Below are positions 1 to 64,000 of a stretch of DNA of 64,000 nt, one piece after another. The first letter of the stretch is position 1; every line of letters begins with the position of its first letter. The stretch lies in the NCBI GenBank assembly GCA_963769935.1, contig CAVYNY010000038.1, forward strand, positions 1-64,000, given 5' to 3'. Below the pieces are notes generated by a model, which saw only the letters and a program-made list of their open reading frames with translations, did not search any database and was not told the DNA's origin. This DNA is from an uncultured delta proteobacterium (GTDB taxonomy: Bacteria; Desulfobacterota; Desulfobacteria; Desulfobacterales; JAFDCJ01). The translations under genes and the position numbers were made by a program.

Positions 1-117
1 GGTTTTCGCCCCGGCCTCTGCCAGATCGGACTTAGCATCCAGCTTGTTGATATCGGCGTTCCATTCGTCCAATTGAGCTTTCAGCTTTTGCAAACAGGCG
101 TCTCTTTTCTCGTTCAT
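1..117 (-). CDS. Small coiled-coil stress-type protein (3' end outside window), paralogue of 3035..3325
   Basis: Manual translation MNEKRDACLQKLKAQLDEWNADINKLDAKSDLAEAGAKT; AAGGAG RBS upstream; aligns with MNDKRKAYEEKLDAQLKEWNAQI. Confidence 0.75.
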   Translation of the reverse strand, partial: MNEKRDACLQKLKAQLDEWNADINKLDAKSDLAEAGAKT

Positions 118-414
118 CTTAATCGTCTCCTTTCAGTTTGCATTTTCGATATTAATGATTCTGCGTCTCCTAACTATATGTGTATTAATTCCATACTTCA
201 ATGTGCAGTTCGTCACTTGTCCCAGGCCCCAATGCCTTCTTTAAGTTTAGCTCGCTTTTCCTTACACTGCACGTACGCAATCGTGCCTATTGCCCGTTGA
301 CGCTTGAAGTCCGGGTAAGCCTAAGCCCTGCGGTTCAGGCAAAGATTGTTCCGATAAGGTTGTCGTCCACCACCGGCAGAATACGCCACACCACATCAAA
401 GAACCGAAAAATTA

Positions 415-563
415 TGGCCATATATGACCATTGGTGATATGTAACCATAATATTTCGTTCAGTCCTCTCCTTAGGGCAGTCGTTCCCATATAAATTTTAG
501 GTGATAAATCAATACGTTGAGTTCATTATAGTTTAATTTTTTTAATCTGGCATGGAGTTTGAT
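415..563 (+). promoter_or_regulatory. Sigma54-type promoter module 1 (tandem enhancer, IHF site, -24/-12)
   Basis: TGGCCATATATGACCA-T-TGGTGATATGTAACCA 415-447; AATCAATACGTTG 507-519; TGGCATGGAGTTTGAT 548-563. Confidence 0.8.
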
Positions 564-608
564 CATACAATTTTGGACAGTTTAAATTTGACAGTTTAAA
601 TTTGTTTG

Positions 609-757
609 GATATGCACGAAGCGATCCAAGATATTGTGAAGGCCATGCGGGACTTGACAAAATATTTTTCCTGATTTCCATCCAGCGCCTTTGAATAACA
701 GTCGGCCTCTCAATCGAAATTCAAAAATAAGTTGTTTTTACCTGCAGGGGGTCACCC
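609..757 (+). pseudogene. 3' remnant plus downstream DNA of a paralogue of the 92-aa gene at 11426..11704
   Basis: MHEAIQDIVKAMRDLTKYFS* versus MHEAILDILKAMQDLKNKLF*; nucleotide similarity continues ~85 bp past the stop (cf. 11639-11787). Confidence 0.7.
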
Positions 758-760
758 GAA

Positions 761-2392
761 ATGGAAACGGAAACCATTTTGATCTTGCTGTTCGTTGTGG
801 CCACGGCCGTGGCGATCGCGGTGCAGCGTCTGGCCGTTCCCTACACAGTGGCCTTGGTCTTCACCGGCCTCGTGTTGGGGCTGCTGCATGCCTTCGAAGC
901 ACCCCACCTGACCAAGGCGCTGCTGTTCAACGTCTTCCTGCCGGGGCTGCTCTTCGAGGCCGCATTCCACATCGAGTTCAAGCAATTCTGGCGGAATCGC
1001 CTCACAATTAATTCTCTGGCCCTGCCCGGCGTGGTGGCGGCGATCGCGCTGACGGCCACGATTTTGACACCGGTCGCCAACGGTCTGCATTTCGTGCAGG
1101 ATTTCACCTGGAAACACGCGCTGGTGTTCGGCGCGATAATCTCCGCCACCGACCCCATCGCCGTCGTCGCGATCTTCAAGAGCCTGGGTGTCCCGAAACG
1201 TCTATCTGTGTTGCTCGATGGCGAGAGCCTCTTAAACGATGGCGTCGCCATCGTATTCTTTACGCTCAGTCTTGCGCTCGTGACGGGAACGGTCGTGACG
1301 GCCGGTGGATTGGCGCTCGATTTCATCAAGATTGTCGGAATCGGTGCACTCATTGGGGCGGGAGTCGGTCTGGCTGTTTCGCAAGTCATCAAGCAGGTGG
1401 ATGATCCGATGATCGAGATCACACTGACGACGATTGCGGCTTACGGTTCGTTCCTGGCCGCCGAGCACTTTCATTACTCCGGAGTGATTGCCACGGTATC
1501 GGCGGGTATGCTTTGCGGAAACTATGGTGCCCGTGTCGGTATGTCGCCATCGACCCGGATCGCCGTGGAGACTTTTTGGGAATACGTCGCTTTCGCTCTC
1601 AACTCCATCGTGTTCCTTCTGATTGGCCTCGAAGTGCACTTCCAGGCATTGCTGGCCTCCTGGCAGGCGATCCTGGTCGCCTACCTCGTGGTCACAGGAG
1701 GCAGGGCGCTGATCATCTTCGGCGCATCTTCGCTGCTGCGCAGGACGCGGGAACGAATTCCCTGGGCGTGGAGCGTGATTCTGACCTGGGGCGGGTTACG
1801 CGGCGGGTTGCCCATGGTGTTGGTACTCAGTCTTTCCATGGATTTTCCGCATAGGGGATTGCTGGTCTCGATGACCTTCGGGGTCGTCATTCTTTCGATC
1901 CTTGTCCACGGGTTGACAATGTCGCCTCTGCTGCGGTGGCTGGGGATTGTGCGCGGGCACCAGGAACGCGGCGTGTACGAGTTGACGCGCGGCAAGTTGC
2001 AGGCCGCCCATGCCGTCCTGGAGGAGCTCGACCGAATGTCGCACGTGCATTTCACCAATCCGGAGGTGCTCGCCGGTCTGCGCCGCGAATATGAACAAAA
2101 AGTTGAGCGCGATAGTGCGGCGCTGGATGAGCTGCATCTCGAGAGACAGCAACTTCACGCAGAGGAATTACAATGGGCTCGGCGGCATTTGCTGCTGGTG
2201 GAAAAAGGTGTGGTGATCGATGCCTTTCACCGTGGACACCTCAGTCAGACTGTCCAGGAGAAGTTGCTTGCGGATATCGATGCGCAGTTACTGCGTCTCG
2301 AATCGGGAGAAACGGACGAGCCTGACGAACAAGAACCGTCCCCAGACCGTACCGATGCAAATCACCCAACGGAATCGTTGGGGGCAAAATAA
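761..2392 (+). CDS. CPA1-family Na+/H+ antiporter (NhaP/NhaG-like)
   Basis: Multi-TM; SATDPIAV, GESLLNDG and WGGLRG motifs. Confidence 0.92.
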   Translation: METETILILLFVVATAVAIAVQRLAVPYTVALVFTGLVLGLLHAFEAPHLTKALLFNVFLPGLLFEAAFHIEFKQFWRNRLTINSLALPGVVAAIALTATILTPVANGLHFVQDFTWKHALVFGAIISATDPIAVVAIFKSLGVPKRLSVLLDGESLLNDGVAIVFFTLSLALVTGTVVTAGGLALDFIKIVGIGALIGAGVGLAVSQVIKQVDDPMIEITLTTIAAYGSFLAAEHFHYSGVIATVSAGMLCGNYGARVGMSPSTRIAVETFWEYVAFALNSIVFLLIGLEVHFQALLASWQAILVAYLVVTGGRALIIFGASSLLRRTRERIPWAWSVILTWGGLRGGLPMVLVLSLSMDFPHRGLLVSMTFGVVILSILVHGLTMSPLLRWLGIVRGHQERGVYELTRGKLQAAHAVLEELDRMSHVHFTNPEVLAGLRREYEQKVERDSAALDELHLERQQLHAEELQWARRHLLLVEKGVVIDAFHRGHLSQTVQEKLLADIDAQLLRLESGETDEPDEQEPSPDRTDANHPTESLGAK

Positions 2393-2440
2393 AACTACTG
2401 ACCCCGATAACATCGGCACGACATTTGAGGAGAGAAGGTC

Positions 2441-2510
2441 ATGACTCATAAGCAACTACAACACCGGTATGAAATCGGCCTGGTCGGTCTGGGCGTCATG
2501 GGTTGCAATC
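2441..2510 (+). pseudogene. gnd: N-terminal remnant of 6-phosphogluconate dehydrogenase
   Basis: RBS GAGGAG then MTHKQLQHRYEIGLVGLGVMGCN (Rossmann IGLVGLGVMG); similarity is lost afterwards. Confidence 0.6.
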
Positions 2511-2571
2511 GCTGCTTCAGATTCAATCTGCCTTTATCATTTGCACCCATAACAACAGGGAGACCTAAAAA

Positions 2572-2720
2572 TGGTTATATATGACCAGTGGTTAAATACG
2601 ACCTTTTTTATGTGCCTATCAATGACCGCCCTGTAAATTCTATTTTAACTAATTATTCATATAAATCAGAGTGATGGGTGACGCGACGCCGAGTGGTAGA
2701 AGCCTGGCATAAAAATTGAA
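2572..2720 (+). promoter_or_regulatory. Sigma54-type promoter module 2
   Basis: TGGTTATATATGACCA-G-TGGTTAAATACGACCT 2572-2604; AATCAGAGTGATG at 2664; TGGCATAAAAATTGAA 2705-2720. Confidence 0.75.
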
Positions 2721-2776
2721 GATATACGATAGTGAATAACGGAACAAACATTTGATAAAAGACAGGAGTAATACCA

Positions 2777-2998
2777 ATGAAAACATACGCGTTGATAGGC
2801 ATCATCCTTATCGTGATCGGAATCTTCGCATTCGCGTATCAGGGCTTTACCTTTACGACCAGAGAGAAGGTCGTCGATCTCGGTCCCATCCACCTGACGG
2901 CTGAGAAGACGAGAACACTTCCGCTTCCGCCGATCGTGGGTGGTATTTGCCTCGTGGGCGGCATCGTGTTGCTGGTCGTGGGGAAGAAGAAGGGATGA
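2777..2998 (+). CDS. DUF3185-like small membrane protein
   Basis: Two TM helices flanking TTREKVVDLGPIHLTAEK; AGGAG RBS. Confidence 0.8.
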   Translation: MKTYALIGIILIVIGIFAFAYQGFTFTTREKVVDLGPIHLTAEKTRTLPLPPIVGGICLVGGIVLLVVGKKKG

Positions 2999-3034
2999 TG
3001 GAAGGCTAAATTTTTCAATCACGGAGGTTCTCTT

Positions 3035-3325
3035 ATGAATGACAAAAGAAAAGCGTACGAAGAAAAGCTCGATGCACAGTTAAAGGAATGGAACGCGCAG
3101 ATCACTCTGCTCAGAGCCAAGGCGAAAAATGCCAAGGCCGGCGCGAAGGTCGATTACTATAAAACCATCGAGGCCTTGGAGCAGAAACAGGATAAGGCCA
3201 AGACCAAGCTGCAAGAGTTGAAGACCGCCGGCGATGAGGCATGGGAAGCCGTTAAAACAGGCGCGGAAAAAGCTTGGGCTGAAGTCAAGACCGCCTATCA
3301 TGATGCGGCCTCAAGGTTCAAATAA
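3035..3325 (+). CDS. Small coiled-coil stress-type protein
   Basis: Helical Lys/Ala/Glu-rich; LKTAGDEAWEAVKTGAEKAW motif; GGAGG RBS. Confidence 0.8.
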   Translation: MNDKRKAYEEKLDAQLKEWNAQITLLRAKAKNAKAGAKVDYYKTIEALEQKQDKAKTKLQELKTAGDEAWEAVKTGAEKAWAEVKTAYHDAASRFK

Positions 3326-3358
3326 AAAGATTTTGGCGGTGTTGGAAAGGAGGCGAAC

Positions 3359-3508
3359 ATGCTTTGGACCATATTTGTGATTCTCTTAGTTCTGTGGGGG
3401 CTGGGATTGATGACCGGCTACACGCTGGGCGGCGTCATTCATGTTTTGCTGGTCATCGCCATCATTGTGGTGCTGATCCAATTTATTCAAGGCCGAAGAC
3501 GAGTGTAA
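3359..3508 (+). CDS. lmo0937-family small membrane protein, 49 aa (not in ORF track)
   Basis: MLWTIFVILLVLWGLGLMTGYTLGGVIHVLLVIAIIVVLIQFIQGRRRV; AAGGAGG RBS. Confidence 0.88.
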   Translation: MLWTIFVILLVLWGLGLMTGYTLGGVIHVLLVIAIIVVLIQFIQGRRRV

Positions 3509-3704
3509 CCATTTGGACCTCCGCCGGGACAGGCGGAGGTGTTTACAGAAAGAAGTACCTGCTAAGAGCCCGAGGAGCTGAAACATGATTCTCCATAAAA
3601 AAAAGGTTTTGTTCATAACAACGGGCGTCATCACGCTGGTTATCTTGGCAGGCAGGGTGAAGAGTGCACGGCATTTTACTCAGGTTCAGGAGAAGGGCGT
3701 CCTC

Positions 3705-4154
3705 ATGAGAGTTCGGTGCGTTGCATTGTTTGCAGGGCTGGTGTTGGCGGGTCTTCCTGCCGCCGCCTTGGCCCAATCATCATGCACTGGAATTCACATA
3801 AAGATTCTGAATATCAGAAACAGCACTGGAACCGCAGCTTGTGCGCTTTTCGAATCGCCGGAGGGTTTCCCCATTGAGTTTCTGCACTATGCAACCAATA
3901 TCATGGCAATAAAAATTCGGGATACACAGGCACGTTGCGACTTTCTATACATCCCGCCGGGAACGTATGCCCTTGCCGTTATTCATGATGAAAATATGAA
4001 CGGCAAGCTTGACACCAAATGGTTGGGGATACCAACGGAAGGCTATGGCTTTTCAAACGACGCAAAGGCCTTTCTCAGCGCGCCTTCGTTTTCCGCAGCC
4101 AGCTTCGGCTACGACGGGCAAGACATGGAGCTGACAATCAGATTACATTATTAG
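3705..4154 (+). CDS. DUF2141-family secreted protein
   Basis: Signal peptide; PGTYALAVIHDENMNGKLD...GIPTEGYGFSND motif; start placed at ATG 3705 by RBS. Confidence 0.85.
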   Translation: MRVRCVALFAGLVLAGLPAAALAQSSCTGIHIKILNIRNSTGTAACALFESPEGFPIEFLHYATNIMAIKIRDTQARCDFLYIPPGTYALAVIHDENMNGKLDTKWLGIPTEGYGFSNDAKAFLSAPSFSAASFGYDGQDMELTIRLHY

Positions 4155-4226
4155 GCGTTTTTATGCAGTATCGTAAGACACTATTCGAAGCCTGTGTAGA
4201 AGTTTATGGCTTGTAAAGGGAGGCCC

Positions 4227-5489
4227 ATGGATGTCCCGCTGATCGAATTCAAGGACGTGACCAAGCGGTTCGGACGCCGAACAATCCTCGAGCGCGTCAA
4301 CCTGAAGATCTATGAGGAGCAGGTCACGACCATTATAGGCCTAAGCGGTTCAGGCAAGAGCGTTCTGCTCAAACACATCATCGGGTTGCTCAAGCCGGAC
4401 GAGGGTACCATTCTTTTCCGGGGTAAACCCTTCCACCAGATGGGAAAGAAGGGCATAGCCGCTTGTTTAGGCCAGATGAGTTACATGTTTCAAGGCGACG
4501 CTCTCTTCGACTCGATGACGGTCTATGAGAATGTGGCCATCCCCATTCGGGAAACGATGAACTTGAGCAAGGCGGAAATCGATCGCAGGGTCATGGCCAG
4601 AATCGAACAGGCAGAGCTCGGCGAAGCCGCGCTGAAATTTCCCTCGCAGATTTCAGGGGGTATGCGAAAGAGAGTCGCACTGGCGCGGGCCCTGATCACC
4701 GATCCCCACATTGTCCTTTTTGACGAACCCACCACAGGGTTGGATCCTGTTCGCAAAAATGCGATCCTGAGCATGATTGCCCAATATCACAAAAAATTCG
4801 GTCTTACTGCGATTCTGGTCAGCCATGAGATTCCGGATATTTTTTTCATCTCGAACCGGATTCTCGCCCTCTACGATCAAACGATCGTTTTTCAGGGCAC
4901 ACCGGAGGAACTCGAGGCCTTTGAGCATCCTTTCAAGGATGAAGTTCTCAAGAGCATCGAAGGCTTGCAGGAAGAATTAACCGGCCTCTATTCCAGACGA
5001 TATTTTAAGGTGCGGTATCAAACCGAGCTGAAGCGTGCAGCATTTCGTGAGACTTATGCGATTGTGGTTTTTACGATGGAGAACCTGGACACCATCAGCG
5101 CCGGCTTGGGTCATAAAGCGGCGCCGGAGGCTATCCGATGCATAGGCGTGTATATCGATAAACACTTTGGCGCTGTGGGCGGGTTCTCCACCCGTCAAAA
5201 GATCAATGAATTTGTGACGGTGCTCCCCAATTCGGATAGGGTTGAAGCTGAAGGTATTCTCAAAAATTTTACCACGGATATTCAAGAGCAGGGAATCCGT
5301 CAGATTCATACCGGAGCCAACAAGAGGGCCGCTTCTATGGTAAACCTTGAATTCGCGATCCGTGCCGGAATTGCCCAGGGCCCTCAAGGCCAAACCACTG
5401 TCGAATTGGAATCCATCATAGCGCTTGCGAAAGATGACCAGAAGGAGATCGCCCGACTCCGCTGCGGCGCGTGGGGTTGTGCGAATTGA
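4227..5489 (+). CDS. MlaF/Ttg2A-like ABC ATPase fused to a degenerate GGDEF-like domain
   Basis: GLSGSGKS, ISGGMRKR, LFDEPTTGLD; C-terminal ELTGLYSRRYF...KINEFVTVLP. Confidence 0.8.
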   Translation: MDVPLIEFKDVTKRFGRRTILERVNLKIYEEQVTTIIGLSGSGKSVLLKHIIGLLKPDEGTILFRGKPFHQMGKKGIAACLGQMSYMFQGDALFDSMTVYENVAIPIRETMNLSKAEIDRRVMARIEQAELGEAALKFPSQISGGMRKRVALARALITDPHIVLFDEPTTGLDPVRKNAILSMIAQYHKKFGLTAILVSHEIPDIFFISNRILALYDQTIVFQGTPEELEAFEHPFKDEVLKSIEGLQEELTGLYSRRYFKVRYQTELKRAAFRETYAIVVFTMENLDTISAGLGHKAAPEAIRCIGVYIDKHFGAVGGFSTRQKINEFVTVLPNSDRVEAEGILKNFTTDIQEQGIRQIHTGANKRAASMVNLEFAIRAGIAQGPQGQTTVELESIIALAKDDQKEIARLRCGAWGCAN

Positions 5490-5538
5490 AAGAATGCGCC
5501 TGCTGAAAATGGGGTATTTTAGAAAAGGAAGGTAACTT

Positions 5539-7014
5539 ATGGTAGCTCATCCGGATGCAAAACGAAAAGATGTCCTGGAACAGATCGCCCGCCGGGCCAT
5601 GCAAAAATATGGCTTTCTGCCCGATTTCTCAGCGGACGCCCTTAGAGAACTGGAGAAGGTGCAGCAAGTAGATCGTGAGGCAGAATTTCCCGGAATAGAC
5701 CTGCGCCACCTGCTCTGGGTATCCATTGACAATGATGATTCCCTGGACCTGGACCAACTGACGGTGGCGGAGGAGCTGACGGATTCACAGGTGAAAGTTT
5801 TGGTGGCCGTCGCCGACGTGGCGGCCCTCGTCAAGAAGAACTCGGCCATCGATGCACACGCCCGCCACAACACGACTTCGGTCTACACCGCCGGCAGGAT
5901 TTTTCCCATGCTGCCGGAGAAACTCTCCACGGATCTCACCTCACTCAACTATCATGAAGACCGCCCGGCCATAGTCATCGAAATACTGATCGGCGACGGA
6001 GGTGCGATGCAAGGCTCGGATATCTATCGTGCCCGGGTGCACAACCAGGCCAAGCTTGCCTACAACAGCGTAGCGGCCTGGCTGGAAGGCAAGGGGCCCA
6101 TGCCGGAGGCCGTGGCGGTGGTCCCGGGGCTGGCCGAGAATCTCCGGCTCCAGGACCGGGTGGCGCAGCAATTGAAAGCCCTGCGGCATGTGCACGGTGC
6201 CCTGGATCTCCAGACGCTGGAAGCCCGCCCCGTCTTTGCCGGAGACGAGATCCAGGATCTGCAGGCGGATGAGCGCAACCGCGCCAAGGAGATCATCGAG
6301 GACTTCATGATTGCGGCCAACGGCGTGACCGCGCGTTTTCTGCACGGGAAGAAAATCGCCTCCTTGAGGCGCATGGTCCGCTCCCCCAAGCGCTGGAAGC
6401 GGATCGTCGAGATCGCGTCCCAGCACAATTTCAAGCTTCCGGAGCAGCCGGATTCGAAGTCGCTCGAAGGATTCCTGGCCGCGCAGAAATCCGCCGACCC
6501 ACTCCGCTTTCCCGATCTGTCGCTTGCCGTCATCAAACTGCTAGGGCCGGGTGAATATGTCGTCGAAACGCCGGACGAGGCGACCCCCGGCCACTTCGGT
6601 TTGGCCGTCAAGGATTACACGCACTCAACGGCTCCCAACCGGCGGTTTCCGGACCTGATCACCCAGCGCATCCTGAAGGCCGCTTTAGAGGGGTCGCCCC
6701 TGTCCTACAGCCGGGACGAATTGACGGAACTGGCCCGCCACTGCACGGAGAAGGAAAATGATGCCAACAAGGTGGAGCGACTGGTTACCAAATCAGCCGC
6801 GGCCATGCTGCTCTCCTCAAGGATCGGAGACCGGTTTGACGCCATCTGCACGGGCGCGGCCGACAAAGGGACATGGGTCCGCATCTTTAAGCCCCCGATC
6901 GAAGGCCGGCTGCTTTATGGGGTGGAAGGCGTCGATGTGGGCCTCCGGCTCAAGGTGCAACTTATCCGCACGGATGTGGAGAAGGGGTATATCGATTTCA
7001 AGAAGGTTCAATAA
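5539..7014 (+). CDS. RNB-domain exoribonuclease (RNase II/R family)
   Basis: SIDNDDSLDLDQ acidic motif; YTHSTAPNRRFPDL. Confidence 0.92.
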   Translation: MVAHPDAKRKDVLEQIARRAMQKYGFLPDFSADALRELEKVQQVDREAEFPGIDLRHLLWVSIDNDDSLDLDQLTVAEELTDSQVKVLVAVADVAALVKKNSAIDAHARHNTTSVYTAGRIFPMLPEKLSTDLTSLNYHEDRPAIVIEILIGDGGAMQGSDIYRARVHNQAKLAYNSVAAWLEGKGPMPEAVAVVPGLAENLRLQDRVAQQLKALRHVHGALDLQTLEARPVFAGDEIQDLQADERNRAKEIIEDFMIAANGVTARFLHGKKIASLRRMVRSPKRWKRIVEIASQHNFKLPEQPDSKSLEGFLAAQKSADPLRFPDLSLAVIKLLGPGEYVVETPDEATPGHFGLAVKDYTHSTAPNRRFPDLITQRILKAALEGSPLSYSRDELTELARHCTEKENDANKVERLVTKSAAAMLLSSRIGDRFDAICTGAADKGTWVRIFKPPIEGRLLYGVEGVDVGLRLKVQLIRTDVEKGYIDFKKVQ

Positions 7015-7099
7015 CAGGTCTTGCCTCACATAATAACACCGTCAGCTCGTATTCCTTCACGCAGAATACTCCACACCCCGTCAAGGATCCAAAAGGCGA

Positions 7100-7249
7100 T
7101 GGTTATATATGACCATTGGTCATATGCAACCATGATATTGCGTTCAGTCCTCTCTCTATTGGCAGTCGCTTTTATAAAAGTATTAATAGATAAATCAATA
7201 TGTTGAAATCAATATAGTTATACTTTTCCAATCTGGCACGAAGTTTGAT
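7100..7249 (+). promoter_or_regulatory. Sigma54-type promoter module 3
   Basis: TGGTTATATATGACCA-T-TGGTCATATGCAACCA 7100-7132; AATCAATATGTTG 7193-7205; TGGCACGAAGTTTGAT 7234-7249. Confidence 0.85.
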
Positions 7250-7413
7250 TATATGATCAGGGAAAGTTTAAATTCTTGGCAAACGCGCTGATGGAAACAG
7301 TTCCAATTTTAGTTACGGCTATCAATAATTTCGGATCCATGGAAAGCATAAAAAAATGAAATTGATATAAATTCGCTTTGCTAGGACCTAAATTAATTCC
7401 AAAGGAGGGAAAA

Positions 7414-7587
7414 ATGACAAATATCTTGACCAAGGATGTCCAAACCTATGTCAGGGAACTGATTTCAAAGGAGTTCGGATCCGTCCACAGGGAAAATACT
7501 CATTCGGAGAACCGAATATCAATCAACCGTGAACCTCAGACACAGCCACAACAATCAGCCGTGTTGGGCCAAAAGGTAGAAGGATAA
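7414..7587 (+). CDS. Small hypothetical protein, 57 aa
   Basis: AAGGAGG RBS; first ORF with an RBS after promoter module 3. Confidence 0.55.
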   Translation: MTNILTKDVQTYVRELISKEFGSVHRENTHSENRISINREPQTQPQQSAVLGQKVEG

Positions 7588-7725
7588 ACAAACTGAATTT
7601 GTTGGAATACGATTCCGGGCAAAAAAACCACCGAATTTATATCAATTCAGGGGCTTCGCTGCGATTGAAATGAAGGTAAGGAGGGCTTCCGTGATCATTA
7701 TAAGAGCAGAAAGGAGTCTCAAGAC

Positions 7726-9204
7726 ATGAACGTTCTCCTGATTTACCCCAAATTTCCGGATACGTTTTGGTCTTTCAAATACGCTTTAACTTTCATTCGC
7801 AAGAAAGCCGCCAACCCGCCGCTCGGCCTGCTCACTGTCGCGGCCATGCTGCCTGATGAATTTCAAAAGCGCCTGATGGATATGAACGTGGATTGCCTTA
7901 CCGATGACGACCTCTCATGGGCGGATATGGCCTTTATCGGGGGCATGACGGTTCAACGGGACGCGGCCAAACAAATCATCGCCCATTGCAAGCGGAGTGG
8001 GTTGAAGGTCGTCGCGGGCGGACCGCTTTTCACTGCGGAACCGGATGCATTCGGGGAGGTGGACCATCTTGTCCTCGACGAGGCCGAACTAACATTGCCG
8101 TCTTTTCTTGAGGACTTGAAAAACGGGCGTCCGAAAAAAATTTACAGGGCATCCGGTTTCTGCGACCTTCGCCACACCCCCATCCCGGCATGGCATTTGA
8201 TACGCATGAAAAAATATGCGTCAATGAGCCTTCAGTTTTCCAGAGGATGCCCGTTCAACTGTGAGTTTTGTAACGTGACGACTCTTTTCGGTCATCGGCC
8301 CCGCATGAAAACACCTCAACAGGTCATTGCAGAACTGGACTATTTTTATGATGCCGGTTGGCGCGGCAATATTTTTTTTGTTGACGACAATTTTATCGGC
8401 AACAAACAATATCTGAAGACAAGTCTGTTGCCGGCGCTGATCGAATGGCGCAAGAATAAAAAGGGATGTGTCTTTTATACGGAAGCCTCGATAAACTTGG
8501 CCGACGACCCTGAACTGCTGAACCTTATGGTCAGAGCGGGATTTGATTCGGTGTTTATCGGAATCGAATCACCCGATGAGGAAAGCCTCACGGAATGCCG
8601 CAAAAATCAAAACAAAAACCGGGATCTCCTTCAAAATGTCAAAATTATCCAACATTCCGGATTACAGGTTACGGCCGGGTTTATTATCGGCTTCGACAGC
8701 GACACCCCGTCCACCTTTCAGCGGCAGATCGATTTCATTCAGAAAAGCGGTATCGTAACCGCCATGGTCGGAATACTGAATGCCCCGCCGGGGACCAAGC
8801 TTTTTGAGCGGCTTCAGAGGGAAGACCGCGTGATCGGTAAGGTCTCCGGCGACAATGTGGATGGAACTACCAATATTATTCCGAAAATGGGTTTGCCCGG
8901 GCTTTTGGAAGGCTACCGGTCGATTATGGGGCATATTTATTCTCCCAGGCACTACTACCGGCGTGTGAGGACATTTCTTGCCGAATTCGGAACTCCTCGG
9001 GCCCGAACGCCCATGGATTTCCGGCGCGTCCTCGCATTCTTTCAGTCCAGCTTGCGGCTCGGCATTTTGGGGAAGGAACGGTTCCAGTACTGGTATCTGC
9101 TGCTCTGGACCATGATCCGCAGACCCAGGCTATTACCATTGGCCGTCACTCTTGCAATATACGGCCATCACTTCCGGAAGATATGCGACTTGTATATTCT
9201 GTGA
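7726..9204 (+). CDS. B12-binding radical SAM protein (DUF4070, HpnP-like)
   Basis: YPKFPDTFWSF, PPLGLLTVAA; RGCPFNCEFC CxxxCxxC. Confidence 0.9.
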   Translation: MNVLLIYPKFPDTFWSFKYALTFIRKKAANPPLGLLTVAAMLPDEFQKRLMDMNVDCLTDDDLSWADMAFIGGMTVQRDAAKQIIAHCKRSGLKVVAGGPLFTAEPDAFGEVDHLVLDEAELTLPSFLEDLKNGRPKKIYRASGFCDLRHTPIPAWHLIRMKKYASMSLQFSRGCPFNCEFCNVTTLFGHRPRMKTPQQVIAELDYFYDAGWRGNIFFVDDNFIGNKQYLKTSLLPALIEWRKNKKGCVFYTEASINLADDPELLNLMVRAGFDSVFIGIESPDEESLTECRKNQNKNRDLLQNVKIIQHSGLQVTAGFIIGFDSDTPSTFQRQIDFIQKSGIVTAMVGILNAPPGTKLFERLQREDRVIGKVSGDNVDGTTNIIPKMGLPGLLEGYRSIMGHIYSPRHYYRRVRTFLAEFGTPRARTPMDFRRVLAFFQSSLRLGILGKERFQYWYLLLWTMIRRPRLLPLAVTLAIYGHHFRKICDLYIL

Positions 9205-9256
9205 ATGGAATATTTACCATGCCGATGGTGACACGTTTTGAAAGGAGAATGCGACC

Positions 9257-10357
9257 ATGGATAATGACCCGATAGATAAGATTTCGTCGTTTATAGATGA
9301 ATTGACAGCGCGATTCAAAATTCCCAAGCTGAATCTCAGGCGGTCGGGCGGGTTGAAGATTCTGGCCTTCGCGGTGGTGCTGGTGATTATTGGCTATAAC
9401 CTCTTCTTTGTTTACGTGCGGCCGGATGAGTACGGGATCAAGGTAGTTCGGGTCGGCTTAAACCGCGGCGTTCAAAATAAGATTTATCATGCGGGCCTGA
9501 GTTTTGTGCTGCCCTTCGGGTTGCAGCAGATGTACCGGCTTCCCAAGGGCATCCAGGTGCTGGAGCTGACCAACTTTCCCCAAACCGCCGCCGAGGCCGC
9601 CAGGAAAGACCGGGCCGCCCATATTCAGACCTCGGACGGATTTTTCGTGGATGTGGACGTTTCCATGCTTTACCATATCAAGGATCCCTACCTGGTTTTT
9701 ACCACCATCGGTCCCGGAACCCTCTATGAGGATAACGGCATCATTCCCAAGGCCGAACCGGCCTTGAAAGAGACCCTGGGCAAGCTTACGACCGAAGAAT
9801 TTTACAACAGCCCCCTGCGGGTCAAAAAAGCGGAAGAGGCCAAGCAACAGCTAAACAGCGAGTTAAATCTGAAAGGCATCGAAGTGGACCAGGTGCTGGT
9901 GCGATATTTTAAATACAGTCCGGAAATCCAGAAAAACATCGAGGAAAAGAAGCTGCAGGACCAGATGGTATTTACCAACCAGGCGGCCGCCCGGGCGGCC
10001 AGGGAAGAGGCCGAATTGAAGAAAATCGTGCAGGAGGGAATGGTCACGGCTGCCGTTGAAATGGAAACGGGCAAAGCCTATGTCACCCGCAAGATCGCCG
10101 AAAAAGATCTTTATGTTCGCAAGATCAAAGCCGAAGCCGACCTGCTGGTGCAGCTGGCCGAGGCGGAACGGGTGCGTCTGAAAAATGAAGCCCTGAAGGG
10201 GGTCGGCTCCGAACGCATGGTGGGACTGAAAATGGCTGATGCCTACAAGGGGTTGGATATCATCATTCTGCCCAGCGACGGTCCGCATGGGGTCAACCCC
10301 CTGGACCTGAACAACGCCTTGCAATTATTCGATGTTCGCAAAGGAGGTGGCCAATGA
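9257..10357 (+). CDS. SPFH/band-7 membrane protein
   Basis: N-terminal TM, SPFH core (IQTSDGFFVDVDVSMLY), coiled-coil tail. Confidence 0.85.
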   Translation: MDNDPIDKISSFIDELTARFKIPKLNLRRSGGLKILAFAVVLVIIGYNLFFVYVRPDEYGIKVVRVGLNRGVQNKIYHAGLSFVLPFGLQQMYRLPKGIQVLELTNFPQTAAEAARKDRAAHIQTSDGFFVDVDVSMLYHIKDPYLVFTTIGPGTLYEDNGIIPKAEPALKETLGKLTTEEFYNSPLRVKKAEEAKQQLNSELNLKGIEVDQVLVRYFKYSPEIQKNIEEKKLQDQMVFTNQAAARAAREEAELKKIVQEGMVTAAVEMETGKAYVTRKIAEKDLYVRKIKAEADLLVQLAEAERVRLKNEALKGVGSERMVGLKMADAYKGLDIIILPSDGPHGVNPLDLNNALQLFDVRKGGGQ

Positions 10358-11397
10358 AGCGCATTTTTGCTGTAGTCGTGTTATTGACAACCCTGCTGGC
10401 TGCGGCCGGCTGCATGCCCCATACCACGGGAGAGACGGAAGTGGGCGTCAGAACCCGCAAACTGGCCATTTTCCATCCAAAGGGCGTTGAGGACCAGGTG
10501 TACGCTCCGGGGGCCACCTACTTTTTTCTGCCATTTATCAACGACTGGAATGTTTTCGACACCAAACTGCAGAACCTGGAGATGACGTATACGCAATTAA
10601 GGGGCGACCGCCGAACCCAGGATGATCTGGTGTTTAAAACCATCGACGGCAACGACATCAGCCTGGATGTCATTATCGCCTATCGCATCGATCCGAACAT
10701 GGCGCCGCATATTCTTCAGTATGTGGCCCGCGACGACAAGGCGTTGCGGGATACCGTCGTACGGACCGTCGCCCGCAGCAAACCGCGCGACATTTTCGGT
10801 GAACTCAAGACCGAGGCCTTCTATGTGGCCGAGGCCCGCGAAAGCCAGGCCAACAAAGCCAAAGAAGCCCTTCAAAGCATTCTGGGCCCCATGGGCGTGG
10901 TCGTCGAAAAAGTGCTGACCAACGACTATCGCTTCAACGCTGAATATACCAAGGCCATCGAAGACAAAAAAGTGGCCGACCAGCAGGTGGAGAAAAACAA
11001 GTCCGCCCAGCACGCCGCCCTGGAAGAATACAAGCGTAAACTGGAAGAAGCCAAAGGCGAGGTCAACAAGATGGTGGCCGACGCCGACGGCCAATACCGC
11101 AAAGCCAAAATCGAAGCCGATGTTTACCAGGAACAGCAGCAACTCCTGGCCAAAGCCATCCAGGCCGAAGGCAGCGCCCAAGCCAAAGGCATTCTGGAAA
11201 TGAACAACGCCCTGGCCGGCTCGGGCGGCGAGGCGATCGTCAAATTGAGAATCGCCGAAGCACTGCAGGGCAAGCATATCATACTGCTGCCGGTTTCAGA
11301 GGGTGGGATGAATCTAAAAACCACCGACATCAACCGGCTGATCGAAACATTAGGCGTTAAGTCGCTTTCCGGCGGGCAAACGGCGGTAGTGAAGTGA
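10354..11397 (+). CDS. SPFH/prohibitin-like protein (possible lipoprotein)
   Basis: LAAAGC lipobox-like; FKTIDGNDISLDVIIAYRID; ATGA overlap with the previous gene. Confidence 0.85.
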   Translation: MKRIFAVVVLLTTLLAAAGCMPHTTGETEVGVRTRKLAIFHPKGVEDQVYAPGATYFFLPFINDWNVFDTKLQNLEMTYTQLRGDRRTQDDLVFKTIDGNDISLDVIIAYRIDPNMAPHILQYVARDDKALRDTVVRTVARSKPRDIFGELKTEAFYVAEARESQANKAKEALQSILGPMGVVVEKVLTNDYRFNAEYTKAIEDKKVADQQVEKNKSAQHAALEEYKRKLEEAKGEVNKMVADADGQYRKAKIEADVYQEQQQLLAKAIQAEGSAQAKGILEMNNALAGSGGEAIVKLRIAEALQGKHIILLPVSEGGMNLKTTDINRLIETLGVKSLSGGQTAVVK

Positions 11398-11425
11398 ACA
11401 GCCGAAGGGTCAGGGGGGAAAAATT

Positions 11426-11704
11426 ATGCCAAAGAACTTAGAATCCAAGAATATCGCGCAATTACTGGCTGAGGCCGAGGAACTCATCCAACAATTTGAT
11501 TCCGAAGCCATAAAAGACATGCAAGAAGAGCATCGCCAGCAGTTTGAAAAACACGCTCAAACCTTGAAAAAAATTAAATCCGAGGTTCAGGGCAAGATCG
11601 AGAATAAGGGAACATCGGAAATAGGCTCCAGCGCTGAGGGTATGCACGAAGCGATCCTGGATATTCTGAAGGCCATGCAGGACTTGAAAAACAAGCTTTT
11701 CTGA
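11426..11704 (+). CDS. Hypothetical helical protein, 92 aa
   Basis: Co-oriented ORF in the operon; its 3' end is duplicated at 609-673. Confidence 0.7.
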   Translation: MPKNLESKNIAQLLAEAEELIQQFDSEAIKDMQEEHRQQFEKHAQTLKKIKSEVQGKIENKGTSEIGSSAEGMHEAILDILKAMQDLKNKLF

Positions 11705-11855
11705 TTGTCATCCAAAGCCTTTGAATAACAATCGGACGCTCGATCAAATTTCAAAAATGATACGTTTTTACCGGCAGCGGGTCATTCGGGAGTCTAATTG
11801 AGGTGCCTTGAATTTCAACCAGCCATGGTAGTTAATCGCCGAAAAAGATTGGAAA

Positions 11856-13772
11856 ATGAAAATGCCATCCGATGGAAAAAAAGAACCACTGGAAGATTTA
11901 AAAGATAAGCTGCGTTCCATTCTCGGTTTCCGGGAACGCCAGAAAAATTCCTTGCCTCCTAAGGCTCATTTCAGCATCTGGTATTTCCTGATCGCCTTCC
12001 TGTTATTTTCTTACCTGCAGCAATACTATTTTTCGCGAAAAGTGGAGACGATTCCCTACAGCCAATTCAAACAATACATCGCCAAAAACAACATCAGCAA
12101 ATTGACCATCAGCCCTGAAAATATCAACGGAACGCTAAAGGGAGAGCCGGTCCAGAATTTCACCACCATTCGGGTGAATGATCCCGACCTGGTGCAGGAT
12201 CTGGATGAACACAAAGTCAATTACTCCGGTCACTATGAGAGTCAATTTCTGAGTACCCTGCTCTCCTGGATCATCCCCATCGGCATTTTTTTCCTGATCT
12301 GGCGCTACGCCATGAAAAAGATGGGGCCGGGCATGGGGGTGATGTCCTTTAGCAAGAGCAAAGCCAAGATATTTGCCGAAAGTGAAACCAAGGTCACTTT
12401 CGCCGATGCCGCCGGCATCGATGAGGCCAAGGAAGAGCTCGAGGAAGTAGTGGAATTTCTGAGCAATCCGGGCAAATTCCAGAAACTGGGGGGCCGGATA
12501 CCCAAAGGGGTGCTTCTGGTCGGCCCGCCGGGGACCGGCAAAACCCTTCTGGCCCGGGCGGTGGCCGGAGAGGCCAAGGTGCCGTTTTTCAGCATCAGCG
12601 GGTCTGAGTTTGTGGAGATGTTTGTCGGCGTCGGCGCCGCCCGGGTTCGCGATCTTTTCGCCCAGGCCGCCGTCCAGGCCCCCTGCATCATCTTTATCGA
12701 CGAGCTGGACGCATTGGGAAAAGCCCGGGGAATGAATATTATGGGCGGTCATGACGAACGCGAGCAGACGCTCAACCAGCTCCTGGTGGAAATGGATGGG
12801 TTCGAGACGAATAAAGGGGTCATCATCATGGCCGCCACCAACCGGCCGGAAATCCTGGATCCAGCGTTGCTGCGGCCGGGTCGGTTTGATCGGCAGGTCC
12901 TGGTTGACCGCCCGGATATCAACGGACGCGAAGCCATCCTGAAAATTCATTCCAAAAATGTTATTTTAAGCCCCAAGGTTGATTTGCGTATGATTGCCGG
13001 CCGGACGCCAGGCTTTGTGGGAGCCGATCTGGCCAACCTCATCAATGAGGCCGCCCTTCTGGCGGCCCGTAAAGATAAAGAAGAGGTGGGACTGGAGGAG
13101 TTCGATGAGGCTATCGACCGGGTGGTCGCGGGCCTGCAGAAAAAAAACCGGGTGATGAATCCGCAGGAGAAAGAAATTGTGGCCTTTCATGAGTCCGGAC
13201 ATGCCATTGTGGCTGAGTCTGTCGAGCATGCCGACCCGGTGCACAAAATTTCCATTATCCCCCGGGGAATTGCAGCCCTCGGATACACCCAGCAGCAACC
13301 TACCGAGGACCGCTATCTAATGACCCGCTCCGAGCTGCTCGACCGGTTGGCCGTACTTTTGGGCGGCAGGGTAGCGGAGGAGCTGGTTTTCGAAGAAATC
13401 TCCACCGGGGCCCAAAACGACTTGCAGCGGGCAACCGACATTGCCCGGTCCATGGTCACGGAATACGGCATGAGCGATCGGCTGGGACTGGTGAGCTATG
13501 AGCGCGCTCGTCAGCCGATGTTCCTGCCGGATAGTTTTGCGCCCGGTAAAAATTACAGTGAAGCCAAAGCCGCCCAGATTGACGAAGAGGTCGCTCGGTT
13601 TGTCGAGGAAGCCCATCAAAGGGTATACAAAATCCTCTCTGAGCGGCGGAACGTGCTGGATGATTTGGCCCATCTCCTTTCGCAGAAGGAAAGTGTCCAG
13701 GGAGAAGAGCTCAGAAAAATGTTGTCCGAATCCACCCCTGAAGGGGCAGCTTCATCGCCTGGGGGAATATAA
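11856..13772 (+). CDS. ftsH: ATP-dependent zinc metalloprotease FtsH
   Basis: Two TMs, [20 protein letters not shown] zinc motif. Confidence 0.97.
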
Positions 13773-13775
13773 AAT

Positions 13776-14039
13776 ATGCAACAAAAAGAATGCCATCTGC
13801 TGGAGCCAGTGTCCCGGGATCACAAATATGCCGTGGCCTAATTTTCCGCCGAATACGGTCTGCATCGCTCCTTGCCATTTTATGCCGGTGGATTGGGTTT
13901 TTTAGCCGGAGATTACATTAAAGAATGCAGCGGCTCCATCATGCCGACCGGCGGCGCTTTTCTGGATCCCTCGGTTCTTACACTCGGCTTTGCCCGCCGC
14001 TTCGCCCCTTACAAAAGGCATGATATTTTAGCTCTCTAA
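13776..14039 (+). pseudogene. glgP: Internally deleted alpha-glucan phosphorylase remnant
   Basis: [32 protein letters not shown] fused to LDPSVLTLGFARRFAPYKR; in-frame TAA where Tyr is expected. Confidence 0.8.
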
Positions 14040-14081
14040 TTTGCAATAGCAAGAGCACCTGAAGCCGACCAAGGAGGTCCA

Positions 14082-15383
14082 GTGCCGGAGCTTCGATACC
14101 AGGACATAAAATCGGCGGCGTACATCGATGCCATCATCCACTATGCTGAAACGCTGCTTGGTATTCGTCTCAAGAACGTCAAAAAATATCGGTATAATTC
14201 CCTATGCCCATTCCACGCGGACACCAAAGATAGTTTAATGGTGTATGTCAATAAAAAGGATGAGGTCAGGTTCCATTGTTTCGGTGCGTGTAAGGGGGAT
14301 TGGGACATTTACGACGTGATAATGCTGCGGAAGAAATGCCGGTTCCGGCAGGCACAGCAGGTTTGGGCTGAGTATCTGGGTGTCAAGGATTTCAAGTCTT
14401 ATGATGGCAGCAGCCCCTGTATTCCTGAACCTGACGAAACACCGGAGCCCGATGATACGGTTGGTTTTGTCGAACCGAAGAAAATTGATGAAAAGATTAT
14501 TGCCGCCCTGGATGATGCTGCCAACTTCTACAATGACCTTTTGATGTCAAATGAAGACCGGTTCAAGCACATTTGGGATTATCTTGCCCGCCGGGGCGTG
14601 GAAAAAGACACGATCCGCAAGTTCAACATCGGCTACAGCCCGCCATACAGCGATGATCAGCACCAAGGCCGGGCCCTTATAGCCGGATTCTTCCCACGCT
14701 TTGAAATGGATAATGGAGCCTTCAATGCGTTTTTAGATGGTGGATTGGTCAGGTTGTTGAACGATGAAACCGTGAAGGGATACGGATACTACTGCCGGCA
14801 GATCGATTTCACACGGAAAGATCAGTTTTCAAGAAATTACAGTGATTATTTAGCCGGACGGATTGTGTTCCCAATTTATGATGCCGATGCCTCTCTAACC
14901 GGATTTGTCGGCAGACGCCCGGGCGATCGAGGCGTACGTTGGCTCAAACAACAGACCAGAGAAATTGCGCTTACTACCAAGAGCTGTCTTTATGGCATTG
15001 ACAAGGCCGGGCGGTATATCCGGAAGTACCGGACGATCATACTGGTGGAGGGCATCTTTGATTATTTTGCCTTCTACAACCTGCTCCAGGACCAGGACAA
15101 GCCGGTGGTGGTTTCGACATTGGGTTCCTATCTCACCCCCGAGGCGGCGAGCATTCTCAAAGGCCTTGATGTTGAGCACTTCATTGTCGCATACAACTGG
15201 GACGCGGCAGGCAGAAACGGCATCGAACAGATCGCGGCCAAATTAGGCGGGTGGGTCTATTACCTTGGCAGTCTGGCAGAAAGCCAGGAGCCTTACGATA
15301 TGTTGAAACCGGTGGCCGACGCCATCGGCGGATTTTCCCTGGAACACCCGAAAACCGAAGCACAGTGCTCCGGCAGAGGATAG
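14082..15383 (+). CDS. DnaG-like primase (CHC2 zinc finger + TOPRIM), orphan
   Basis: CPFH...FHCFGAC; GRIVFPIYD; LVEGIFD; AAGGAGG RBS with GTG start. Confidence 0.8.
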   Translation: MPELRYQDIKSAAYIDAIIHYAETLLGIRLKNVKKYRYNSLCPFHADTKDSLMVYVNKKDEVRFHCFGACKGDWDIYDVIMLRKKCRFRQAQQVWAEYLGVKDFKSYDGSSPCIPEPDETPEPDDTVGFVEPKKIDEKIIAALDDAANFYNDLLMSNEDRFKHIWDYLARRGVEKDTIRKFNIGYSPPYSDDQHQGRALIAGFFPRFEMDNGAFNAFLDGGLVRLLNDETVKGYGYYCRQIDFTRKDQFSRNYSDYLAGRIVFPIYDADASLTGFVGRRPGDRGVRWLKQQTREIALTTKSCLYGIDKAGRYIRKYRTIILVEGIFDYFAFYNLLQDQDKPVVVSTLGSYLTPEAASILKGLDVEHFIVAYNWDAAGRNGIEQIAAKLGGWVYYLGSLAESQEPYDMLKPVADAIGGFSLEHPKTEAQCSGRG

Positions 15384-15564
15384 GACGTAAAAATGGCTGA
15401 TATTATAAAAGATGATGTTCGGACATACCGATACACATCGTAAGTTGGTATACTCGTCAATTCGATATGATGATGCAAGTATTTTTAACTTGAGACGCTG
15501 CAAGTAATAGTGATGTTATTTGTTGTTATCGCAACATGCAGTGAGGGTAGTATATGGTTACTAA

Positions 15565-15720
15565 GGGCTCGCTCAAAAATAACTTCACATTTTATACGCC
15601 GATGCATCTCTTGCGGCTGCGTTGCGAAAGCTCGGAATATCCAGATATTCCTGCGTTTTCGCGCCTTGCCGCAAGAGCGCCTCAGCGCCTAAAACTGTGA
15701 ATTAACTTTTTCGTGAACCC
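15565..15720. mobile_element. 156-bp MITE-like element, copy 1
   Basis: Imperfect terminal inverted repeats (GGGCTCGCTCAAAAATAA...TTTTTCGTGAACCC), TAA on both flanks, homologous copy at 21117. Confidence 0.8.
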
Positions 15721-15840
15721 TAAAGGGTAAAATCAAACTTGACAAACTTGAGCAAAAGCTCGTTAATACAATTAGAGAGCCCCCCGTACAGCGGCGGTTA
15801 AACAAAACACTTATAATTAATTTGGAAAGGTGATATTGGC

Positions 15841-16521
15841 ATGGCAGGAAAACCGACTTACAACGAATTGGAACGAAAAAATAAGGAGCTTGAAAAAGAA
15901 GTTTTAGAATACATTCGCAAAGCAAAAGAACTCAACAATAAACGGAAAGCAACCGAACGCTGTCATATAAGGCGTACGATAAGCCTGATGCATATAATCG
16001 AAGAGCTAGACAAAGAGATTAAGGAACTCAAACGATCTGATGCAGAAGAACTGGGGCTCGTTTCTCATAGACTTCAAGAGCGAATCAAAGAGTTAAACTG
16101 TCTCTATGATATTTCAAGTTTTAGGGATGCCACTGATTTTTCACTGGACGCCGTACTTCAGGCAGTCGTTGATTTCATTCCCCCTGCAATTCAATACCCT
16201 GAAATTGCATGTGCTCGACTTATTTTTGGTGATTATGAGATTAAAACCAAAAATTTTAGAGACACGAAATGGAAGATATCGCGTGAAATCGCGGTAACCG
16301 ATAAATGGATCGGCACTCTGGAAGTGTGTTATCTGGAAGAAAAACCAGAGCTTGAGGAGGGGCCGTTTCTTAAGGAAGCAAAAGATCTAATAAACGCTGT
16401 TGCTGAAAATATAGGAAAAATTATCGAGCGCGAGGAGGCGGAAGATGCGATAAGAAAACACCAGGACCATATTGAAGCGCTTATTAAAAAAACAGTAGAA
16501 AAGGTGACCCAAATAAAGTAA
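15841..16521 (+). CDS. Hypothetical signalling-type protein (coiled coil plus GAF-like domain)
   Basis: ERIKELNCLY...IPPAIQYPEIACAR...GPFLKEAKDLI segment typical of sensor modules; no output domain. Confidence 0.7.
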   Translation: MAGKPTYNELERKNKELEKEVLEYIRKAKELNNKRKATERCHIRRTISLMHIIEELDKEIKELKRSDAEELGLVSHRLQERIKELNCLYDISSFRDATDFSLDAVLQAVVDFIPPAIQYPEIACARLIFGDYEIKTKNFRDTKWKISREIAVTDKWIGTLEVCYLEEKPELEEGPFLKEAKDLINAVAENIGKIIEREEAEDAIRKHQDHIEALIKKTVEKVTQIK

Positions 16522-16558
16522 AAAGCCCTTTTGGCCAACCTTACGCCATAAGGGCTTT
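16522..16558. terminator. Probable bidirectional terminator between convergent genes
   Basis: AAAGCCCTT-TTGGC...GCCAT-AAGGGCTTT hairpin. Confidence 0.6.
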
Positions 16559-16586
16559 CCAATGAACGCCGGGGAATGACTGAGGT

Positions 16587-18227
<1,641 letters not shown>

Positions 18228-18253
18228 TTAACCTCCATCCATTTTATTTTTTG

Positions 18254-18541
18254 TTATTCGACAACACCAAGCACGTCATCCTCGCGCATGATAAGGTATT
18301 CTTCACCCTCTATTTTTACCTCGGTACCCGAATATTTGCCAAATAGAATCCGATCGCCTTTCTTGACTTCAAGCGCTATGCGCTTTCCCTCTTCGCTGAG
18401 TTTTCCATTGCCGGCAGCAATCACTTTGCCTTCAATTGGTTTTTCTTTGGCTGTATCCGGGATGATGATCCCGCCTTTTGTTTTTCCCTCTTCTTCAACC
18501 CGTTGAACTAAAATTCGATCCTGTAATGGTCTGAGTTTCAT
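18254..18541 (-). CDS. groES: Co-chaperonin GroES
   Basis: [25 protein letters not shown]. Confidence 0.98.
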
Positions 18542-19062
18542 GGTTCAGATTCTCCTTTTTGAAGCAACTGTTTCATCCATTTATTTCTCCATCGCAACCG
18601 TGACGTTTCCCATTGCATTTATCCAACAAATTAGCCCGGTGTTTCCTCCTTCATCAGAATAATTATCCTGCTCGGATCGAGCTTCCAAAGCGATCGCAAT
18701 TGCGAATGACGGTAATAAGCCCTACCTGAAAAGTGATGATAGACCATTTAGTCTTCTGAAGTCTTCTGATATAAACATACAAAAGGAGGGCGCAATGTGG
18801 TTGGCTGTTGCGAGGTCAGCTCCGGCTAAATTGAAACCGATGTTTGTTGAAAAGTAGAAAAGGGAAATATCGTTAAAAAGATTTACTCCTAAAATTATGC
18901 ATGTAAATCCATTTTGTCAAGCACATGCAGCATAAAAAGCTGCCGAACAAATCCGGCGATCCAGTTTCGGAGATTAGATGATCCGCTGCGCTCAATCGGC
19001 ACCTCGCCAACCGATTTATTTCTTCACGGGGAGCTATAACACCACTCTTATGATACCAAACA

Positions 19063-19211
19063 TGGTCATATTTGGCCATTGGTTAGATATGACCACACAA
19101 TTGCACGAATTCATTCCGCCTCGATCAGCTTATTTTTGGAAAAATAATACAAGATATCTTTAGGTTAGGAAAATTCGAGCATGATTCGACCTGTCTGGCA
19201 CGAAGTTTGAA
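19063..19211 (+). promoter_or_regulatory. Sigma54-type promoter module 4
   Basis: TGGTCATATTTGGCCA-T-TGGTTAGATATGACCA 19063-19095; TATCTTTAGGTTA at 19155; TGGCACGAAGTTTGAA 19196-19211. Confidence 0.82.
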
Positions 19212-19282
19212 TAATGATAACGAACATTTTGGGACTTTTTGATGGTTTTTAAAATTTATTAGACAGTGAGGAAATCAGCGAT

Positions 19283-20974
19283 ATGAAATTACTGCTCAGT
19301 TCTGTATTTGGGCCATATGGGGTAGACGATGAATATGGGGAAAAAGAAAATAAGATGGAGCTCTTTCACAATCAGGTTACCAGAGAGCAGGGCATATTTT
19401 CTTATCGATTCAATCATGCGAGCCAGGGGCTATATTTTTTAGCTGAAAATATCGACATGCCCACCACGGTGCTTGATTTCCCAACCTTTAAACGGTTTAA
19501 AAAGGAATTAAAAAAAGGCTACGATTACATTGGAATCAGTTTTATTATACCCAATTTTAAAAAAGCAAGGGCCATGGCACGCGCTGTTCGCAAATTGTCA
19601 CCGCAATCCAAGATTATTTTGGGAGGTCACGGCGTCAATATACCAAATATAGAATCCATGATCGACCAGGATTTTATCTGCAAAGGGGAAGGCGTATATT
19701 TTTTAAGAAAACTTTTTCGGGAAAGCGTGAATAAGCCTATCAAGCATCCTCTTGAATACAGCTCTTTCAACCGGCAAGTCATGGGGGCCCCCTGGGCATC
19801 CGATTCCGGCATTCTGATACCGGGTGTGGGCTGTGCCAACAAATGCCGTTTTTGTGCCACATCGCATTTCTTCGGCAGTTATATACCCTACTTAAAGACC
19901 GGCCGGGATATATTTGATGTCTGCTGCCGATACGAGGATGAGAAAAATATAAATGATTTCGGTGTCTTGGATGAAAATTTTTTGAAAATGAAAGATCGTG
20001 CCCTGGAATTATTGGAGCTCATGGAAAAGAACCATCGCCGCTTTTCGTTTGCAATTTTCAGTTCCGCCGAGACATTGAAGGAAATAGGTGACCTGGATAT
20101 TCTGGTTCGCCTGGGGGTTACGTTTATTTGGATCGGCGTGGAATCGAAAAAGGAAATCTATGCAAAAAATAAAAATACCGATTTTTATACGCTCATTGCC
20201 GAATTAAAGAAAAGAGGGATCAGCGTTTTGGCATCATCGATCTTATTTCTCGAACAACACGATAAAGATACGATCTGGCAGGATGTCGACTTTGTGACCT
20301 CGTTGCAGCCTGATTATCTGCAATTCTCGGAGCTGGGACCTATTCCCGGAACAAAATTATATGCTGACTATGAAAAACAGGGTAAATTAATCAGAAACAT
20401 TCCTTATGAATTTCAACACGGTCAGGGTAAAATATGGTTTCGGCATGAATATTTTACAAGAGACGAATCAAAGGATCTTTTACGTCAGGCTTTTGAACTG
20501 GATTATATCAGAAACGGCGCTTCCTTGCTGCGTAATATAAAAACCACTTTTGAGGGCTATTTATATTGCAGCCGCCATCCGAACGACCTCATTCGAGAGC
20601 GTTCAAAAACCTACCGCAAACGTCTTACCTTAATGCGAAATTTTCTCACGGCCTCCACAATTTTTGTGCAAAACCGGCAAAGTAAAATCCTGCTAAAAGA
20701 AATCAAGAAATTATTTCATTTACATTTCGGCCGGATGAACCTTGCGACTTTTGCAACATCGATGGTTGTCGTTTTTTTTAGCGTCAAAGAATATCTGCGT
20801 TCTCGAATTATTGGAGATGTCAGAGTGCCGAAAACAGCCTGTCGAAGTTATAGAAATAGCGGGTTTCATGAACGCACGGAAAAGGCGTTTAGTGAGGCGC
20901 GCAATTTACTTGAAAACAGCCATAGAGGGCTTAAAACATCGCCCAAATTGTCGAGCGTGATCGGACGCAAATAG
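19283..20974 (+). CDS. B12-binding radical SAM protein
   Basis: GCANKCRFC; N-terminal cobalamin-binding-like region (YDYIGISF...IILGGHG). Confidence 0.85.
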   Translation: MKLLLSSVFGPYGVDDEYGEKENKMELFHNQVTREQGIFSYRFNHASQGLYFLAENIDMPTTVLDFPTFKRFKKELKKGYDYIGISFIIPNFKKARAMARAVRKLSPQSKIILGGHGVNIPNIESMIDQDFICKGEGVYFLRKLFRESVNKPIKHPLEYSSFNRQVMGAPWASDSGILIPGVGCANKCRFCATSHFFGSYIPYLKTGRDIFDVCCRYEDEKNINDFGVLDENFLKMKDRALELLELMEKNHRRFSFAIFSSAETLKEIGDLDILVRLGVTFIWIGVESKKEIYAKNKNTDFYTLIAELKKRGISVLASSILFLEQHDKDTIWQDVDFVTSLQPDYLQFSELGPIPGTKLYADYEKQGKLIRNIPYEFQHGQGKIWFRHEYFTRDESKDLLRQAFELDYIRNGASLLRNIKTTFEGYLYCSRHPNDLIRERSKTYRKRLTLMRNFLTASTIFVQNRQSKILLKEIKKLFHLHFGRMNLATFATSMVVVFFSVKEYLRSRIIGDVRVPKTACRSYRNSGFHERTEKAFSEARNLLENSHRGLKTSPKLSSVIGRK

Positions 20975-21116
20975 AGGTTGGGAAGCAGCGAAACCATATC
21001 GAAACGCTTAAAAAAACAGCAGCCGAAATTTTATAAAAATTAGCATCGGCGATTGAAAACATTACCTTAAATCTGCTATAAAGTTCAGAGCGCTTCGGCC
21101 AGCCGCCCTGAACTAA

Positions 21117-21272
21117 GGGCTCACTCAAAAATAACTTCACATTTTATATGCCGCTGCATCCCGCCTGGCTGCGTTGCGAAAGCTCGGAATATCCAGATAT
21201 TCCTGCGTTTTCGCGCCTTGCCAGCCGGGCGCCGCACCGCCTAAAATTGTGAACTTATTTTTTCGTGAACCC
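21117..21272. mobile_element. 156-bp MITE-like element, copy 2
   Basis: Same length, termini and TAA flanks as 15565..15720. Confidence 0.8.
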
Positions 21273-21410
21273 TAACGTCAGGTTCAAGCAGTCACACCCT
21301 CCTGGGCCCGGCATGAAAAGCCGAAGAGTGATATTTGGGGTCACCAATCTTCAGTTACTTGCTGAATTAAGAAAGATTGGAAAATAGCTGCAAGCTATAG
21401 AGGATTTGAT

Positions 21411-22928
21411 TTGGGCTCCATACAAACGGCAATCATCGTGCTGGCTTCTTTTAGCGCCATCGCAGCCCTGCTCATTGTCGGACTGCTAATACAGCGGTCG
21501 CGACACGGCCGGGCAAAAGCGGCGTTGCGCGCCAGTGAAGAGCGGTATCTTTTGGCCCTCGCAGGCTCCACCGACGGCCTCTGGGACTGGAATCTGCTGT
21601 CCGGCACCGTCTTTTACTCCGATCGTTTCAGGGAAATCCTGGGGTATTCGTCCGAGGAGTTTCCCGGCCGGATAGATTCCTTCCGCAGCCGCCTGCACCC
21701 TGAAGACGCCGAGACCATCTGGACCGCGATCGAACGCCATCTTCAAGAGCACATCCCCTACAAGGTCGAATACCGCCTGCAGAAAAAATCCGGCGAGTAC
21801 CTGTGGTTTCTCGCGCGCGGCCAGGCCATCTGGAACAGCGAGGGCAAAGCGATCCGGATGTCCGGTTCTATTCAGGACATTACCGAGCGCAAGCAGGCCG
21901 AGCTTGATCTTAGGGCCGCCCTGTCCGAAATAAAAGAGCTAAAAGAAAAACTGGAGGTCGAGAGAGCCTATCTGCAGGAAGAAATCAAATTGGAATACAA
22001 CTATGAGAACATTATCGGTCAAAGCGACGGGCTCAAATATGTTCTCTATAAGGTGGAGCAAATTGCCCCCGGCGATACGACCGTTCTCGTTCTGGGGGAG
22101 ACCGGAACCGGCAAAGAGCTGGTGGCTCGGGCCATTCATGGCTTGAGCCCGCGCAAAAATAGGGCCTTAGTCAAAGTGAATTGCGCCACTCTACCTGCCA
22201 ATCTCGTCGAAAGCGAGCTATTCGGCCACGAGAAAGGTGCTTTCACGGGAGCCCATGCCAGACAACTGGGGCGCTTTGAAGTGGCCGACGGCGCCACCCT
22301 TTTTCTGGATGAGATCGGGGAACTGCCGCTGGAACTGCAGCCCAAACTGCTCAGGGTGATCCAGGATGGCGAGTTTGAACGGTTGGGCAGCTCCGGGACG
22401 ATCAAAGTCGATGCGCGGGTGATTGCCGCCACCAATCGCAACCTGGAAGAGGAAGTCCGCCGGGGCCGGTTTCGGGAAGACCTTTGGTACCGGCTCAACA
22501 TTTTTCCGATTACGGTGCCCCCGCTGCGGGAACGGATGGAGGACATCGCCCTGCTGGTGGATTTTTTCGTCGGTAAAATTTCCAAAAGACTGGGGAAGTC
22601 TATTGAAAGCATCCCGACGAGCGTTATGAATGCCCTGCAGGAGTATCAATGGCCCGGCAATGTCAGGGAATTGGAAAACGTCCTCGAACGGGCGGTAATC
22701 AATTCCTCGGGACCCAAACTACGCCTGGTGGATGAACTGAAAAAGCCTACTAAGGATTTAGCGGCCACCCAAAAAACACTGGAAGAGGTTGAGCGCGACC
22801 ATATTATCCGAATACTCGAACAAACCAATTGGAAAGTGAGCGGCAAAGACGGGGCCGCAGAAATCCTGGGGCTTAACCGCAGCACACTACGCGCCCGCAT
22901 CCGAAAATTGGGTATCCGCCAGCTATGA
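21411..22928 (+). CDS. Sigma54-dependent activator (TM-PAS-AAA+-Fis HTH); start uncertain
   Basis: [41 protein letters not shown]-terminal HTH; PAS (DGLWDW). Confidence 0.93.
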
Positions 22929-23081
22929 ACATGGTTAAATATGGCCATTGGCCATATTTAACCATGTCATCCCACCGATTCATCCCTTTCGACATAGCCT
23001 CTTTTTTAAAATTATTATTATAAATATCAATCTGTTAAGTTTATTTTGATTTGACCTAGTCCGTCTGGCACGAAGTTTGAA
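22929..23081 (+). promoter_or_regulatory. Sigma54-type promoter module 5 (perfect palindromic enhancer)
   Basis: ACATGGTTAAATATGGCCA-T-TGGCCATATTTAACCATGT 22929-22967; TATCAATCTGTTA 23025-23037; TGGCACGAAGTTTGAA 23066-23081. Confidence 0.88.
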
Positions 23082-23183
23082 GTTATGGTTGTCGACGGCT
23101 TGTTTTTTTAGCTCTCAACCGGTGCAGAAAATTTTCAAGCTTTACAAACACATTTCTCTTGTCATTAAAGAGAGGAGGGTTTT

Positions 23184-23516
23184 GTGATCATCGTCAGGAT
23201 AGGCATGAATGCACTTATCGAAAAGCGGACAGAGGTTATGCAAACACTTCTCTCAATGATTGAACCAATGGAAAATGAGAGGGGTTGTCTGAGCTTTGAC
23301 GTCTTCCGGGATATCGAGGACAAGAACGGTTTCGGCTTGCTCGCGCAGTGGGAAACCCGTGACGATCTGGACCATTACCTAAAGTCCGACAGATTCAGCG
23401 TCTTGCTTGGCACAAAGAGCCTTTTATGCGAACCGCTGCAAGTTGAAATCCACACGGTTTCCAATTCGGAAGGCATGGAGACCGTGAATGCCTCGCGGGG
23501 GAAAAGAACTCGATAG
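23184..23516 (+). CDS. ABM-family (putative quinol monooxygenase-like) protein
   Basis: ERGCLSFDV...QWETRDDLDHYLKS pattern; GGAGG RBS. Confidence 0.8.
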   Translation: MIIVRIGMNALIEKRTEVMQTLLSMIEPMENERGCLSFDVFRDIEDKNGFGLLAQWETRDDLDHYLKSDRFSVLLGTKSLLCEPLQVEIHTVSNSEGMETVNASRGKRTR

Positions 23517-23648
23517 ACATTTTTGGGTATCCGGATCGGTACAGATAGATCTGAAACGCTGCTTTGCATTTTTGTGTACCGGCATTCCGCCGGGCATTTT
23601 GGTCATGTAGGCAAGACTATTACAACATCATTCAAGGGGGTATTATCC

Positions 23649-23999
23649 ATGAAAACAGAAAATGCGGGGAAGGTTAAGTTTGGAATTTGGGGCCTTATTT
23701 GCGGAGCGGTCATCGCAATGATCATCGGTTTTGGGTGGGGAGGGTGGTCAACCGCCGGCACTACCGAAAAGACGTCCCAGGAAGCGGTCTTGGCGAGTCA
23801 GGCGGCGATCTGCGTTGCCCAGTTTATGAAAGAGCCGAATCATGAGGAGCAGCTTAAAGATTTTGAGAAGGCAAGCAGCTGGGACAGAACTAAATTCATC
23901 GAAAAGGGGGGCTGGGACAAGATGCCCGGACAAAAGGAGGCCGACTATGCTGTAGACCGAGCATGCGCCGATGGGCTTGAACTTCTTGTCAAAAAATAA
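23649..23999 (+). CDS. Hypothetical membrane-anchored protein with two periplasmic Cys
   Basis: IIGFGWGGW TM; AAICVAQF and RACAD; start placed at ATG 23649. Confidence 0.75.
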   Translation: MKTENAGKVKFGIWGLICGAVIAMIIGFGWGGWSTAGTTEKTSQEAVLASQAAICVAQFMKEPNHEEQLKDFEKASSWDRTKFIEKGGWDKMPGQKEADYAVDRACADGLELLVKK

Positions 24000-24008
24000 G
24001 TTGCCGTT

Positions 24009-24037
24009 AAAGGTAACCCATAGGGGGTTGCCTTTTT
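24009..24037 (+). terminator. Rho-independent terminator
   Basis: AAAGGTAACCC-ATAGG-GGGTTGCCTTTTT. Confidence 0.65.
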
Positions 24038-24223
24038 CAATAGTTGCCTAGCGCGTGCCCTACCGGAAATAGCAGCTTCAGCCATCTTTAGGAGAATCTC
24101 ATATGCGGGGCAAAAAGCTTTGCCGGCAAAGATCAGACAAAACGAATATGCAGGGCCTTGGGGCCGTATCCCGAACAATGAGTAATATTTGGAAAAACGG
24201 TTTTGGAAGGCAAAGGAGAAGAG

Positions 24224-24328
24224 ATGGGCGATAAGGGAAAAAGGGACAAAGGCAAGCGCGAAGATCAGAAAAAAGGCAAGCATTCACTAAAAGAGAAGCG
24301 GAAGCAAAAAAAAGATAAGAGTAATTAG
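24224..24328 (+). CDS. 34-aa highly basic microprotein (not in ORF track)
   Basis: AAGGAG RBS; MGDKGKRDKGKREDQKKGKHSLKEKRKQKKDKSN*. Confidence 0.65.
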   Translation: MGDKGKRDKGKREDQKKGKHSLKEKRKQKKDKSN

Positions 24329-24546
24329 TCCACCCCGAAAAATAGCATATCCACGGTAGTGAATGGTTCTTCGAAAATTGAAGAAAGTCTTTTGATCGAA
24401 GGTCCGGCAAATTAACTGCATTATGCTGCGCATTTCGTTTCGCGCCGGCCCGCTTTTGCCAGTTTAGCCGATAAAACAGCACGAATTCGAATGGAGGTGC
24501 TCAGGATGGTGAAACAGCACCAGGTGAAGTAGTAAAGGCTATCGAA

Positions 24547-25686
24547 ATGCTCAACGATCAAAAAGAAGCGATTCTAATCTCGTTTTTTAATGAAAAGGAA
24601 AGATATAAAAAGCTTGCAGAATACATCGTTCATCTGATCAGAGACGATCCTTCGTCACCGAATGACAGTTTGCATACAATTACTTATCGCATCAAAGATG
24701 AGCTAAGACTTATTGAGAAAATTGATGCGTGTAATAATGCGCTTGCGGCTGGTGAATCGCAAATTTCGGCAAAAAATTATCAGACGAAAGTAGGAGATAT
24801 ATTAGGTGTCAGGATGATCTGTCTGCGTCTTTCGGATGTGGAGAAAGCCGAGGCATATCTCAGACTTTTGTCCGAAGAAAAAATTCTGCGTTTCACAAAA
24901 GGACCCGATAAAAAAAGATCTTTCATTCTTGCGGTTAACCCCGGTGAGCCGATGTCAGGAAGCATTGATCAAAGATTTACAGGGTACTCATCTATTCATT
25001 ACCAGGTGGAGTTGGGCGAGAACTCAGATGCACCCATCGGCTTGCAGGATCTTCAAGTCGAATTTCAATTGAGAACTATTCTTGAGGAGGCATGGGGCGA
25101 GATTGATCACAAATATAGATATGCCCGCAGTCGCAGTGGCGAAATTCTTCCCGATTATATACAAAGGGGCTTCTATAATTTGAGTGTCCTCCTTCAGGTC
25201 GCCGCTCTTCAGGCAGAAGATTTATGTATTCTTGCCGAGACCGCCGGTCTGAAGATAAACACCAAGATTAAAAGGAGTCCCGTGATTCCGGGCAGCAATG
25301 GGCCCGACTCAATTGAAACTGCGGAGACTAAAGCATGTCAGAAATCTTTTACGCCGGCCCTTGAAGAGTATCTGGAAAAAATTCTGGGTTTTAAGGTAAC
25401 CGTCAGAACGCTGACCTACATCGAAAAGCGTCTTGGTGAAGTCGGTTTAACGGAAGGACTTCACGAAATGCTTCAAAAGCTGTTCTCGGAAGACCGGATA
25501 CTTGAATTTAAGTCCATTTTCCACGAGACGCTTCACCTTGTGCCCTTTATGAACGAGAAGGAAAGAAACATTGATGCAATAAATGCATTAAATTTTGCAA
25601 TTTTCGACGAGCTCCAAGGGAAAAGAATCGCACATGAAGGGTTGAAATCTGTTTTAAGACGGAGAAAGGGGCGGTCAAATTGTTAG
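24547..25686 (+). CDS. Small alarmone synthetase-like RelA/SpoT domain protein with C-terminal extension
   Basis: RIKD..RLIEK, DILGVR, GYSSIHY, EFQLRT..EEAWGEIDHKYRY; no HD hydrolase domain. Confidence 0.85.
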   Translation: MLNDQKEAILISFFNEKERYKKLAEYIVHLIRDDPSSPNDSLHTITYRIKDELRLIEKIDACNNALAAGESQISAKNYQTKVGDILGVRMICLRLSDVEKAEAYLRLLSEEKILRFTKGPDKKRSFILAVNPGEPMSGSIDQRFTGYSSIHYQVELGENSDAPIGLQDLQVEFQLRTILEEAWGEIDHKYRYARSRSGEILPDYIQRGFYNLSVLLQVAALQAEDLCILAETAGLKINTKIKRSPVIPGSNGPDSIETAETKACQKSFTPALEEYLEKILGFKVTVRTLTYIEKRLGEVGLTEGLHEMLQKLFSEDRILEFKSIFHETLHLVPFMNEKERNIDAINALNFAIFDELQGKRIAHEGLKSVLRRRKGRSNC

Positions 25687-25990
25687 CATATCTGCAAGGA
25701 TGAAGGTGTCCGCCGGCTGCCATTCGGCCTTTATCGTATTCGGTCTTTCGCATCTTTTTAATATTTGCTGCAAATCCGATTTGACGCCGTTGACCTTTTT
25801 AGATTTAGAAAGCTTAAAGATCCGCCCTGGAATTCCCCCGACAGCGATGGCACTGAAACATTGCATCCCTGATCTGAAAATCCCAAAATTTTATTGCGTC
25901 GCCAAAAAATAAATGACGCCGCGACATCCAAAAATCCTATCTCTTGTAATTCTTTGCAGAATACAATATGAAATATGTAAACAATCCTGA

Positions 25991-26036
25991 CCCAGCTTCC
26001 GGCCCGCAGAGCCTGCAGCTCGGAGAGAGGGGTGGT
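25991..26036. repeat. 46-bp dispersed repeat, copy 1
   Basis: CCCAGCTTCCGGCCCGCAGAGCCTGCAGCTCGGAGAGAGGGGTGGT; one mismatch to 39860..39905. Confidence 0.8.
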
Positions 26037-26195
26037 TTTGGCTGTTAGAGAACCCATGGAATAATGGAATGTCGAAGATCCGCCTTTGGAGGGGTGGAAA
26101 AATGGAATATTGGATATAAATCACAGGAGGATGGTTGACTGATTTACTTTTCTGATCAGTGCCATCCATATAAAACAGATCTAATTCCGCCGAAC

Positions 26196-26238
26196 CCAAC
26201 ATTCCAACACTCCAACATTCCATTACTCCATCATTCCA
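26196..26238. repeat. 8-bp tandem repeat (CCAWYAYT x5)
   Basis: CCAACATT CCAACACT CCAACATT CCATTACT CCATCATT; complementary TGGAATAA-type units at ~26057-26114. Confidence 0.75.
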
Positions 26239-26331
26239 CGGCATATGTCTACAGCACAGCCAATCTTCTCTGCCTGGCTCAAAGGACCAGATTTTCAATG
26301 CTGGAATAAATTGGCTTAAGGAGGGAATAAA

Positions 26332-26859
26332 ATGTTTAAGGAGGAAAGAGAAGAGCTGAAATTCGACTGGAGTATGATTGGAAATATCGGGGAGGGTCGT
26401 CCCAACCTTGGCAACACCATGGACGTGAGTGTCTACCGGCTGATGCAGTTTACCTTAAGAGATGTGCTCATCAAAGAATTCGATACTCAAGCCGCGGATA
26501 GAATATTTTTCGAGGCCGGCGAACATGCCGGTCGACAATTTTGCAGGGAATTAATCACCAAAAAAGATGATTTTAATGAATTTGTGGTTGAGCTCCAGGA
26601 GTTGCTCAAAAAACTAAAAATTGGGATATTAAGAATTGAAAAAGCCGACCTCGAAAAACTGACTTTCACGCTGACCGTTGCCGAAGATCTGGATTGCTCG
26701 GGGCTGCCGCCCAGCAATGAAACCATCTGTACCTACGACGAGGGGTTTATCAGCGGATTGCTTTCAGAGTACACGGGAAAGACTTTCAGCGCCAAAGAAG
26801 TCGATTGCTGGTGCTCCGGAGATAGAGTCTGCCGCTTTGAAGCGAAGTCGGTAGAATAA
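26332..26859 (+). CDS. V4R (4-vinyl reductase) domain sensor protein
   Basis: EDLDCSGLP...[11 protein letters not shown]...[14 protein letters not shown]. Confidence 0.88.
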
Positions 26860-26870
26860 GGGATGATCGA

Positions 26871-29728
26871 ATGCTCACTGTCCGAGAAGAAGACATCGAT
26901 AAAATAACCGAAGCATTTTATCTCATATTAAGAGGTAAAAAGCCTCCTCCGCTCGAGCTGCCCCAAGATTATCCGGACAACGAAATCAGACAGGCGGTAG
27001 GCTATATCAACAAATTCATAAATGAATATAACAACGCTACCGACTTGATTTACACCATATCCCGGGGTGATTTGGATTTCGAACCGCCCGGCGGGAAAAT
27101 TCTGATTGTGCAATCGCTTAAGAATTTGCAGGCCAGTTTAAGGCATTTAACCTGGACGACCCAACAGATCGCTAGGGGTGATTTCAGCCATGAAGTCGAT
27201 TTTATGGGGGATTTTTCAGCAGCTTTCAACAGCATGACCCGCCAGTTAAAAGACGCCTTCGAAGCGCTCGAAAAAAGCAAGGAAGAGACGCAGGCCGCTA
27301 AAGAAGCCGCTGAAGATGCAACCCGGGCCAAAAGCGAATTTTTAGCGAACATGAGCCATGAAATCCGCACCCCGATGAATGCCATCATGGGAATGGCTCA
27401 TTTGGCTTTGAAAACCGAACTTACCGCCAAGCAGTACGACTACCTGAAAAAGGTAGATATTTCCGCCAAGTCCCTTTTAGGCATCATCAACGACATTCTG
27501 GATTTTTCAAAGATCGAAGCCGGCAAATTGGACATGGAAGCGGTGGACTTTCAGCTGGAGGATACCCTCGACAACATTTCCACCCTGATCGGCATTAAAA
27601 CCCAGGAAAAGGGACTGGAACTGCTTTTTAAGACCGACCCGTCCGTGCCGACGGCCCTGATCGGTGATCCCCTGCGCCTGGGGCAAATCCTCATCAACTT
27701 AGCGAACAATGCCGTAAAATTTACCGATTCGGGAGAGATTGTCGTGGCCACCGAACTGGTCCAAAAAAACGACCGGCAGGTCACACTGAAATTTTCGGTT
27801 CGGGACAGCGGCATCGGCATGACGGGGGAGCAGGCTGCCAAGCTGTTTCAACCGTTTATGCAGGCCGATTCCTCAACGACCCGCAAATACGGCGGCACCG
27901 GACTGGGGCTGACGATCAGCAAACGCCTGGCGGAGATGATGGGCGGGAAAATCTGGGTTGAAAGCCGGCCCGGACAAGGCAGTACCTTCAGTTTCACCGC
28001 CGACTTTGGGCTGGGAAAAGAAAAGGCCCGGCAAAAATTCAAGCCTTCGCAGGATCTGCGGGGCATGAAGGTTCTGGTGGTAGACGACAGCGCGGCCTCA
28101 AGGGATATTTTACAGGAGATGCTGGAATCTTTTTCATTTGAGGTCACCCGGGCGGCTTCCGGCCAGGAGGGAATAACCGAGCTTGAAAAGGCATCGCAGA
28201 CGCGACCTTTTGAGCTTGTCATTATGGATTGGAAGATGCCGGGTATGGACGGCATTGAGGCGTCCCGGCGCATTAAAAACCATCCGGGTTTGAGCCAAAT
28301 TCCAGCCGTCGTACTGGCGACTGCCTACGGCCGCGAAGAGGTCATGCAGAAAGCGGAGGCGGTGGGACTCGAAGGCTTTTTGCTGAAGCCGGTCAGCCCT
28401 TCAATGCTATTTGACACCATCATGCAGGCCTTTGGCCAAGAAATAGACGCAACCTCGCGGGTGGCACAAAGAAAAGGACAGGGGGCCCGGGTCTTGGAAA
28501 ATATTCAGGGCGCCCGCGTGCTGTTGGTAGAGGATAATGAAATCAACCAGCAGGTCGCCAGGGAGATTCTTGAGGGCGCAGGTCTGAATGTCACGGTGGC
28601 AAAAAACGGGCAGGAAGCGGTCAATGCCGTCAAGGCCGGCTCCTATGACGCGGTGCTCATGGACGTGCAGATGCCGGTGATGGACGGGTACACCGCCGCT
28701 CGCAAAATACGCGAGTGGGAATCAGTCTCCGCTAAAGCGGATGCTGATATGATGGAAACACGGAATATTATCGGCAAAAATCCAGAATCCAAAATCGACC
28801 GCAGTATCTCAGTCCATAGTCCTCAGTCCTCAGAACTTCCGCCATCCAGCATCCAGCATCCAGCATCGAGTATCCAACATCCAGTACCTATTATTGCCAT
28901 GACGGCGCATGCCATGACCGGGGATGAAGATAAAAGTTTTAAGGCCGGAATGAACGATCACGTTACCAAGCCGATTGATCCGGACAAGCTGTTTGCCGCC
29001 CTGCAGAAGTGGATCAAGCCGGCTGCGGAGCGGCAGGCCGTCCAAAAATTCGGTGGTAGGTGATGCACCTGCGAAGTTAGATCAGGCGACCCCGCAAAAA
29101 GATGATCTGCCGGAAGATTTGCCGGGTTTCGATCTGGCAGCCGGACTTACGCGCCTGTCCGGCAACAAACGTCTTTACCGCAAGCTGCTGCTGGATTTCG
29201 GCGCCGATTATGGCAGCGCTGCCGCCGAAATCCGTGAGGCTTTGGCGGCCGACGATTTCAAGCAGGCCCACAGCCTGGTTCACAACCTGAAAGGGCTGGC
29301 CGGAAATCTGGCCGCCACAGACCTTCAGGCGGCGGCCGTGGCAATGGAAAAGCTTGTTAAAGGGCAGGCTGCGGAGACTGCCTCAGTTAACGAACTGAAC
29401 CGGCAGGTAGCAGACCTGGAAAGTGCTCTCGCGCGGGCCCTGGACGCGGTTCAAACCATAGCTCCCATGACCGAAAAGGTAACCGTCGCCAGCACCGGAG
29501 ACGACATGCCTCCCCTACCCCCCGAACTGGCTAGAGAAGATGGCCGCTCGCATCAATGCGGCGGCCGAAATGGGAGATGTGATGCAAATTAAAGCAATAG
29601 CCGAGGATTTGAAGTCCGAATCGGCTGCCGCGGCATCTTTTTGTAGCAGAATAGTCCGCTTGGCGCAGGATTTTGACTTCGATGGTATTCAAAAACTGGT
29701 TGTCAAAACAAAAGAAAATAGTTTTTAG
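26871..29728 (+). CDS. Hybrid histidine kinase (HAMP-HisKA-HATPase-REC-REC-Hpt), split by two +1 frameshifts
   Basis: [17 protein letters not shown]-boxes, two REC domains; Hpt motif [10 protein letters not shown] in the next frame (shifts near 29045 and 29538). Confidence 0.85.
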
Positions 29729-29792
29729 TGATAAAAGATCCGCTGCAGATGCAGGCTTTAGAGGATAGCTTGTGGCAGACGATACCTGAAAT

Positions 29793-30372
29793 ATTCATAT
29801 CCTTCCCGCCAAGCTGAACCGTCCGACGGCAGATAGCAACTGGGTTCATCGATCTCGACTCATTGTACGCTTTGATGAAAGTCTGGCAAAAAGACTGACG
29901 CTCCTCTCTGCTCCTGCCGGGATATGGCAAAACGACCCTGGTTGTTCAATGGCTCAATCAGGTTTCTGAAAATGCGACCTGGCTTTCCCTGGATAAAAAC
30001 GACAGTGATCCGGATCGTTTCCTCAGATATCTTATCGCCGCTGTCCGCAGAGCTTTTCCAGGATTCGGTTCCGAGATCGAATCATTGCTCTCATCCCCTA
30101 CCCTGCCGCCGCCGGATTATTTGGCTGACACGCTTATTTCCATTCTGGTTGCTTTGAAAAAAACGCTGGAGGTCGTTCTCGAAGAATTTCACACCATTGA
30201 TTCCGAACCCGTGCAGATGATGCTTGGCCGGGTTGTTCAATACCTGCCGGACCACATTCACCTGATCATCTCGACCCGGATGGATCCCCCATTGCCGCTG
30301 GCGCATTGGCGAGTCCGAAGCTGGATCCTGGAACTTCGTACAGCTGATCAGCTTTCCGGATCTGTACGTTGA
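29793..30372 (+). pseudogene. Truncated MalT/LAL-family regulator N-terminus
   Basis: ILPAKLNRP...LTLLSAPAG/YGKTTL...WLSLDKNDSDPDRF...STRMDPPLPLA; frameshift near 29921; stops after ~190 aa. Confidence 0.78.
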
Positions 30373-30423
30373 CGGCTACACCTATCCGGACCCGCCCAGT
30401 CGCACGGAGGATCAGTAAATACT

Positions 30424-30861
30424 ATGAAAAAATCAGAACGGCTAGAGCTCTTCCTCGATCTCTGCCGGATCGATTCGCCGTCGGGCGAAGAGCAGTCGGT
30501 CGGGGGCTACATCATCAAGCATCTTGCCCGCCACAAGATCAGGGCCGGCCGCGATGCGTACGGCAACGCGATCGCCAAAGTTGCGGGTGAGGGCAAGCCC
30601 CTCGTGCTTTCGGCCCATCTCGATACGGTCGAGCCCGGGCGGGGCGTGAAGCCGGTGGCGCATCCGGCCGCTTGACCTCGTCTTCACGCGCCAGGAAGAG
30701 ACGGACCTAAACCGGGTTTACAATCTTGATTTGAGCCGGATTCGGGCGAGCGAGGGCTTGATCCTCGACGGGGAGGACGCGCCCGGCCGGATCACGATCG
30801 CCTCGCCCTACATCTGCAATGTCGATACCCGGGTGGAAGGGCGGGCGGCGCATGCCGGCAT
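30424..30861 (+). pseudogene. M20/PepT-like peptidase remnant
   Basis: IDSPSGEE, SAHLDTVEPG, FTRQEE, GRAAHAG; internal deletion, frameshift and truncation. Confidence 0.78.
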
Positions 30862-30923
30862 ATTTTTACAGTTCTGGATGTGCTCTGCACTGGGGCCTAA
30901 TCGTTTGGCGCTGAAGATTCGAC

Positions 30924-31631
30924 CTACAAACCCAAGTAGATCTCTTTGATCTCCTGGTTGCGAAGCAACTCCTGGGAATTTCCCTGCATTTCAACTCTTC
31001 CGGTGGAGAGAACATAACCATAATGGGAATTATCAAGGGCCAATTGTACATCCTGTTCAACCAATAGAACGCTGGTGCCTTGCTGATTAATCTCTTTTAC
31101 ATTGTCAATCAGATCATCGACAATCAGCGGGGCGAGTCCCAATGACATCTCATCGATTATAATCAGCCGGGGGTTTCCCATGAGACCCCGGGCAAATGCA
31201 CACATTTGCTGTTCTCCTCCGGAAAGGCTGCCGGTTTTCTGCTGCCGCCGCTCTCCTAACCGGGAAAAGATCTTATAAACTCTTTCCAGTTCCGGCCGTA
31301 TATTTTTAGATTTTTTCCTTCTGAATGCTCCCATCATCAGGTTTTCTTCTACCGTCATATAGGGAAACAGTCTTCTCCCCTCCGGAACCTGGATAATTCC
31401 TTTGGCGACGATTTCCTTGGAAGACATCCGGGTAATATCTTCACCCTGAAAAACGATAGTGCCGCTATACGGGTTTAAAAGTCCGGATACGGTTTTAAGC
31501 AATGTTGATTTCCCGGCGCCATTGGCTCCCACCAAGGCGACGATCTGGCCTTCTTCAATCTGAAGGCCGATATCCCAAAGCACCTGAATATCTCCATATC
31601 CTACATTCAGTTCTCTGATTTCAAGCAGCAC
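30924..31631 (-). CDS. livF: HAAT ABC transporter ATPase (LivF-like)
   Basis: GANGAGKS, VPEGRRLF, LSGGEQQM. Confidence 0.9.
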   Translation of the reverse strand: MLLEIRELNVGYGDIQVLWDIGLQIEEGQIVALVGANGAGKSTLLKTVSGLLNPYSGTIVFQGEDITRMSSKEIVAKGIIQVPEGRRLFPYMTVEENLMMGAFRRKKSKNIRPELERVYKIFSRLGERRQQKTGSLSGGEQQMCAFARGLMGNPRLIIIDEMSLGLAPLIVDDLIDNVKEINQQGTSVLLVEQDVQLALDNSHYGYVLSTGRVEMQGNSQELLRNQEIKEIYLGL

Positions 31632-32370
31632 TGCCCAGTTCCTTATATCGTCTTCCCAGGTAAGCTTTAATCACAGCCTCATCATTCAACACGTCTCCCA
31701 CCGTCCCATCGGCGATCTTCTCTCCGTGATGGAGCACAAATATCCGGTCACAAACATTTTTGATCGCACGCATAACATGCTCGATAATTAAGATGGACAT
31801 ACCGCTTTCCCGAATCTTTTTAATGAGTTCAACCGCCTGGTCAATTTCACCAAAATTGAGCCCGGCCATGACTTCATCAAACAAAACCAGTTCCGGGTCC
31901 ATGGCCAAGGCTTTTGCCATTTCCAGCCGCTTGCGGGACGCCACGCTCAGCTGATCCGCACCTTTGTTCATCTGATCTGCCAGACCGACAAATTCTAAGA
32001 TTTGCTCCGCCCTTTGAATCGCTTCCTTGGCGGATTTATTTTTTCCCCCGGCACCATACATGGCGCCCACCGCTGCATTTTCCTTTACCGTCATTCCGGG
32101 AAACGGTTTAACAACCTGAAAAGTTCGGCTGATTCCCATACGGCCGATCTGATATGGCTTTTTCCCTGATATTCGCTTGCCTTTGAAAAAAACATCTCCG
32201 TCTGAAGGCGCATAAACCCCGGCAATCACATTCACCAGGGTGGTCTTTCCGGCGCCGTTGGGGCCAATAAGCCCCAGGATTTCGCCTTGTTGAAGATAGA
32301 AATCAACATAGCCCACCGCAATAAGCCCTGCAAAGCGTTTTGTAATATTTTTGCCTTCCAGAATGACCAT
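31621..32370 (-). CDS. livG: HAAT ABC transporter ATPase (LivG-like)
   Basis: GPNGAGKTT, IEHVM, AYLG. Confidence 0.9.
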   Translation of the reverse strand: MVILEGKNITKRFAGLIAVGYVDFYLQQGEILGLIGPNGAGKTTLVNVIAGVYAPSDGDVFFKGKRISGKKPYQIGRMGISRTFQVVKPFPGMTVKENAAVGAMYGAGGKNKSAKEAIQRAEQILEFVGLADQMNKGADQLSVASRKRLEMAKALAMDPELVLFDEVMAGLNFGEIDQAVELIKKIRESGMSILIIEHVMRAIKNVCDRIFVLHHGEKIADGTVGDVLNDEAVIKAYLGRRYKELGSAA

Positions 32371-32385
32371 AAATGCAAACCCTTT

Positions 32386-33354
32386 TTATATACGATGTTT
32401 ACGAATATTTTCCAAAAAATATGAAATTCCGAATTTGCGCTGAGTGATTAGATCAATCAAACCCTTGGGTGTAAAAACAATGGCCAAAATGACCACCGTT
32501 CCAAAAAACAGGGTATGCGCCACAAGGAAATAATTCGAAAGTGTCTCTGATATTATTTCTATACTGAAAGCACCGATCAAAGGTCCAAACAACTTTCCCA
32601 TTCCGCCGAATACGGCCATCACGATCATTTTTACGGTGGTTTCAACGCTGAATGCCGGACCGGGTTTGAGAAACGCTTGTTGATAGGCATAAATACTGCC
32701 GGCAAGCCCTGTGAAGAGACCGCTTAGGGCAAAAGCGATGGTTTTGGACAACGTTGTATTGATTCCCACTGAATTTGCCGCATCTTCGTCTTCCCGGATG
32801 GCAATCAGTGCATAACCCAATTTGGCATTCAGGATGAGATGGGTTGCAAGCAGGGTTAGAACAAGGGTACCCAGCATCATATAGAAAAATAAATAATATT
32901 GGCCCTGGATGGATAAGTCGAGCATGGGCAGATAGATGCCGGAATTGCCTTCCGTGATTTCAAGATTTTGCACCAGGGCCTTCATGGCCTCGGCCACGCC
33001 TAACGTTGCAATGGCAAAATAGTGGCCCCGCAGACGTAAAACAGGAAGTCCGATGAGAACGGCGAACAATGCCGAACCGCAGCCGGCCGCCAGATAGGCG
33101 ACCGCAAAATGCGTTCCGGCCTTTTCCATCAAAACCGCTGTAATATAACCCCCTATTCCAAAAAAAACGACATTGCCGAACGAGGCGTATCCCGTGTAAC
33201 CGCCGATGATGTTCCAGGCGCTGGCCATAATGGCAAACATCAGGATATCGGTTCCGAATCGGATGATAAAATTATTGCTGACCAGAGGAAACAGAACGAC
33301 GATCAGTAAAATGAAGCCGCAGATTGAAAATTTTTGTAATGTTTTCGTCTTCAT
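32386..33354 (-). CDS. livM: HAAT ABC transporter permease (LivM-like)
   Basis: LRLRGHYFAIATL, AIREDEDAA; start placed at ATG 33354. Confidence 0.9.
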   Translation of the reverse strand: MKTKTLQKFSICGFILLIVVLFPLVSNNFIIRFGTDILMFAIMASAWNIIGGYTGYASFGNVVFFGIGGYITAVLMEKAGTHFAVAYLAAGCGSALFAVLIGLPVLRLRGHYFAIATLGVAEAMKALVQNLEITEGNSGIYLPMLDLSIQGQYYLFFYMMLGTLVLTLLATHLILNAKLGYALIAIREDEDAANSVGINTTLSKTIAFALSGLFTGLAGSIYAYQQAFLKPGPAFSVETTVKMIVMAVFGGMGKLFGPLIGAFSIEIISETLSNYFLVAHTLFFGTVVILAIVFTPKGLIDLITQRKFGISYFLENIRKHRI

Positions 33355-33356
33355 AT

Positions 33357-34217
33357 TCAGTCTGCCCCTCCGAGAATCCCTTTCGGCCGGGTAATCAAGA
33401 CCAGTACCAGAATCGTAAAACTGATCAGATTTCCATAAGTCGATCCAAACCAGTCGGTGCCGAAGGCTTCGGCAAGGCCTAAAGCCAGACCTCCGATGAT
33501 CGGGCCGAGCATGCTGCCCAACCCGCCGATAATAACGACCACAAACGATTTGAGGGTGAGTTCTCCACCCATCATCGGACTGATCGGAAAAAGGATCGAC
33601 CAAAGGGTTCCGGCAGCACCTGCGGCCCCGACGCCCAGCCCGAAGGTTACTGCGTAAGTCTTGGCGACATCCACCCCGACGAGACGTGCGCCATCAAGAT
33701 CCTGAGACGTTGCCCGTATCGAACGGCCCAGATTGGTTCGGTTCAAAATGAGAAAAAACGCCAGACTGATGACAACGACCAGAAGGAAAGCCAGCAGGCG
33801 AATTGTTGGAATTGTAACCCAGTTTCCCAAGGAAAAGTTTGCGGCCCCGTAAGCAACCTTTACTTTGCGAACATCGGCAGTCCAAGAGACCAGGGCCGCA
33901 TTATTGATGAAAATTTCAATGCCAAAAGCAAGAATCAGGGTTATAAATGCGCTGGCCCGAATGACATAATTTATTAAGAATCTTTGCACCCCGTATCCAA
34001 GGACAAAAAGAATCGCCATGGAAAAAACCAGGCTCACAAAAGGGTCCATTCCCAAAAACGAAAAGAGCCAGTAAGTGGTAAAAGCACCGAGCATGATAAA
34101 GGACCCATGGGCGATGTTGATGATGCCCATCACGCCCCATATCAGAGACATTCCCATGGCCATCAAGGCATAGAGACCACCCTTGAGAATACCGTTTACA
34201 AGTATTTGAAGCAGCAT
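33357..34217 (-). CDS. livH: HAAT ABC transporter permease (LivH-like)
   Basis: YALMAMGMSLIWGV..INIAHG, GGLGS. Confidence 0.9.
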   Translation of the reverse strand: MLLQILVNGILKGGLYALMAMGMSLIWGVMGIINIAHGSFIMLGAFTTYWLFSFLGMDPFVSLVFSMAILFVLGYGVQRFLINYVIRASAFITLILAFGIEIFINNAALVSWTADVRKVKVAYGAANFSLGNWVTIPTIRLLAFLLVVVISLAFFLILNRTNLGRSIRATSQDLDGARLVGVDVAKTYAVTFGLGVGAAGAAGTLWSILFPISPMMGGELTLKSFVVVIIGGLGSMLGPIIGGLALGLAEAFGTDWFGSTYGNLISFTILVLVLITRPKGILGGAD

Positions 34218-34413
34218 TGATAAAAATCCTTCAACAGGGTATTTCCAGCTGCAAGAAATCCGGCGGGATCTTCTCTGAACTGTTCATCCCGGCGTTAAAA
34301 CGTGTCGGATATCTCCCTGTAAACCCTAACACGCACGTTTCGTTTGAAATGGGGAGGAATATGGATTCCTCCCCTCCATCAACTTGTTTAATCCGCCGGA
34401 CAGGTCCCCGGAC

Positions 34414-35631
34414 TTATTTTCTCATTTTCCAGTTTGGAAAAGGATAAACGGGTTTTTTAACACCATTGGGATAAACCTGGTATACTTCACCGCCTAAAAT
34501 CTGCAATACGACGCTGGTCCCCTTGATCTGACCGTTATCGCTGAATTCCACGCGTCCATAAATCGTTTCTAAATTTGTTGCTGCAACGGCGGCTCTCACT
34601 TTTTCTCTATCCAGTGATCCTGCCTGTTCGATGGCGTTCTTGTAGACGGCAACATCGGCAATACCGGAAGCATTGTGATAATCCGGATCATAATTAAATT
34701 TTGCTTTAAACAGCTTGATAAACTCTTGCGTGTCTGCAAAGAGGTATCCTTTAAAGTTCATTTGGGTGGACCAACTGGCAACGCCATATATAAAGTCCGC
34801 ATCTTTGCCGAGAGATTTTCGAAAATCGGCTTCCGAGGGGCCGACTGTCATGGCGATGAGTTTCGGAGTGACGTCGAGTTCTTTGGCTTGCTGAGTAAAA
34901 TTAAGCGATTCTTCGGTGTGGCCGGCCACCAAGGCAACGTCTGCTTTCAGCGACTTTATTTTGGTAAGGATGGAGTTAAAATCCGTGGCACGTTCGGCAT
35001 ATTTTTCAAATAAAATTATATCAAATCCCATCTCTTTGGCCAATTTGTCGGTCCCCTCGGCAACGCTCACATCAAATTTGTCATCTGAATATAAAATTGC
35101 GATTGTTTTGGGCGCCGGGCTAAATGTTTTCAGCATCTCCAGGGTGGATTTAAAGTACTGGCCGGCCGGCGGAAGGGTCCCGAAAATATATTTGTTTCCC
35201 CGGTTGAATATATTACCGGAAGCGCCGCCGCCTTCAATCATGGGGACTTTGTAGCGCTGGGCAACAAGTCCGTCCGGGATGGTAATACCGCTGGAATAGG
35301 GGCCTAGGAGGAAATCAACCTTATCTTCGGCGATGAGCTTCTCAACAAGTTTGGAGCTTTCGGTTGGATCGCTTTTATCGTCATAGTAAACAATTTGCAA
35401 CTGGTAGGTATCGTTACCGGCCTTGACCCCGCCGTTCTTGTTGATCTGCTCGACCGCCATGTCATAGGAGTCTCGATAAAGCTTTCCGGTCCGACTTTCT
35501 GCGCCTGTAAAGGATATGGCGCATCCCAGCTTTATCACTTTTTCGCCGGCTGCCTGGGCAAAATGTCCGAGACTCAGAACCAGGGCGACCGTCAAAACAC
35601 CATAGAAGAAATTTTTCAGTAATCTGTTCAC
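34414..35631 (-). CDS. HAAT ABC transporter substrate-binding protein
   Basis: Signal peptide; INKNGGV, YDDKSDP, LLGPYSSG; GTG start at 35631 after GAAGGGGG. Confidence 0.88.
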   Translation of the reverse strand: MNRLLKNFFYGVLTVALVLSLGHFAQAAGEKVIKLGCAISFTGAESRTGKLYRDSYDMAVEQINKNGGVKAGNDTYQLQIVYYDDKSDPTESSKLVEKLIAEDKVDFLLGPYSSGITIPDGLVAQRYKVPMIEGGGASGNIFNRGNKYIFGTLPPAGQYFKSTLEMLKTFSPAPKTIAILYSDDKFDVSVAEGTDKLAKEMGFDIILFEKYAERATDFNSILTKIKSLKADVALVAGHTEESLNFTQQAKELDVTPKLIAMTVGPSEADFRKSLGKDADFIYGVASWSTQMNFKGYLFADTQEFIKLFKAKFNYDPDYHNASGIADVAVYKNAIEQAGSLDREKVRAAVAATNLETIYGRVEFSDNGQIKGTSVVLQILGGEVYQVYPNGVKKPVYPFPNWKMRK

Positions 35632-35682
35632 AATAGCACCCCCTTCTAATATGAAGTTAGAATATAAGTTTAAGAACATATA

Positions 35683-35712
35683 CCATTCCATGAATTACTA
35701 TTCATGGTATGG
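35683..35712. promoter_or_regulatory. Palindromic operator overlapping the putative transporter promoter
   Basis: CCATTCCATGAAT-TACT-ATTCATGGTATGG beside a minus-strand TTGACA (35715-35720). Confidence 0.55.
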
Positions 35713-35946
35713 CCTGTCAACAGGCAAATTCCGCTTAAAGGTAAATAAAGATGGGACATCGCTTTTTGACTGATTGTTCTCTCAGACACCCTGATAACTG
35801 CAGCGGCCCTCCCCGTCAGCGGCATCATCGATTTTTAAGACTTCTTGAGCAGCTTAGTTTCAGCTCGACCTAACCGGTTAGTTCTGGTAATTTATAGTCC
35901 ATATAAATCTAAAATATATTCATTTGTGCGAAAAATATCCAAAATA

Positions 35947-35968
35947 GCTATATCAAGGTTGACATAAC
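35947..35968. promoter_or_regulatory. ModE-type operator 1
   Basis: GCTATATC-AAGGTT-GACATAAC upstream of porin-modA. Confidence 0.75.
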
Positions 35969-36133
35969 TCAAAAGTTATTGTTGTATGCCATTTCAAAAA
36001 AAATTTTCTCCCGTCAGCTTTTTACGTGACCGGTTATTCATAAGAAACCGCCTTTGATTCATCTTTATTTATCTACAAATAGTCAGTGAGCGTTCTAAAA
36101 ACTATTAACGACAAACAGAGGGAGGAGAGCGGC

Positions 36134-37423
36134 ATGAAATGGGGAAAAAATTTTTGGTATCCGGTATTGGCAGTAATGTTGATGGTAACCGTTTACGCCA
36201 CGGCAGTGAGGGCCGATCAGACCGACAAACTGATAAAAATCCTCATTGATAAAGGCATTATTACGAGCGAGGAAGCAAAATCTCTGGAAAAGGAGGTCAA
36301 GGGGGAGGCATCAGAAAAGGAGGCCAAGAAAGAGGCACCCGCCGCTGAGGACTGGACCAAGAAGATCGAGGTCGGCTATAAAAAAGGCGCCTATATCAAA
36401 ACCCCCGATGACCGCTACTCTCTGAAGCTAAACGTTCGAACCCAGGGCCTGTTCAGGTATGAGAACCAGGAAGATGCAAAGGACACGGCAAGCTTTAGTG
36501 TCAAACGCGCCCGGCTTCTGGCAGGGGGCAACATGTTTTACCCCTGGATGCAATATTTCACCCAGGTTACTCTGGAAGGCAGCAGCGCGGCATTGCGGGA
36601 TGCCTACATCGAGGCCGCTTATTATGACTGGGCCAAACCGAGAATCGGGCAGTATAAAGTGCCCTTTGACCGGGAATTCCTCACTTCGGCGTTTAATCTC
36701 GAACTTATCGATCGGTCCATCGCCAGCAGTGCGTTTTCCCTGCAGCGGGACATCGGCGTCCAGGTTTCAGGGAATATCCTGCAAAATCAGTTAGCCTACG
36801 CTGTGGGAATGTTCAACGGCAGTGGGGCGAATCAGGTTAATCAGGATCAGAATTTCATGTATGTAGGGCGCATCGTCTATACCCCTTTTGGTTCTTTTCC
36901 CTATTCGGAGGGGGCGCTGGACACGCCGGCCACCCCGAAGCTGGCCGTCGGTGCGGCCGGCGCGTATCTGCCCGGCCTGGAACCGGGCGAGAGGAAAACA
37001 CTGGCGGGCCCTTTGGGCAATACCAATATAGTCCCCGTGAATAGCGATGTATATGAACTGACGGCGGATCTGACTTTCAAGTATCTAAATTTCTTTTTCG
37101 AAGGCGGCTACTATTTCCGCAATATCGATCCGGAAAAGTCTACTCCTTATGGCAGTGAAAACGCCCAGGGGTTCTTCCTTCAAGGGGGGTATTTTTTGGT
37201 TCCGAAAAAATTTGAACTGGCCGGCCGTTATTCCTGGGTGAACCCGAATAATCCCGACCAGACCAACGACAACGAGCAGCAGGAGTATACGGGCGGGTTA
37301 AGCTACTATATTGACGGGCACAATTTAAAGCTCCAGGCCAACTATTCATATTTCGACAACGAAACCACGACCGGTAATCAAGACGACCAGGTGGTGCAGG
37401 GCATGATGACTTTGGCCTTCTAA
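36134..37423 (+). CDS. OprO/OprP-like anion-selective porin
   Basis: Signal peptide, LIDKGIIT N-terminal helix, RIGQYKVPF, terminal Phe. Confidence 0.8.
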   Translation: MKWGKNFWYPVLAVMLMVTVYATAVRADQTDKLIKILIDKGIITSEEAKSLEKEVKGEASEKEAKKEAPAAEDWTKKIEVGYKKGAYIKTPDDRYSLKLNVRTQGLFRYENQEDAKDTASFSVKRARLLAGGNMFYPWMQYFTQVTLEGSSAALRDAYIEAAYYDWAKPRIGQYKVPFDREFLTSAFNLELIDRSIASSAFSLQRDIGVQVSGNILQNQLAYAVGMFNGSGANQVNQDQNFMYVGRIVYTPFGSFPYSEGALDTPATPKLAVGAAGAYLPGLEPGERKTLAGPLGNTNIVPVNSDVYELTADLTFKYLNFFFEGGYYFRNIDPEKSTPYGSENAQGFFLQGGYFLVPKKFELAGRYSWVNPNNPDQTNDNEQQEYTGGLSYYIDGHNLKLQANYSYFDNETTTGNQDDQVVQGMMTLAF

Positions 37424-37465
37424 AAAGTAACAAAACTTTTTAGCGAAGGTAAAAAGGAGATAATT

Positions 37466-38278
37466 ATGAAAATCTATCGAAACTTAGTGGTCTTGGTTGC
37501 GCTTCTTGCCCTTTCAATGCCTTTGTCCGTATCAGCCGATTCATTAACGCTTTACGCTGCAGGAAGTTTGAAGGCAGCCCTCGGCGATGTGGCGGCTTCC
37601 TATGAAAAAATCTATAAGACGAAAGTGACCACAAAATTCGGCCCGAGCGGCCTTTTGAGAAAGTCCATTGAAGGCGGTGAAAATCCCGATGTTTTTGCTT
37701 CTGCGAATATGGCTCACCCCGAAAAACTCGCATCCGGCGGATGGGGAAGCCCGGTAGTGTTGTTTGCCCGCAATCAGCTTTGTGCATTGGCTCAGCCTGA
37801 TGTTGAGGTAACAGCCGACAATCTTTTAAATTCCCTTATGGATAAGAACGTCCGGCTGGGAACTTCTACACCAAAAGCAGATCCAAGCGGCGACTATGCC
37901 TGGGAACTCTTTCGAAAGGCAGATACGATAAAGAAGGGGAGCTTTGCGACGCTTTCCGGTAAGGCGCTTCAGCTCACTGGTGGACCGGACAGTGAGAAAG
38001 CTCCCGCAGGACGCAACCAATACGGATGGGTAATGGGCGAGAAGAAGGCAGACGTCTTCCTTACCTACTGCACCAATGCCGTATTGGCTCGAAAAGAAGT
38101 GCCAATCCTTAAGATCGTCAGGATACCTGAAGCGCTTTCGGTAGGGGCCGACTACGGCCTTTTAGTAAGGGATAAAGCGCCGAAGGAGGCCTGGCGGCTG
38201 GCGATGTATATTTTGTCACCCGAGGGCCAAAAGATACTCAAAGAATATGGTTTTGAAGCTACCGCAATTCCAAAATAA
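37466..38278 (+). CDS. modA: Molybdate-binding periplasmic protein
   Basis: YAAGSL, FGPSGLL, DVFASAN, PKADPSGDYA. Confidence 0.88.
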   Translation: MKIYRNLVVLVALLALSMPLSVSADSLTLYAAGSLKAALGDVAASYEKIYKTKVTTKFGPSGLLRKSIEGGENPDVFASANMAHPEKLASGGWGSPVVLFARNQLCALAQPDVEVTADNLLNSLMDKNVRLGTSTPKADPSGDYAWELFRKADTIKKGSFATLSGKALQLTGGPDSEKAPAGRNQYGWVMGEKKADVFLTYCTNAVLARKEVPILKIVRIPEALSVGADYGLLVRDKAPKEAWRLAMYILSPEGQKILKEYGFEATAIPK

Positions 38279-39453
38279 TGATGGATCACCCAGTGCAGCT
38301 CACCTATTTAGACAATGCAGCGACGACGTTCCCGAAGCCTCGGGAAGTGTTGCGGCAAATGACGGAAATCTATTCCCGGCTGGGGGTGTCTCCAGGCCGG
38401 GGAGGCTACGATTTGGCGGTGGAGGCATCCGAATTCGTCGAACAAACCAGGCGCAAAGTGGCGAATTTCTTCGGTGCATCCGACCCGCAGCGCGTCATCT
38501 TCACCGCCAATGCCACCGACGCACTGAACCTGGTGATTCAGGGCGTTTTGCAGCCCGGCGACCATGCGATCGCAACCCGGCTGGAACACAACTCCGTATT
38601 GCGCCCGCTGGATCATCTGCGGCAGCGTGGATTGCTCGAATACGATCTCGTGCCATTCAACGCCGGTGGATTCATCGATCCGGACGATGTAATCGCCAGG
38701 GTGCGATCCGACACCCGGCTGGTCATCATCACCCACGCGTCCAATGTTCTCGGCACCGTTCAGCCGGTCGCGGAAACCGCGCGGTTGTGCGCGCAACGCG
38801 GCGTCCCCGTGGTTATTGACGCCGCTCAGAGCGCCGGCAAGATCCCGATCGACATGCAGCGCTGGGGCATCGCGGCCGTGGCCTTTACGGGCCATAAATC
38901 GCTCTGCGGCCCCTCCGGAATCGGGGGGTTAGTTGCGGCGGACGGATTCGACATCCGGACGACCCGGTTCGGCGGCACCGGAATCGAGTCGCGCAGCTTG
39001 ACCCACACGCAAAGCTATCCCCACCGGCTGGAAGCGGGTACCATCAACCTGCTGGGGATTGCCGGTTTGTCAGCCGGGCTGGATTTCATCCTGGCTGAGG
39101 ACCTGGACGCAGTCCACCAAAGGGGGATGGCGCTGTTGACGCGGCTTCGCAACGGTCTGGCGCAACTGCCGGATATGGATCTGTACTGCGCCGAGAATCT
39201 CGATCATCACATGGCGGTCCTGACCGTCAATGTCAAAGGCATGGATCCTGAAGACGTGGGCGCCATTCTGGACGGGGACTTTAATATCGCCGTCCGCACC
39301 GGCCTTCACTGCGCGCCCCTGGTTCACGAAGACTTGAATACCAGCCCCCGCGGGGGCGTCCGCTTCAGCCTCGGCCGCTTCAACACGGATGAGGACATCG
39401 ACTGGGCCCTGGCAGCCATGGGTAAAATCGCCCACCGCCATAGAGGAGCATAA
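38278..39453 (+). CDS. Class V aminotransferase / cysteine desulfurase-family protein
   Basis: YLDNAATT, EHNSV, DAAQSAG, TGHK, RTGLHCAP. Confidence 0.9.
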   Translation: MMDHPVQLTYLDNAATTFPKPREVLRQMTEIYSRLGVSPGRGGYDLAVEASEFVEQTRRKVANFFGASDPQRVIFTANATDALNLVIQGVLQPGDHAIATRLEHNSVLRPLDHLRQRGLLEYDLVPFNAGGFIDPDDVIARVRSDTRLVIITHASNVLGTVQPVAETARLCAQRGVPVVIDAAQSAGKIPIDMQRWGIAAVAFTGHKSLCGPSGIGGLVAADGFDIRTTRFGGTGIESRSLTHTQSYPHRLEAGTINLLGIAGLSAGLDFILAEDLDAVHQRGMALLTRLRNGLAQLPDMDLYCAENLDHHMAVLTVNVKGMDPEDVGAILDGDFNIAVRTGLHCAPLVHEDLNTSPRGGVRFSLGRFNTDEDIDWALAAMGKIAHRHRGA

Positions 39454-39479
39454 ACTGAATGGACGGCTGCAGATTTTTT

Positions 39480-39815
39480 ATGGATCTGATGTTTTCGCTG
39501 GATGCGGCCTTTCTTGCCGGGCAGAGCTTCGGCGCCCGGCATCCGGATAGTTGGGGGGAGCGGTTTTTTCAGGAACTCTCCTTGAACCACCCGGAATGGG
39601 TGGGCCAAAAGCTCCCGATCTACATGAAGGCCTCCGAGATTATTCACTATTTTGCATTTTTTGAGCGAGCCGATGAAATGGTTCCGGCATTCTATGAAAA
39701 ACCGGAAGCGCTGCTGCAGATGGTGCTGATGCTATTGCGCCATGGCGGGAACAGTCTGTTGGCGGAGGATGCCAGGGAACAGGGCATGGCCGGCAATCAT
39801 GGAAAAGCAGCTTGA
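39480..39815 (+). CDS. Hypothetical protein
   Basis: Co-oriented ORF after the desulfurase; no family recognised; start may be 39459. Confidence 0.5.
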   Translation: MDLMFSLDAAFLAGQSFGARHPDSWGERFFQELSLNHPEWVGQKLPIYMKASEIIHYFAFFERADEMVPAFYEKPEALLQMVLMLLRHGGNSLLAEDAREQGMAGNHGKAA

Positions 39816-39859
39816 AAGAGTAAAAAATCCTGGCCCGGAGACTCAGGCTTTGACTTCAC

Positions 39860-39977
39860 CCCAGCTTCCGGCTCGCAGAGCCTGCAGCTCGGAGAGAGGG
39901 GTGGTGCTTGAAGTCACATAACCCATGGGATATTGGAATAGCGGCCTCCGGCTCGTAGAGCCTACGGATCGGGGAGA
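39860..39977. repeat. 46-bp dispersed repeat, copy 2, plus a degenerate third unit
   Basis: Matches 25991..26036; TCCGGCTCGTAGAGCCTACG variant at 39947. Confidence 0.75.
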
Positions 39978-40024
39978 AAAGTGGAATATTGAAGTCGTGG
40001 AGTAATGGAAAAGGAGGAGCGAGC

Positions 40025-42682
40025 ATGAAAAGTGTGAAATTGAAAATTAACGGGCTTCAGCATCAGTTTATCGTCGAGGACGACCGCGTCCTCCTGGATC
40101 TCCTGCGGAAAAATCTGAGGCTTACCGGCGCCAAGCAGTCCTGCGACCGCAAGGGTCAATGCGGCGCATGCACGGTCATCGTAAACGGGAAAGCATCCCG
40201 GTCGTGCCTCCTGAAGGTCGGGAGCCTCGATGGCGCGGAGATCATCACCGTAGAGGGGCTGGGAACCCCTCGGAACCCCCATCTGATCCAGGAAGCCTTT
40301 GTCTTGGCGGGAGCGATTCAATGCGGGTATTGCACCCCGGGGTTCATTATGGCAGCCAAAGCGCTGTTGGACGAAAACCCCGACCCCGGCCGGGACGAGA
40401 TTAAACAGGCTTTACAGCGCAATCTCTGCCGCTGCACCGGCTACACCCGGATCATTGAGGCCGTCGAGCTGGCTGCGCGCTTCCTGCGCGGTGAGGCCCG
40501 CCCGGAAGATCTGAAGCCCGCCACTGCCGAAAGTCAAATCGGCGTATCCCATCCTCGGCCATGGTCTCTGCTCAAGGCCTGCGGGCAGGCCGATTTCACA
40601 GCCGACATCTCCGTCCCGGACGCCCTTGAGCTGGCGGTCGTCCGCAGCCCGCACCACCATGCTAGGATAAAGCATATTGACTTCTCGGAGGCTGAAAAGA
40701 TGCCAGGAGTTGTCGGGATCATTACGGCCAGGGACATCCGCGGCACAAATTCCGTGGGAGTCGCCGTCAAAGACCAGCCGCTTTTGTGCGATGACCTGGC
40801 GCCCGTACTCGGCTCTCCGGTGGCGATCGTGGCCGCTGAAACCAGGAAGCAGGCCCTCGCGGCGGTTCAGGGTGTGCGGGTCGACTACGAGGTGTTGCCG
40901 CGCGTCGCCACCCCGGAGGCCGCGCTGGCCGAAGGCTCCCCGGAAATCCATCCCGGCACGCCCAACCTCTGCCACTCCCGACGCCAGGTCAGAGGCGATG
41001 CCGGGACAGCCCTGAAGGACTCGGCGGCCGTGGTTGCAGCGGAGTTTTATTCGCAGCTCATCCATCAGGCGCCGCTCGAGCCGGAGGCTGCGGTCGCGTA
41101 CCTGGAAGGCCGGGGCGAGGATGCGCAGCTGGTGGTCATTGGCCGGTCCATCTGGATCCACTATCACGTGGAAGTGCTTCAGGACGCCCTCGGGTGGGGG
41201 AACATCCGCTATGAGGAGGCGTTTGCCGGGGGCCAATTCGGCATCAAAGTCGATATTACCTCCGAAGCCATTGCCGGAGCGGCGGCGCTGCACTTTCAAA
41301 GGCCGGTCCGCTACATCCCCAGCCTGACCGAATCGATGTGGATGACGACCAAGCGGCACCCTTTCCGGATGAAAGTGCGGCTGGGCTCCGACGCGGACGG
41401 CCGATTGATGGGGTATGACATTGACCTCGTTGTGGAGAACGGCGCCTATATGTCGATCGGCCCGGAGGTGGTCAGCCGAGCGCTGGGAATGCTCAGCGGC
41501 GGCTACCACATCCCGAACGTGTCCGCCGACGCGAAACTGGTGTATACCAACAATGCCTGGGGTGGAGCCGCCCGCGGCGCCGGACCGCCGCAGGTGAACT
41601 TTGCCCTGGAGTCGGCGATGGATCTGCTGGCCGCTGAACTGAAAATGGATCCTTACGAATTTAGACGGATCAATGCCCTGCAGCCGGGACAGTCCATGTC
41701 CACCGGCCATGTGGCTGAGGAATGGGCATTCGGAAATTGCCTGGCCAAGATCGGACCGATTTATAAGCGCGCCCGCGAGGAAGCCGCAGCCTACAAGTCC
41801 GGACCGGTTCGGCGGGGCGTGGGTCTGGCAGGCTCCAGCTTCGGCGTAGGCGATCCCGGCGACACATCCCATGTCGCCGTTGAGCTCGAGCCGGAAGGTG
41901 TCCTCGCCGTCTACGCCTCGGTGGCGGATCCCGGTGAGGGCAATGACGCCATGCTGACGCAGCTCGCATCGCATGTCATGGGCATCCCCCCCGAAAAAGT
42001 CCGGCTGGTGACCCGCAACACGGAGCAAACCCCCAATTCGGGGATTTCCGCCGGATCGAGGCAGACCTACATGTCCGGCAAGGCAATGGTGAGCGCCATT
42101 GAACTTCTGAAAGACGCTATGCAGGAGTCCGGCGCCAAAACCCGGGAAGATCTTTTGGCGCGGGGGAAGCCGACTCGCTACCTGGCGATGCATGTCCTGC
42201 CGCACACGGGCATGGATATGGAAACCGGCCAGGGCGAAGTCTGGGAGTCCCGCTGCCACGGCGTGCAAATGGCGGAAGTCGAAGTCAACCTGGAAAGCGG
42301 GGCGGTTAAAATCTTGAAGATGACGGCCGTGGTCGACCCGGGAACAATCATCAATCCGCTGGCTGTGATCTGCCAGCTGGAAGGCGGCATGGACATGGGA
42401 GCGGGCATGGCCCTGCGGGAGGAATATGTTCACGGAGAGACCGTCGACTGGGTAACGTATCGGTTTCCCACGATGAAGACCGCTTTCGAAATGGAAACCA
42501 TCCTGCTCGAGTCGCCCAGGAAGGGCGGACCCCTGGGGGCCACCGGGGTGGGTGAATTCACCCTCGTCCCGACCCATCCGGCCATCATCAATGCCATCGC
42601 AGACGCGGCTGGAGTCAGGATCTATGACCTGCCGGCAACCCCCGAGAAGATTCTGGCCGCGCTGAATGGCACCGCCGCTTGA
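40025..42682 (+). CDS. Mop-like molybdenum hydroxylase (2x[2Fe-2S] + Moco domains), paralogue A
   Basis: GQCGAC, QCGYCTPG, NLCRCTGY, GGQFG, ARGAGPPQ, GVGE. Confidence 0.92.
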   Translation: MKSVKLKINGLQHQFIVEDDRVLLDLLRKNLRLTGAKQSCDRKGQCGACTVIVNGKASRSCLLKVGSLDGAEIITVEGLGTPRNPHLIQEAFVLAGAIQCGYCTPGFIMAAKALLDENPDPGRDEIKQALQRNLCRCTGYTRIIEAVELAARFLRGEARPEDLKPATAESQIGVSHPRPWSLLKACGQADFTADISVPDALELAVVRSPHHHARIKHIDFSEAEKMPGVVGIITARDIRGTNSVGVAVKDQPLLCDDLAPVLGSPVAIVAAETRKQALAAVQGVRVDYEVLPRVATPEAALAEGSPEIHPGTPNLCHSRRQVRGDAGTALKDSAAVVAAEFYSQLIHQAPLEPEAAVAYLEGRGEDAQLVVIGRSIWIHYHVEVLQDALGWGNIRYEEAFAGGQFGIKVDITSEAIAGAAALHFQRPVRYIPSLTESMWMTTKRHPFRMKVRLGSDADGRLMGYDIDLVVENGAYMSIGPEVVSRALGMLSGGYHIPNVSADAKLVYTNNAWGGAARGAGPPQVNFALESAMDLLAAELKMDPYEFRRINALQPGQSMSTGHVAEEWAFGNCLAKIGPIYKRAREEAAAYKSGPVRRGVGLAGSSFGVGDPGDTSHVAVELEPEGVLAVYASVADPGEGNDAMLTQLASHVMGIPPEKVRLVTRNTEQTPNSGISAGSRQTYMSGKAMVSAIELLKDAMQESGAKTREDLLARGKPTRYLAMHVLPHTGMDMETGQGEVWESRCHGVQMAEVEVNLESGAVKILKMTAVVDPGTIINPLAVICQLEGGMDMGAGMALREEYVHGETVDWVTYRFPTMKTAFEMETILLESPRKGGPLGATGVGEFTLVPTHPAIINAIADAAGVRIYDLPATPEKILAALNGTAA

Positions 42683-43062
42683 CCGATGGGATCTTAATTG
42701 TGCGCAAGCAGGACCATGTCACGGATCACGGCGGGACGCCAAGGGCGGACGCCGCCCTAAAGATCGTCCTGGATGGGGAAGGGTTTTTGAAAAACCCTTC
42801 CCTTTGGTCGGAGGATGTAGCAGCGGCTATGGCCGGGGAAGCAGGGATCCAGCTCCTGAGCGCGGCGCAGTGGAAAGTCCTGCGATTCATCCGGGCTTAC
42901 TACACCGAGCAAGGCAAGGCACCGCTTAATTATCACATCAAAGCAGCAACGGGCATGCGCCTTCAGGAAATCGAAGCCCTGTTCCCGGGCGGGATTTCCA
43001 ACGGTGCAAAACGGCTGGCGGGTTTGCCCAGATCCAGGGGATGCACCGCCGGCTCAGGGTGA
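42679..43062 (+). CDS. TusE/DsrC-family sulfur carrier, single Cys
   Basis: DGEGFL...W, QWKVLRFIRAYY, LFP, RLAGLPRSRGC; overlaps the oxidoreductase stop. Confidence 0.85.
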   Translation: MTDGILIVRKQDHVTDHGGTPRADAALKIVLDGEGFLKNPSLWSEDVAAAMAGEAGIQLLSAAQWKVLRFIRAYYTEQGKAPLNYHIKAATGMRLQEIEALFPGGISNGAKRLAGLPRSRGCTAGSG

Positions 43063-43129
43063 AAACGTTGCCTAAATCTGTATAACTGTCTAGAAGAAGT
43101 TGGCGCCAGACCGTTGCATTTGCGAAGTC

Positions 43130-43235
43130 GATGCTGGATGCTCGATACTTGAAGTACTTGATACTGGATTTTCAGGCATGCACCGGCAGTGAAATCCACA
43201 AAAATCCAGCATCCAGAAACCAGTATCCAGGATCA
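43130..43235. repeat. Inverted heptamer repeats (GATGCTG / CCAGCAT) between convergent genes
   Basis: GATGCTGGATGCTCGATACT...ATCCAGCATCCAGAAACCAGTATCCAG. Confidence 0.65.
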
Positions 43236-43304
43236 ATCCATAATACCCATGACTTTCTTCGGAACAGCCAGAGTTCGATGCAATACTTTATGCAATTATA
43301 GGGT

Positions 43305-43661
43305 TTAGCTGCAGGTTTTGGGGTTGGGCAGCCCGGCCAGCCGTCTGGCCCCCTTCCTGAGACCCTCCGGAAAAAGGCTCTCCAGTTCCAGCAGGCTCAT
43401 CGCGATTCCCTTCCGAAGCTCGTTGTTCAGGGGCGCCCGGCCGTTGTAAGCATAAAACTCACGCAGGAAACGGACCACCTGTCGCTGCCGGTCGGTTATG
43501 CGCTCAATGCCGCCTTCGCGGGCCAGGGCCTCGAAGATTTCCTCCGACCAATCCTCAAAATGCTCAAAGAATCCCTCATCGTCAAAGGCGATATCGCGGC
43601 CGGCGATAACGCGCAGGCAACGCTTGGCATCTTTTTCCTCTTCCGGTGGTGAAATGCCCAT
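43305..43661 (-). CDS. TusE/DsrC-family sulfur carrier
   Basis: DDEGFF..DWSEE, FLREFY, LFPEG, RLAGLPNPKTCS. Confidence 0.85.
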   Translation of the reverse strand: MGISPPEEEKDAKRCLRVIAGRDIAFDDEGFFEHFEDWSEEIFEALAREGGIERITDRQRQVVRFLREFYAYNGRAPLNNELRKGIAMSLLELESLFPEGLRKGARRLAGLPNPKTCS

Positions 43662-43668
43662 GGTCGAA

Positions 43669-46335
43669 TTATCGAGCGGCTGCCAGCGCGGCCTTGATTT
43701 TTTCAGGGGTGGCCGGCAACTCGCAGATCCACACCCCGGTGGCATTTTTGATGGCATTGATCACGGCCGGCGCAGTAGGCACCATGCACATCTCACCGAC
43801 GCCGGTGGCACCCAGCGGCCCCTTCGGACGCGGCGTTTCCCTGAAGATGACTTCCATATCGAAGGCATCCTGGATTTTCGGGAAACTAAAGGTCCTCCAG
43901 TCCCGGGTCTTGCCGGCCACGTATTCCTCCCGCAGCGCGAAGCCTACCCCCATGTCCATGCCGCCTTCCAACTGGCCGGTCAGGTTCTGGGGATTGATGA
44001 CGGGTCCGGCATCGACCGCCGTGGTCATCTTGAGAACCCTGACGTTGCCGGTTTCGGTATTCACTTCAAGCTCGACCATCTGCACGGCATGCACCTGGGA
44101 CTCGAAAGACGGTCCCTGACCGGTAACGGGGTCCAGGGAACCTTCGTCTTCGTTTCGTTTGCGTCCGACATAGCGTTTGGGCTTTCCCGCCGCATCGAGC
44201 GCGGCCGAAGTTTTAGCCCCGGTTTCCAGCATGGCCGCTTGCAACTGCTCCAGCGCGTTGAGCAGGGCGCCTCCGATCATATAGGTGACCCGGCTGCCGG
44301 CGGCCGGACCGCTGGCGGCGGTGTTGATGGTGTCGCGGGTATGCAGCCGCACCCGGTCCAGGGGAATTTTCATGAACTCGGCCGTGAGCTGGCTCAGCAT
44401 GGCATCGTTGCCCTCGCCGGGGTCGGCCGCCGCAGTGTAGACGCTGATGCCGCCGTCGGGGTCGAGTTCCGCGGCGGCCACGGAGGCATCGCCGGGCATG
44501 GCGATGCCGAAGGCCCCGGTGCCCAGGCCAACGCCGCGCTTCAGCATGCCCGAATGGCCGGCGGCAGCCTCCTTGACAGCCCTCTGGTAGTGGGGCCGCA
44601 GAGCTTCCATCAACTCCGGAAAAGGCCATTCCTGCACCACCCGTCCGGTGGATTTGCTCTGGCCCGGCTTCAAGGAATTGCGCAGCCGGAAATCGAACGG
44701 ATTCATGGCGAGCTGGTCGGCCAGCATGTCCATGGCGCATTCCAGGGCGAAGTTGGCCTGCGGCGGCCCCGCGCCGCGGGCCGCGCTGCCCCAGGGATTG
44801 TTGGTGTAGACCAGCCGGCCCCGCGCCGCGATGTTGGGGATGTTGTAGGAGCCCGAGAGCATGAGCAGGGCGCGAAGGACCACCACGTGGCCGATGGAGT
44901 AGTAGGCGCCGTTGTCCACGACAATGTCGTTGCAGAAGGCCGTCAGGTTGCCCTGGCGGTCCGCCGCCAGCTTGACGCCGCATGTCAAAGGCATGGCGCT
45001 TGGAGGTCATCAGCATGCTTTCGGCCAGGCTGGGGATATACCGAACCGGCCGTTTAAAGTGGATGGCGGCGGCACCGGCGATGCCCTCGGAGATCACATC
45101 GATCTTGATTCCGAACTGGCTGCCGGAGATAGGCCTCGATGTAACGCATATTCTCCCAGCCCAGGGCGGTTTGAAGCATGCCCAGATGAAAGTGAATATT
45201 GATGCTGCGGCCGATGATCACCAGCTGGTCGTCCCCGCCCGTGTCGTCCTTTTCCCAGTAAGCAATCGTGGCTTCGGGCTCGAGCGGGGCCTGGTGATTG
45301 ATCTGGGTCTTGAAGCGGGCCTCGACCACCGCGGCCGAGCCTTGCAGGGCAGCCTCCGCATCCCCTTTGATCTGCGGCTGGTCATAACACAGATTGGCAA
45401 GCTCCGGATGAAGCTGAACCGCCGCGGGGGCCAGCGCCGCTTCCGGATCGCTCAAGGCCGGCAGCGGTTCGAGTTGAACGTTTACCTTTTCCAGCGCGGC
45501 CGCGGCATTCTCACGGGTGTCCGCCGCTACCGCCAGGATGGGGTCTCCGATATAGCGGACCTCGTCCTTGCACAGCACGGGACGGTCCGCCACGATGTAT
45601 TTCAGGATATTGGTGCCCTTGATGTCCGCGGCGGTCAGACACTCCGGCGACGCCCGGCATCTTTTCGGCCTGCGAAGCGTCGATTGAGACAATCCGCGCA
45701 TGGGGGACCTCGCTGCGCAGTACGGCCAGCTCGAGCGCCCCCTTGAGATGGAAGTCCGCCGTAAATTTTGCCGTGCCGCAAGCCTTGGCCATGGCGGACG
45801 GGCGCGGATGGGAGATGCCCATGACGCCGTCCGCCGGCTTGGGCCTTACGGTCTCAGGCGTGGTTTCGCCGCGTAGAAATCGGCCGGCCAGCTGCACGGC
45901 TTCGATGATTTTCTTGTAACCGGTGCAGCGGCACAGGTTCCGGCGCAGGGCCTGTTTGATCTCCTCGACCGTGGGCTTGGGATTTGCATCCAGCAGGGCC
46001 TTGGCGGCCATGATCATCCCGGGGGTGCAGAATCCGCACTGGATCGCACCGGCCAGCACGAAGGCCTCCTGGATAAGATGGGGATTGTCCGGCGTCCCCA
46101 AGCCCTCAACCGTGATAATGTCGGCACCATCCAGTTCGGCCGCCCGGAACAGACAGGAACGCTGCGCCCTGCCGTTTACCACCACCGTGCAGGCGCCGCA
46201 TTGGCCCTTGCGGTCACAGGATTGCTTGGCACCGGTCAGCCGCAGGTCCTCCCGCAGCAGATCCAGGAGTACGGTTTTACGATCGGCGATCAAATCACGC
46301 CATACGCCGTTGACTCGCAGTCGAATCTTACGCAT
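43669..46335 (-). pseudogene. Mop-like molybdenum hydroxylase paralogue B with three +1 frameshifts (possibly sequencing errors)
   Basis: Colinear with paralogue A across four frames; single extra bases near 45639, 45128 and 44978. Confidence 0.85.
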
Positions 46336-46438
46336 CTCTTCTCCTCTTCTACCGGCCTTCGCATGCCAACGAACCGGCCGGCGTTTTCACTTTTGGGTCG
46401 CGAAACGCCCGGAATGCCCGCCGTCGATTTGCCACCGT

Positions 46439-48070
46439 TTATTCGGATTCCATGAACGGGTAGCGATAGTCGGTTGCAGGGGCGAAGGTCTCCTTGATTG
46501 TGCGCGGGCTGACCCAGCGCAGCAGATTGAGCAGCGTGCCGGCCTTGTCGTTGGTTCCCGAAGCCCGGCTGCCGCCGAAAGGCTGCTGGCCGATCATGGC
46601 GCCGGTGGGCTTGTCGTTGATGTAGAAGTTTCCGGCGGCGTTTACCAATACCCGTTTGGCGGTTACGACGGCCTGCCGCTGCACGGCAAATATGGAGCCG
46701 GTCAAGGCGTAGGGCGACGTGCGGTCGCACAGGCGCAGGGTTTCCTCATAGCGGTCGTCCTCGTAAATAAACAGTGTGAGCACCGGCCCGAAGATTTCCT
46801 CCACCATGGTTTTGAAGTCCGGTTTCTTGGCCAGGATAAGCGTGGGTTGGATGAAGTAGCCCGTGCGGTCGTCGCAGGAGCCGCCGGCAATGATCTCGGC
46901 GTCGGGGGATTTCTGCGCAAACTCGATGTAGCCGGCGATCTTGTCGAAGGCGGCCTTGTCGATAACGGCATTGACGAAATTGCTGAAATCTTCCGGTGGG
47001 CCCACCCGGATGCTGCCGACCATCTCCAATAGAATATCTTTCAGCGATTGCCAGAGGGATTGCGGGATGTAGGCGCGGGAGGCCGCCGAACACTTCTGGC
47101 CCTGGTATTCGAAGGCGCCGCGCACCAGCGCCACGGCCAGGGCCTGCGGATCGGCGGAAGCGTGGGCGAATATGAAATCCTTGCCGCCGGTCTCGCCCAC
47201 CAGGCGGGGGTAGCTGCGGTATTGCCCGATATTGGCTCCGACGGTTTGCCAGATCTCCCGGAACACGGCCGTCGAACCCGTGAAATGCACGCCGGCCAGT
47301 TCGGGATGCTTCAGCAGCGCCGGTCCGAGCTGGCTGCCGGGACCCGGTAAAAAATTGATGACGCCGTCCGGCAGCCCGGCTTCATGAAAGATCTGCATCA
47401 GGTGATAGGCAGCATAGACCGCCGTGGATGCCGGCTTCCAGATCACGGTATTGCCGAGCAGGGCCGGCGCGGCCGCCAGGTTGACCCCCAGTGCGGTAAA
47501 ATTGAAGGGCGAAATCGCGAATACGAACCCCTCCAGCGGCCGGTATTCCATCTGGTTCCAGACGCCGGGGGCGGAGAGGGGCTGCAGGCCGAACAGGCGA
47601 GCCGCGTTCCAGCAGTAAAATCGCAGAAAATCGGCGCTTTCGCAGGCAGCCTCGATCTCGGCTTGAAAGATGTTCTTGCCCTGGCCCAGCATGGTGGCGG
47701 CGTTCATCTGCATGCGGTGGGAGCCTGCGATAAGATCGGCCGCTTTCATAAAGACGGCCAGTCGATCCGCCCAGGCCATCGAGGACCATTCCACGGCGGC
47801 CTCACGCGCCGCATCGACGGCCATGGCGATTTCCTGCGGGCCCGCCAGGTGATAGACAGCCAGCCGGTGGCGGTGATCGTGGGGCACGATGCAGGCGGCG
47901 GTCCGCTCGGTTCGCACTTCGCGGCCGCCGATGATCAGCGGGATTTCGATTTCTTTGCCCCTGAGCTCGCCCAGGACCGCGGTTATCCGGCGCCGCTCGG
48001 GGCTGCCCGGCCCATAGGACAAGACCGGTTCATTTTGCGGCGGTTCGATGGTGACAGTGGCATTTATCAT
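46439..48070 (-). CDS. pruA: Delta-1-pyrroline-5-carboxylate (glutamate semialdehyde) dehydrogenase
   Basis: NEPV, ISPFNFT, FTGST, GETGGKDF, YQGQKCSA, GQQPFGG; start placed at ATG 48070. Confidence 0.92.
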   Translation of the reverse strand: MINATVTIEPPQNEPVLSYGPGSPERRRITAVLGELRGKEIEIPLIIGGREVRTERTAACIVPHDHRHRLAVYHLAGPQEIAMAVDAAREAAVEWSSMAWADRLAVFMKAADLIAGSHRMQMNAATMLGQGKNIFQAEIEAACESADFLRFYCWNAARLFGLQPLSAPGVWNQMEYRPLEGFVFAISPFNFTALGVNLAAAPALLGNTVIWKPASTAVYAAYHLMQIFHEAGLPDGVINFLPGPGSQLGPALLKHPELAGVHFTGSTAVFREIWQTVGANIGQYRSYPRLVGETGGKDFIFAHASADPQALAVALVRGAFEYQGQKCSAASRAYIPQSLWQSLKDILLEMVGSIRVGPPEDFSNFVNAVIDKAAFDKIAGYIEFAQKSPDAEIIAGGSCDDRTGYFIQPTLILAKKPDFKTMVEEIFGPVLTLFIYEDDRYEETLRLCDRTSPYALTGSIFAVQRQAVVTAKRVLVNAAGNFYINDKPTGAMIGQQPFGGSRASGTNDKAGTLLNLLRWVSPRTIKETFAPATDYRYPFMESE

Positions 48071-48313
48071 GGCAGCTTGCTTGCTCCTTTCTATACCTAA
48101 CGACATAAACTCTGGTGCATACGCACACAGTGTTCTGCCTATTTGATCCTGTTCATAAATTAAAGATCAGTATTCAAAAGGCAAGTAAAAAAATTTTATA
48201 ACGCAGTGGCTATCATGTTAAAAATGGCCTAGCCAATGGCCCAAAATCCTAACCGGCAGTAAGGGCACTATCCATATCGGCTTGATGCCCGAAGCGATTA
48301 TCATAGAGCTTTG

Positions 48314-48335
48314 CATATGTCAATTGTGATATAAC
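48314..48335. promoter_or_regulatory. ModE-type operator 2
   Basis: Minus strand GTTATATC-ACAATT-GACATATG upstream of pruA-oxidoreductase B. Confidence 0.65.
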
Positions 48336-48404
48336 CAGATAGCATTTTTGCAGGAAAAGGTGGGCGGGTGGAGAGGGATTTCTGCCGGGATAAACGCCTT
48401 CGGA

Positions 48405-48758
48405 TCAGCTGTCGAGGTAGGCCGCCATCAGATTGTCGTAAACGTCGTTGGATTCGGCCTCGACGATCTGCGAGATGCGCTTGAACTGTTTCAGGAGGGT
48501 TTCGCCCAGGGGCGTCAGGCGGGAGCCCTGGGGCTGCCGGATCAGCAGTGCTTTGCCCAGTCGCTTCTCGGTGGCGCTGATCCGCGCCCAGATCGCCCGA
48601 TAGCTCATCTTAAGCTCTTTGGCGGCGGCCTGCAGCGAACCAAGGCGCTGCACCGCCTCAAGAATGCGGTACCTGCCTAATCCGAATACCACCTTTCCCC
48701 GGGCGTCTTCCACCCAGATTTTCGACCGGATGCGAAACGGTGATTCTTTGGTTACCAT
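48405..48758 (-). CDS. ModE-like winged-helix regulator lacking TOBE domains
   Basis: SKIWVE..G.VVFGLGR..ILEAV...GSL..AAKELKMSYRAIW; AGGAGG RBS; 117 aa. Confidence 0.88.
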   Translation of the reverse strand: MVTKESPFRIRSKIWVEDARGKVVFGLGRYRILEAVQRLGSLQAAAKELKMSYRAIWARISATEKRLGKALLIRQPQGSRLTPLGETLLKQFKRISQIVEAESNDVYDNLMAAYLDS

Positions 48759-48833
48759 GGGAAGCCTCCTTTTTGGGCTCAGCAACCACCTGCGGATGAT
48801 TTGATCTCGTTGCCGATGAATGATTTTGAATTC

Positions 48834-48933
48834 CACCGCAAAGAGCGCAAAGGGTACTTTTCTTTTCGTTTGCCTTTGAGAGGAAGGCATATAATAAATA
48901 TTTTATCTCTACGTCCTTCGCGCCTCTGCGGTG
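48834..48933. repeat. Imperfect inverted repeat (REP-like)
   Basis: CACCGCAAAGAGCGCAAAGG...CCTTCGCGCCTCTGCGGTG. Confidence 0.55.
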
Positions 48934-49334
48934 AAAAAATATTACTGCGAATACGTCACCGTAATTAAGAATTGGTGCACTTAGCACTTATGAGGTGTAT
49001 CTCCGCCCGGACCATGGCGGTTGTTTTCTTCAGGGGTTCGGCAGATTCATCTTCGCCAAATTTTTACCAGATTGCAGGCCCGCTGTCCAGTAAAGATATC
49101 CGCCCAGCCGCCGGCCAAAACAACACAGCCGGTCTGGTTAGAAATGGCGAATGTCGAATGTCGAAGGAAGGTATTCTGTCTTTTTTGTAAAAAAATATTG
49201 CGAGTGAGAAACCATCCTTCGAAATTCGAATCGCAAGGCACATCTTTAGTGTAATTCGCTGCAACGTCCAGGTGAAGTTTCAAAGCAGGCAGGGGTATCG
49301 GAAAAGGTAATTTCCCCCTGAAAAAGAAAGCGGA

Positions 49335-50477
49335 TTAGACCGCGCATAGGGCTGGGCTGCAGCCTCGCAGGCTTGCCGGCGATCGACCGGTGAGGGCTTC
49401 AATCCGTGCGGCTAATTTGCGGGCGGTGGCGAGCCTGCGGCGGGCGCCGTCGCGGGCCTGCGAATCGACGGGAAATGCGTTCAGGCGCCGGTCAAAGCGT
49501 TCGGCGAGCCCCACGAAGCGATCTTCCGCCACCAGTTTGTCGGCCAGGAACACCACCTCGGCCTCCCGGACCGGCTGCTCCTCGCTCCAGGGAATTTCCA
49601 TGTGGGTGGCGACGATTTCGGCCATACGGGGCATGTGCAGCTCCCGCAACAGTTTTGCTCCTCCACGGGCGTGGTCGAGTTCGCCGCGGGCCATGTCATG
49701 CACGAGGGCGGCCGCACAGATCAGATGGAGATCCAGCGCAAGGCCCGCCTGATTGAGGGCCTTTCCAAGGCGCAAGGCCAGGTCGGCGACGGCACGGCCG
49801 TGCGCTGCCACATCCGGCGGAACCTGCAGCCGGTCGTTCAGCAGCGCTTCACACTCCGCCGGGGAAAAGACTTCCCGGCGCTTCAGCCGTTCGACCATGT
49901 GGAGATAATCCGCGGGCCGATCCATGTCATGGTGGATGAACTCATCGACCACCGGTACATCGACGGCGTGCTGCTCCAAGCGGGCCAACAGAGCCCCCAG
50001 ACCGCCGCTCCCGCGCCATTGCAGGAGGCCGCGGCTATGATATCCGCCGATAAGCGGCGGGTGGCCGCGCCGCCCGCCGAAGGTCGGGTGGCAAATGCCA
50101 GCGGTTCCGGCCGGAAATGCCTGCAGGAGGTCGCCGATGGTGGCCGCCCGCACGAAGGGAATGTCCACGGGCAGCACAAAAAAGGACGCGGTATTCTCAG
50201 CCAGACTCGCCACGCCGGCCGCCACCGAGGAGAACATACCCTCGGCATAGCGGGCATTTACGACGCTGCGCGCACCCCAGCGCTCGACGTGGGACATCAA
50301 CTCGTCTGCGCGGTGGCCGACCACGACATGAATGCGGTTGATCCCGCCGGACTGAAACAGACGGATAACCCGCTCCAGAACCGTCATTCCGCCCAATTTC
50401 ATCAGGGGCTTGAAATCGCCCATGCGCTTTGAAAATCCGGCCGCCAATACGAGAGCGGTGGCAGATTCCGGGTTCAT
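49335..50477 (-). CDS. MocA-like NTP transferase fused to an HD domain (DVU_1551-like)
   Basis: LAAGFSKRMG, GMFSSV, GHPPLI; AAALVHD. Confidence 0.88.
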   Translation of the reverse strand: MNPESATALVLAAGFSKRMGDFKPLMKLGGMTVLERVIRLFQSGGINRIHVVVGHRADELMSHVERWGARSVVNARYAEGMFSSVAAGVASLAENTASFFVLPVDIPFVRAATIGDLLQAFPAGTAGICHPTFGGRRGHPPLIGGYHSRGLLQWRGSGGLGALLARLEQHAVDVPVVDEFIHHDMDRPADYLHMVERLKRREVFSPAECEALLNDRLQVPPDVAAHGRAVADLALRLGKALNQAGLALDLHLICAAALVHDMARGELDHARGGAKLLRELHMPRMAEIVATHMEIPWSEEQPVREAEVVFLADKLVAEDRFVGLAERFDRRLNAFPVDSQARDGARRRLATARKLAARIEALTGRSPASLRGCSPALCAV

Positions 50478-51526
50478 GCGCGCCGACCTTTCGCGCGGAC
50501 CTGGACCAGTTCGGCCACGATGCTCAAGGCAATCTCCTCGGGGGTTTCCGCGTTGATGTCCAGACCGATGGGGGAGTGCACGCGTTTCAAATCAGCCGCG
50601 GTAAATCCTTGTCTCAACAGCGCGTTGAAGATATGGTCCCGCTTGCCCCGGCTGCCGATCATGCCGATGTAGGCGGCCTCTGTGCGCAGCGCCTGCATCA
50701 ACACCGTCTGGTCGTGCAGATGGCCGCGGGTCAAAATGACGACAAAGGCGCCGCTGTCGAACGCCATCCCCGGCAGGGTCTCGTCGAAATTCGCAACCAC
50801 ACGGATTTCCTCAGCCTGCGGGAAACGTTCGGCATTGGCGAATTCGGCCCGATCATCCACGACCCGCACCCGGAATCCGACGAAAGCAGCGAGTCGCGCC
50901 GTGGGCTGCGCGACGTGCCCGGCTCCGAAAAGAACCACGGTATCCGCCGGAAGAACCGGGTCGAAGAGAATCAATGTCTCCCCGAGAGCCACCGTGCGCA
51001 GACAACCGGCTGCGCTATGCTCGCGAACGAGCTTCGCGAGGGTCGCGGCGTCGAGCGTCGAATCACCGCAAACCACGCGCTGGTTTTTGAGCAGGCAATG
51101 GCCGATGTCTGCCACCTTTTCACCGGCGAACCGCAGCACGGTCAAGAAGCTGCAGGATTCCGGCGTGTCCTGAACATCCCGCCAGCCTTTGAGCACGACG
51201 GCCGCCGGACTCCCGGGATCGACGAACTCCAGCAGCACCTCCAGACGTCCACCGCAGATCATGTCCATCGCCGCCAGATCGGACGGCTTCATATCGAAGG
51301 GCATCAGCAGCGGACGCCGCGTTGAAAGCACCTTGTCGGCTTTTTGGATCACCCGCGCCTCGAGCATTCCGCCGCCGATGGTGCCTATGGTTTGGCCGGT
51401 TCCGGTTATGATCATGCGGGTGCCCGCCAGGCGGGGGGTGGACCCGCGGCGGCTGACAATCGTCGCCAGGGCGAATTCCAGATGATCGTCCACCAGCCGC
51501 CCGGCCGCTTCTGCAATCAGGTTCAT
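50474..51526 (-). CDS. xdhC: XdhC/CoxI-family Moco maturation factor
   Basis: GSTPR, GTIGGG, MICGG, GAGHVA, YIGMIGS, PIGLDI..TPEEIA. Confidence 0.92.
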   Translation of the reverse strand: MNLIAEAAGRLVDDHLEFALATIVSRRGSTPRLAGTRMIITGTGQTIGTIGGGMLEARVIQKADKVLSTRRPLLMPFDMKPSDLAAMDMICGGRLEVLLEFVDPGSPAAVVLKGWRDVQDTPESCSFLTVLRFAGEKVADIGHCLLKNQRVVCGDSTLDAATLAKLVREHSAAGCLRTVALGETLILFDPVLPADTVVLFGAGHVAQPTARLAAFVGFRVRVVDDRAEFANAERFPQAEEIRVVANFDETLPGMAFDSGAFVVILTRGHLHDQTVLMQALRTEAAYIGMIGSRGKRDHIFNALLRQGFTAADLKRVHSPIGLDINAETPEEIALSIVAELVQVRAKGRRA

Positions 51527-51573
51527 GATATTTGCTCCACTATTGAAATCCTGGTCCTCTCGGACAGGATCCT

Positions 51574-52917
51574 TTACTTATCCTGTCTGCGGTCGATGAA
51601 GGTTCTTTTGGCCGCTCCGGTAGTAAACCACTTCTCAGAACTGAGCCGGATGGGGCCGATGTCCAGGAGCCCCTGGTCGATGGCCGACCGCACCGCAGGC
51701 ACGCCGGCCAGCCTCTGTCGAACGCGACGCGCAATTTTCGGCAGCCGATCCGCATTGCAGTGCAGCAGCACGTCCAACCGGCTGCGGCCGTCGGCCGCTG
51801 TGATCTCCGCCTGAAAATCGAGAATTTCGGGAATGGCGAACAGCGCTTCATCCAGCATGGACATGTGCAGCCGCGCCTGCGAGGCCAAGACCACTTCATT
51901 GGTTTTTCTGCCCTGAATCTTGCCCAAACGCCGCAGGGTGCTTCCACAGGGGCACATCTCCGGAAGAAACCGTGCGATGTCACCCGTCCGGTAGCGGATC
52001 AACGGCATTGCCCGGCGGTTCAGGGTTGTGAAGACCACCTCGCCGGCCAGGCCTTCCGGCAATTGTCTGCCGCTCAGCGGGTCGACGATCTCCACGAACA
52101 GGTCGGCTTCCCTGAGATGGTATCCTTCATGGGCGTCGCATTCGACCCCGCCGCCGAAGCCCATCTCCGTCATTCCATAGTGCTGGTAGACATGGCAGCC
52201 CCACGATTGTTGGATATCTTCGACGACGCACGCAGGCACATAATCGGTGCTCAACAGCACGCTGCGAATGTCCCCTGCGGGAATGCGGGCGCTTTGCGGG
52301 TGCCGGACCAGGCCGAGAACCTGTATCGGAATCCCCACCAGGCTATCCGGCCGCCGGGCAAGGATTTCAGCGATGGTATCCGCCGGATCCTGCACCGGCC
52401 CGTGAACAATCCCTTCGGCTCCCAGGCGGTCGAGCCCTTTGACGAGCAGATCCCCCACACTGCCCGGCAGTTCCCCGGGCATCAGGATGAGCACCCGCTG
52501 CCCGGCCTGCACCAGGGTGGACATGCCGTGCCGAAAAAAATCGACGGTCAGGTCCAGGTCCGTTTCGGTAAAAAACATCCGCTTCGGCAATCCGGTGGTG
52601 CCGGAGGTCCGGATGGTGACCACCCGGGCCACTTCCCTATGGGAGACACAGAGAAACTCCAGCGGATCCCGGCACAGATCTTCCGGTGTTGTAAACGGCA
52701 GCGATGCAAACGAATCAAAATTCACCTCGGCCAGGTCGCCACGCCCGCCAAGCCGCCGGCGATAAAACGGGCTTTGGCCGGCCGCATATGCCAGGCTCTG
52801 CTGGATGCGCCGCAATTGATACCGCCGCAAGCCCTGCCGGGTGAGACCGGCGCCCGCCCCAAGGCCGGTTTGCTTTCCGATCCAGGCGTCCAAAGGTGTC
52901 CTAAGCATAAGCTTCAT
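51574..52917 (-). CDS. Phenylacetate-CoA-ligase-like AMP-binding protein (DVU_1553-like)
   Basis: TSGTTG, YGMTE, PLIRYRTGD. Confidence 0.85.
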   Translation of the reverse strand: MKLMLRTPLDAWIGKQTGLGAGAGLTRQGLRRYQLRRIQQSLAYAAGQSPFYRRRLGGRGDLAEVNFDSFASLPFTTPEDLCRDPLEFLCVSHREVARVVTIRTSGTTGLPKRMFFTETDLDLTVDFFRHGMSTLVQAGQRVLILMPGELPGSVGDLLVKGLDRLGAEGIVHGPVQDPADTIAEILARRPDSLVGIPIQVLGLVRHPQSARIPAGDIRSVLLSTDYVPACVVEDIQQSWGCHVYQHYGMTEMGFGGGVECDAHEGYHLREADLFVEIVDPLSGRQLPEGLAGEVVFTTLNRRAMPLIRYRTGDIARFLPEMCPCGSTLRRLGKIQGRKTNEVVLASQARLHMSMLDEALFAIPEILDFQAEITAADGRSRLDVLLHCNADRLPKIARRVRQRLAGVPAVRSAIDQGLLDIGPIRLSSEKWFTTGAAKRTFIDRRQDK

Positions 52918-54308
52918 TTCCGGTACAAGCCTGTCCCATCAGCGGAGGTGAGGTTGTAGGCGCAAAACGGGACCAATCCGTAACGCGAATCCCAGACGTG
53001 GATGCAGCAATCGCGCAGCCGTTCCAGGTCCAGGGTCCAGGCATCCTGAAAGGCCATGGCCGATACCGTCAGGGTATGGGTGCGCGCCCGGTCCAAAAAA
53101 TCCTCCAACCGCATGGGTCCGTCATCCGGAGCACCTAAACCGCAGGCCGGATCACCGGCCGCCGTCCCGGGGCCGGCGGCTGTACCGTCCCTGGGACCGG
53201 CCCACTGCCGGGAGACTCGCGCCATGGTGCGCAATGCACTTTCCCGGGCCGGTATCGGTTTGCAGCAGTCCGATGGCTGCGCGTGCTGCAGGCGCCGGAC
53301 GCCGCCGCCCGGCAGCGTAAGATAGTCGGCGTGAAACGAGCACCAGGCATTTTCGCAGCCGGGCGGCCGGAAATCCGCCGCCTTGAACATACCCTCGGAC
53401 TGGTGTTCGATGGCCGCCATGAGCTCCGGCAGGGTGATCCGGGAGGCGTCGATCGGCGGCTGCGGGCAGCGCCCAAAATAGCTGACGGGCTGGAAGTGGA
53501 TGCCGCGCACAATCGGCGACCGGCCGGCGGCGAACCGCAGCAGGGCCCCGATTTGCCCGGTATTCACCCCCGGTACCAATGTGGGCACCAATACCACCCC
53601 GATACCGTGTCGGCCGCAGGCTTCGATCGCCCGCCGCTTGACATCCAGCAGCGCCGCGCCGCGCAGCCTCAGGTAAACGTCGTCGTCGGTGCCGTCGAAC
53701 TGCAAAAATACGCTGGCCAGACCCGCGTCCTTGAGCGCTTTCAGATAGCCGCCGTCGCGACCCAGCCGGATGCCGTTGGTGTTCAGCTGGATAAAGACAA
53801 ACCCTGCTTCCCGGCCGGCGGCCACGATTTCGGGCAGGTCGTCGCGCTGGGTCGGCTCGCCCCCGGAAAGCTGAATGTTGCTTCCGGCAGCCATCTGCTG
53901 AACGGTCCGAAACCAGGTCCGAATCTCCTCCGGCACGGGGTCGCCGTCCTGCCCGGGACCCGATGCGGCAAAGCACACCGGACAGCTGAGGTTGCAGCGG
54001 CGCGTCACCTCAAACAGAACCGTACAGGAGCGCTGCCGGTGATCCGGACACAGCCCGCAGTCAAAGGGACAGCCCCGCAGCCGTTCGTGCTGAACGGGAT
54101 GAAGCAGAATAGGCGTCTTGGGGCGCTGCCACTGCTGCATTGCGGGCCGGCCCCGCCAGATGGCGGTCCTGAATTCCCCGTGCGCCGGGCAGCTTTTGAC
54201 CAGCTGCACCTGATCGCCGCAAGTGACCCGCCGGGCTGCAATGCGGTCCAGACAAACCGGGCAGAGGCTTTCGGTGGTGTCGCTTTCCATGATCACATAT
54301 TCCAACAT
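52914..54308 (-). CDS. trsS: Radical SAM protein (TrsS/DVU_1554-like), Cys form
   Basis: CPFDCGLCPDH, CNLSCPVC, C-terminal DLERLRDCCIH...PFCAYN. Confidence 0.85.
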   Translation of the reverse strand: MLEYVIMESDTTESLCPVCLDRIAARRVTCGDQVQLVKSCPAHGEFRTAIWRGRPAMQQWQRPKTPILLHPVQHERLRGCPFDCGLCPDHRQRSCTVLFEVTRRCNLSCPVCFAASGPGQDGDPVPEEIRTWFRTVQQMAAGSNIQLSGGEPTQRDDLPEIVAAGREAGFVFIQLNTNGIRLGRDGGYLKALKDAGLASVFLQFDGTDDDVYLRLRGAALLDVKRRAIEACGRHGIGVVLVPTLVPGVNTGQIGALLRFAAGRSPIVRGIHFQPVSYFGRCPQPPIDASRITLPELMAAIEHQSEGMFKAADFRPPGCENAWCSFHADYLTLPGGGVRRLQHAQPSDCCKPIPARESALRTMARVSRQWAGPRDGTAAGPGTAAGDPACGLGAPDDGPMRLEDFLDRARTHTLTVSAMAFQDAWTLDLERLRDCCIHVWDSRYGLVPFCAYNLTSADGTGLYRK

Positions 54309-54401
54309 TTAAAAACTGGTCCCCTGAGGCAACGACCACCCCACCGGGGTAAAATTAAACACGATGTAAGCGGGGCCGCTGAGCCAGAACTCTCTTCTCC
54401 T

Positions 54402-54845
54402 TCATTCGCCGGAAATGTCGAAGCCGTTGACAGTCAGGATTTCCAGCACCTTGTCATAGGTCTGGGCCACAATCGTGCCGCAACGCTGCCGGGCGGCCTG
54501 CGGTCCTTCCTCGCCCACGATGGTCTCGCAGGTGATTCCGCCGAAAGGCCCGCCCACCTGTTCCTCAAACCAGTCGGACAGCTCCTGCAGCATCAGCATC
54601 AACCGGTCCGAGCCCTGCTCGTCATCCCGGCCCTTGCCGGCATAAAGGCCAAGGACGCAACAACCTCCGGTCAGGGTGCCGCAGGTAGAGCGGCCGCCGC
54701 CGCAGCCGTAGGCCAGTCCCGACATAGAGCGGATCAGGGAGGGATTGTCCTCGCCGCGCAGCTCCAAAAAAAGCCGGAGCAGAATCTGGCTGCATCCATA
54801 GCCCTGGCCGGAAAGCTGCAGCAGGCGGATCATGATGTCGTCCAT
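54402..54845 (-). CDS. C-GCAxxG-C-C family redox protein (DVU_1555-like)
   Basis: CSQ, TCGTLTGG, ITC, RC. Confidence 0.85.
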   Translation of the reverse strand: MDDIMIRLLQLSGQGYGCSQILLRLFLELRGEDNPSLIRSMSGLAYGCGGGRSTCGTLTGGCCVLGLYAGKGRDDEQGSDRLMLMLQELSDWFEEQVGGPFGGITCETIVGEEGPQAARQRCGTIVAQTYDKVLEILTVNGFDISGE

Positions 54846-54847
54846 CG

Positions 54848-55060
54848 TTATTTGTCTTCCAGGAGCTGTTCCACCTCGGCCATTATGCCAAGGGCCAGGT
54901 TCTCCGATATCAGAACAAACCCGCAGACCGGACAGGTCGGAAGCTCGGTCGTAAATTGGTTGCCCATGTATTCAGCAGTCACCGGGCCCACCTGAAGCGG
55001 CTGGTTGCATTTGCGGCACAGCCATTCCAGGTCTTCGGGACGGACGTTTTCGATTTTCAT
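54848..55060 (-). CDS. Small CxxC-CxxC protein (DVU_1557-like)
   Basis: WLCRKC...CPVCG...EVEQLLEDK; GGAGG RBS. Confidence 0.85.
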   Translation of the reverse strand: MKIENVRPEDLEWLCRKCNQPLQVGPVTAEYMGNQFTTELPTCPVCGFVLISENLALGIMAEVEQLLEDK

Positions 55061-57381
55061 GTCGTCAGTCCTCCGGTTACCGTCATGCGATGGCTGTAGG
55101 CATTGTGAATCACGAACCCCTCGGAGGACGCAGAGTACTCGACCCAGATGGTGGCCTGGTAGCGGCGGGAACAGGCTTTCAGATGTCCGCTTTGAGGATG
55201 AACAAGGCTGCCGCCGGAGCTTTCCGCTTCGTGGATCACCTGTTTGAGATCCTCGTCCAGAATTCGCCGCTTTTCCAGGATTTCGCGGACGTCGGGAGCA
55301 ATCACGAGGGTGATGGTTTCGTATGGCTGCATGCTTTTTCCCTCCTCTTGCCAAAAGGTGCTGAGCATCGTTGTGCGCAGCCGCTCCCGGTTTTCCCGCC
55401 GTTCGGACCAGCGCGCCCGCGGTCGCGACGCCGGATCCGGTCCTTCCGCATCCGGGAAGATGAGATCCAGGATATGCAGCGCACGCTTGCCCACAGCAGC
55501 CAGACTGTCCCGGCACATGGCGCAGTATGTGAGGTAGTCGTGCGGACTCAGCCTCGCCCGGCGGGCGGCAACTTCGCGGGACAGATCCGCGTTGGCGTTT
55601 TGCATCAGTCCTCCGAAGCCGCAGCACTCGGTTTTATCCCGGCCGAGGTCCAGTTCCTCCCCGGCCACCGCCAGATGCTCCAAAAGATTGCGCACCGCTC
55701 CCTGGATGGCCGGGTAAGCCCGCGTGGTGCACGGGTCGTGGATCGCCAGCGCACGTTTTGCACCGTCGTCTGAGGGTTGCGACAGACCCGTCTCATCCAG
55801 CAGCTGCCAAAGAGAGATCACCGGGACCTGCGGCAGGTGCTCCGAAAACATCCGGAAACAGGTCGAACAGGCGGCGATCATCCGGGGTCTTCCCAGAAAG
55901 TTCCAGTCTTTCAGAAAGTCATTGCACACGCTGCGAAACTCGTCTTCCCGGCCGGCCCACCAGGCCGGCGCGCCGCAGCAGCCCAGCATCAGGCCTACGC
56001 CTTCGGAAAAATTGGCGGCCAGATGCGTATAGACATTCCGGACGCGGTCAGGAGATGAGGCGCACAGCTGGCAGCCGGGAAAAAAGGCCTGGGTGGTTGC
56101 CTTACCCGCCGGCGCAGGACGTACCAGGTGAAAGCGTTCGCTTTGGCTGAAACGCATGTCCTGGAGGGCGAACTCGTGGGCCGAGGGCGGCATCTTGCCT
56201 CGTTGGACCATGCTGCGCCGCGCCTGCAGACAGAGGTCCTGCATGGCGAAATCTTCGGGACAAACACGCTCGCACAGTCCGCACAGGCTGCAGGAGTTGA
56301 CCAGTTTATTGGCCTGGCGCATCCCCATGACGATGGACTCGTTGTTGTAGATTTCGCGGGCATACCTGCGCGGATAGGCGCCGAAGCCTTCCAGGTAGGC
56401 GCAGACCTTGACGCACTCCAGGCATTCGCACTGCAGGCAGCGGCGGGCCTCCGCCACGGCTTCCTCGAGCGAGTAGCCGGATTCCGGATCAGCCGGCGCC
56501 GATTTAGGCAGCGGCTCGACGCCTGCGAGGCTGGTAAAAAGACGGGTGCGGAAAGGGCCGTCTTTCTCGCGGCCTGCGGTCAGCGAGACCTTCTGGAGAT
56601 AGCGGTCGATGGAAGTCGCGGCCCAGCGGCCTTCGGCTGCCTGAATGACCGGCGATCCCTGCGTGGTTTCAATCAAGCCGCCGGCGAAGACCCCCGACCG
56701 TGAGGTTGACTGGACCATGGGATTGATCAAAATCCGGCCGGCATCGTCCCGGTCGAGGTCCCCCTCGCTGCCCGCAACCGCATCCAGTCCGAGATAGACC
56801 GCGTCGCAATCCGCCAGGCATTGCTCCAGAAAGGCCGGCGGTCTGATATCCGCCTCCAGGTTCACGGCGACGTCGAGGCCGAGCAGTCGATCCAGTTCAT
56901 CTGCTAAAACATCTGCCGGCAGCCGCTGGACATGCATTTCCAGCAGCGGCCCGCCCAGGCTCGATCCGGGCTCGAACAGGCGAATGGAATAGCCCTTGCG
57001 GGCTAAATCCCAGGCAGCAGTCAGTCCGCTTAAACCGCTGCCGATGACGGCGACGGTTTGCCCCCGCCGGGGCAGCGGTTGCACGCGTATGGCAGGCGGC
57101 GGGGTTGCAACGCAGGCGCGCTCCAAATCGCCGATCTGGATCGGGTCTCCGGCTTCCCGGCGCTTGCAGCGCTGCCGGCAGGGGGCATTGCAGATCCGTC
57201 CCAGGATGCCGGCAAAGGGCATGGTTTTGCGCAAAATCTTCCAGGCTTCCACCCACTCGCCCTTGGCCACATGGCCGGCAAAGGCCCGCCCGTCCACGTG
57301 AATCGGGCAGGCCGCCGTGCATTCCGGAGGCTCCTCCTGGATGCAGCGCTGTTCGAGCGCTCTGAGCTCTTTTTGGTCCAT
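55057..57381 (-). CDS. Flavin/FeS oxidoreductase with CCG domains (DVU_1558-like)
   Basis: CTAACP, GRICNAPC, IGSGLSG, CSLCGLCERVCP, CCG motifs. Confidence 0.88.
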   Translation of the reverse strand: MDQKELRALEQRCIQEEPPECTAACPIHVDGRAFAGHVAKGEWVEAWKILRKTMPFAGILGRICNAPCRQRCKRREAGDPIQIGDLERACVATPPPAIRVQPLPRRGQTVAVIGSGLSGLTAAWDLARKGYSIRLFEPGSSLGGPLLEMHVQRLPADVLADELDRLLGLDVAVNLEADIRPPAFLEQCLADCDAVYLGLDAVAGSEGDLDRDDAGRILINPMVQSTSRSGVFAGGLIETTQGSPVIQAAEGRWAATSIDRYLQKVSLTAGREKDGPFRTRLFTSLAGVEPLPKSAPADPESGYSLEEAVAEARRCLQCECLECVKVCAYLEGFGAYPRRYAREIYNNESIVMGMRQANKLVNSCSLCGLCERVCPEDFAMQDLCLQARRSMVQRGKMPPSAHEFALQDMRFSQSERFHLVRPAPAGKATTQAFFPGCQLCASSPDRVRNVYTHLAANFSEGVGLMLGCCGAPAWWAGREDEFRSVCNDFLKDWNFLGRPRMIAACSTCFRMFSEHLPQVPVISLWQLLDETGLSQPSDDGAKRALAIHDPCTTRAYPAIQGAVRNLLEHLAVAGEELDLGRDKTECCGFGGLMQNANADLSREVAARRARLSPHDYLTYCAMCRDSLAAVGKRALHILDLIFPDAEGPDPASRPRARWSERRENRERLRTTMLSTFWQEEGKSMQPYETITLVIAPDVREILEKRRILDEDLKQVIHEAESSGGSLVHPQSGHLKACSRRYQATIWVEYSASSEGFVIHNAYSHRMTVTGGLTT

Positions 57382-57579
57382 CGAATAATCCTGACACCTG
57401 AAACCCTATTCATGATAGATTTAATTATTTCAATTGTCTTCTTATCTTGCGACCAAGTTGCAATTTGAGGCTATAAAGCCGCGGCGAACCGTGGAATTCG
57501 ATCCACGGCGCGCCGCTTATCACGAATTGATATGCCTCGCCAACTATCACGTAATTGCCCTCGCTAACGGGGCCTTTTT

Positions 57580-60300
57580 CTATTTGGCTTTCAGGCCGGC
57601 CAGCACTTTTTCCGGCAGGGCCGGCAGTTGGGTGATACGCACCCCCGTAGCGTTGTTGATGGCATTGATCACCGCTACGTGGGAGGATGTCAGCGGCAGT
57701 TCACCGACACCGGCCGCACCAAAGGGCCCGTGTTCGCGCGGATTTTCGAAGTAATGAATTTCGATGGCATCCGGAATGGCATTGATGTAAGGGATGCCGC
57801 AGGCCGCCAGGCTGGTGTGCTTTTTGAGGTCTTCGAAATCCTCCGACAGGGCCAGTCCGATACCCTGAGCCACGCCGCCGTAAATCTGCCCGTCCACGAC
57901 CAGTTTGTTGTTGATTTTACCCACATCGGCCATGACCGTGTATTTGTCCACCTGGGTCTTGCCGCTCTGGGTGTCCACGGTGACTTCGGCCATAAAGACC
58001 CCGTACATGTAAACGGCAAAAGGTGAGCCCTGCCCGTTTTCATCGCAGGGCGAACACATGGAGGCCGTCCATTTGCCGGAATACTTCAAGGGGATATTCT
58101 CCGCCTTCATCTCCGCATAGGTGCGGTAAGCGCCGTCTTTCTTGCGCATGGCGTTGAGCAGCATCTCGCAGCCGTTCTTGATGGCGTTGCCGGTCATCAC
58201 CTGTGAGCGGCTGCCGCCGGCCGGACCGCTGTTGGGGGTCACGGCGGTATCGTTCATGAGAAGCCTGATCCGGTCGGGAGCGAGATTCAGCGGGCGCAAC
58301 GCCTCGTGGCAGGTACCGAGGGCGCCCATGTCGGCCCCCTGTCCGTGGTCTTCCCATGAGCAGGCCAGCACAACTCCCTCGGGCGTCAGTTCCACACTCG
58401 CCTCCGAGGCGTCCGGGCCGTCCAAGCCGCAGCCGTAGATTCCAAGCGACAGCCCAACCCCCTTTCTCTGCGCGTCAGTCGATTCAGCCCTGGCATTTTT
58501 GAGGGCGGCCTGGTAGAGGGGCCGCAGTTTATCGAACATTTCCGGGAAGCTGTAAACTTCCGGCGCCTGACCGGTAGGGGCGGTATCGCCGGGACGGTAG
58601 ATGTTTTTGTACCGCAGCTCCAGGGGGTCGATGCCCATCTTTTCAGCAAGTTCGTCCATCAGGCTTTCGGATGCCAGAAAACTCTGCGGAGAGCCATAGG
58701 CGCGGAAGGCAGAGCCCCAGGCATGGTTGGTGCACACGGTCCTGCCCAGGCCGCGGATGTTGGGGATGCCGTAGCCCGAACCGATGAACTGGGCCCCGCG
58801 CACAGTCAGCAGGTCGCCGAACTCCGAATAGGGGCCGTGGTCTACCGCCCAGTCGCTTTCCATGGCGATGATCTTGCCGCTCTCATCCGCACCGTATTTA
58901 AGCTTGATGAAAAACGGCGAACGTTTGCCGGTGTAAGTGATGTGCTGGAAGTAGTCGTATTTCAAGGTTACCGGTTTACCGGTGGCGATGGCCGCCACCC
59001 CGAGGAGGGCCTCCATGGTCGGGCTGAACTTATAGCCGAAGGTTCCGCCCGCGGGATTCTGGACGATCCGCAGCTTTTCAGGCTCGATGCCGAGACCGGG
59101 ACAGATCATCGCGTGATGCAGGTGGATGCCGATGCTTTTCGAATGGATGCACAGCCGGTCTTCATCATCGAAGTAGGCCAGGCCGACGTCCGGCTCCATG
59201 GTGAGGTGCGGCTGGCGCTGCAGGTAGAATTCGTCTTCGACCACGTTAGCGGCCGACTGCATGAGGGGTCCGGTGTCATCGCCCTTGGCGATCTTCTGCT
59301 CGTAGTAGACGTTGGGGGTGCCGGGGTGGATCTCCATGGCATCTTCGGCCATGGCGGCGGGCGCACTCATGTAAGCGGGCAGTTCCTCCAACTCAACCAT
59401 GACCTTTTCAGCCGCAGCCCGGGCATTGGCCTCCGTGTCCGCGGCTACGATGGCGATGGCGTCGCCGAACTGGAAGACTTTTTCGTCGCACAGAATGGGG
59501 CGATCCCAGCCGTCGCCCTTGTTGGAGGCGAACGTGATCAGACCGGTGATGCGGTTTTTGCCTTTAACATCTTTGTGGGTGATGACTTTGGCCACGCCGG
59601 GCATCTTTTCGGCTAGGGAGGTATCAATGGATAAAATCTTGGCATGGGACACCTTGGCCTGGACCAGGGCCAGTCTCAGGGTACCGGGCGGCATTTTAAG
59701 GCCCAGATCGGCCCCGTAGTCGGTGGTTCCGGTGACCTTGGCCACGGCCGAGGGCCGCGGATAGGCCGTGCCCCAGATCCGGCCGTCGGCCGGCAGTTTA
59801 AACGCCAGATCTTTCAAAGTCATCTCGCCCCGCACCACCTTGGCCGCGTCCATGACGGCATCCACCAGCGGCTTGTAGCCGGTGCAGCGGCAGGCGTTGC
59901 GGTGCTTCTGGAACCAATCCCGCACCTGCCGGCGTGTGGGAGCGTTGTTTTCGTCAAGCAGGCCCTTGGCCGAAACAATGAAACCGGGGCTGCAGAACCC
60001 GCACTGGGCGCCGCCGTGTACGGTCCAGGCCAGCTGCAGGGCATGCAGGTTGTCGGGGGTGCCGATGCCCTCGATGGTGGTGACACAGGCGCCGTCCTCC
60101 ACGCGTTTCACTTTGGTAATACAGGAGCGGACAACCTTGCCGTCCAGAATCACCGAACAGCAGCCGCACTGCCCCTGGCCGCACCCCACCTTGGTCCCGG
60201 TGAGTTTCAGCTGCTCCCTCAACACGTCCGCGAGCATGGTGTCGGGCTCCACGATGACGGTCTTGGGCATGCCGTTGATATGAAGCGTCCTTTTGATCAT
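57580..60300 (-). CDS. mop: Molybdopterin aldehyde oxidoreductase Mop
   Basis: 906 aa; GCGQGQCGCC, QCGFCSPG, GGTFGYKF, FRAYG, GVGELP as in Desulfovibrio Mop. Confidence 0.93.
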   Translation of the reverse strand: MIKRTLHINGMPKTVIVEPDTMLADVLREQLKLTGTKVGCGQGQCGCCSVILDGKVVRSCITKVKRVEDGACVTTIEGIGTPDNLHALQLAWTVHGGAQCGFCSPGFIVSAKGLLDENNAPTRRQVRDWFQKHRNACRCTGYKPLVDAVMDAAKVVRGEMTLKDLAFKLPADGRIWGTAYPRPSAVAKVTGTTDYGADLGLKMPPGTLRLALVQAKVSHAKILSIDTSLAEKMPGVAKVITHKDVKGKNRITGLITFASNKGDGWDRPILCDEKVFQFGDAIAIVAADTEANARAAAEKVMVELEELPAYMSAPAAMAEDAMEIHPGTPNVYYEQKIAKGDDTGPLMQSAANVVEDEFYLQRQPHLTMEPDVGLAYFDDEDRLCIHSKSIGIHLHHAMICPGLGIEPEKLRIVQNPAGGTFGYKFSPTMEALLGVAAIATGKPVTLKYDYFQHITYTGKRSPFFIKLKYGADESGKIIAMESDWAVDHGPYSEFGDLLTVRGAQFIGSGYGIPNIRGLGRTVCTNHAWGSAFRAYGSPQSFLASESLMDELAEKMGIDPLELRYKNIYRPGDTAPTGQAPEVYSFPEMFDKLRPLYQAALKNARAESTDAQRKGVGLSLGIYGCGLDGPDASEASVELTPEGVVLACSWEDHGQGADMGALGTCHEALRPLNLAPDRIRLLMNDTAVTPNSGPAGGSRSQVMTGNAIKNGCEMLLNAMRKKDGAYRTYAEMKAENIPLKYSGKWTASMCSPCDENGQGSPFAVYMYGVFMAEVTVDTQSGKTQVDKYTVMADVGKINNKLVVDGQIYGGVAQGIGLALSEDFEDLKKHTSLAACGIPYINAIPDAIEIHYFENPREHGPFGAAGVGELPLTSSHVAVINAINNATGVRITQLPALPEKVLAGLKAK

Positions 60301-60399
60301 CGCTGACCTCCTTTTTTTATCTGCTTATGGTTCAAAATGCCTATTGCAATTACCAACTTTATTCTGACATTGAAATCCTGGCCCTGGGGACAGGATGAT

Positions 60400-61419
60400 T
60401 CACTTGCCGAATCCGCATTGGGGAAAGTTGCATTGCGCGCAGCCGGAGCAGAAACCACCGTAGCCCAATCCGATGAAATCCGCGCGGGTGAGGGTTTCGC
60501 CCGCCAGGATGCGCGGTACGATCAGATCGAAGATGCTGGTGCGGTAATACATGACGCATCCGGGCAGGCCGATAATCGGTACCGCCCCCAGGTAGGCCAG
60601 CATGAACATGGCTCCGGGAAAGACCGGTGCGCCGTAAGTCACGACATGAGCGCCGGTATCCTGAATAGCCGCCGGCGTGCGGTCGTCCGGGTCAACCGAC
60701 ATACCGCCGGTTACAGCCACCATCCCGGCCCCTTCGTCGAGGAATTTTCGAATGGCGCGTGCCGTCATGGCAGGGTCATCCGAGACGAATACCTGGCCCA
60801 TTACAGGGCAGCCCAGTTCGGCGAATTTGACGTGCAGCACCGGGCCGAACTTGTCTTCGATCCGGCCGTGAAACACTTCGCTGCCCGTGGTGACGATGCC
60901 GACCGGGAGTGCGCGCAGCGCCTTGACCTGAATCACCGGGGAATATTCCCGGCAGATCGATTCGACGCGCCGAACATTCTCTTCACGGGTGACCAGCGGA
61001 ATGATGCGGGTGCCGCCTATCGGCTGGTTGCATTCGACCGGCAGGTTGCCGTGCAGCGTCGCAAAGACGACGTCATCGACGGAATTGATCTGCCTCAGGG
61101 CCTCGGGAGCCACTTTCAGAAGTCCATTCAGGGACGCTGTAAGGTTTACCCGCCCTTCGCTGGGGGATGTCAGCTGCAGGCCGGGCCCGGCGGCCGCCGA
61201 GGCAATGCGCGTGGCTGCATCATCCTCGTGAAGGTACCCTTCAGCAAGATCGTAGACATAGACATTGGCTTTGCCCATGTCCAGAAGCGCCTCGACGTCC
61301 TGGGATCTGATGATGTGACCTTTTTTGAAGGCCGGCCCCTTGTGCCCGCCCTTAACAATACGGGTGGCATCGTGGCACAATACCATGCCGACGGCATCAT
61401 AAACGGAAACGCTTTTCAC
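60400..61419 (-). CDS. MoeA-like molybdopterin-binding protein with C-terminal Cys cluster
   Basis: TTGSEV, TGGMSVDPDDRTP, GLPGC, CSGCAQCNFPQC. Confidence 0.85.
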   Translation of the reverse strand: MKSVSVYDAVGMVLCHDATRIVKGGHKGPAFKKGHIIRSQDVEALLDMGKANVYVYDLAEGYLHEDDAATRIASAAAGPGLQLTSPSEGRVNLTASLNGLLKVAPEALRQINSVDDVVFATLHGNLPVECNQPIGGTRIIPLVTREENVRRVESICREYSPVIQVKALRALPVGIVTTGSEVFHGRIEDKFGPVLHVKFAELGCPVMGQVFVSDDPAMTARAIRKFLDEGAGMVAVTGGMSVDPDDRTPAAIQDTGAHVVTYGAPVFPGAMFMLAYLGAVPIIGLPGCVMYYRTSIFDLIVPRILAGETLTRADFIGLGYGGFCSGCAQCNFPQCGFGK

Positions 61420-61579
61420 GGTGAGTCTTCCTTAGTCGGATAATGGGACGCTATCCGGTTGACCCGGCTCAGACGACACCCCACCCCGCATGAGATGTTG
61501 GTTATGGTCAAAAAATATCCTTATTAGTTATTAAATTTTAAGATAGAAGTTTTATTGAAGCCTATTAACAAATAATGCC

Positions 61580-61601
61580 GCTATATCATCATTGACATAG
61601 C
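61580..61601. promoter_or_regulatory. ModE-type operator 3
   Basis: GCTATATC-ATCATT-GACATAGC in the divergent intergenic region. Confidence 0.75.
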
Positions 61602-61830
61602 CTGACTTATATGTTAAACCCCTACCCGCTGTCAAGTCAAAAGGGTATTAATTAAAATATGTATTTATTTCAAATAAATATACTAAATCAGCTTGCCGGC
61701 TTAGCGCTCGCCGACATATACCGAAAATTCAACCATATGGGTTATAAATGGGAATTATTTGTCATAATAAGTGTTAAAATTATAGGGAATAATGACTATA
61801 TTAACTGTAAAATTCAAATAAGATAGATAA

Positions 61831-62637
61831 ATGGATAGTTATATGACTTTTTCGGGCCTCTTACGGCTCGATGCAGGGCAGGCTCTGGAATCCATCGTCC
61901 GACTCAGTACCGAGTTAGAGCACGAGGTTGCTTCGAACCTCATCAATGAAAAGCTGATCGATGATTGGTGGTTGCGAGCCCGTAAATTTGACAGCCACGG
62001 TCCGGGCTACTGGCTGCTGCTGGTTCGCCTGGCCGAGGCGGCCTTGCTGTGCGCCGGAAATTACGCCGACAACTGCGAATACGAGGCTGCGGGTGATTTC
62101 CTGGTGAATCCCCGGCAAATTCTGGTCCGCCGAATGGCCGACGGCCGTGCAACGCCCAAGAACCGGCATGGACGCCTTTCGGATCAGTTCGGCCTTGCAG
62201 GCGTCAAGCGCTGTCATTTGATGAAACGATTCTCAGCCGGCGTGTCCCTGGAGATCACCAAACCTCCGTTGCTTCCGCACATGACCCAAGTTCTCAGACG
62301 GTCCAAGTGCATATCTCCGTCATATCTCGAGCGGCTGGAGGAAAGCCGGCGCCGCATTGCCGACACGTTGGCCTTTCTGGCTGCGTGGCGCATTTTCGAT
62401 TCAGCGGAATTGCGGCGGCGGCTGCAGGCAACTTCAGAGCGGGAAAGAATTTTTGCCGAATCCCATCTGTGCCGGTTCGATACGCAGATCTTCGATCAGA
62501 TTGGCGTGAGTCTAAAGCGAAGTCTGGCGGAGCCGGATTACCGCAGCCCGTTTCTGGCCGAACCCCATTTGAGTGAAAACAAATTGCAGCGAATATCGCC
62601 GGAGACCCTCCGGACGCTCGCCGGTTCGCCGGCCTGA
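61831..62637 (+). CDS. Hypothetical protein, 268 aa
   Basis: Long ORF heading the divergent operon; no family recognised. Confidence 0.7.
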   Translation: MDSYMTFSGLLRLDAGQALESIVRLSTELEHEVASNLINEKLIDDWWLRARKFDSHGPGYWLLLVRLAEAALLCAGNYADNCEYEAAGDFLVNPRQILVRRMADGRATPKNRHGRLSDQFGLAGVKRCHLMKRFSAGVSLEITKPPLLPHMTQVLRRSKCISPSYLERLEESRRRIADTLAFLAAWRIFDSAELRRRLQATSERERIFAESHLCRFDTQIFDQIGVSLKRSLAEPDYRSPFLAEPHLSENKLQRISPETLRTLAGSPA

Positions 62638-62652
62638 ATCATCGGGTAAGCT

Positions 62653-63276
62653 ATGACAATGCTATACCTGTTGCGCCATGGGGCGATCGATTGGCCGGAA
62701 GCCAGGTGCTTCATCGGGCAAACGGATGCCCCGCTCAGCACGGAAGGCCGGTTGCAGGCCAAGTACTGGCGAAAAGAATTACGGAAGCTGGCGTTCACCG
62801 CCGTATGGTCGAGCGATCTGCGGCGTGCGGCCGAAACAGCTGAAATCATTTTTGCCGGCCGCCGGGCAGATCTTCAGACCTGCAGGCAACTGCGGGAAAT
62901 TCAGCTCGGCGAGTGGGAGGGGATGCCCCGGGTCCGCGTGAGGGAGCACCACTCCGACCTCTGGTCCGCCCGCGGCAAAGATATGGCCGGTTTCAGACCC
63001 CCGGGAGGCGAGAGCTTTCGGGATGTGCAGCAGCGTGTGGTCCCGCTGGTTATGCGGATTGCTGCGCAAACACCGGAAAGCGCATGCCTGGTCACGCACG
63101 CCGGGGTTATTCGCGTGCTGATATGCCATTTCCTGCAGATGCCGTTGTCGAATCTTTTTCGAATCCATCTGGATTACGGAAGCCTGAGCATTGTTTCATA
63201 TTCATCTGCGCACTTCCAGGTATGTGTTCTCAACCTTAGACCGGTAGAAAATCCTGGTCCAGCTTCCTGCCCGTAG
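62653..63276 (+). CDS. Histidine phosphatase family protein
   Basis: LRHG, SSDLRRA, GEWEG, GGES, THAGVIR. Confidence 0.9.
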   Translation: MTMLYLLRHGAIDWPEARCFIGQTDAPLSTEGRLQAKYWRKELRKLAFTAVWSSDLRRAAETAEIIFAGRRADLQTCRQLREIQLGEWEGMPRVRVREHHSDLWSARGKDMAGFRPPGGESFRDVQQRVVPLVMRIAAQTPESACLVTHAGVIRVLICHFLQMPLSNLFRIHLDYGSLSIVSYSSAHFQVCVLNLRPVENPGPASCP

Positions 63277-63359
63277 GCAACAGCCCGGAGGGAGAACCAG
63301 GTTTCCAATTTTAACATAATCCGTTGCTGCTCCCCCAACGGGGGAACTTGGAGGTAAGC

Positions 63360-64000
63360 ATGATCCTGTCAGAGTTTGAGTTTTACGAGCCCACTTCGGT
63401 TGCTGAAGCCTGTGACATGATGGCCGGCCACCCGGGAAAAGCCCGGCCCCTTGCAGGGGGTACCGACCTTCTGGTGAACATGAAAAAGAAGGTCCTGAAT
63501 CCGCAGTACCTGATATCGCTGATGCGCATTGCGGAACTCTCCCGGCTGGAAAGATCCAATGGAACGCTTTGGATCGGAGCCGGTGTTTCAGTGTCCGAGA
63601 TCGCCGCCTCCGAGGCGGTTGCCGGAAACCTCAGTGCCCTGGGCCAGGGCGCCCGCGCATTGGGAACTCCCCTGATCCGAAATCTGGCGACTATCGGCGG
63701 CAACATCGGTTCGGCCCGGCCGGCGGCCGACCTGCCGCCGTCGCTGATGGTTTACGACGCCGAACTGTTGTTGGCCGGCACTTCCGGGGAACGCCGCATG
63801 CCCATCGAGGCCTTTTTCAAAGGCCCCGGCCTGACCGCAACCCGCCAGGATGAAGTCATCACGGCCGTCGTCGTTGAAATACGCGAAGGATATTCCGGCG
63901 CAGGTTACCTGAATCTGGGCGTCCGTAAAGCCCAGGACTGCAACATCGTCAATGTGGCATCCTTCCTGGAGCTGGACGAAAAGGCCGAACGCATTCAGAC
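63360..64000 (+). CDS. Xanthine/CO dehydrogenase-family FAD-binding subunit (runs off window)
   Basis: Manual translation MILSEFEFYEPTSVAEA...LAGGTDL...IRNLATIGGNI; GGAGG RBS. Confidence 0.88.
   Translation, partial: MILSEFEFYEPTSVAEACDMMAGHPGKARPLAGGTDLLVNMKKKVLNPQYLISLMRIAELSRLERSNGTLWIGAGVSVSEIAASEAVAGNLSALGQGARALGTPLIRNLATIGGNIGSARPAADLPPSLMVYDAELLLAGTSGERRMPIEAFFKGPGLTATRQDEVITAVVVEIREGYSGAGYLNLGVRKAQDCNIVNVASFLELDEKAERIQ

Follow-up and report, generated by a model that had tools for sequence, protein, structure and literature searches.

A candidate sigma54 stress-type regulon with fixed promoter geometry, an FhlA-like activator and a predicted ABM-fold partner in Desulfobacterota

At sigma54 promoters, IHF bends the DNA and the AAA ring of an activator contacts sigma54 to open the promoter. 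The activator PspF has no input domain, and PspA is a coiled coil. According to PMC8528422, PspA controls PspF, and FleN is an anti-activator acting on the AAA domain of the sigma54 activator FleQ. OrpR of the sulfate reducer Desulfovibrio vulgaris Hildenborough is described, in the available sections of PMC8359166, as a PAS-AAA-HTH sigma54 activator, which is assisted by IHF and has a palindromic operator adjoining its own gene. The locus analysed here resembles it in these respects, but the OrpR operator is GGGCGYRTTTTGCGCCC, its regulon comprises two operons only, it carries an Fe-S cluster on three PAS cysteines whereas the PAS domain found here has no cysteines, and those sections describe no partner protein for it (PMC8359166). 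An earlier description of the present system was not found in the parts of the literature searched: neither PMC4641369 nor PMC3333781 has the operator in its main text, and five supplementary files of PMC4641369 gave no match apart from two unrelated TGACCA matches. The sequence-only reading that preceded this work did not recognise the operator from described regulons, and it indeed differs from those of the Desulfovibrio sigma54 regulons compared (Kazakov 2015, Rajeev 2011, OrpR).

The window, that is, the whole stretch of 64,000 nucleotides that was analysed, contains five modules, in which a tandem operator of two 16-bp palindromes with a 17-bp period, an IHF-like site and a sigma54 core follow each other (Table 1). 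The operators and the TGGCA cores were all found again where the sequence-only reading had placed them, with operator–core offsets of 133, 133, 134, 133 and 134 bp, and the IHF-like site starts 41 bp before the core in each module, as had been claimed. Its palindrome consensus matched six of the ten half-operators exactly, three with one mismatch and one with two; the consensus of 105 independent sites is TGGTCATATATGACCA. The motif scan of the home genome and relatives that it had proposed yielded eight home modules and the same geometry in other genomes. Allowing up to three mismatches on the forward strand, the tandem pattern occurred eight times in the 7.99-Mb genome and not once in each of 10 block-shuffled genomes, thus a chance origin of the modules can be dismissed. 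Three further modules lie on the minus strand of contig C32 (3311, 12922 and 24087; offsets 133, 132 and 134 bp), also with IHF-like sites at −41, and the same scan detected none elsewhere in the 8-Mb genome. The search pattern held the 17-bp period fixed; one case with an 18-bp period exists.

Table 1. Coordinates of module elements and genes in the window
Feature	Position	Strand	Remark
Tandem operator 1	415..447	none	two 16-bp palindromes, 17-bp period
IHF-like site 1	507..519	+	exact to WATCAA-N4-TTR
Sigma54 core 1	548..562	+	TGGCA-N7-TGA; predicted +1 near 574
Leader remnant of the 92-aa coiled-coil gene	608..754	+	82% to 11638-11784
CPA1 Na+/H+ antiporter	761..2392	+	
Tandem operator 2	2572..2604	none	
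IHF-like site 2	2664..2676	+	two mismatches
Sigma54 core 2	2705..2719	+	predicted +1 near 2731
73-aa two-TM protein	2777..2998	+	weak DUF3185 likeness, below cut-off
sll1863-family stress response protein	3035..3325	+	
lmo0937-family membrane protein	3359..3508	+	
DUF2141 ORF	3585..4154	+	5′ end matches start of AsmA-family gene on C32
ABC ATPase	4206..5489	+	C-terminal domain GGDEF-like
RNB-domain exoribonuclease	5539..7014	+	
Tandem operator 3	7100..7132	none	
IHF-like site 3	7193..7205	+	exact
Sigma54 core 3	7234..7248	+	predicted +1 near 7260
B12-binding radical SAM with DUF4070	7726..9204	+	recurrent target, 15/77 modules
Two SPFH/Band 7 genes	9257..11397	+	
92-aa coiled-coil protein	11426..11704	+	recurrent target, 11/77 modules
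FtsH protease	11856..13772	+	
Tandem operator 4	19063..19095	none	
IHF-like site 4	19155..19167	+	two mismatches
Sigma54 core 4	19196..19210	+	predicted +1 near 19222
Second B12-binding radical SAM	19283..20974	+	
Likely cognate activator	21411..22928	+	TM-PAS_3-sigma54 AAA-HTH_8, FhlA-like
Tandem operator 5	22932..22964	none	three bases past activator stop codon
IHF-like site 5	23025..23037	+	exact
Sigma54 core 5	23066..23080	+	predicted +1 near 23092
ABM-fold protein	23184..23516	+	predicted partner of activator AAA domain; first gene behind promoter 5
116-aa membrane protein	23649..23999	+	no family; recurrent target, 13/77 modules
34-aa lysine-rich ORF	24224..24328	+	recurrent in relatives, 4/77 modules

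All eight home promoters have the −24 element and the core spacing of sigma54 promoters. Their −12 element is GA instead of GC (8/8 home cores versus 3/45 other cores), and they all end in TTGA, the canonical end being TTGC. According to the available part of PMC4551910, the canonical −12 C is 96% conserved and restrains basal transcription. The A at this position may make basal output leakier, and the regulon offers natural −12 A promoters for probing the role of the conserved C. An RNA hairpin or terminator was also considered for the operator and rejected, as paired changes were not in excess within half-sites or across the 33-mer among 98 distinct sites, whose variation is restricted by the search pattern. 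Scans for sigma70 promoters and terminators between 18500 and 24600 stayed at shuffle level. Thirteen metatranscriptome runs contained 5–20% of the words; in contigs of five runs, which derive from relatives, coverage of ORFs was far above that of promoter 2, a gap explained equally by divergence, and some contigs cover operators.

In other genomes, mostly of Desulfobacterota, a core was found 128–135 bp from 105 of 121 operators, against 4.4 expected, a distance within the 100–200 bp typical of an upstream sigma54 operator. When loci were retrieved via the ABM protein, independently of the motif, 56 of 62 carried the operator, always at 132–135. At order level the module was found in 27–29 of 100 genomes and at phylum level in 3 of 300, kin genomes in this and the other comparative counts not being independent of one another, and therefore it is no universal substitute for RpoS. 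Its distribution is patchy, and up to 11 module promoters are clustered within 10–80 kb. Desulfosarcina alkanivorans PL12, D. variabilis Montpellier, Desulfoprunum benzoelyticum DSM 28570 and Desulfopila IMCC35006/35008 are cultured strains suitable for tests.

Most gene labels of the sequence-only reading (antiporter, lmo0937, DUF2141, RNB, radical SAM, SPFH, FtsH, ABM) stood, its coiled-coil protein belongs to the sll1863 family, and DUF3185 scored below its Pfam cut-off (19.7 versus 25.3 bits). The antiporter and RNB genes are absent from the labelled recurrent target clusters of 77 related modules, therefore they may be local passengers. The DUF4070 radical SAM resembles the hopanoid methylase HpnP; such a role was rejected, the genome being without a squalene-hopene cyclase match, and a homology search with this protein returned generic names only. 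The regulon would bring several unannotated small proteins together under one function.

The proposal that a single activator serves all modules is backed by comparative tests (adjacency of operator and activator clade, co-occurrence); the cognate activator had been left unnamed, although its likely gene lies inside the window. This gene starts with TTG behind a GAGGA ribosome site, an arrangement kept in relatives, and its Walker A/B, GAFTGA and HTH motifs are intact. The home genome contains rpoN, dozens of other activators and 12 matches to the IHF/HU family taken as a whole. A sigma54 activator was present at 28 of 80 flanked loci, and its AAA-HTH part was 73–93% identical to that of the window activator in all 28. 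Operator and activator clade occurred together in 23 of 100 genomes, while four had the operator only, two the activator only and 71 neither; three of the six exceptions resolve. The operator-linked activators have a common recognition-helix signature and group on a single branch (91/86 with the HTH columns left out; one quick tree and 35-row trees). Their input domains differ among relatives (PAS, PAS-PAS, REC or none), that is, the input domain is interchangeable. We consider it highly probable that the modules form a regulon run by the FhlA-like activator. The Kai-linked activator (C32:7550) and the one on C36 were rejected as main cognates: both have a proline instead of an arginine in the recognition helix, both are frameshifted and neither has an operator behind it.

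Two other explanations of these patterns were weighed. The protein that binds the operator could be some other activator or a factor of the Crp/Fnr type, the adjoining activator being merely a neighbour. Genome G302, in which five operators but no activator of the clade were detected, would agree with this, as would two more related activators in the home genome with a different recognition-helix residue, but the close adjacency and co-occurrence with a single activator clade make it very improbable. The fixed geometry might, on the other hand, be a side effect of recent copying of a single cassette, some copies of which drive passengers, without a coherent regulon. Spacer identity is in fact 66–83% among promoters 415, 7100 and two C32 copies and 80% between promoter 2572 and C32:3311, and genes are shuffled, truncated or chimeric. 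The eight home promoters derive from about four lineages, the five window promoters are not independent, since 415 and 7100 are duplicates together with the two C32 copies, and duplication accounts in part for the identical geometry. Among relatives, however, median spacer identity is only 49% and the spacing is still kept in 70 of 78 spacer-identity clusters, and the same target families turn up again across orders, leaving little probability to copying as the whole explanation. The reading as one regulon under the FhlA-like activator was retained.

Of 25 activator-adjacent promoters, 22 had the ABM gene among the first three ORFs, against 8 of the 49 other promoters, and strong ABM matches occurred in 23 of 29 module genomes versus 0 of 71 others; 5 of 26 activator genomes were without one. 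The predicted complex of ABM and the AAA domain scored 0.81 (best of three controls, 0.00), the runs shared 94% of contacts and the pLDDT of the partner was at least 85. In the calibration, 116 of 157 solved pairs attained the score mark, as did 2 of 215 mismatched ones; the present prediction differed by its custom alignments and two partner copies. The predicted site comprises residues 205–217 (first AAA helix) and 363–374 of the activator and includes a clade-specific tyrosine patch, in which Y210 was found in 27/27 clade members and 0/58 other activators; ABM conservation is higher at the predicted interface (mean 0.84 versus 0.72). The modelled complex suggests that the ABM protein probably binds the activator. 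If so, a new fold would join the few known sigma54 anti-activators such as PspA, FleN and NifL, and the family labelled "antibiotic biosynthesis monooxygenase" would gain a function. Because the ABM gene is itself a target, negative feedback is the likeliest sign by analogy with PspF-PspA, and an inhibitory effect is put forward tentatively, at slightly less than an even chance.

The ABM protein may instead act as a co-activator or be just another YgiN-like enzyme, a serious competitor though also somewhat short of evens: the name of its Pfam family denotes an enzyme, relatives with solved structures are stand-alone ABM proteins, the linkage could mirror a conserved first target and the complex prediction is silent on sign. 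Against this, conserved residues lie at the predicted interface and face exposed aromatics peculiar to the activator clade, and a paralog follows the Kai-linked activator on C32 across an operator-free gap. The other question concerns the programme. The stress-type gene set of the sequence-only reading agrees, by gene content, with the recurrent target families (CsbD, OsmY/BON, lmo0937, sll1863, YtxH, FtsH/HflKC), and since the targets, among them the hallmark genes csbD, ytxG/ytxH-like, osmY-like, lmo0937 and clsB, are general-stress types, a stress function is likely. The available parts of PMC7824861 and PMC7083833 list csbD and ytxG/ytxH as SigB targets and csbD as an EcfG target, respectively. 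A narrower envelope/membrane or oxygen-exposure response under the same activator seems unlikely: envelope-type targets recur (FtsH, HflK/C, SPFH, cardiolipin synthase, desaturase, LapA, glycosyltransferases), the window activator has an N-terminal membrane helix and one module island includes a superoxide dismutase gene, but CsbD, YtxH, lmo0937, sll1863, Usp, Hsp20 and K+ transport cover several stress types, the activator inputs vary, and the cysteine-free PAS contrasts with the redox sensor OrpR. None of the eight sigma70-region-2 proteins scanned (of ten) in the home genome exceeded the RpoS or SigB cut-offs, and RpoS was below cut-off in all five other module genomes scanned. Several ECF sigmas of no assigned class and a second sigma that is RpoD-like are present, which could run the stress response instead. 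No CIRCE element was found upstream of groES.

Altogether, we assign a probability of about 0.7 to a sigma54 stress-type regulon with an FhlA-like activator and predicted ABM feedback. The module seen in the sequence is a tandem operator, an IHF-like site and a −24/−12 core at fixed spacing. Co-occurrence and adjacency suggest that two activator dimers would occupy the two palindromes; with IHF bending the DNA, the AAA ring would touch sigma54 and the promoter would open about 26 bases past the first T of the core. The output, judged by gene content, may shield membranes and proteins in starvation, osmotic or oxidative stress, and ABM may dock on the first AAA helix, likeliest as negative feedback. 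The system supplies a named activator, an exact operator and predicted start sites, and bears on the question of how a general stress response could be mounted by sulfate reducers of sediments that have no RpoS, SigB or EcfG. The boldest version is conceivable but rather doubtful: a self-contained sigma54 general stress response on a shuffling island, replacing RpoS/SigB/EcfG in many Desulfobacterota, with a plug-in-sensor activator clade, −12 A promoters and an ABM fold turned anti-activator, which would make it a novel type of feedback regulator for sigma54.

Compared with known systems, PspF-PspA is alike in that a sigma54 activator of stress genes is controlled through a binder of its AAA domain, which is predicted for ABM, but here the partner has an ABM fold, the activator inputs are swappable and a cluster can hold as many as 11 promoters. 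FleN, unlike ABM, is an ATPase of the P-loop type, which touches alpha2, alpha3, beta2 and loop 1 of FleQ (PMC8528422); the predicted ABM site comprises residues 205–217 and 363–374. FhlA/HyfR is the best NCBIfam match of the window activator and has a similar HTH type, but the score is 420 bits against the NF011958 equivalog cut-off of 830, a PAS replaces the GAF domains and the targets are not formate hydrogenlyase genes. The SigB, EcfG and RpoS regulons share the hallmark marker genes named above, but they depend on an alternative sigma70-family factor and dispersed genes, whereas the present system combines sigma54 and an ATPase activator with clustered genes.

Re-checking the five modules of the window, each consisting of a tandem operator, an IHF-like site and a sigma54 TGGCA core, showed that the coordinates claimed by the sequence-only reading were all correct. 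A matrix scan of the 7.99-Mb home assembly detected exactly eight tandem operators, five in the window and three on contig C32, while the tandem was absent from ten block-shuffled genomes with up to three mismatches allowed. The C32 operators lie on the minus strand within the first 25 kb of the contig and have the same geometry as those of the window. Since both groups are near contig starts and their orientation agrees if reversed C32 precedes C38 (the contig of the window), they may form one cluster of approximately 50 kb.

The home spacers fall into two groups (415, 7100, C32:12922 and C32:24087; 2572 and C32:3311), and this grouping indicates that the identical geometry is partly a product of promoter copying. 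Copying does not explain it wholly, since the spacing was kept in 70 of 78 spacer clusters of relatives, whose spacers have a median identity of 49%. The operator scan, with one genome per species, yielded at least 120 stretches with at least 121 distinct sites, and the operator-bearing genomes among the matches listed were mostly Desulfobacterales, Desulfobulbales and unclassified deltaproteobacteria. When a core matrix built from the eight home promoters only was run over both strands at offsets of 40-260, the best core was found 128-135 bp from the operator at 105 of the 121 listed sites (4.4 expected), thus the geometry held in related genomes as well. Of these 105 cases, 33 had the IHF-like site (E. 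coli IHF consensus, ≤2 mismatches) 40 bp ahead of the core and 53 had it 41 bp ahead. In an independent set of 80 metagenome loci fetched by the ABM protein, upstream sequence of 450 bp or more was available for 62; the operator was present in 56 of the 62, with every core at 132-135. The distribution of the module is patchy: it occurs in 27/100 order-level genomes (≤2 mismatches), 3/300 phylum-level genomes (≤1 mismatch) and one of the two same-genus genomes. D. variabilis Montpellier carries 11 sites within 81 kb and one isolated three-mismatch match, and modules are also clustered in long contigs of genomes G198 (5), G253 (5) and G356 (4).

Features of the window and the home genome (C, contig; L, locus; G, genome)
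Feature	Location	Strand	Remarks
Activator	21411-22928	+	membrane helix, PAS_3, sigma54 AAA, Fis-type HTH (domain search)
164-bp repeat	15560-15723; 21112-21275		~79 further genome matches; one copy upstream of activator gene
Coiled-coil ORF	1-117	-	resembles 3035-3325; cut by contig start
DnaG-like zinc-finger/TOPRIM protein	14082-15383		within cluster; in G356, 430-aa ORF after FtsH
groES/groEL	16587-18541	-	flanked by modules 3 and 4, divergent from operator 4; CIRCE not detected before it
RelA/SpoT-domain protein	24547-25686		follows ABM operon; also behind modules of L027 and L028
DDE_5 transposase	G000:C32 90-1393		at C32 start
kaiC-kaiB-kaiB, PAS sigma54 activator with frameshifted HTH, ABM paralog, receiver protein	C32 6312-11846 (L001)		within cluster
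CheB-CheR-PAS fusion, then PAS protein	G000:C32 24247-30147		next gene is full clade activator in L139, L155, L156
Activator HTH fragment, then distant ABM gene	G000:C35 123251-124193		further activator-ABM pair
Frameshifted sensor-activator fusion	L123:12192-15309 (G000:C36)
Second RpoD-like sigma factor, 532 aa	G000:C13 431031-432629 (L127)		below RpoD and RpoS cut-offs

The nearest family of the window activator is FhlA, yet its score is below the FhlA cut-off; its C32 paralog is 88% identical. A long activator match was found in 28 of 80 flanked loci, all 28 being 73-93% identical in AAA-HTH, while the other matches were short C-terminal fragments. In 30/116 modules an activator ended no more than 400 bp before the operator. 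Counting activators of at least 67% identity (two at 57-58% were excluded), 23 of the 100 order-level genomes had both operator and activator, four the operator only, two the activator only and 71 neither, so one activator clade tracks the operator, consistent with the proposed control of the modules by a single activator. Both activator-only genomes contain variant operators with the core at 133-134. Among the exceptions, the activator is cut by the contig end in G319 and the site is <150 bp from the contig start in G360 and G385; G302 has five operators, but no clade activator was found in this genome. In trees, the operator-linked activators occupied one side of a branch with 91/90 support (91/86 for AAA alone), and they have a common HTH signature, [N/D/E/G]RS[T/V]LR. 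Their input domains vary (TM-PAS, PAS, PAS-PAS, REC or none detected among 16 proteins scanned). Each of the two home copies follows a regulon operon on its own strand, so read-through autoregulation may occur. The membrane helix of the C36 fusion resembles the N-terminus of the window activator, suggesting an origin by truncation.

ABM was among the first three ORFs in 22/25 modules with the activator gene just upstream, versus 8/49 others, and strong matches (E < 1e-40) occurred in 23/29 module genomes and 0/71 others. Weaker relatives were present in 11 genomes, and five activator genomes had no strong match. In 34 of 44 ABM-seeded loci an activator ended ≤1.3 kb upstream. Structure prediction with activator residues 150-445 and two ABM copies, in a set-up differing from the calibration job, gave a complex score of 0.81 (best control 0.00); the calibration mark, obtained with that other set-up, was reached by 116/157 solved and 2/215 mismatched pairs. 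The runs agreed in 94% of contacts with partner pLDDT ≥85, and the predicted interface joins activator 205-217 and 363-374 to ABM 13-24 and 69-80. Y210 is present in 27/27 aligned clade activators versus 0/58 other home activators, position 213 is Y/F in 27/27 aligned clade members, and ABM conservation is 0.84 at the interface versus 0.72 elsewhere. Memory of a like complex in the predictor was not evident, since the nearest solved structures of the two proteins share no entries. As ABM is itself a target of the activator, its likeliest role would be that of a brake on it.

All eight home cores have A at the -12 position, where the consensus is C; the 45 other strict cores upstream of home genes have C in 35 and A in three. 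In relatives (n=114), A occurs in 75, C in 28, T in eight and G in three; A was also found in 51/56 of the ABM-fetched metagenome set and was the majority base in 44/78 spacer clusters. According to PMC4551910, the -12 C is 96% conserved and holds basal transcription down; a leakier promoter would be a plausible effect of the A.

Downstream clusters in 77 related modules with flanks were ABM (32 loci), B12 radical SAM-DUF4070 (15), a membrane protein of 116 aa (13), a coiled-coil protein of 92 aa (11), KH-domain protein and large GT4 (7 each), FtsH and sll1863 (6 each), HflK and BON (5 each), and desaturase, lmo0937 and CsbD (4 each). The C32 cluster also encodes CsbD, BON, YtxH, DUF948-like, LapA and GT4/GH130. 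Scanning 67 of the 138 called island proteins gave matches including Hsp20, DnaJ-C, Usp, superoxide dismutase, GroEL and K+ transporter, and many of the 67 had no family match. GroEL is present in the G356 island, too. In two genomes (L013, L049) the first ORF behind the module is a DsrD-family gene, which would link sulfite-reduction control to the regulon. The supposed likeness to general-stress regulons is in line with two papers: in B. subtilis, csbD, ytxG and ytxH are counted among the core members of the SigB regulon (PMC7824861), and Sphingopyxis csbD is EcfG-dependent (PMC7083833). The home genome has rpoN; eight of its ten sigma70-type matches were scanned (RpoD, a second RpoD-like, FliA, RpoH-like and four ECFs), none scoring above the RpoS or SigB cut-offs, and EcfG is reportedly restricted to alphaproteobacteria (PMC3892343). 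We infer the stress role from gene content.

Taken together, comparison among genomes supports the reality of the regulon well. No prior description was found in the open-access literature. The operator, which the sequence-only reading did not recognise from described regulons, is absent from the D. vulgaris regulome paper (PMC4641369; main text and five supplementary files) and from the main text of PMC3333781, and the OrpR motif (PMC8359166) differs from it. FleN, the FleQ anti-activator, uses an AAA surface other than the predicted ABM site (PMC8528422). The combination of enhancer, IHF site and -24/-12 promoter was rightly called standard sigma54 looping architecture, and the regulon is textbook in this respect, while its operator and activator clade appear undescribed and its predicted partner would be of a new kind.

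Follow-up and report, generated by a model that had tools for sequence, protein, structure and literature searches.

Two convergent cassettes, each composed of a molybdenum hydroxylase gene followed by a gene for a small DsrC/TusE-fold protein with one cysteine in its C-terminal arm (i.e., the carrier), were found downstream of a cysteine desulfurase gene in the window, the whole 64,000-nucleotide stretch of uncultured delta proteobacterial DNA analysed here. Gene linkage and a modelled complex point to a module that may route sulfur straight to the molybdenum centre, and we put at roughly 0.55 the probability that persulfide would pass from the desulfurase through the carrier to form Mo=S on the already folded enzyme. 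A literature search returned no description of this pairing, although reviews of DsrC may still mention such gene neighbours.

The two cassettes (40025–43062 on the + strand and 43305–46335 on the − strand) and the desulfurase upstream of them had been recognized in a sequence-only reading of this DNA, and both observations were confirmed (Table 1); the desulfurase probably serves both cassettes. The gene for carrier 2 is convergent to cassette 1 and lies 7 bp behind copy 2 of the hydroxylase. An xdhC gene, also remarked on earlier, is indeed present approximately 4 kb from copy 2, but belongs to the neighbouring Mop operon rather than to the module; XdhC and the MocA-like NTP transferase of that operon are likely to represent shared cofactor machinery. 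No second copy of the 118-aa ORF located between the desulfurase and copy 1 was found in the genome or in the fetched loci, and the dispersed intergenic repeat is unrelated to the module. Promoter and terminator scans gave results at chance level (8 vs. 6.8 and 13 vs. 15.7, respectively).

Table 1. Features of the module and its surroundings, with positions counted from the first nucleotide of the window.
Feature	Position	Strand	Evidence and remarks
modA, molybdate-binding protein	37466..38278	+	NF002917 381 bits, cut-off 264; stop overlaps desulfurase start
Cysteine desulfurase, TIGR01977 family	38278..39453	+	428 bits, cut-off 377; PLP Lys207 and loop Cys345 present
118-aa ORF	39459..39815	+	No Pfam match
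Dispersed intergenic repeat	39841..39990		86 blastn matches genome-wide
Mo-hydroxylase copy 1, 885 aa, intact	40025..42682	+	Pfam over cut-off
Carrier 1, DsrC/TusE fold, single Cys122	42679..43062	+	PF04358 and TIGR03342 over cut-off; start overlaps copy 1 stop
Carrier 2, DsrC/TusE fold, penultimate Cys	43305..43661	−	PF04358 and TIGR03342
Mo-hydroxylase copy 2, ~60% identical to copy 1	43669..46335	−	Three +1 frameshifts in assembly
Glutamate-semialdehyde dehydrogenase, upstream of copy 2 (context)	46439..48106	−	TIGR01236 769 bits
ModE-like regulator (context)	48405..48890	−	TIGR00637 E 5e-14, under cut-off
MocA-like NTP transferase, Mop operon	49335..50477	−	NF045665 over cut-off
XdhC, Mop operon	50474..51526	−	NF045664 over cut-off
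Canonical Mop-type aldehyde oxidoreductase, internal control	57580..60300	−	38% to copy 1; without carrier

Both hydroxylase paralogues described earlier are present; however, copy 2 is broken into four frames in the assembly by +1 shifts near 44977, 45130, and 45638, which had been overlooked. Contigs of near-identical strains do not carry the three extra bases, and every contig spanning one of these sites omits one base there (contigs came from four runs, covering 44977 in 4/4, 45130 in 3/4, and 45638 in 2/4 runs). Because the strain contigs omit the extra base at each covered site, copy 2 is most likely intact in nature, and the frameshifts are probably assembly errors; a pseudogene was rejected on the basis of the same contigs, while a small chance is left to a lesion private to this strain. 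In a rough genome-wide check, frame changes were found in only 7/155 matched regions, two of which represent copy 2 and several of which represent adjacent paralogous genes, suggesting that errors are not abundant across the genome. In one metatranscriptome, both copies are spanned by RNA contigs of a relative, which may not reflect expression, as DNA can also occur in a run of this type.

Copy 1 contains two [2Fe-2S] domains and the Moco domains in one chain, without an FAD domain, and keeps Glu844, Arg517, Arg485, Gln99, and Gln784 (Glu844 and Arg517 each in 137/137 aligned relatives); its model (pLDDT 94) has a TM of 0.97 to DgAOR (Mop, PDB 1sij). Domains, catalytic Glu, and fold place the enzyme in the xanthine oxidase family, and cofactor ligands, including the pterin-binding residues, are intact in the clade. 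Identity to Desulfovibrio Mop is nevertheless only ~38% (37–40%), and the score against NF045668 (Mop/DgAOR) is 784.8 bits, under the curated cut-off of 1100; these enzymes are a clade without prior study, sister of Mop. The first Fe-S loop has one residue more than that of DgAOR, and the GQG motif reads GEG in 137/137 aligned relatives. The unusual motifs that the two paralogues had been noted to have in common are present, but as signatures of the clade rather than of the pair (ARGAGPPQ in 134/137 and the five-residue Cys spacing in 135/137). The aromatic sandwich of DgAOR (Phe425/Tyr535) is missing, with Val409 and Ala519 instead; Ala516 (137/137) stands where DgAOR has Phe and Ala519 (136/137) where it has Tyr535, while positions 377, 409, 478, and 610 of the pocket vary widely among aligned relatives. 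Judging from these residues, the clade enzyme most likely oxidises a non-aromatic aldehyde to the acid, with electrons presumably leaving via the [2Fe-2S] clusters.

TusE carries persulfide, while true DsrC has two cysteines. As had been claimed, both carriers have only one cysteine in the C-terminal arm, the second DsrC cysteine being replaced by Lys or Arg; the arm Cys is present in 120/120 carriers, and the second position is Arg in 120/120. The arm reads N-P-K/R-x-C, more than one change away from the one-Cys motif used by DiSCo, so that neither form of the dissimilatory DsrC signature (i.e., two C-terminal Cys or the DiSCo one-Cys motif) was found. Carrier 1 is divergent, its Cys being followed by five residues; in carrier 2, an additional, unconserved Cys is located N-terminally. 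The two carriers are 37% identical to each other. While both proteins belong to the TusE/DsrC/DsvC superfamily (TIGR03342; 63.3 and 68.3 bits, cut-off 53.5), they fall far short of TusE proper (NF008562; 48.1 and 46.6 bits vs. a cut-off of 191) and form a separate subfamily, with matches of at least 140 bits vs. at most 106 for other family members. The cultured Desulforhopalus singaporensis has an annotated carrier. Relatives of the module were found in records from Desulfobacterota, Bacillota, and Chloroflexota.

The co-occurrence survey that the sequence-only reading had proposed, with loss of linkage as the result that would count against a relay, showed the linkage to be conserved and clade-specific. 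Among the fetched loci, a carrier is present at 9/14 clade loci vs. 0/65 outgroup loci; in the source genome, it is present at 2/2 clade copies vs. 0/7 other Mo-hydroxylase loci. In a 300-genome sample, the sampled loci of which include kin and are not independent, a one-Cys carrier follows 8/14 clade genes (seven with a desulfurase as well), SufS-like and IscU-like genes follow 5/14, and strong carrier matches lie directly behind a clade enzyme in 7/7 cases. A desulfurase is adjacent in 16/17 carrier loci outside the source genome (9/9 and 7/8); locus L120 has a carrier and no adjacent desulfurase, and the adjacent pair is wholly missing at three clade loci (L012, L013, and L143). The module is often located among Moco genes. 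In one subclade, a SufS-like desulfurase and an IscU-like protein take the place of the desulfurase–carrier pair, suggesting that loss of the carrier, a single event, still left a desulfurase next to the enzyme. Three apparent gene fusions joining the carrier to the desulfurase or Mo domain (P0241, P0248, and P0272) were rejected as frameshift or deletion artefacts; the carrier Cys is gone from two, and the junction of one is scrambled. Carrier distances track those of the enzyme (rho 0.75; 14 loci) and not those of the desulfurase (rho 0.14, p 0.12); by this measure of sequence distance, the carrier co-diverges with the enzyme, and each paralogue keeps its own matched carrier.

Modelling of the complex, also proposed earlier, gave a score of 0.84 for enzyme and carrier vs. 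at most 0.00 for the controls, the mark for this score being reached by 116/157 solved pairs and 2/215 mismatched pairs; the enzyme was modelled as a monomer, while these enzymes are homodimers. The runs have at least 61% of contacts in common, with a partner pLDDT of at least 80. In the model, the carrier sits at the opening of the substrate funnel, docked through the G-R/K-A-P-x-N loop at its residues 79–84, and every contact on the enzyme side falls within the Mo domain, at a distance from the Fe-S exit; Cys122 of carrier 1 is outside the confident contacts. Interface positions 246 and 674 align (from match ends, assuming no gaps) to Leu648 and Pro1076 of bovine XO, which have been named with channel-lining residues (PMC8979054). 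The 25 interface columns were no better than matched columns at telling carrier-bearing enzymes from carrier-less ones (p 0.48); although positions 616 and 720 are charged in 8/8 carrier-less enzymes tested, loss of interface residues along with the carrier was therefore not accepted, carrier loss being one event. Overall, the data point to a carrier that binds the enzyme itself rather than acting through XdhC.

The relay that we favour would begin with the desulfurase, which has the residues for extracting sulfur from cysteine, the function of its family. The carrier may then accept this sulfur as persulfide on its one C-terminal Cys, and is predicted to dock at the funnel mouth so that its arm could reach down and install or renew Mo=S on the folded, cofactor-loaded enzyme; one desulfurase would supply both paralogues, each with its matched carrier. 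Clade-specific linkage, co-divergence, and the complex model lend support to the desulfurase-to-TusE-like-carrier-to-Moco route suggested by the sequence-only reading. Most xanthine-oxidase-family enzymes need a sulfido ligand from desulfurase/XdhC. DgAOR, the closest solved relative, is however active without one (PMC3877041, PMC10223205); a need of the clade enzyme for this ligand is therefore only presumed.

The proposed site of sulfuration also departs from precedent. Bacterial Mo=S acquisition has been worked out mainly for XdhC–NifS4, with sulfur entering before the cofactor is buried. In Rhodobacter capsulatus (PMC2997495), a desulfurase persulfide is likewise the source of Mo=S, but the cofactor is sulfurated on XdhC before insertion, NifS4 does not bind XDH, and no small carrier takes part; because sulfuration precedes insertion there, this precedent counts against delivery onto the enzyme, whereas our module has a dedicated carrier that co-evolves with the enzyme and was docked onto it in the model. 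In the eukaryotic ABA3 Moco sulfurase (PMC2997495), a desulfurase likewise works with a dedicated Cys-bearing partner. The carrier, with approximately 120 aa, a DsrC fold, and a modelled position on the funnel, differs from the partners in the ABA3 and IscS–FdhD systems, which bind free cofactor. In the IscS–FdhD relay for formate dehydrogenase, a desulfurase and a Cys-bearing partner sulfurate Moco. The carriers resemble TusE (IscS-TusA-TusBCD-TusE-MnmA) and DsrC (DsrEFH-DsrC-DsrAB) in fold, penultimate sulfur-binding Cys, and delivery to a partner enzyme (PMC3397948); they differ in subfamily, in the Arg at the second Cys, and in having a molybdoenzyme as partner, and tusD/DsrE (TIGR03012), i.e., a component of the TusBCD donor of TusE proper, was found in 0/5 genomes (E. 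coli control positive). The Enterococcus faecalis cluster (EF2566, EF2568, and selD) likewise has a TIGR01977 desulfurase, and a small protein resembling sulfurtransferases is encoded near its Mo-hydroxylase, but EF2566 is SirA/TusA-like rather than DsrC-fold and is tied to selD (PMC2276186), while our module also occurs without selD and yqeB; the TIGR03311 score is 559 vs. 830.

A doubtful alternative is that the carrier persulfide is a co-substrate in each turnover, as DsrC is for DsrAB, its sulfur being transferred onto an organic substrate (turning an aldehyde into a thioacid, or C-H into C-SH) or being itself oxidised or reduced while carrier-bound. It is unlikely that the clade represents a sulfur-transferring Mo enzyme in the strict sense, i.e., one in which a recharged DsrC-fold arm enters the funnel each turnover and sulfur replaces the water-derived oxygen in the substrate (e.g., aldehyde to thioacid). 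The predicted docking site at the funnel, the pairing of each paralogue with a matched carrier, and the pocket opened by Ala516 and Ala519 would be consistent with a co-substrate, as would DsrC itself, which presents Cys-bound sulfur to an enzyme (PMC3397948). However, Sulfolobus GAOR2, an ordinary glyceraldehyde oxidoreductase, has the same Ile/Ala replacements (PMC4726530), which makes the widened pocket weaker as proof that the substrate is a protein; the variable pocket positions suit a variety of small substrates, the neighbourhoods surveyed show no recurrent thioacid-using gene, and the subclade that lost the carrier keeps the active-site signature.

Improbable is a module feeding an earlier step (i.e., the XdhC-bound cofactor, the molybdopterin dithiolene, or the [2Fe-2S] clusters) with no carrier on the mature enzyme. 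The known bacterial route does pass through XdhC, an xdhC gene is found close to the module in the window and at three other loci (L008, L121, and L139), and the replacement pair resembles the SufS/IscU Fe-S machinery; yet this leaves the co-divergence and co-duplication of carrier and enzyme unexplained, the complex model has no contact on the Fe-S domains, the IscU-like protein is without the third scaffold Cys, and no carrier accompanies Mop, which requires the same pterin and clusters. We consider it very improbable that the carrier serves regulation or protection by plugging the funnel according to the sulfur or redox state of the cell. We take the RspA branch of the DsrC family to be regulatory. 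This branch of the family (named in PMC8477390) and docking at the funnel mouth would suit a plug, which needs no adjacent desulfurase, yet one accompanies nearly every carrier and was kept after carrier loss.

The source genome contains dsrA and a true two-Cys DsrC, but dsrA was not found in 5/5 other module-bearing genomes searched, one of them (G210) 100% complete; selD and yqeB, i.e., the markers of the selenium-dependent Mo hydroxylase system, were present in 4/5 genomes tested, and G210 has two modules without dsrA, selD, yqeB, or tusD, so that the module requires neither selenium delivery nor Dsr coupling nor a TusBCD donor. The desulfurase is also under the cut-off for the selenocysteine lyase SclA (312 vs. 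525). That the enzyme passes aldehyde electrons into a dissimilatory DsrC disulfide/trisulfide cycle, or that the module delivers selenium, is hardly credible: the dsr genes of the host, a desulfurase family that takes its name from EF2568 in the cluster for a selenium-dependent hydroxylase, and the frequent selD and yqeB speak for it, but the second Cys is missing throughout, neither dsrA nor selD is a constant companion of the module, and the model puts the carrier away from the Fe-S exit; the coupling to sulfur carriers proposed earlier, taken as coupling to a dissimilatory DsrC pool, is accordingly not supported.

If relay onto the finished enzyme is true, this module of three small genes would represent a second route to Mo=S, possibly allowing repair of desulfo enzyme, and the known roles of the DsrC/TusE fold, in sulfite reduction and in tRNA thiolation, would be joined by a third. 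If instead sulfur is transferred to substrate, this would be new chemistry for the xanthine oxidase family, for which we know of no earlier protein co-substrate. Since the clade is sister of the sulfido-free Mop, a textbook exception, and the two are found together in one genome, it can be tested directly why sulfur is needed by some members. One-Cys DsrC-like genes in anaerobes would not be markers of sulfate reduction.

Two convergent cassettes, each consisting of a Mo-hydroxylase gene followed by a DsrC-like gene, had been read from the sequence beside a cysteine desulfurase gene, and both were recovered at 38278–46335 (see table). The enzyme (copy 1 or copy 2), the DsrC/TusE-fold protein encoded behind it (the carrier), and the TIGR01977 desulfurase are hereafter called the module. 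The window is G000:C38:1–64000; elsewhere, the source genome (G000) encodes dsrA and a two-Cys DsrC, so that its DsrC-family genes number three (true DsrC, carrier 1, and carrier 2); no carrier was found at its other Mo-hydroxylase loci (0/7). A second TIGR01977 desulfurase gene of this genome (54% identical) has no adjoining carrier, and its neighbours, as read from sequence, resemble pyrimidine degradation genes and a DsrE-like gene.

Features of the window and of related loci
Feature	Coordinates	Strand	Remark
Porin-like gene	36086–37423		Immediately 5′ of modA
modA		+	Upstream of desulfurase
Cysteine desulfurase	38278–39453	+	TIGR01977
118-aa orphan ORF		+	Between desulfurase and copy 1
Dispersed intergenic repeat	39841–39990		86 blastn matches in G000
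Mo-hydroxylase copy 1	40025–42682	+
Carrier 1	42679–43062	+
Dispersed intergenic repeat	43130–43250		22 blastn matches in G000
Carrier 2	43661–43305	−	Convergent to copy 1 cassette
Mo-hydroxylase copy 2	46335–43669	−	Convergent to copy 1 cassette
Mop operon	49335–61419		DVU_1551–1559 type
268-aa ORF	61831–62637
Second desulfurase	L122:8767–9978 (G000:C16)		TIGR01977
Further Mo-hydroxylase gene	G000:C20:291768–294552		Frame changes in tblastn
SufS-like and IscU-like genes (fetched loci)	L140:6320–8299; L141; L142; L144:5546–7427; L145:10417–12174; L068

Copy 1 is nearest to DgAOR, the Mop enzyme of Desulfovibrio gigas, and to DdAOR, and its predicted structure (pLDDT 94) resembles that of DgAOR (TM 0.97); it scored under the Mop family cut-off in a profile search and lies within a distinct clade, sister to Mop, with members 55–92% identical. 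The Fe-S cysteines, Gln99, Arg485, Arg517, Gln784, and the catalytic Glu844 are conserved in this clade. Its marks among 137 aligned relatives are a first Fe-S loop one residue longer (135/137), Ala516 (137/137) and Ala519 (136/137), replacing DgAOR Phe532 and Tyr535, respectively (DgAOR numbers counted from the copy 1 alignment), and Glu638, which replaces the Gln of GQG (137/137). DgAOR is described as sandwiching aromatic aldehydes between Phe425 and Tyr535, whereas the clade has Val/Ile/Thr/Leu and Ala at these positions; Sulfolobus GAOR2, with Ile and Ala there, is described as oxidising glyceraldehyde (PMC4726530). Such substitutions at the aromatic-sandwich positions would make a non-aromatic aldehyde the likeliest substrate of the clade.

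The reading frame of copy 2 is split across four frames, with pieces that, each compared separately, are 65–78% identical to intact relatives. When contigs from 4 of 20 listed runs were compared with the window, every covering contig was one base short at 44977, 45130, and 45638 (covered in 4, 3, and 2 runs, respectively), and all four runs had a different base at 45121, bringing back the family GGQFG motif; some covering contigs differed from the window by no more than one or two other letters over 370–460 bases. We read the frame breaks as probable assembly errors, with a strain-private lesion as a minor alternative.

The Mop operon of the window encodes MocA-like, XdhC, CoA-ligase-like, TrsS radical SAM, C_GCAxxG, Fe-S flavoprotein, Mop, and MoeA-like proteins; its TrsS has a Zn-ribbon of a pterin dimethyltransferase family, and a pterin-modifying role for this operon is conceivable. 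In Bacillota loci, genes resembling those of this operon flank the module. The 268-aa ORF, which has no Pfam match, has relatives (29–38% identity) near Mo-hydroxylase genes in three fetched loci (L055, L142, and L145) and is a candidate accessory protein. The porin-like gene matches Porin_O_P and, weakly, ExtI, and possibly serves oxyanion uptake. Beyond the window, L123 (G000:C38:60000–79999) contains two more multi-subunit Mo-hydroxylase clusters, giving five Mo-hydroxylases in all within about 35 kb.

The single arm Cys attributed to the DsrC/TusE-like genes was borne out: of the best 120 of 1496 matches (the 1496 possibly taking in other members of the family), all 120 have the arm Cys, and Arg occupies the second DsrC Cys position in 120/120. 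The carriers fall outside the membership criteria of both DsrC and TusE, and their subfamily is set apart by score in the genome sample (at least 140 bits; next 106). Sulfur bound by the penultimate Cys alone, also after incubation with IscS and cysteine, is described for Allochromatium vinosum DsrC (PMC3397948). Among P0242–P0271 and P0273 we also observed a family of ~243-aa tandem double-DsrC proteins, two of which, on inspection, have a Cys in the second arm only, and a 541-aa protein in which five DsrC-like segments occur.

A co-occurrence survey, proposed in the sequence-only reading, found the linkage conserved. A scan of GTDB contigs confirmed 102 loci, of which 79 were kept (14 clade members and 65 outgroup); the carrier and then the desulfurase lie directly downstream in 9 of the 14 clade loci, a SufS-like gene in 3 (Chloroflexota), and nothing in 2, as against no DsrC-family gene at outgroup loci (0/65; flanks of at most 8 kb, with many of the loci on short contigs) and a more distant desulfurase at 2/65. 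Across 300 further genomes, sampled evenly from the same phylum, there were seven strong carrier matches in six genomes, all directly behind a clade enzyme (7/7) and 6/7 followed by the desulfurase. In a forward test on the same genomes (three candidates scored per genome), 14 clade genes from 13 genomes had a carrier beside them in 8 cases (one with a frameshift; desulfurase too in 7/8), SufS-like and IscU-like genes in 5, and just an IscU-like match upstream in 1. Counts are given alone because sampled kin are not independent.

Enzyme and carrier also diverge together. Copy 1 clusters with L120/L121 and copy 2 with L115–L118 in both trees, the carrier tree having modest support; over the same 14 loci (L018 and L029 excluded as broken or partial), distance correlations were 0.75 for enzyme–carrier, 0.30 for enzyme–desulfurase, and 0.14 for carrier–desulfurase (p = 0.12). 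Two enzyme–carrier pairs accompany one adjacent desulfurase, both in the window and in G210, a 100% complete genome with two modules.

Modelling of the complex, also proposed earlier, paired copy 1, for which an alignment of 137 rows was used, with residues 20–127 of carrier 1 and gave a score of 0.84, versus 0.00 for the best of three controls; the score mark, reached by 116/157 solved complexes and 2/215 mismatched pairs, is rough for the present alignments. Runs had at least 61% of contacts in common, with partner pLDDT of at least 80, and the prediction, made with an enzyme monomer (enzymes of this kind are homodimers), supports binding of carrier 1 by copy 1. The predicted interface involves carrier residues 77–85 (the most family-specific loop) and 117–121 and enzyme residues 246, 377–394, 612–618, 666–674, and 720–728, with no predicted contacts on the Fe-S domains; Cys122 was not found among the confident contacts. 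We take enzyme residue 379 to be bovine XO Lys771 and 612–616 to be Val1011–Leu1014. Residues 246 and 674 would correspond, from match ends and assuming no gaps nearby, to bovine Leu648 and Pro1076, which are listed with channel residues (PMC8979054). Interface columns as a set do not follow carrier loss (p = 0.48). The PDB entries related to the carrier are DsrC/TusE chains, some of them in complex with DsrAB; among those listed, none is paired with a Mo-hydroxylase.

In the enzyme tree, all carrier-less members fall into one subclade (bootstrap 99) that sits inside the carrier-bearing part of the clade; the carrier was thus replaced a single time. The replacement, SufS-like desulfurase is 25–29% identical to that of the window, with Lys and Cys kept wherever the sequence is complete. 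Of the three scaffold Cys, its IscU-like partner retains the first and lacks the third, with a CxC close to the second; this divergent protein is possibly a second, undescribed sulfur carrier. The clade has recruited a desulfurase with a Cys-bearing acceptor twice, suggesting a standing need for sulfur.

The genes, residues, linkage, and co-divergence of the module are direct observations, and the proposed route from desulfurase through a TusE-like carrier to Moco has gained linkage, co-divergence, and a docking model, its sulfur transfer steps remaining conjectural. The desulfurase would place a persulfide on the carrier arm Cys, the carrier would dock onto the enzyme as modelled, and its arm may reach in toward Mo, where it would make or renew the Mo=S ligand. 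We give a probability of roughly 0.55 to the sulfido ligand being installed or renewed by the carrier on the folded enzyme. This would differ from the Rhodobacter route, described as sulfuration of XdhC-bound cofactor by NifS4, without binding of NifS4 to XDH (PMC2997495). In the full-text literature, mostly outside subscription papers and supplements (where neighbourhood tables could bear on this point), we found no description of a Mo-hydroxylase paired with a DsrC-fold carrier; the nearest precedent, from what that source describes, is the EF2566/EF2568 cluster (PMC2276186).

The persulfide on the carrier could instead be a co-substrate, a distinctly less probable reading, and it is unlikely that the module is an upstream sulfur supply; that the carrier acts as a regulatory plug is more doubtful still. 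Dsr coupling or selenium delivery is very improbable: besides the Arg at the second Cys position, which counts against coupling to a dissimilatory Dsr pool, neither dsrA nor tusD was found in the module genomes searched (0/5 each, four being MAGs of unknown completeness; with this model, dsrA is recovered from G000), and the complete G210 has no dsrA, selD, yqeB, or tusD. In the five genomes as a whole, selD and yqeB are present in 4/5. Mop activity without a sulfido ligand has been described (PMC3877041, PMC10223205); if the carrier does supply this ligand to the folded enzyme, this would account for Mop being without a carrier and its sister clade having one.
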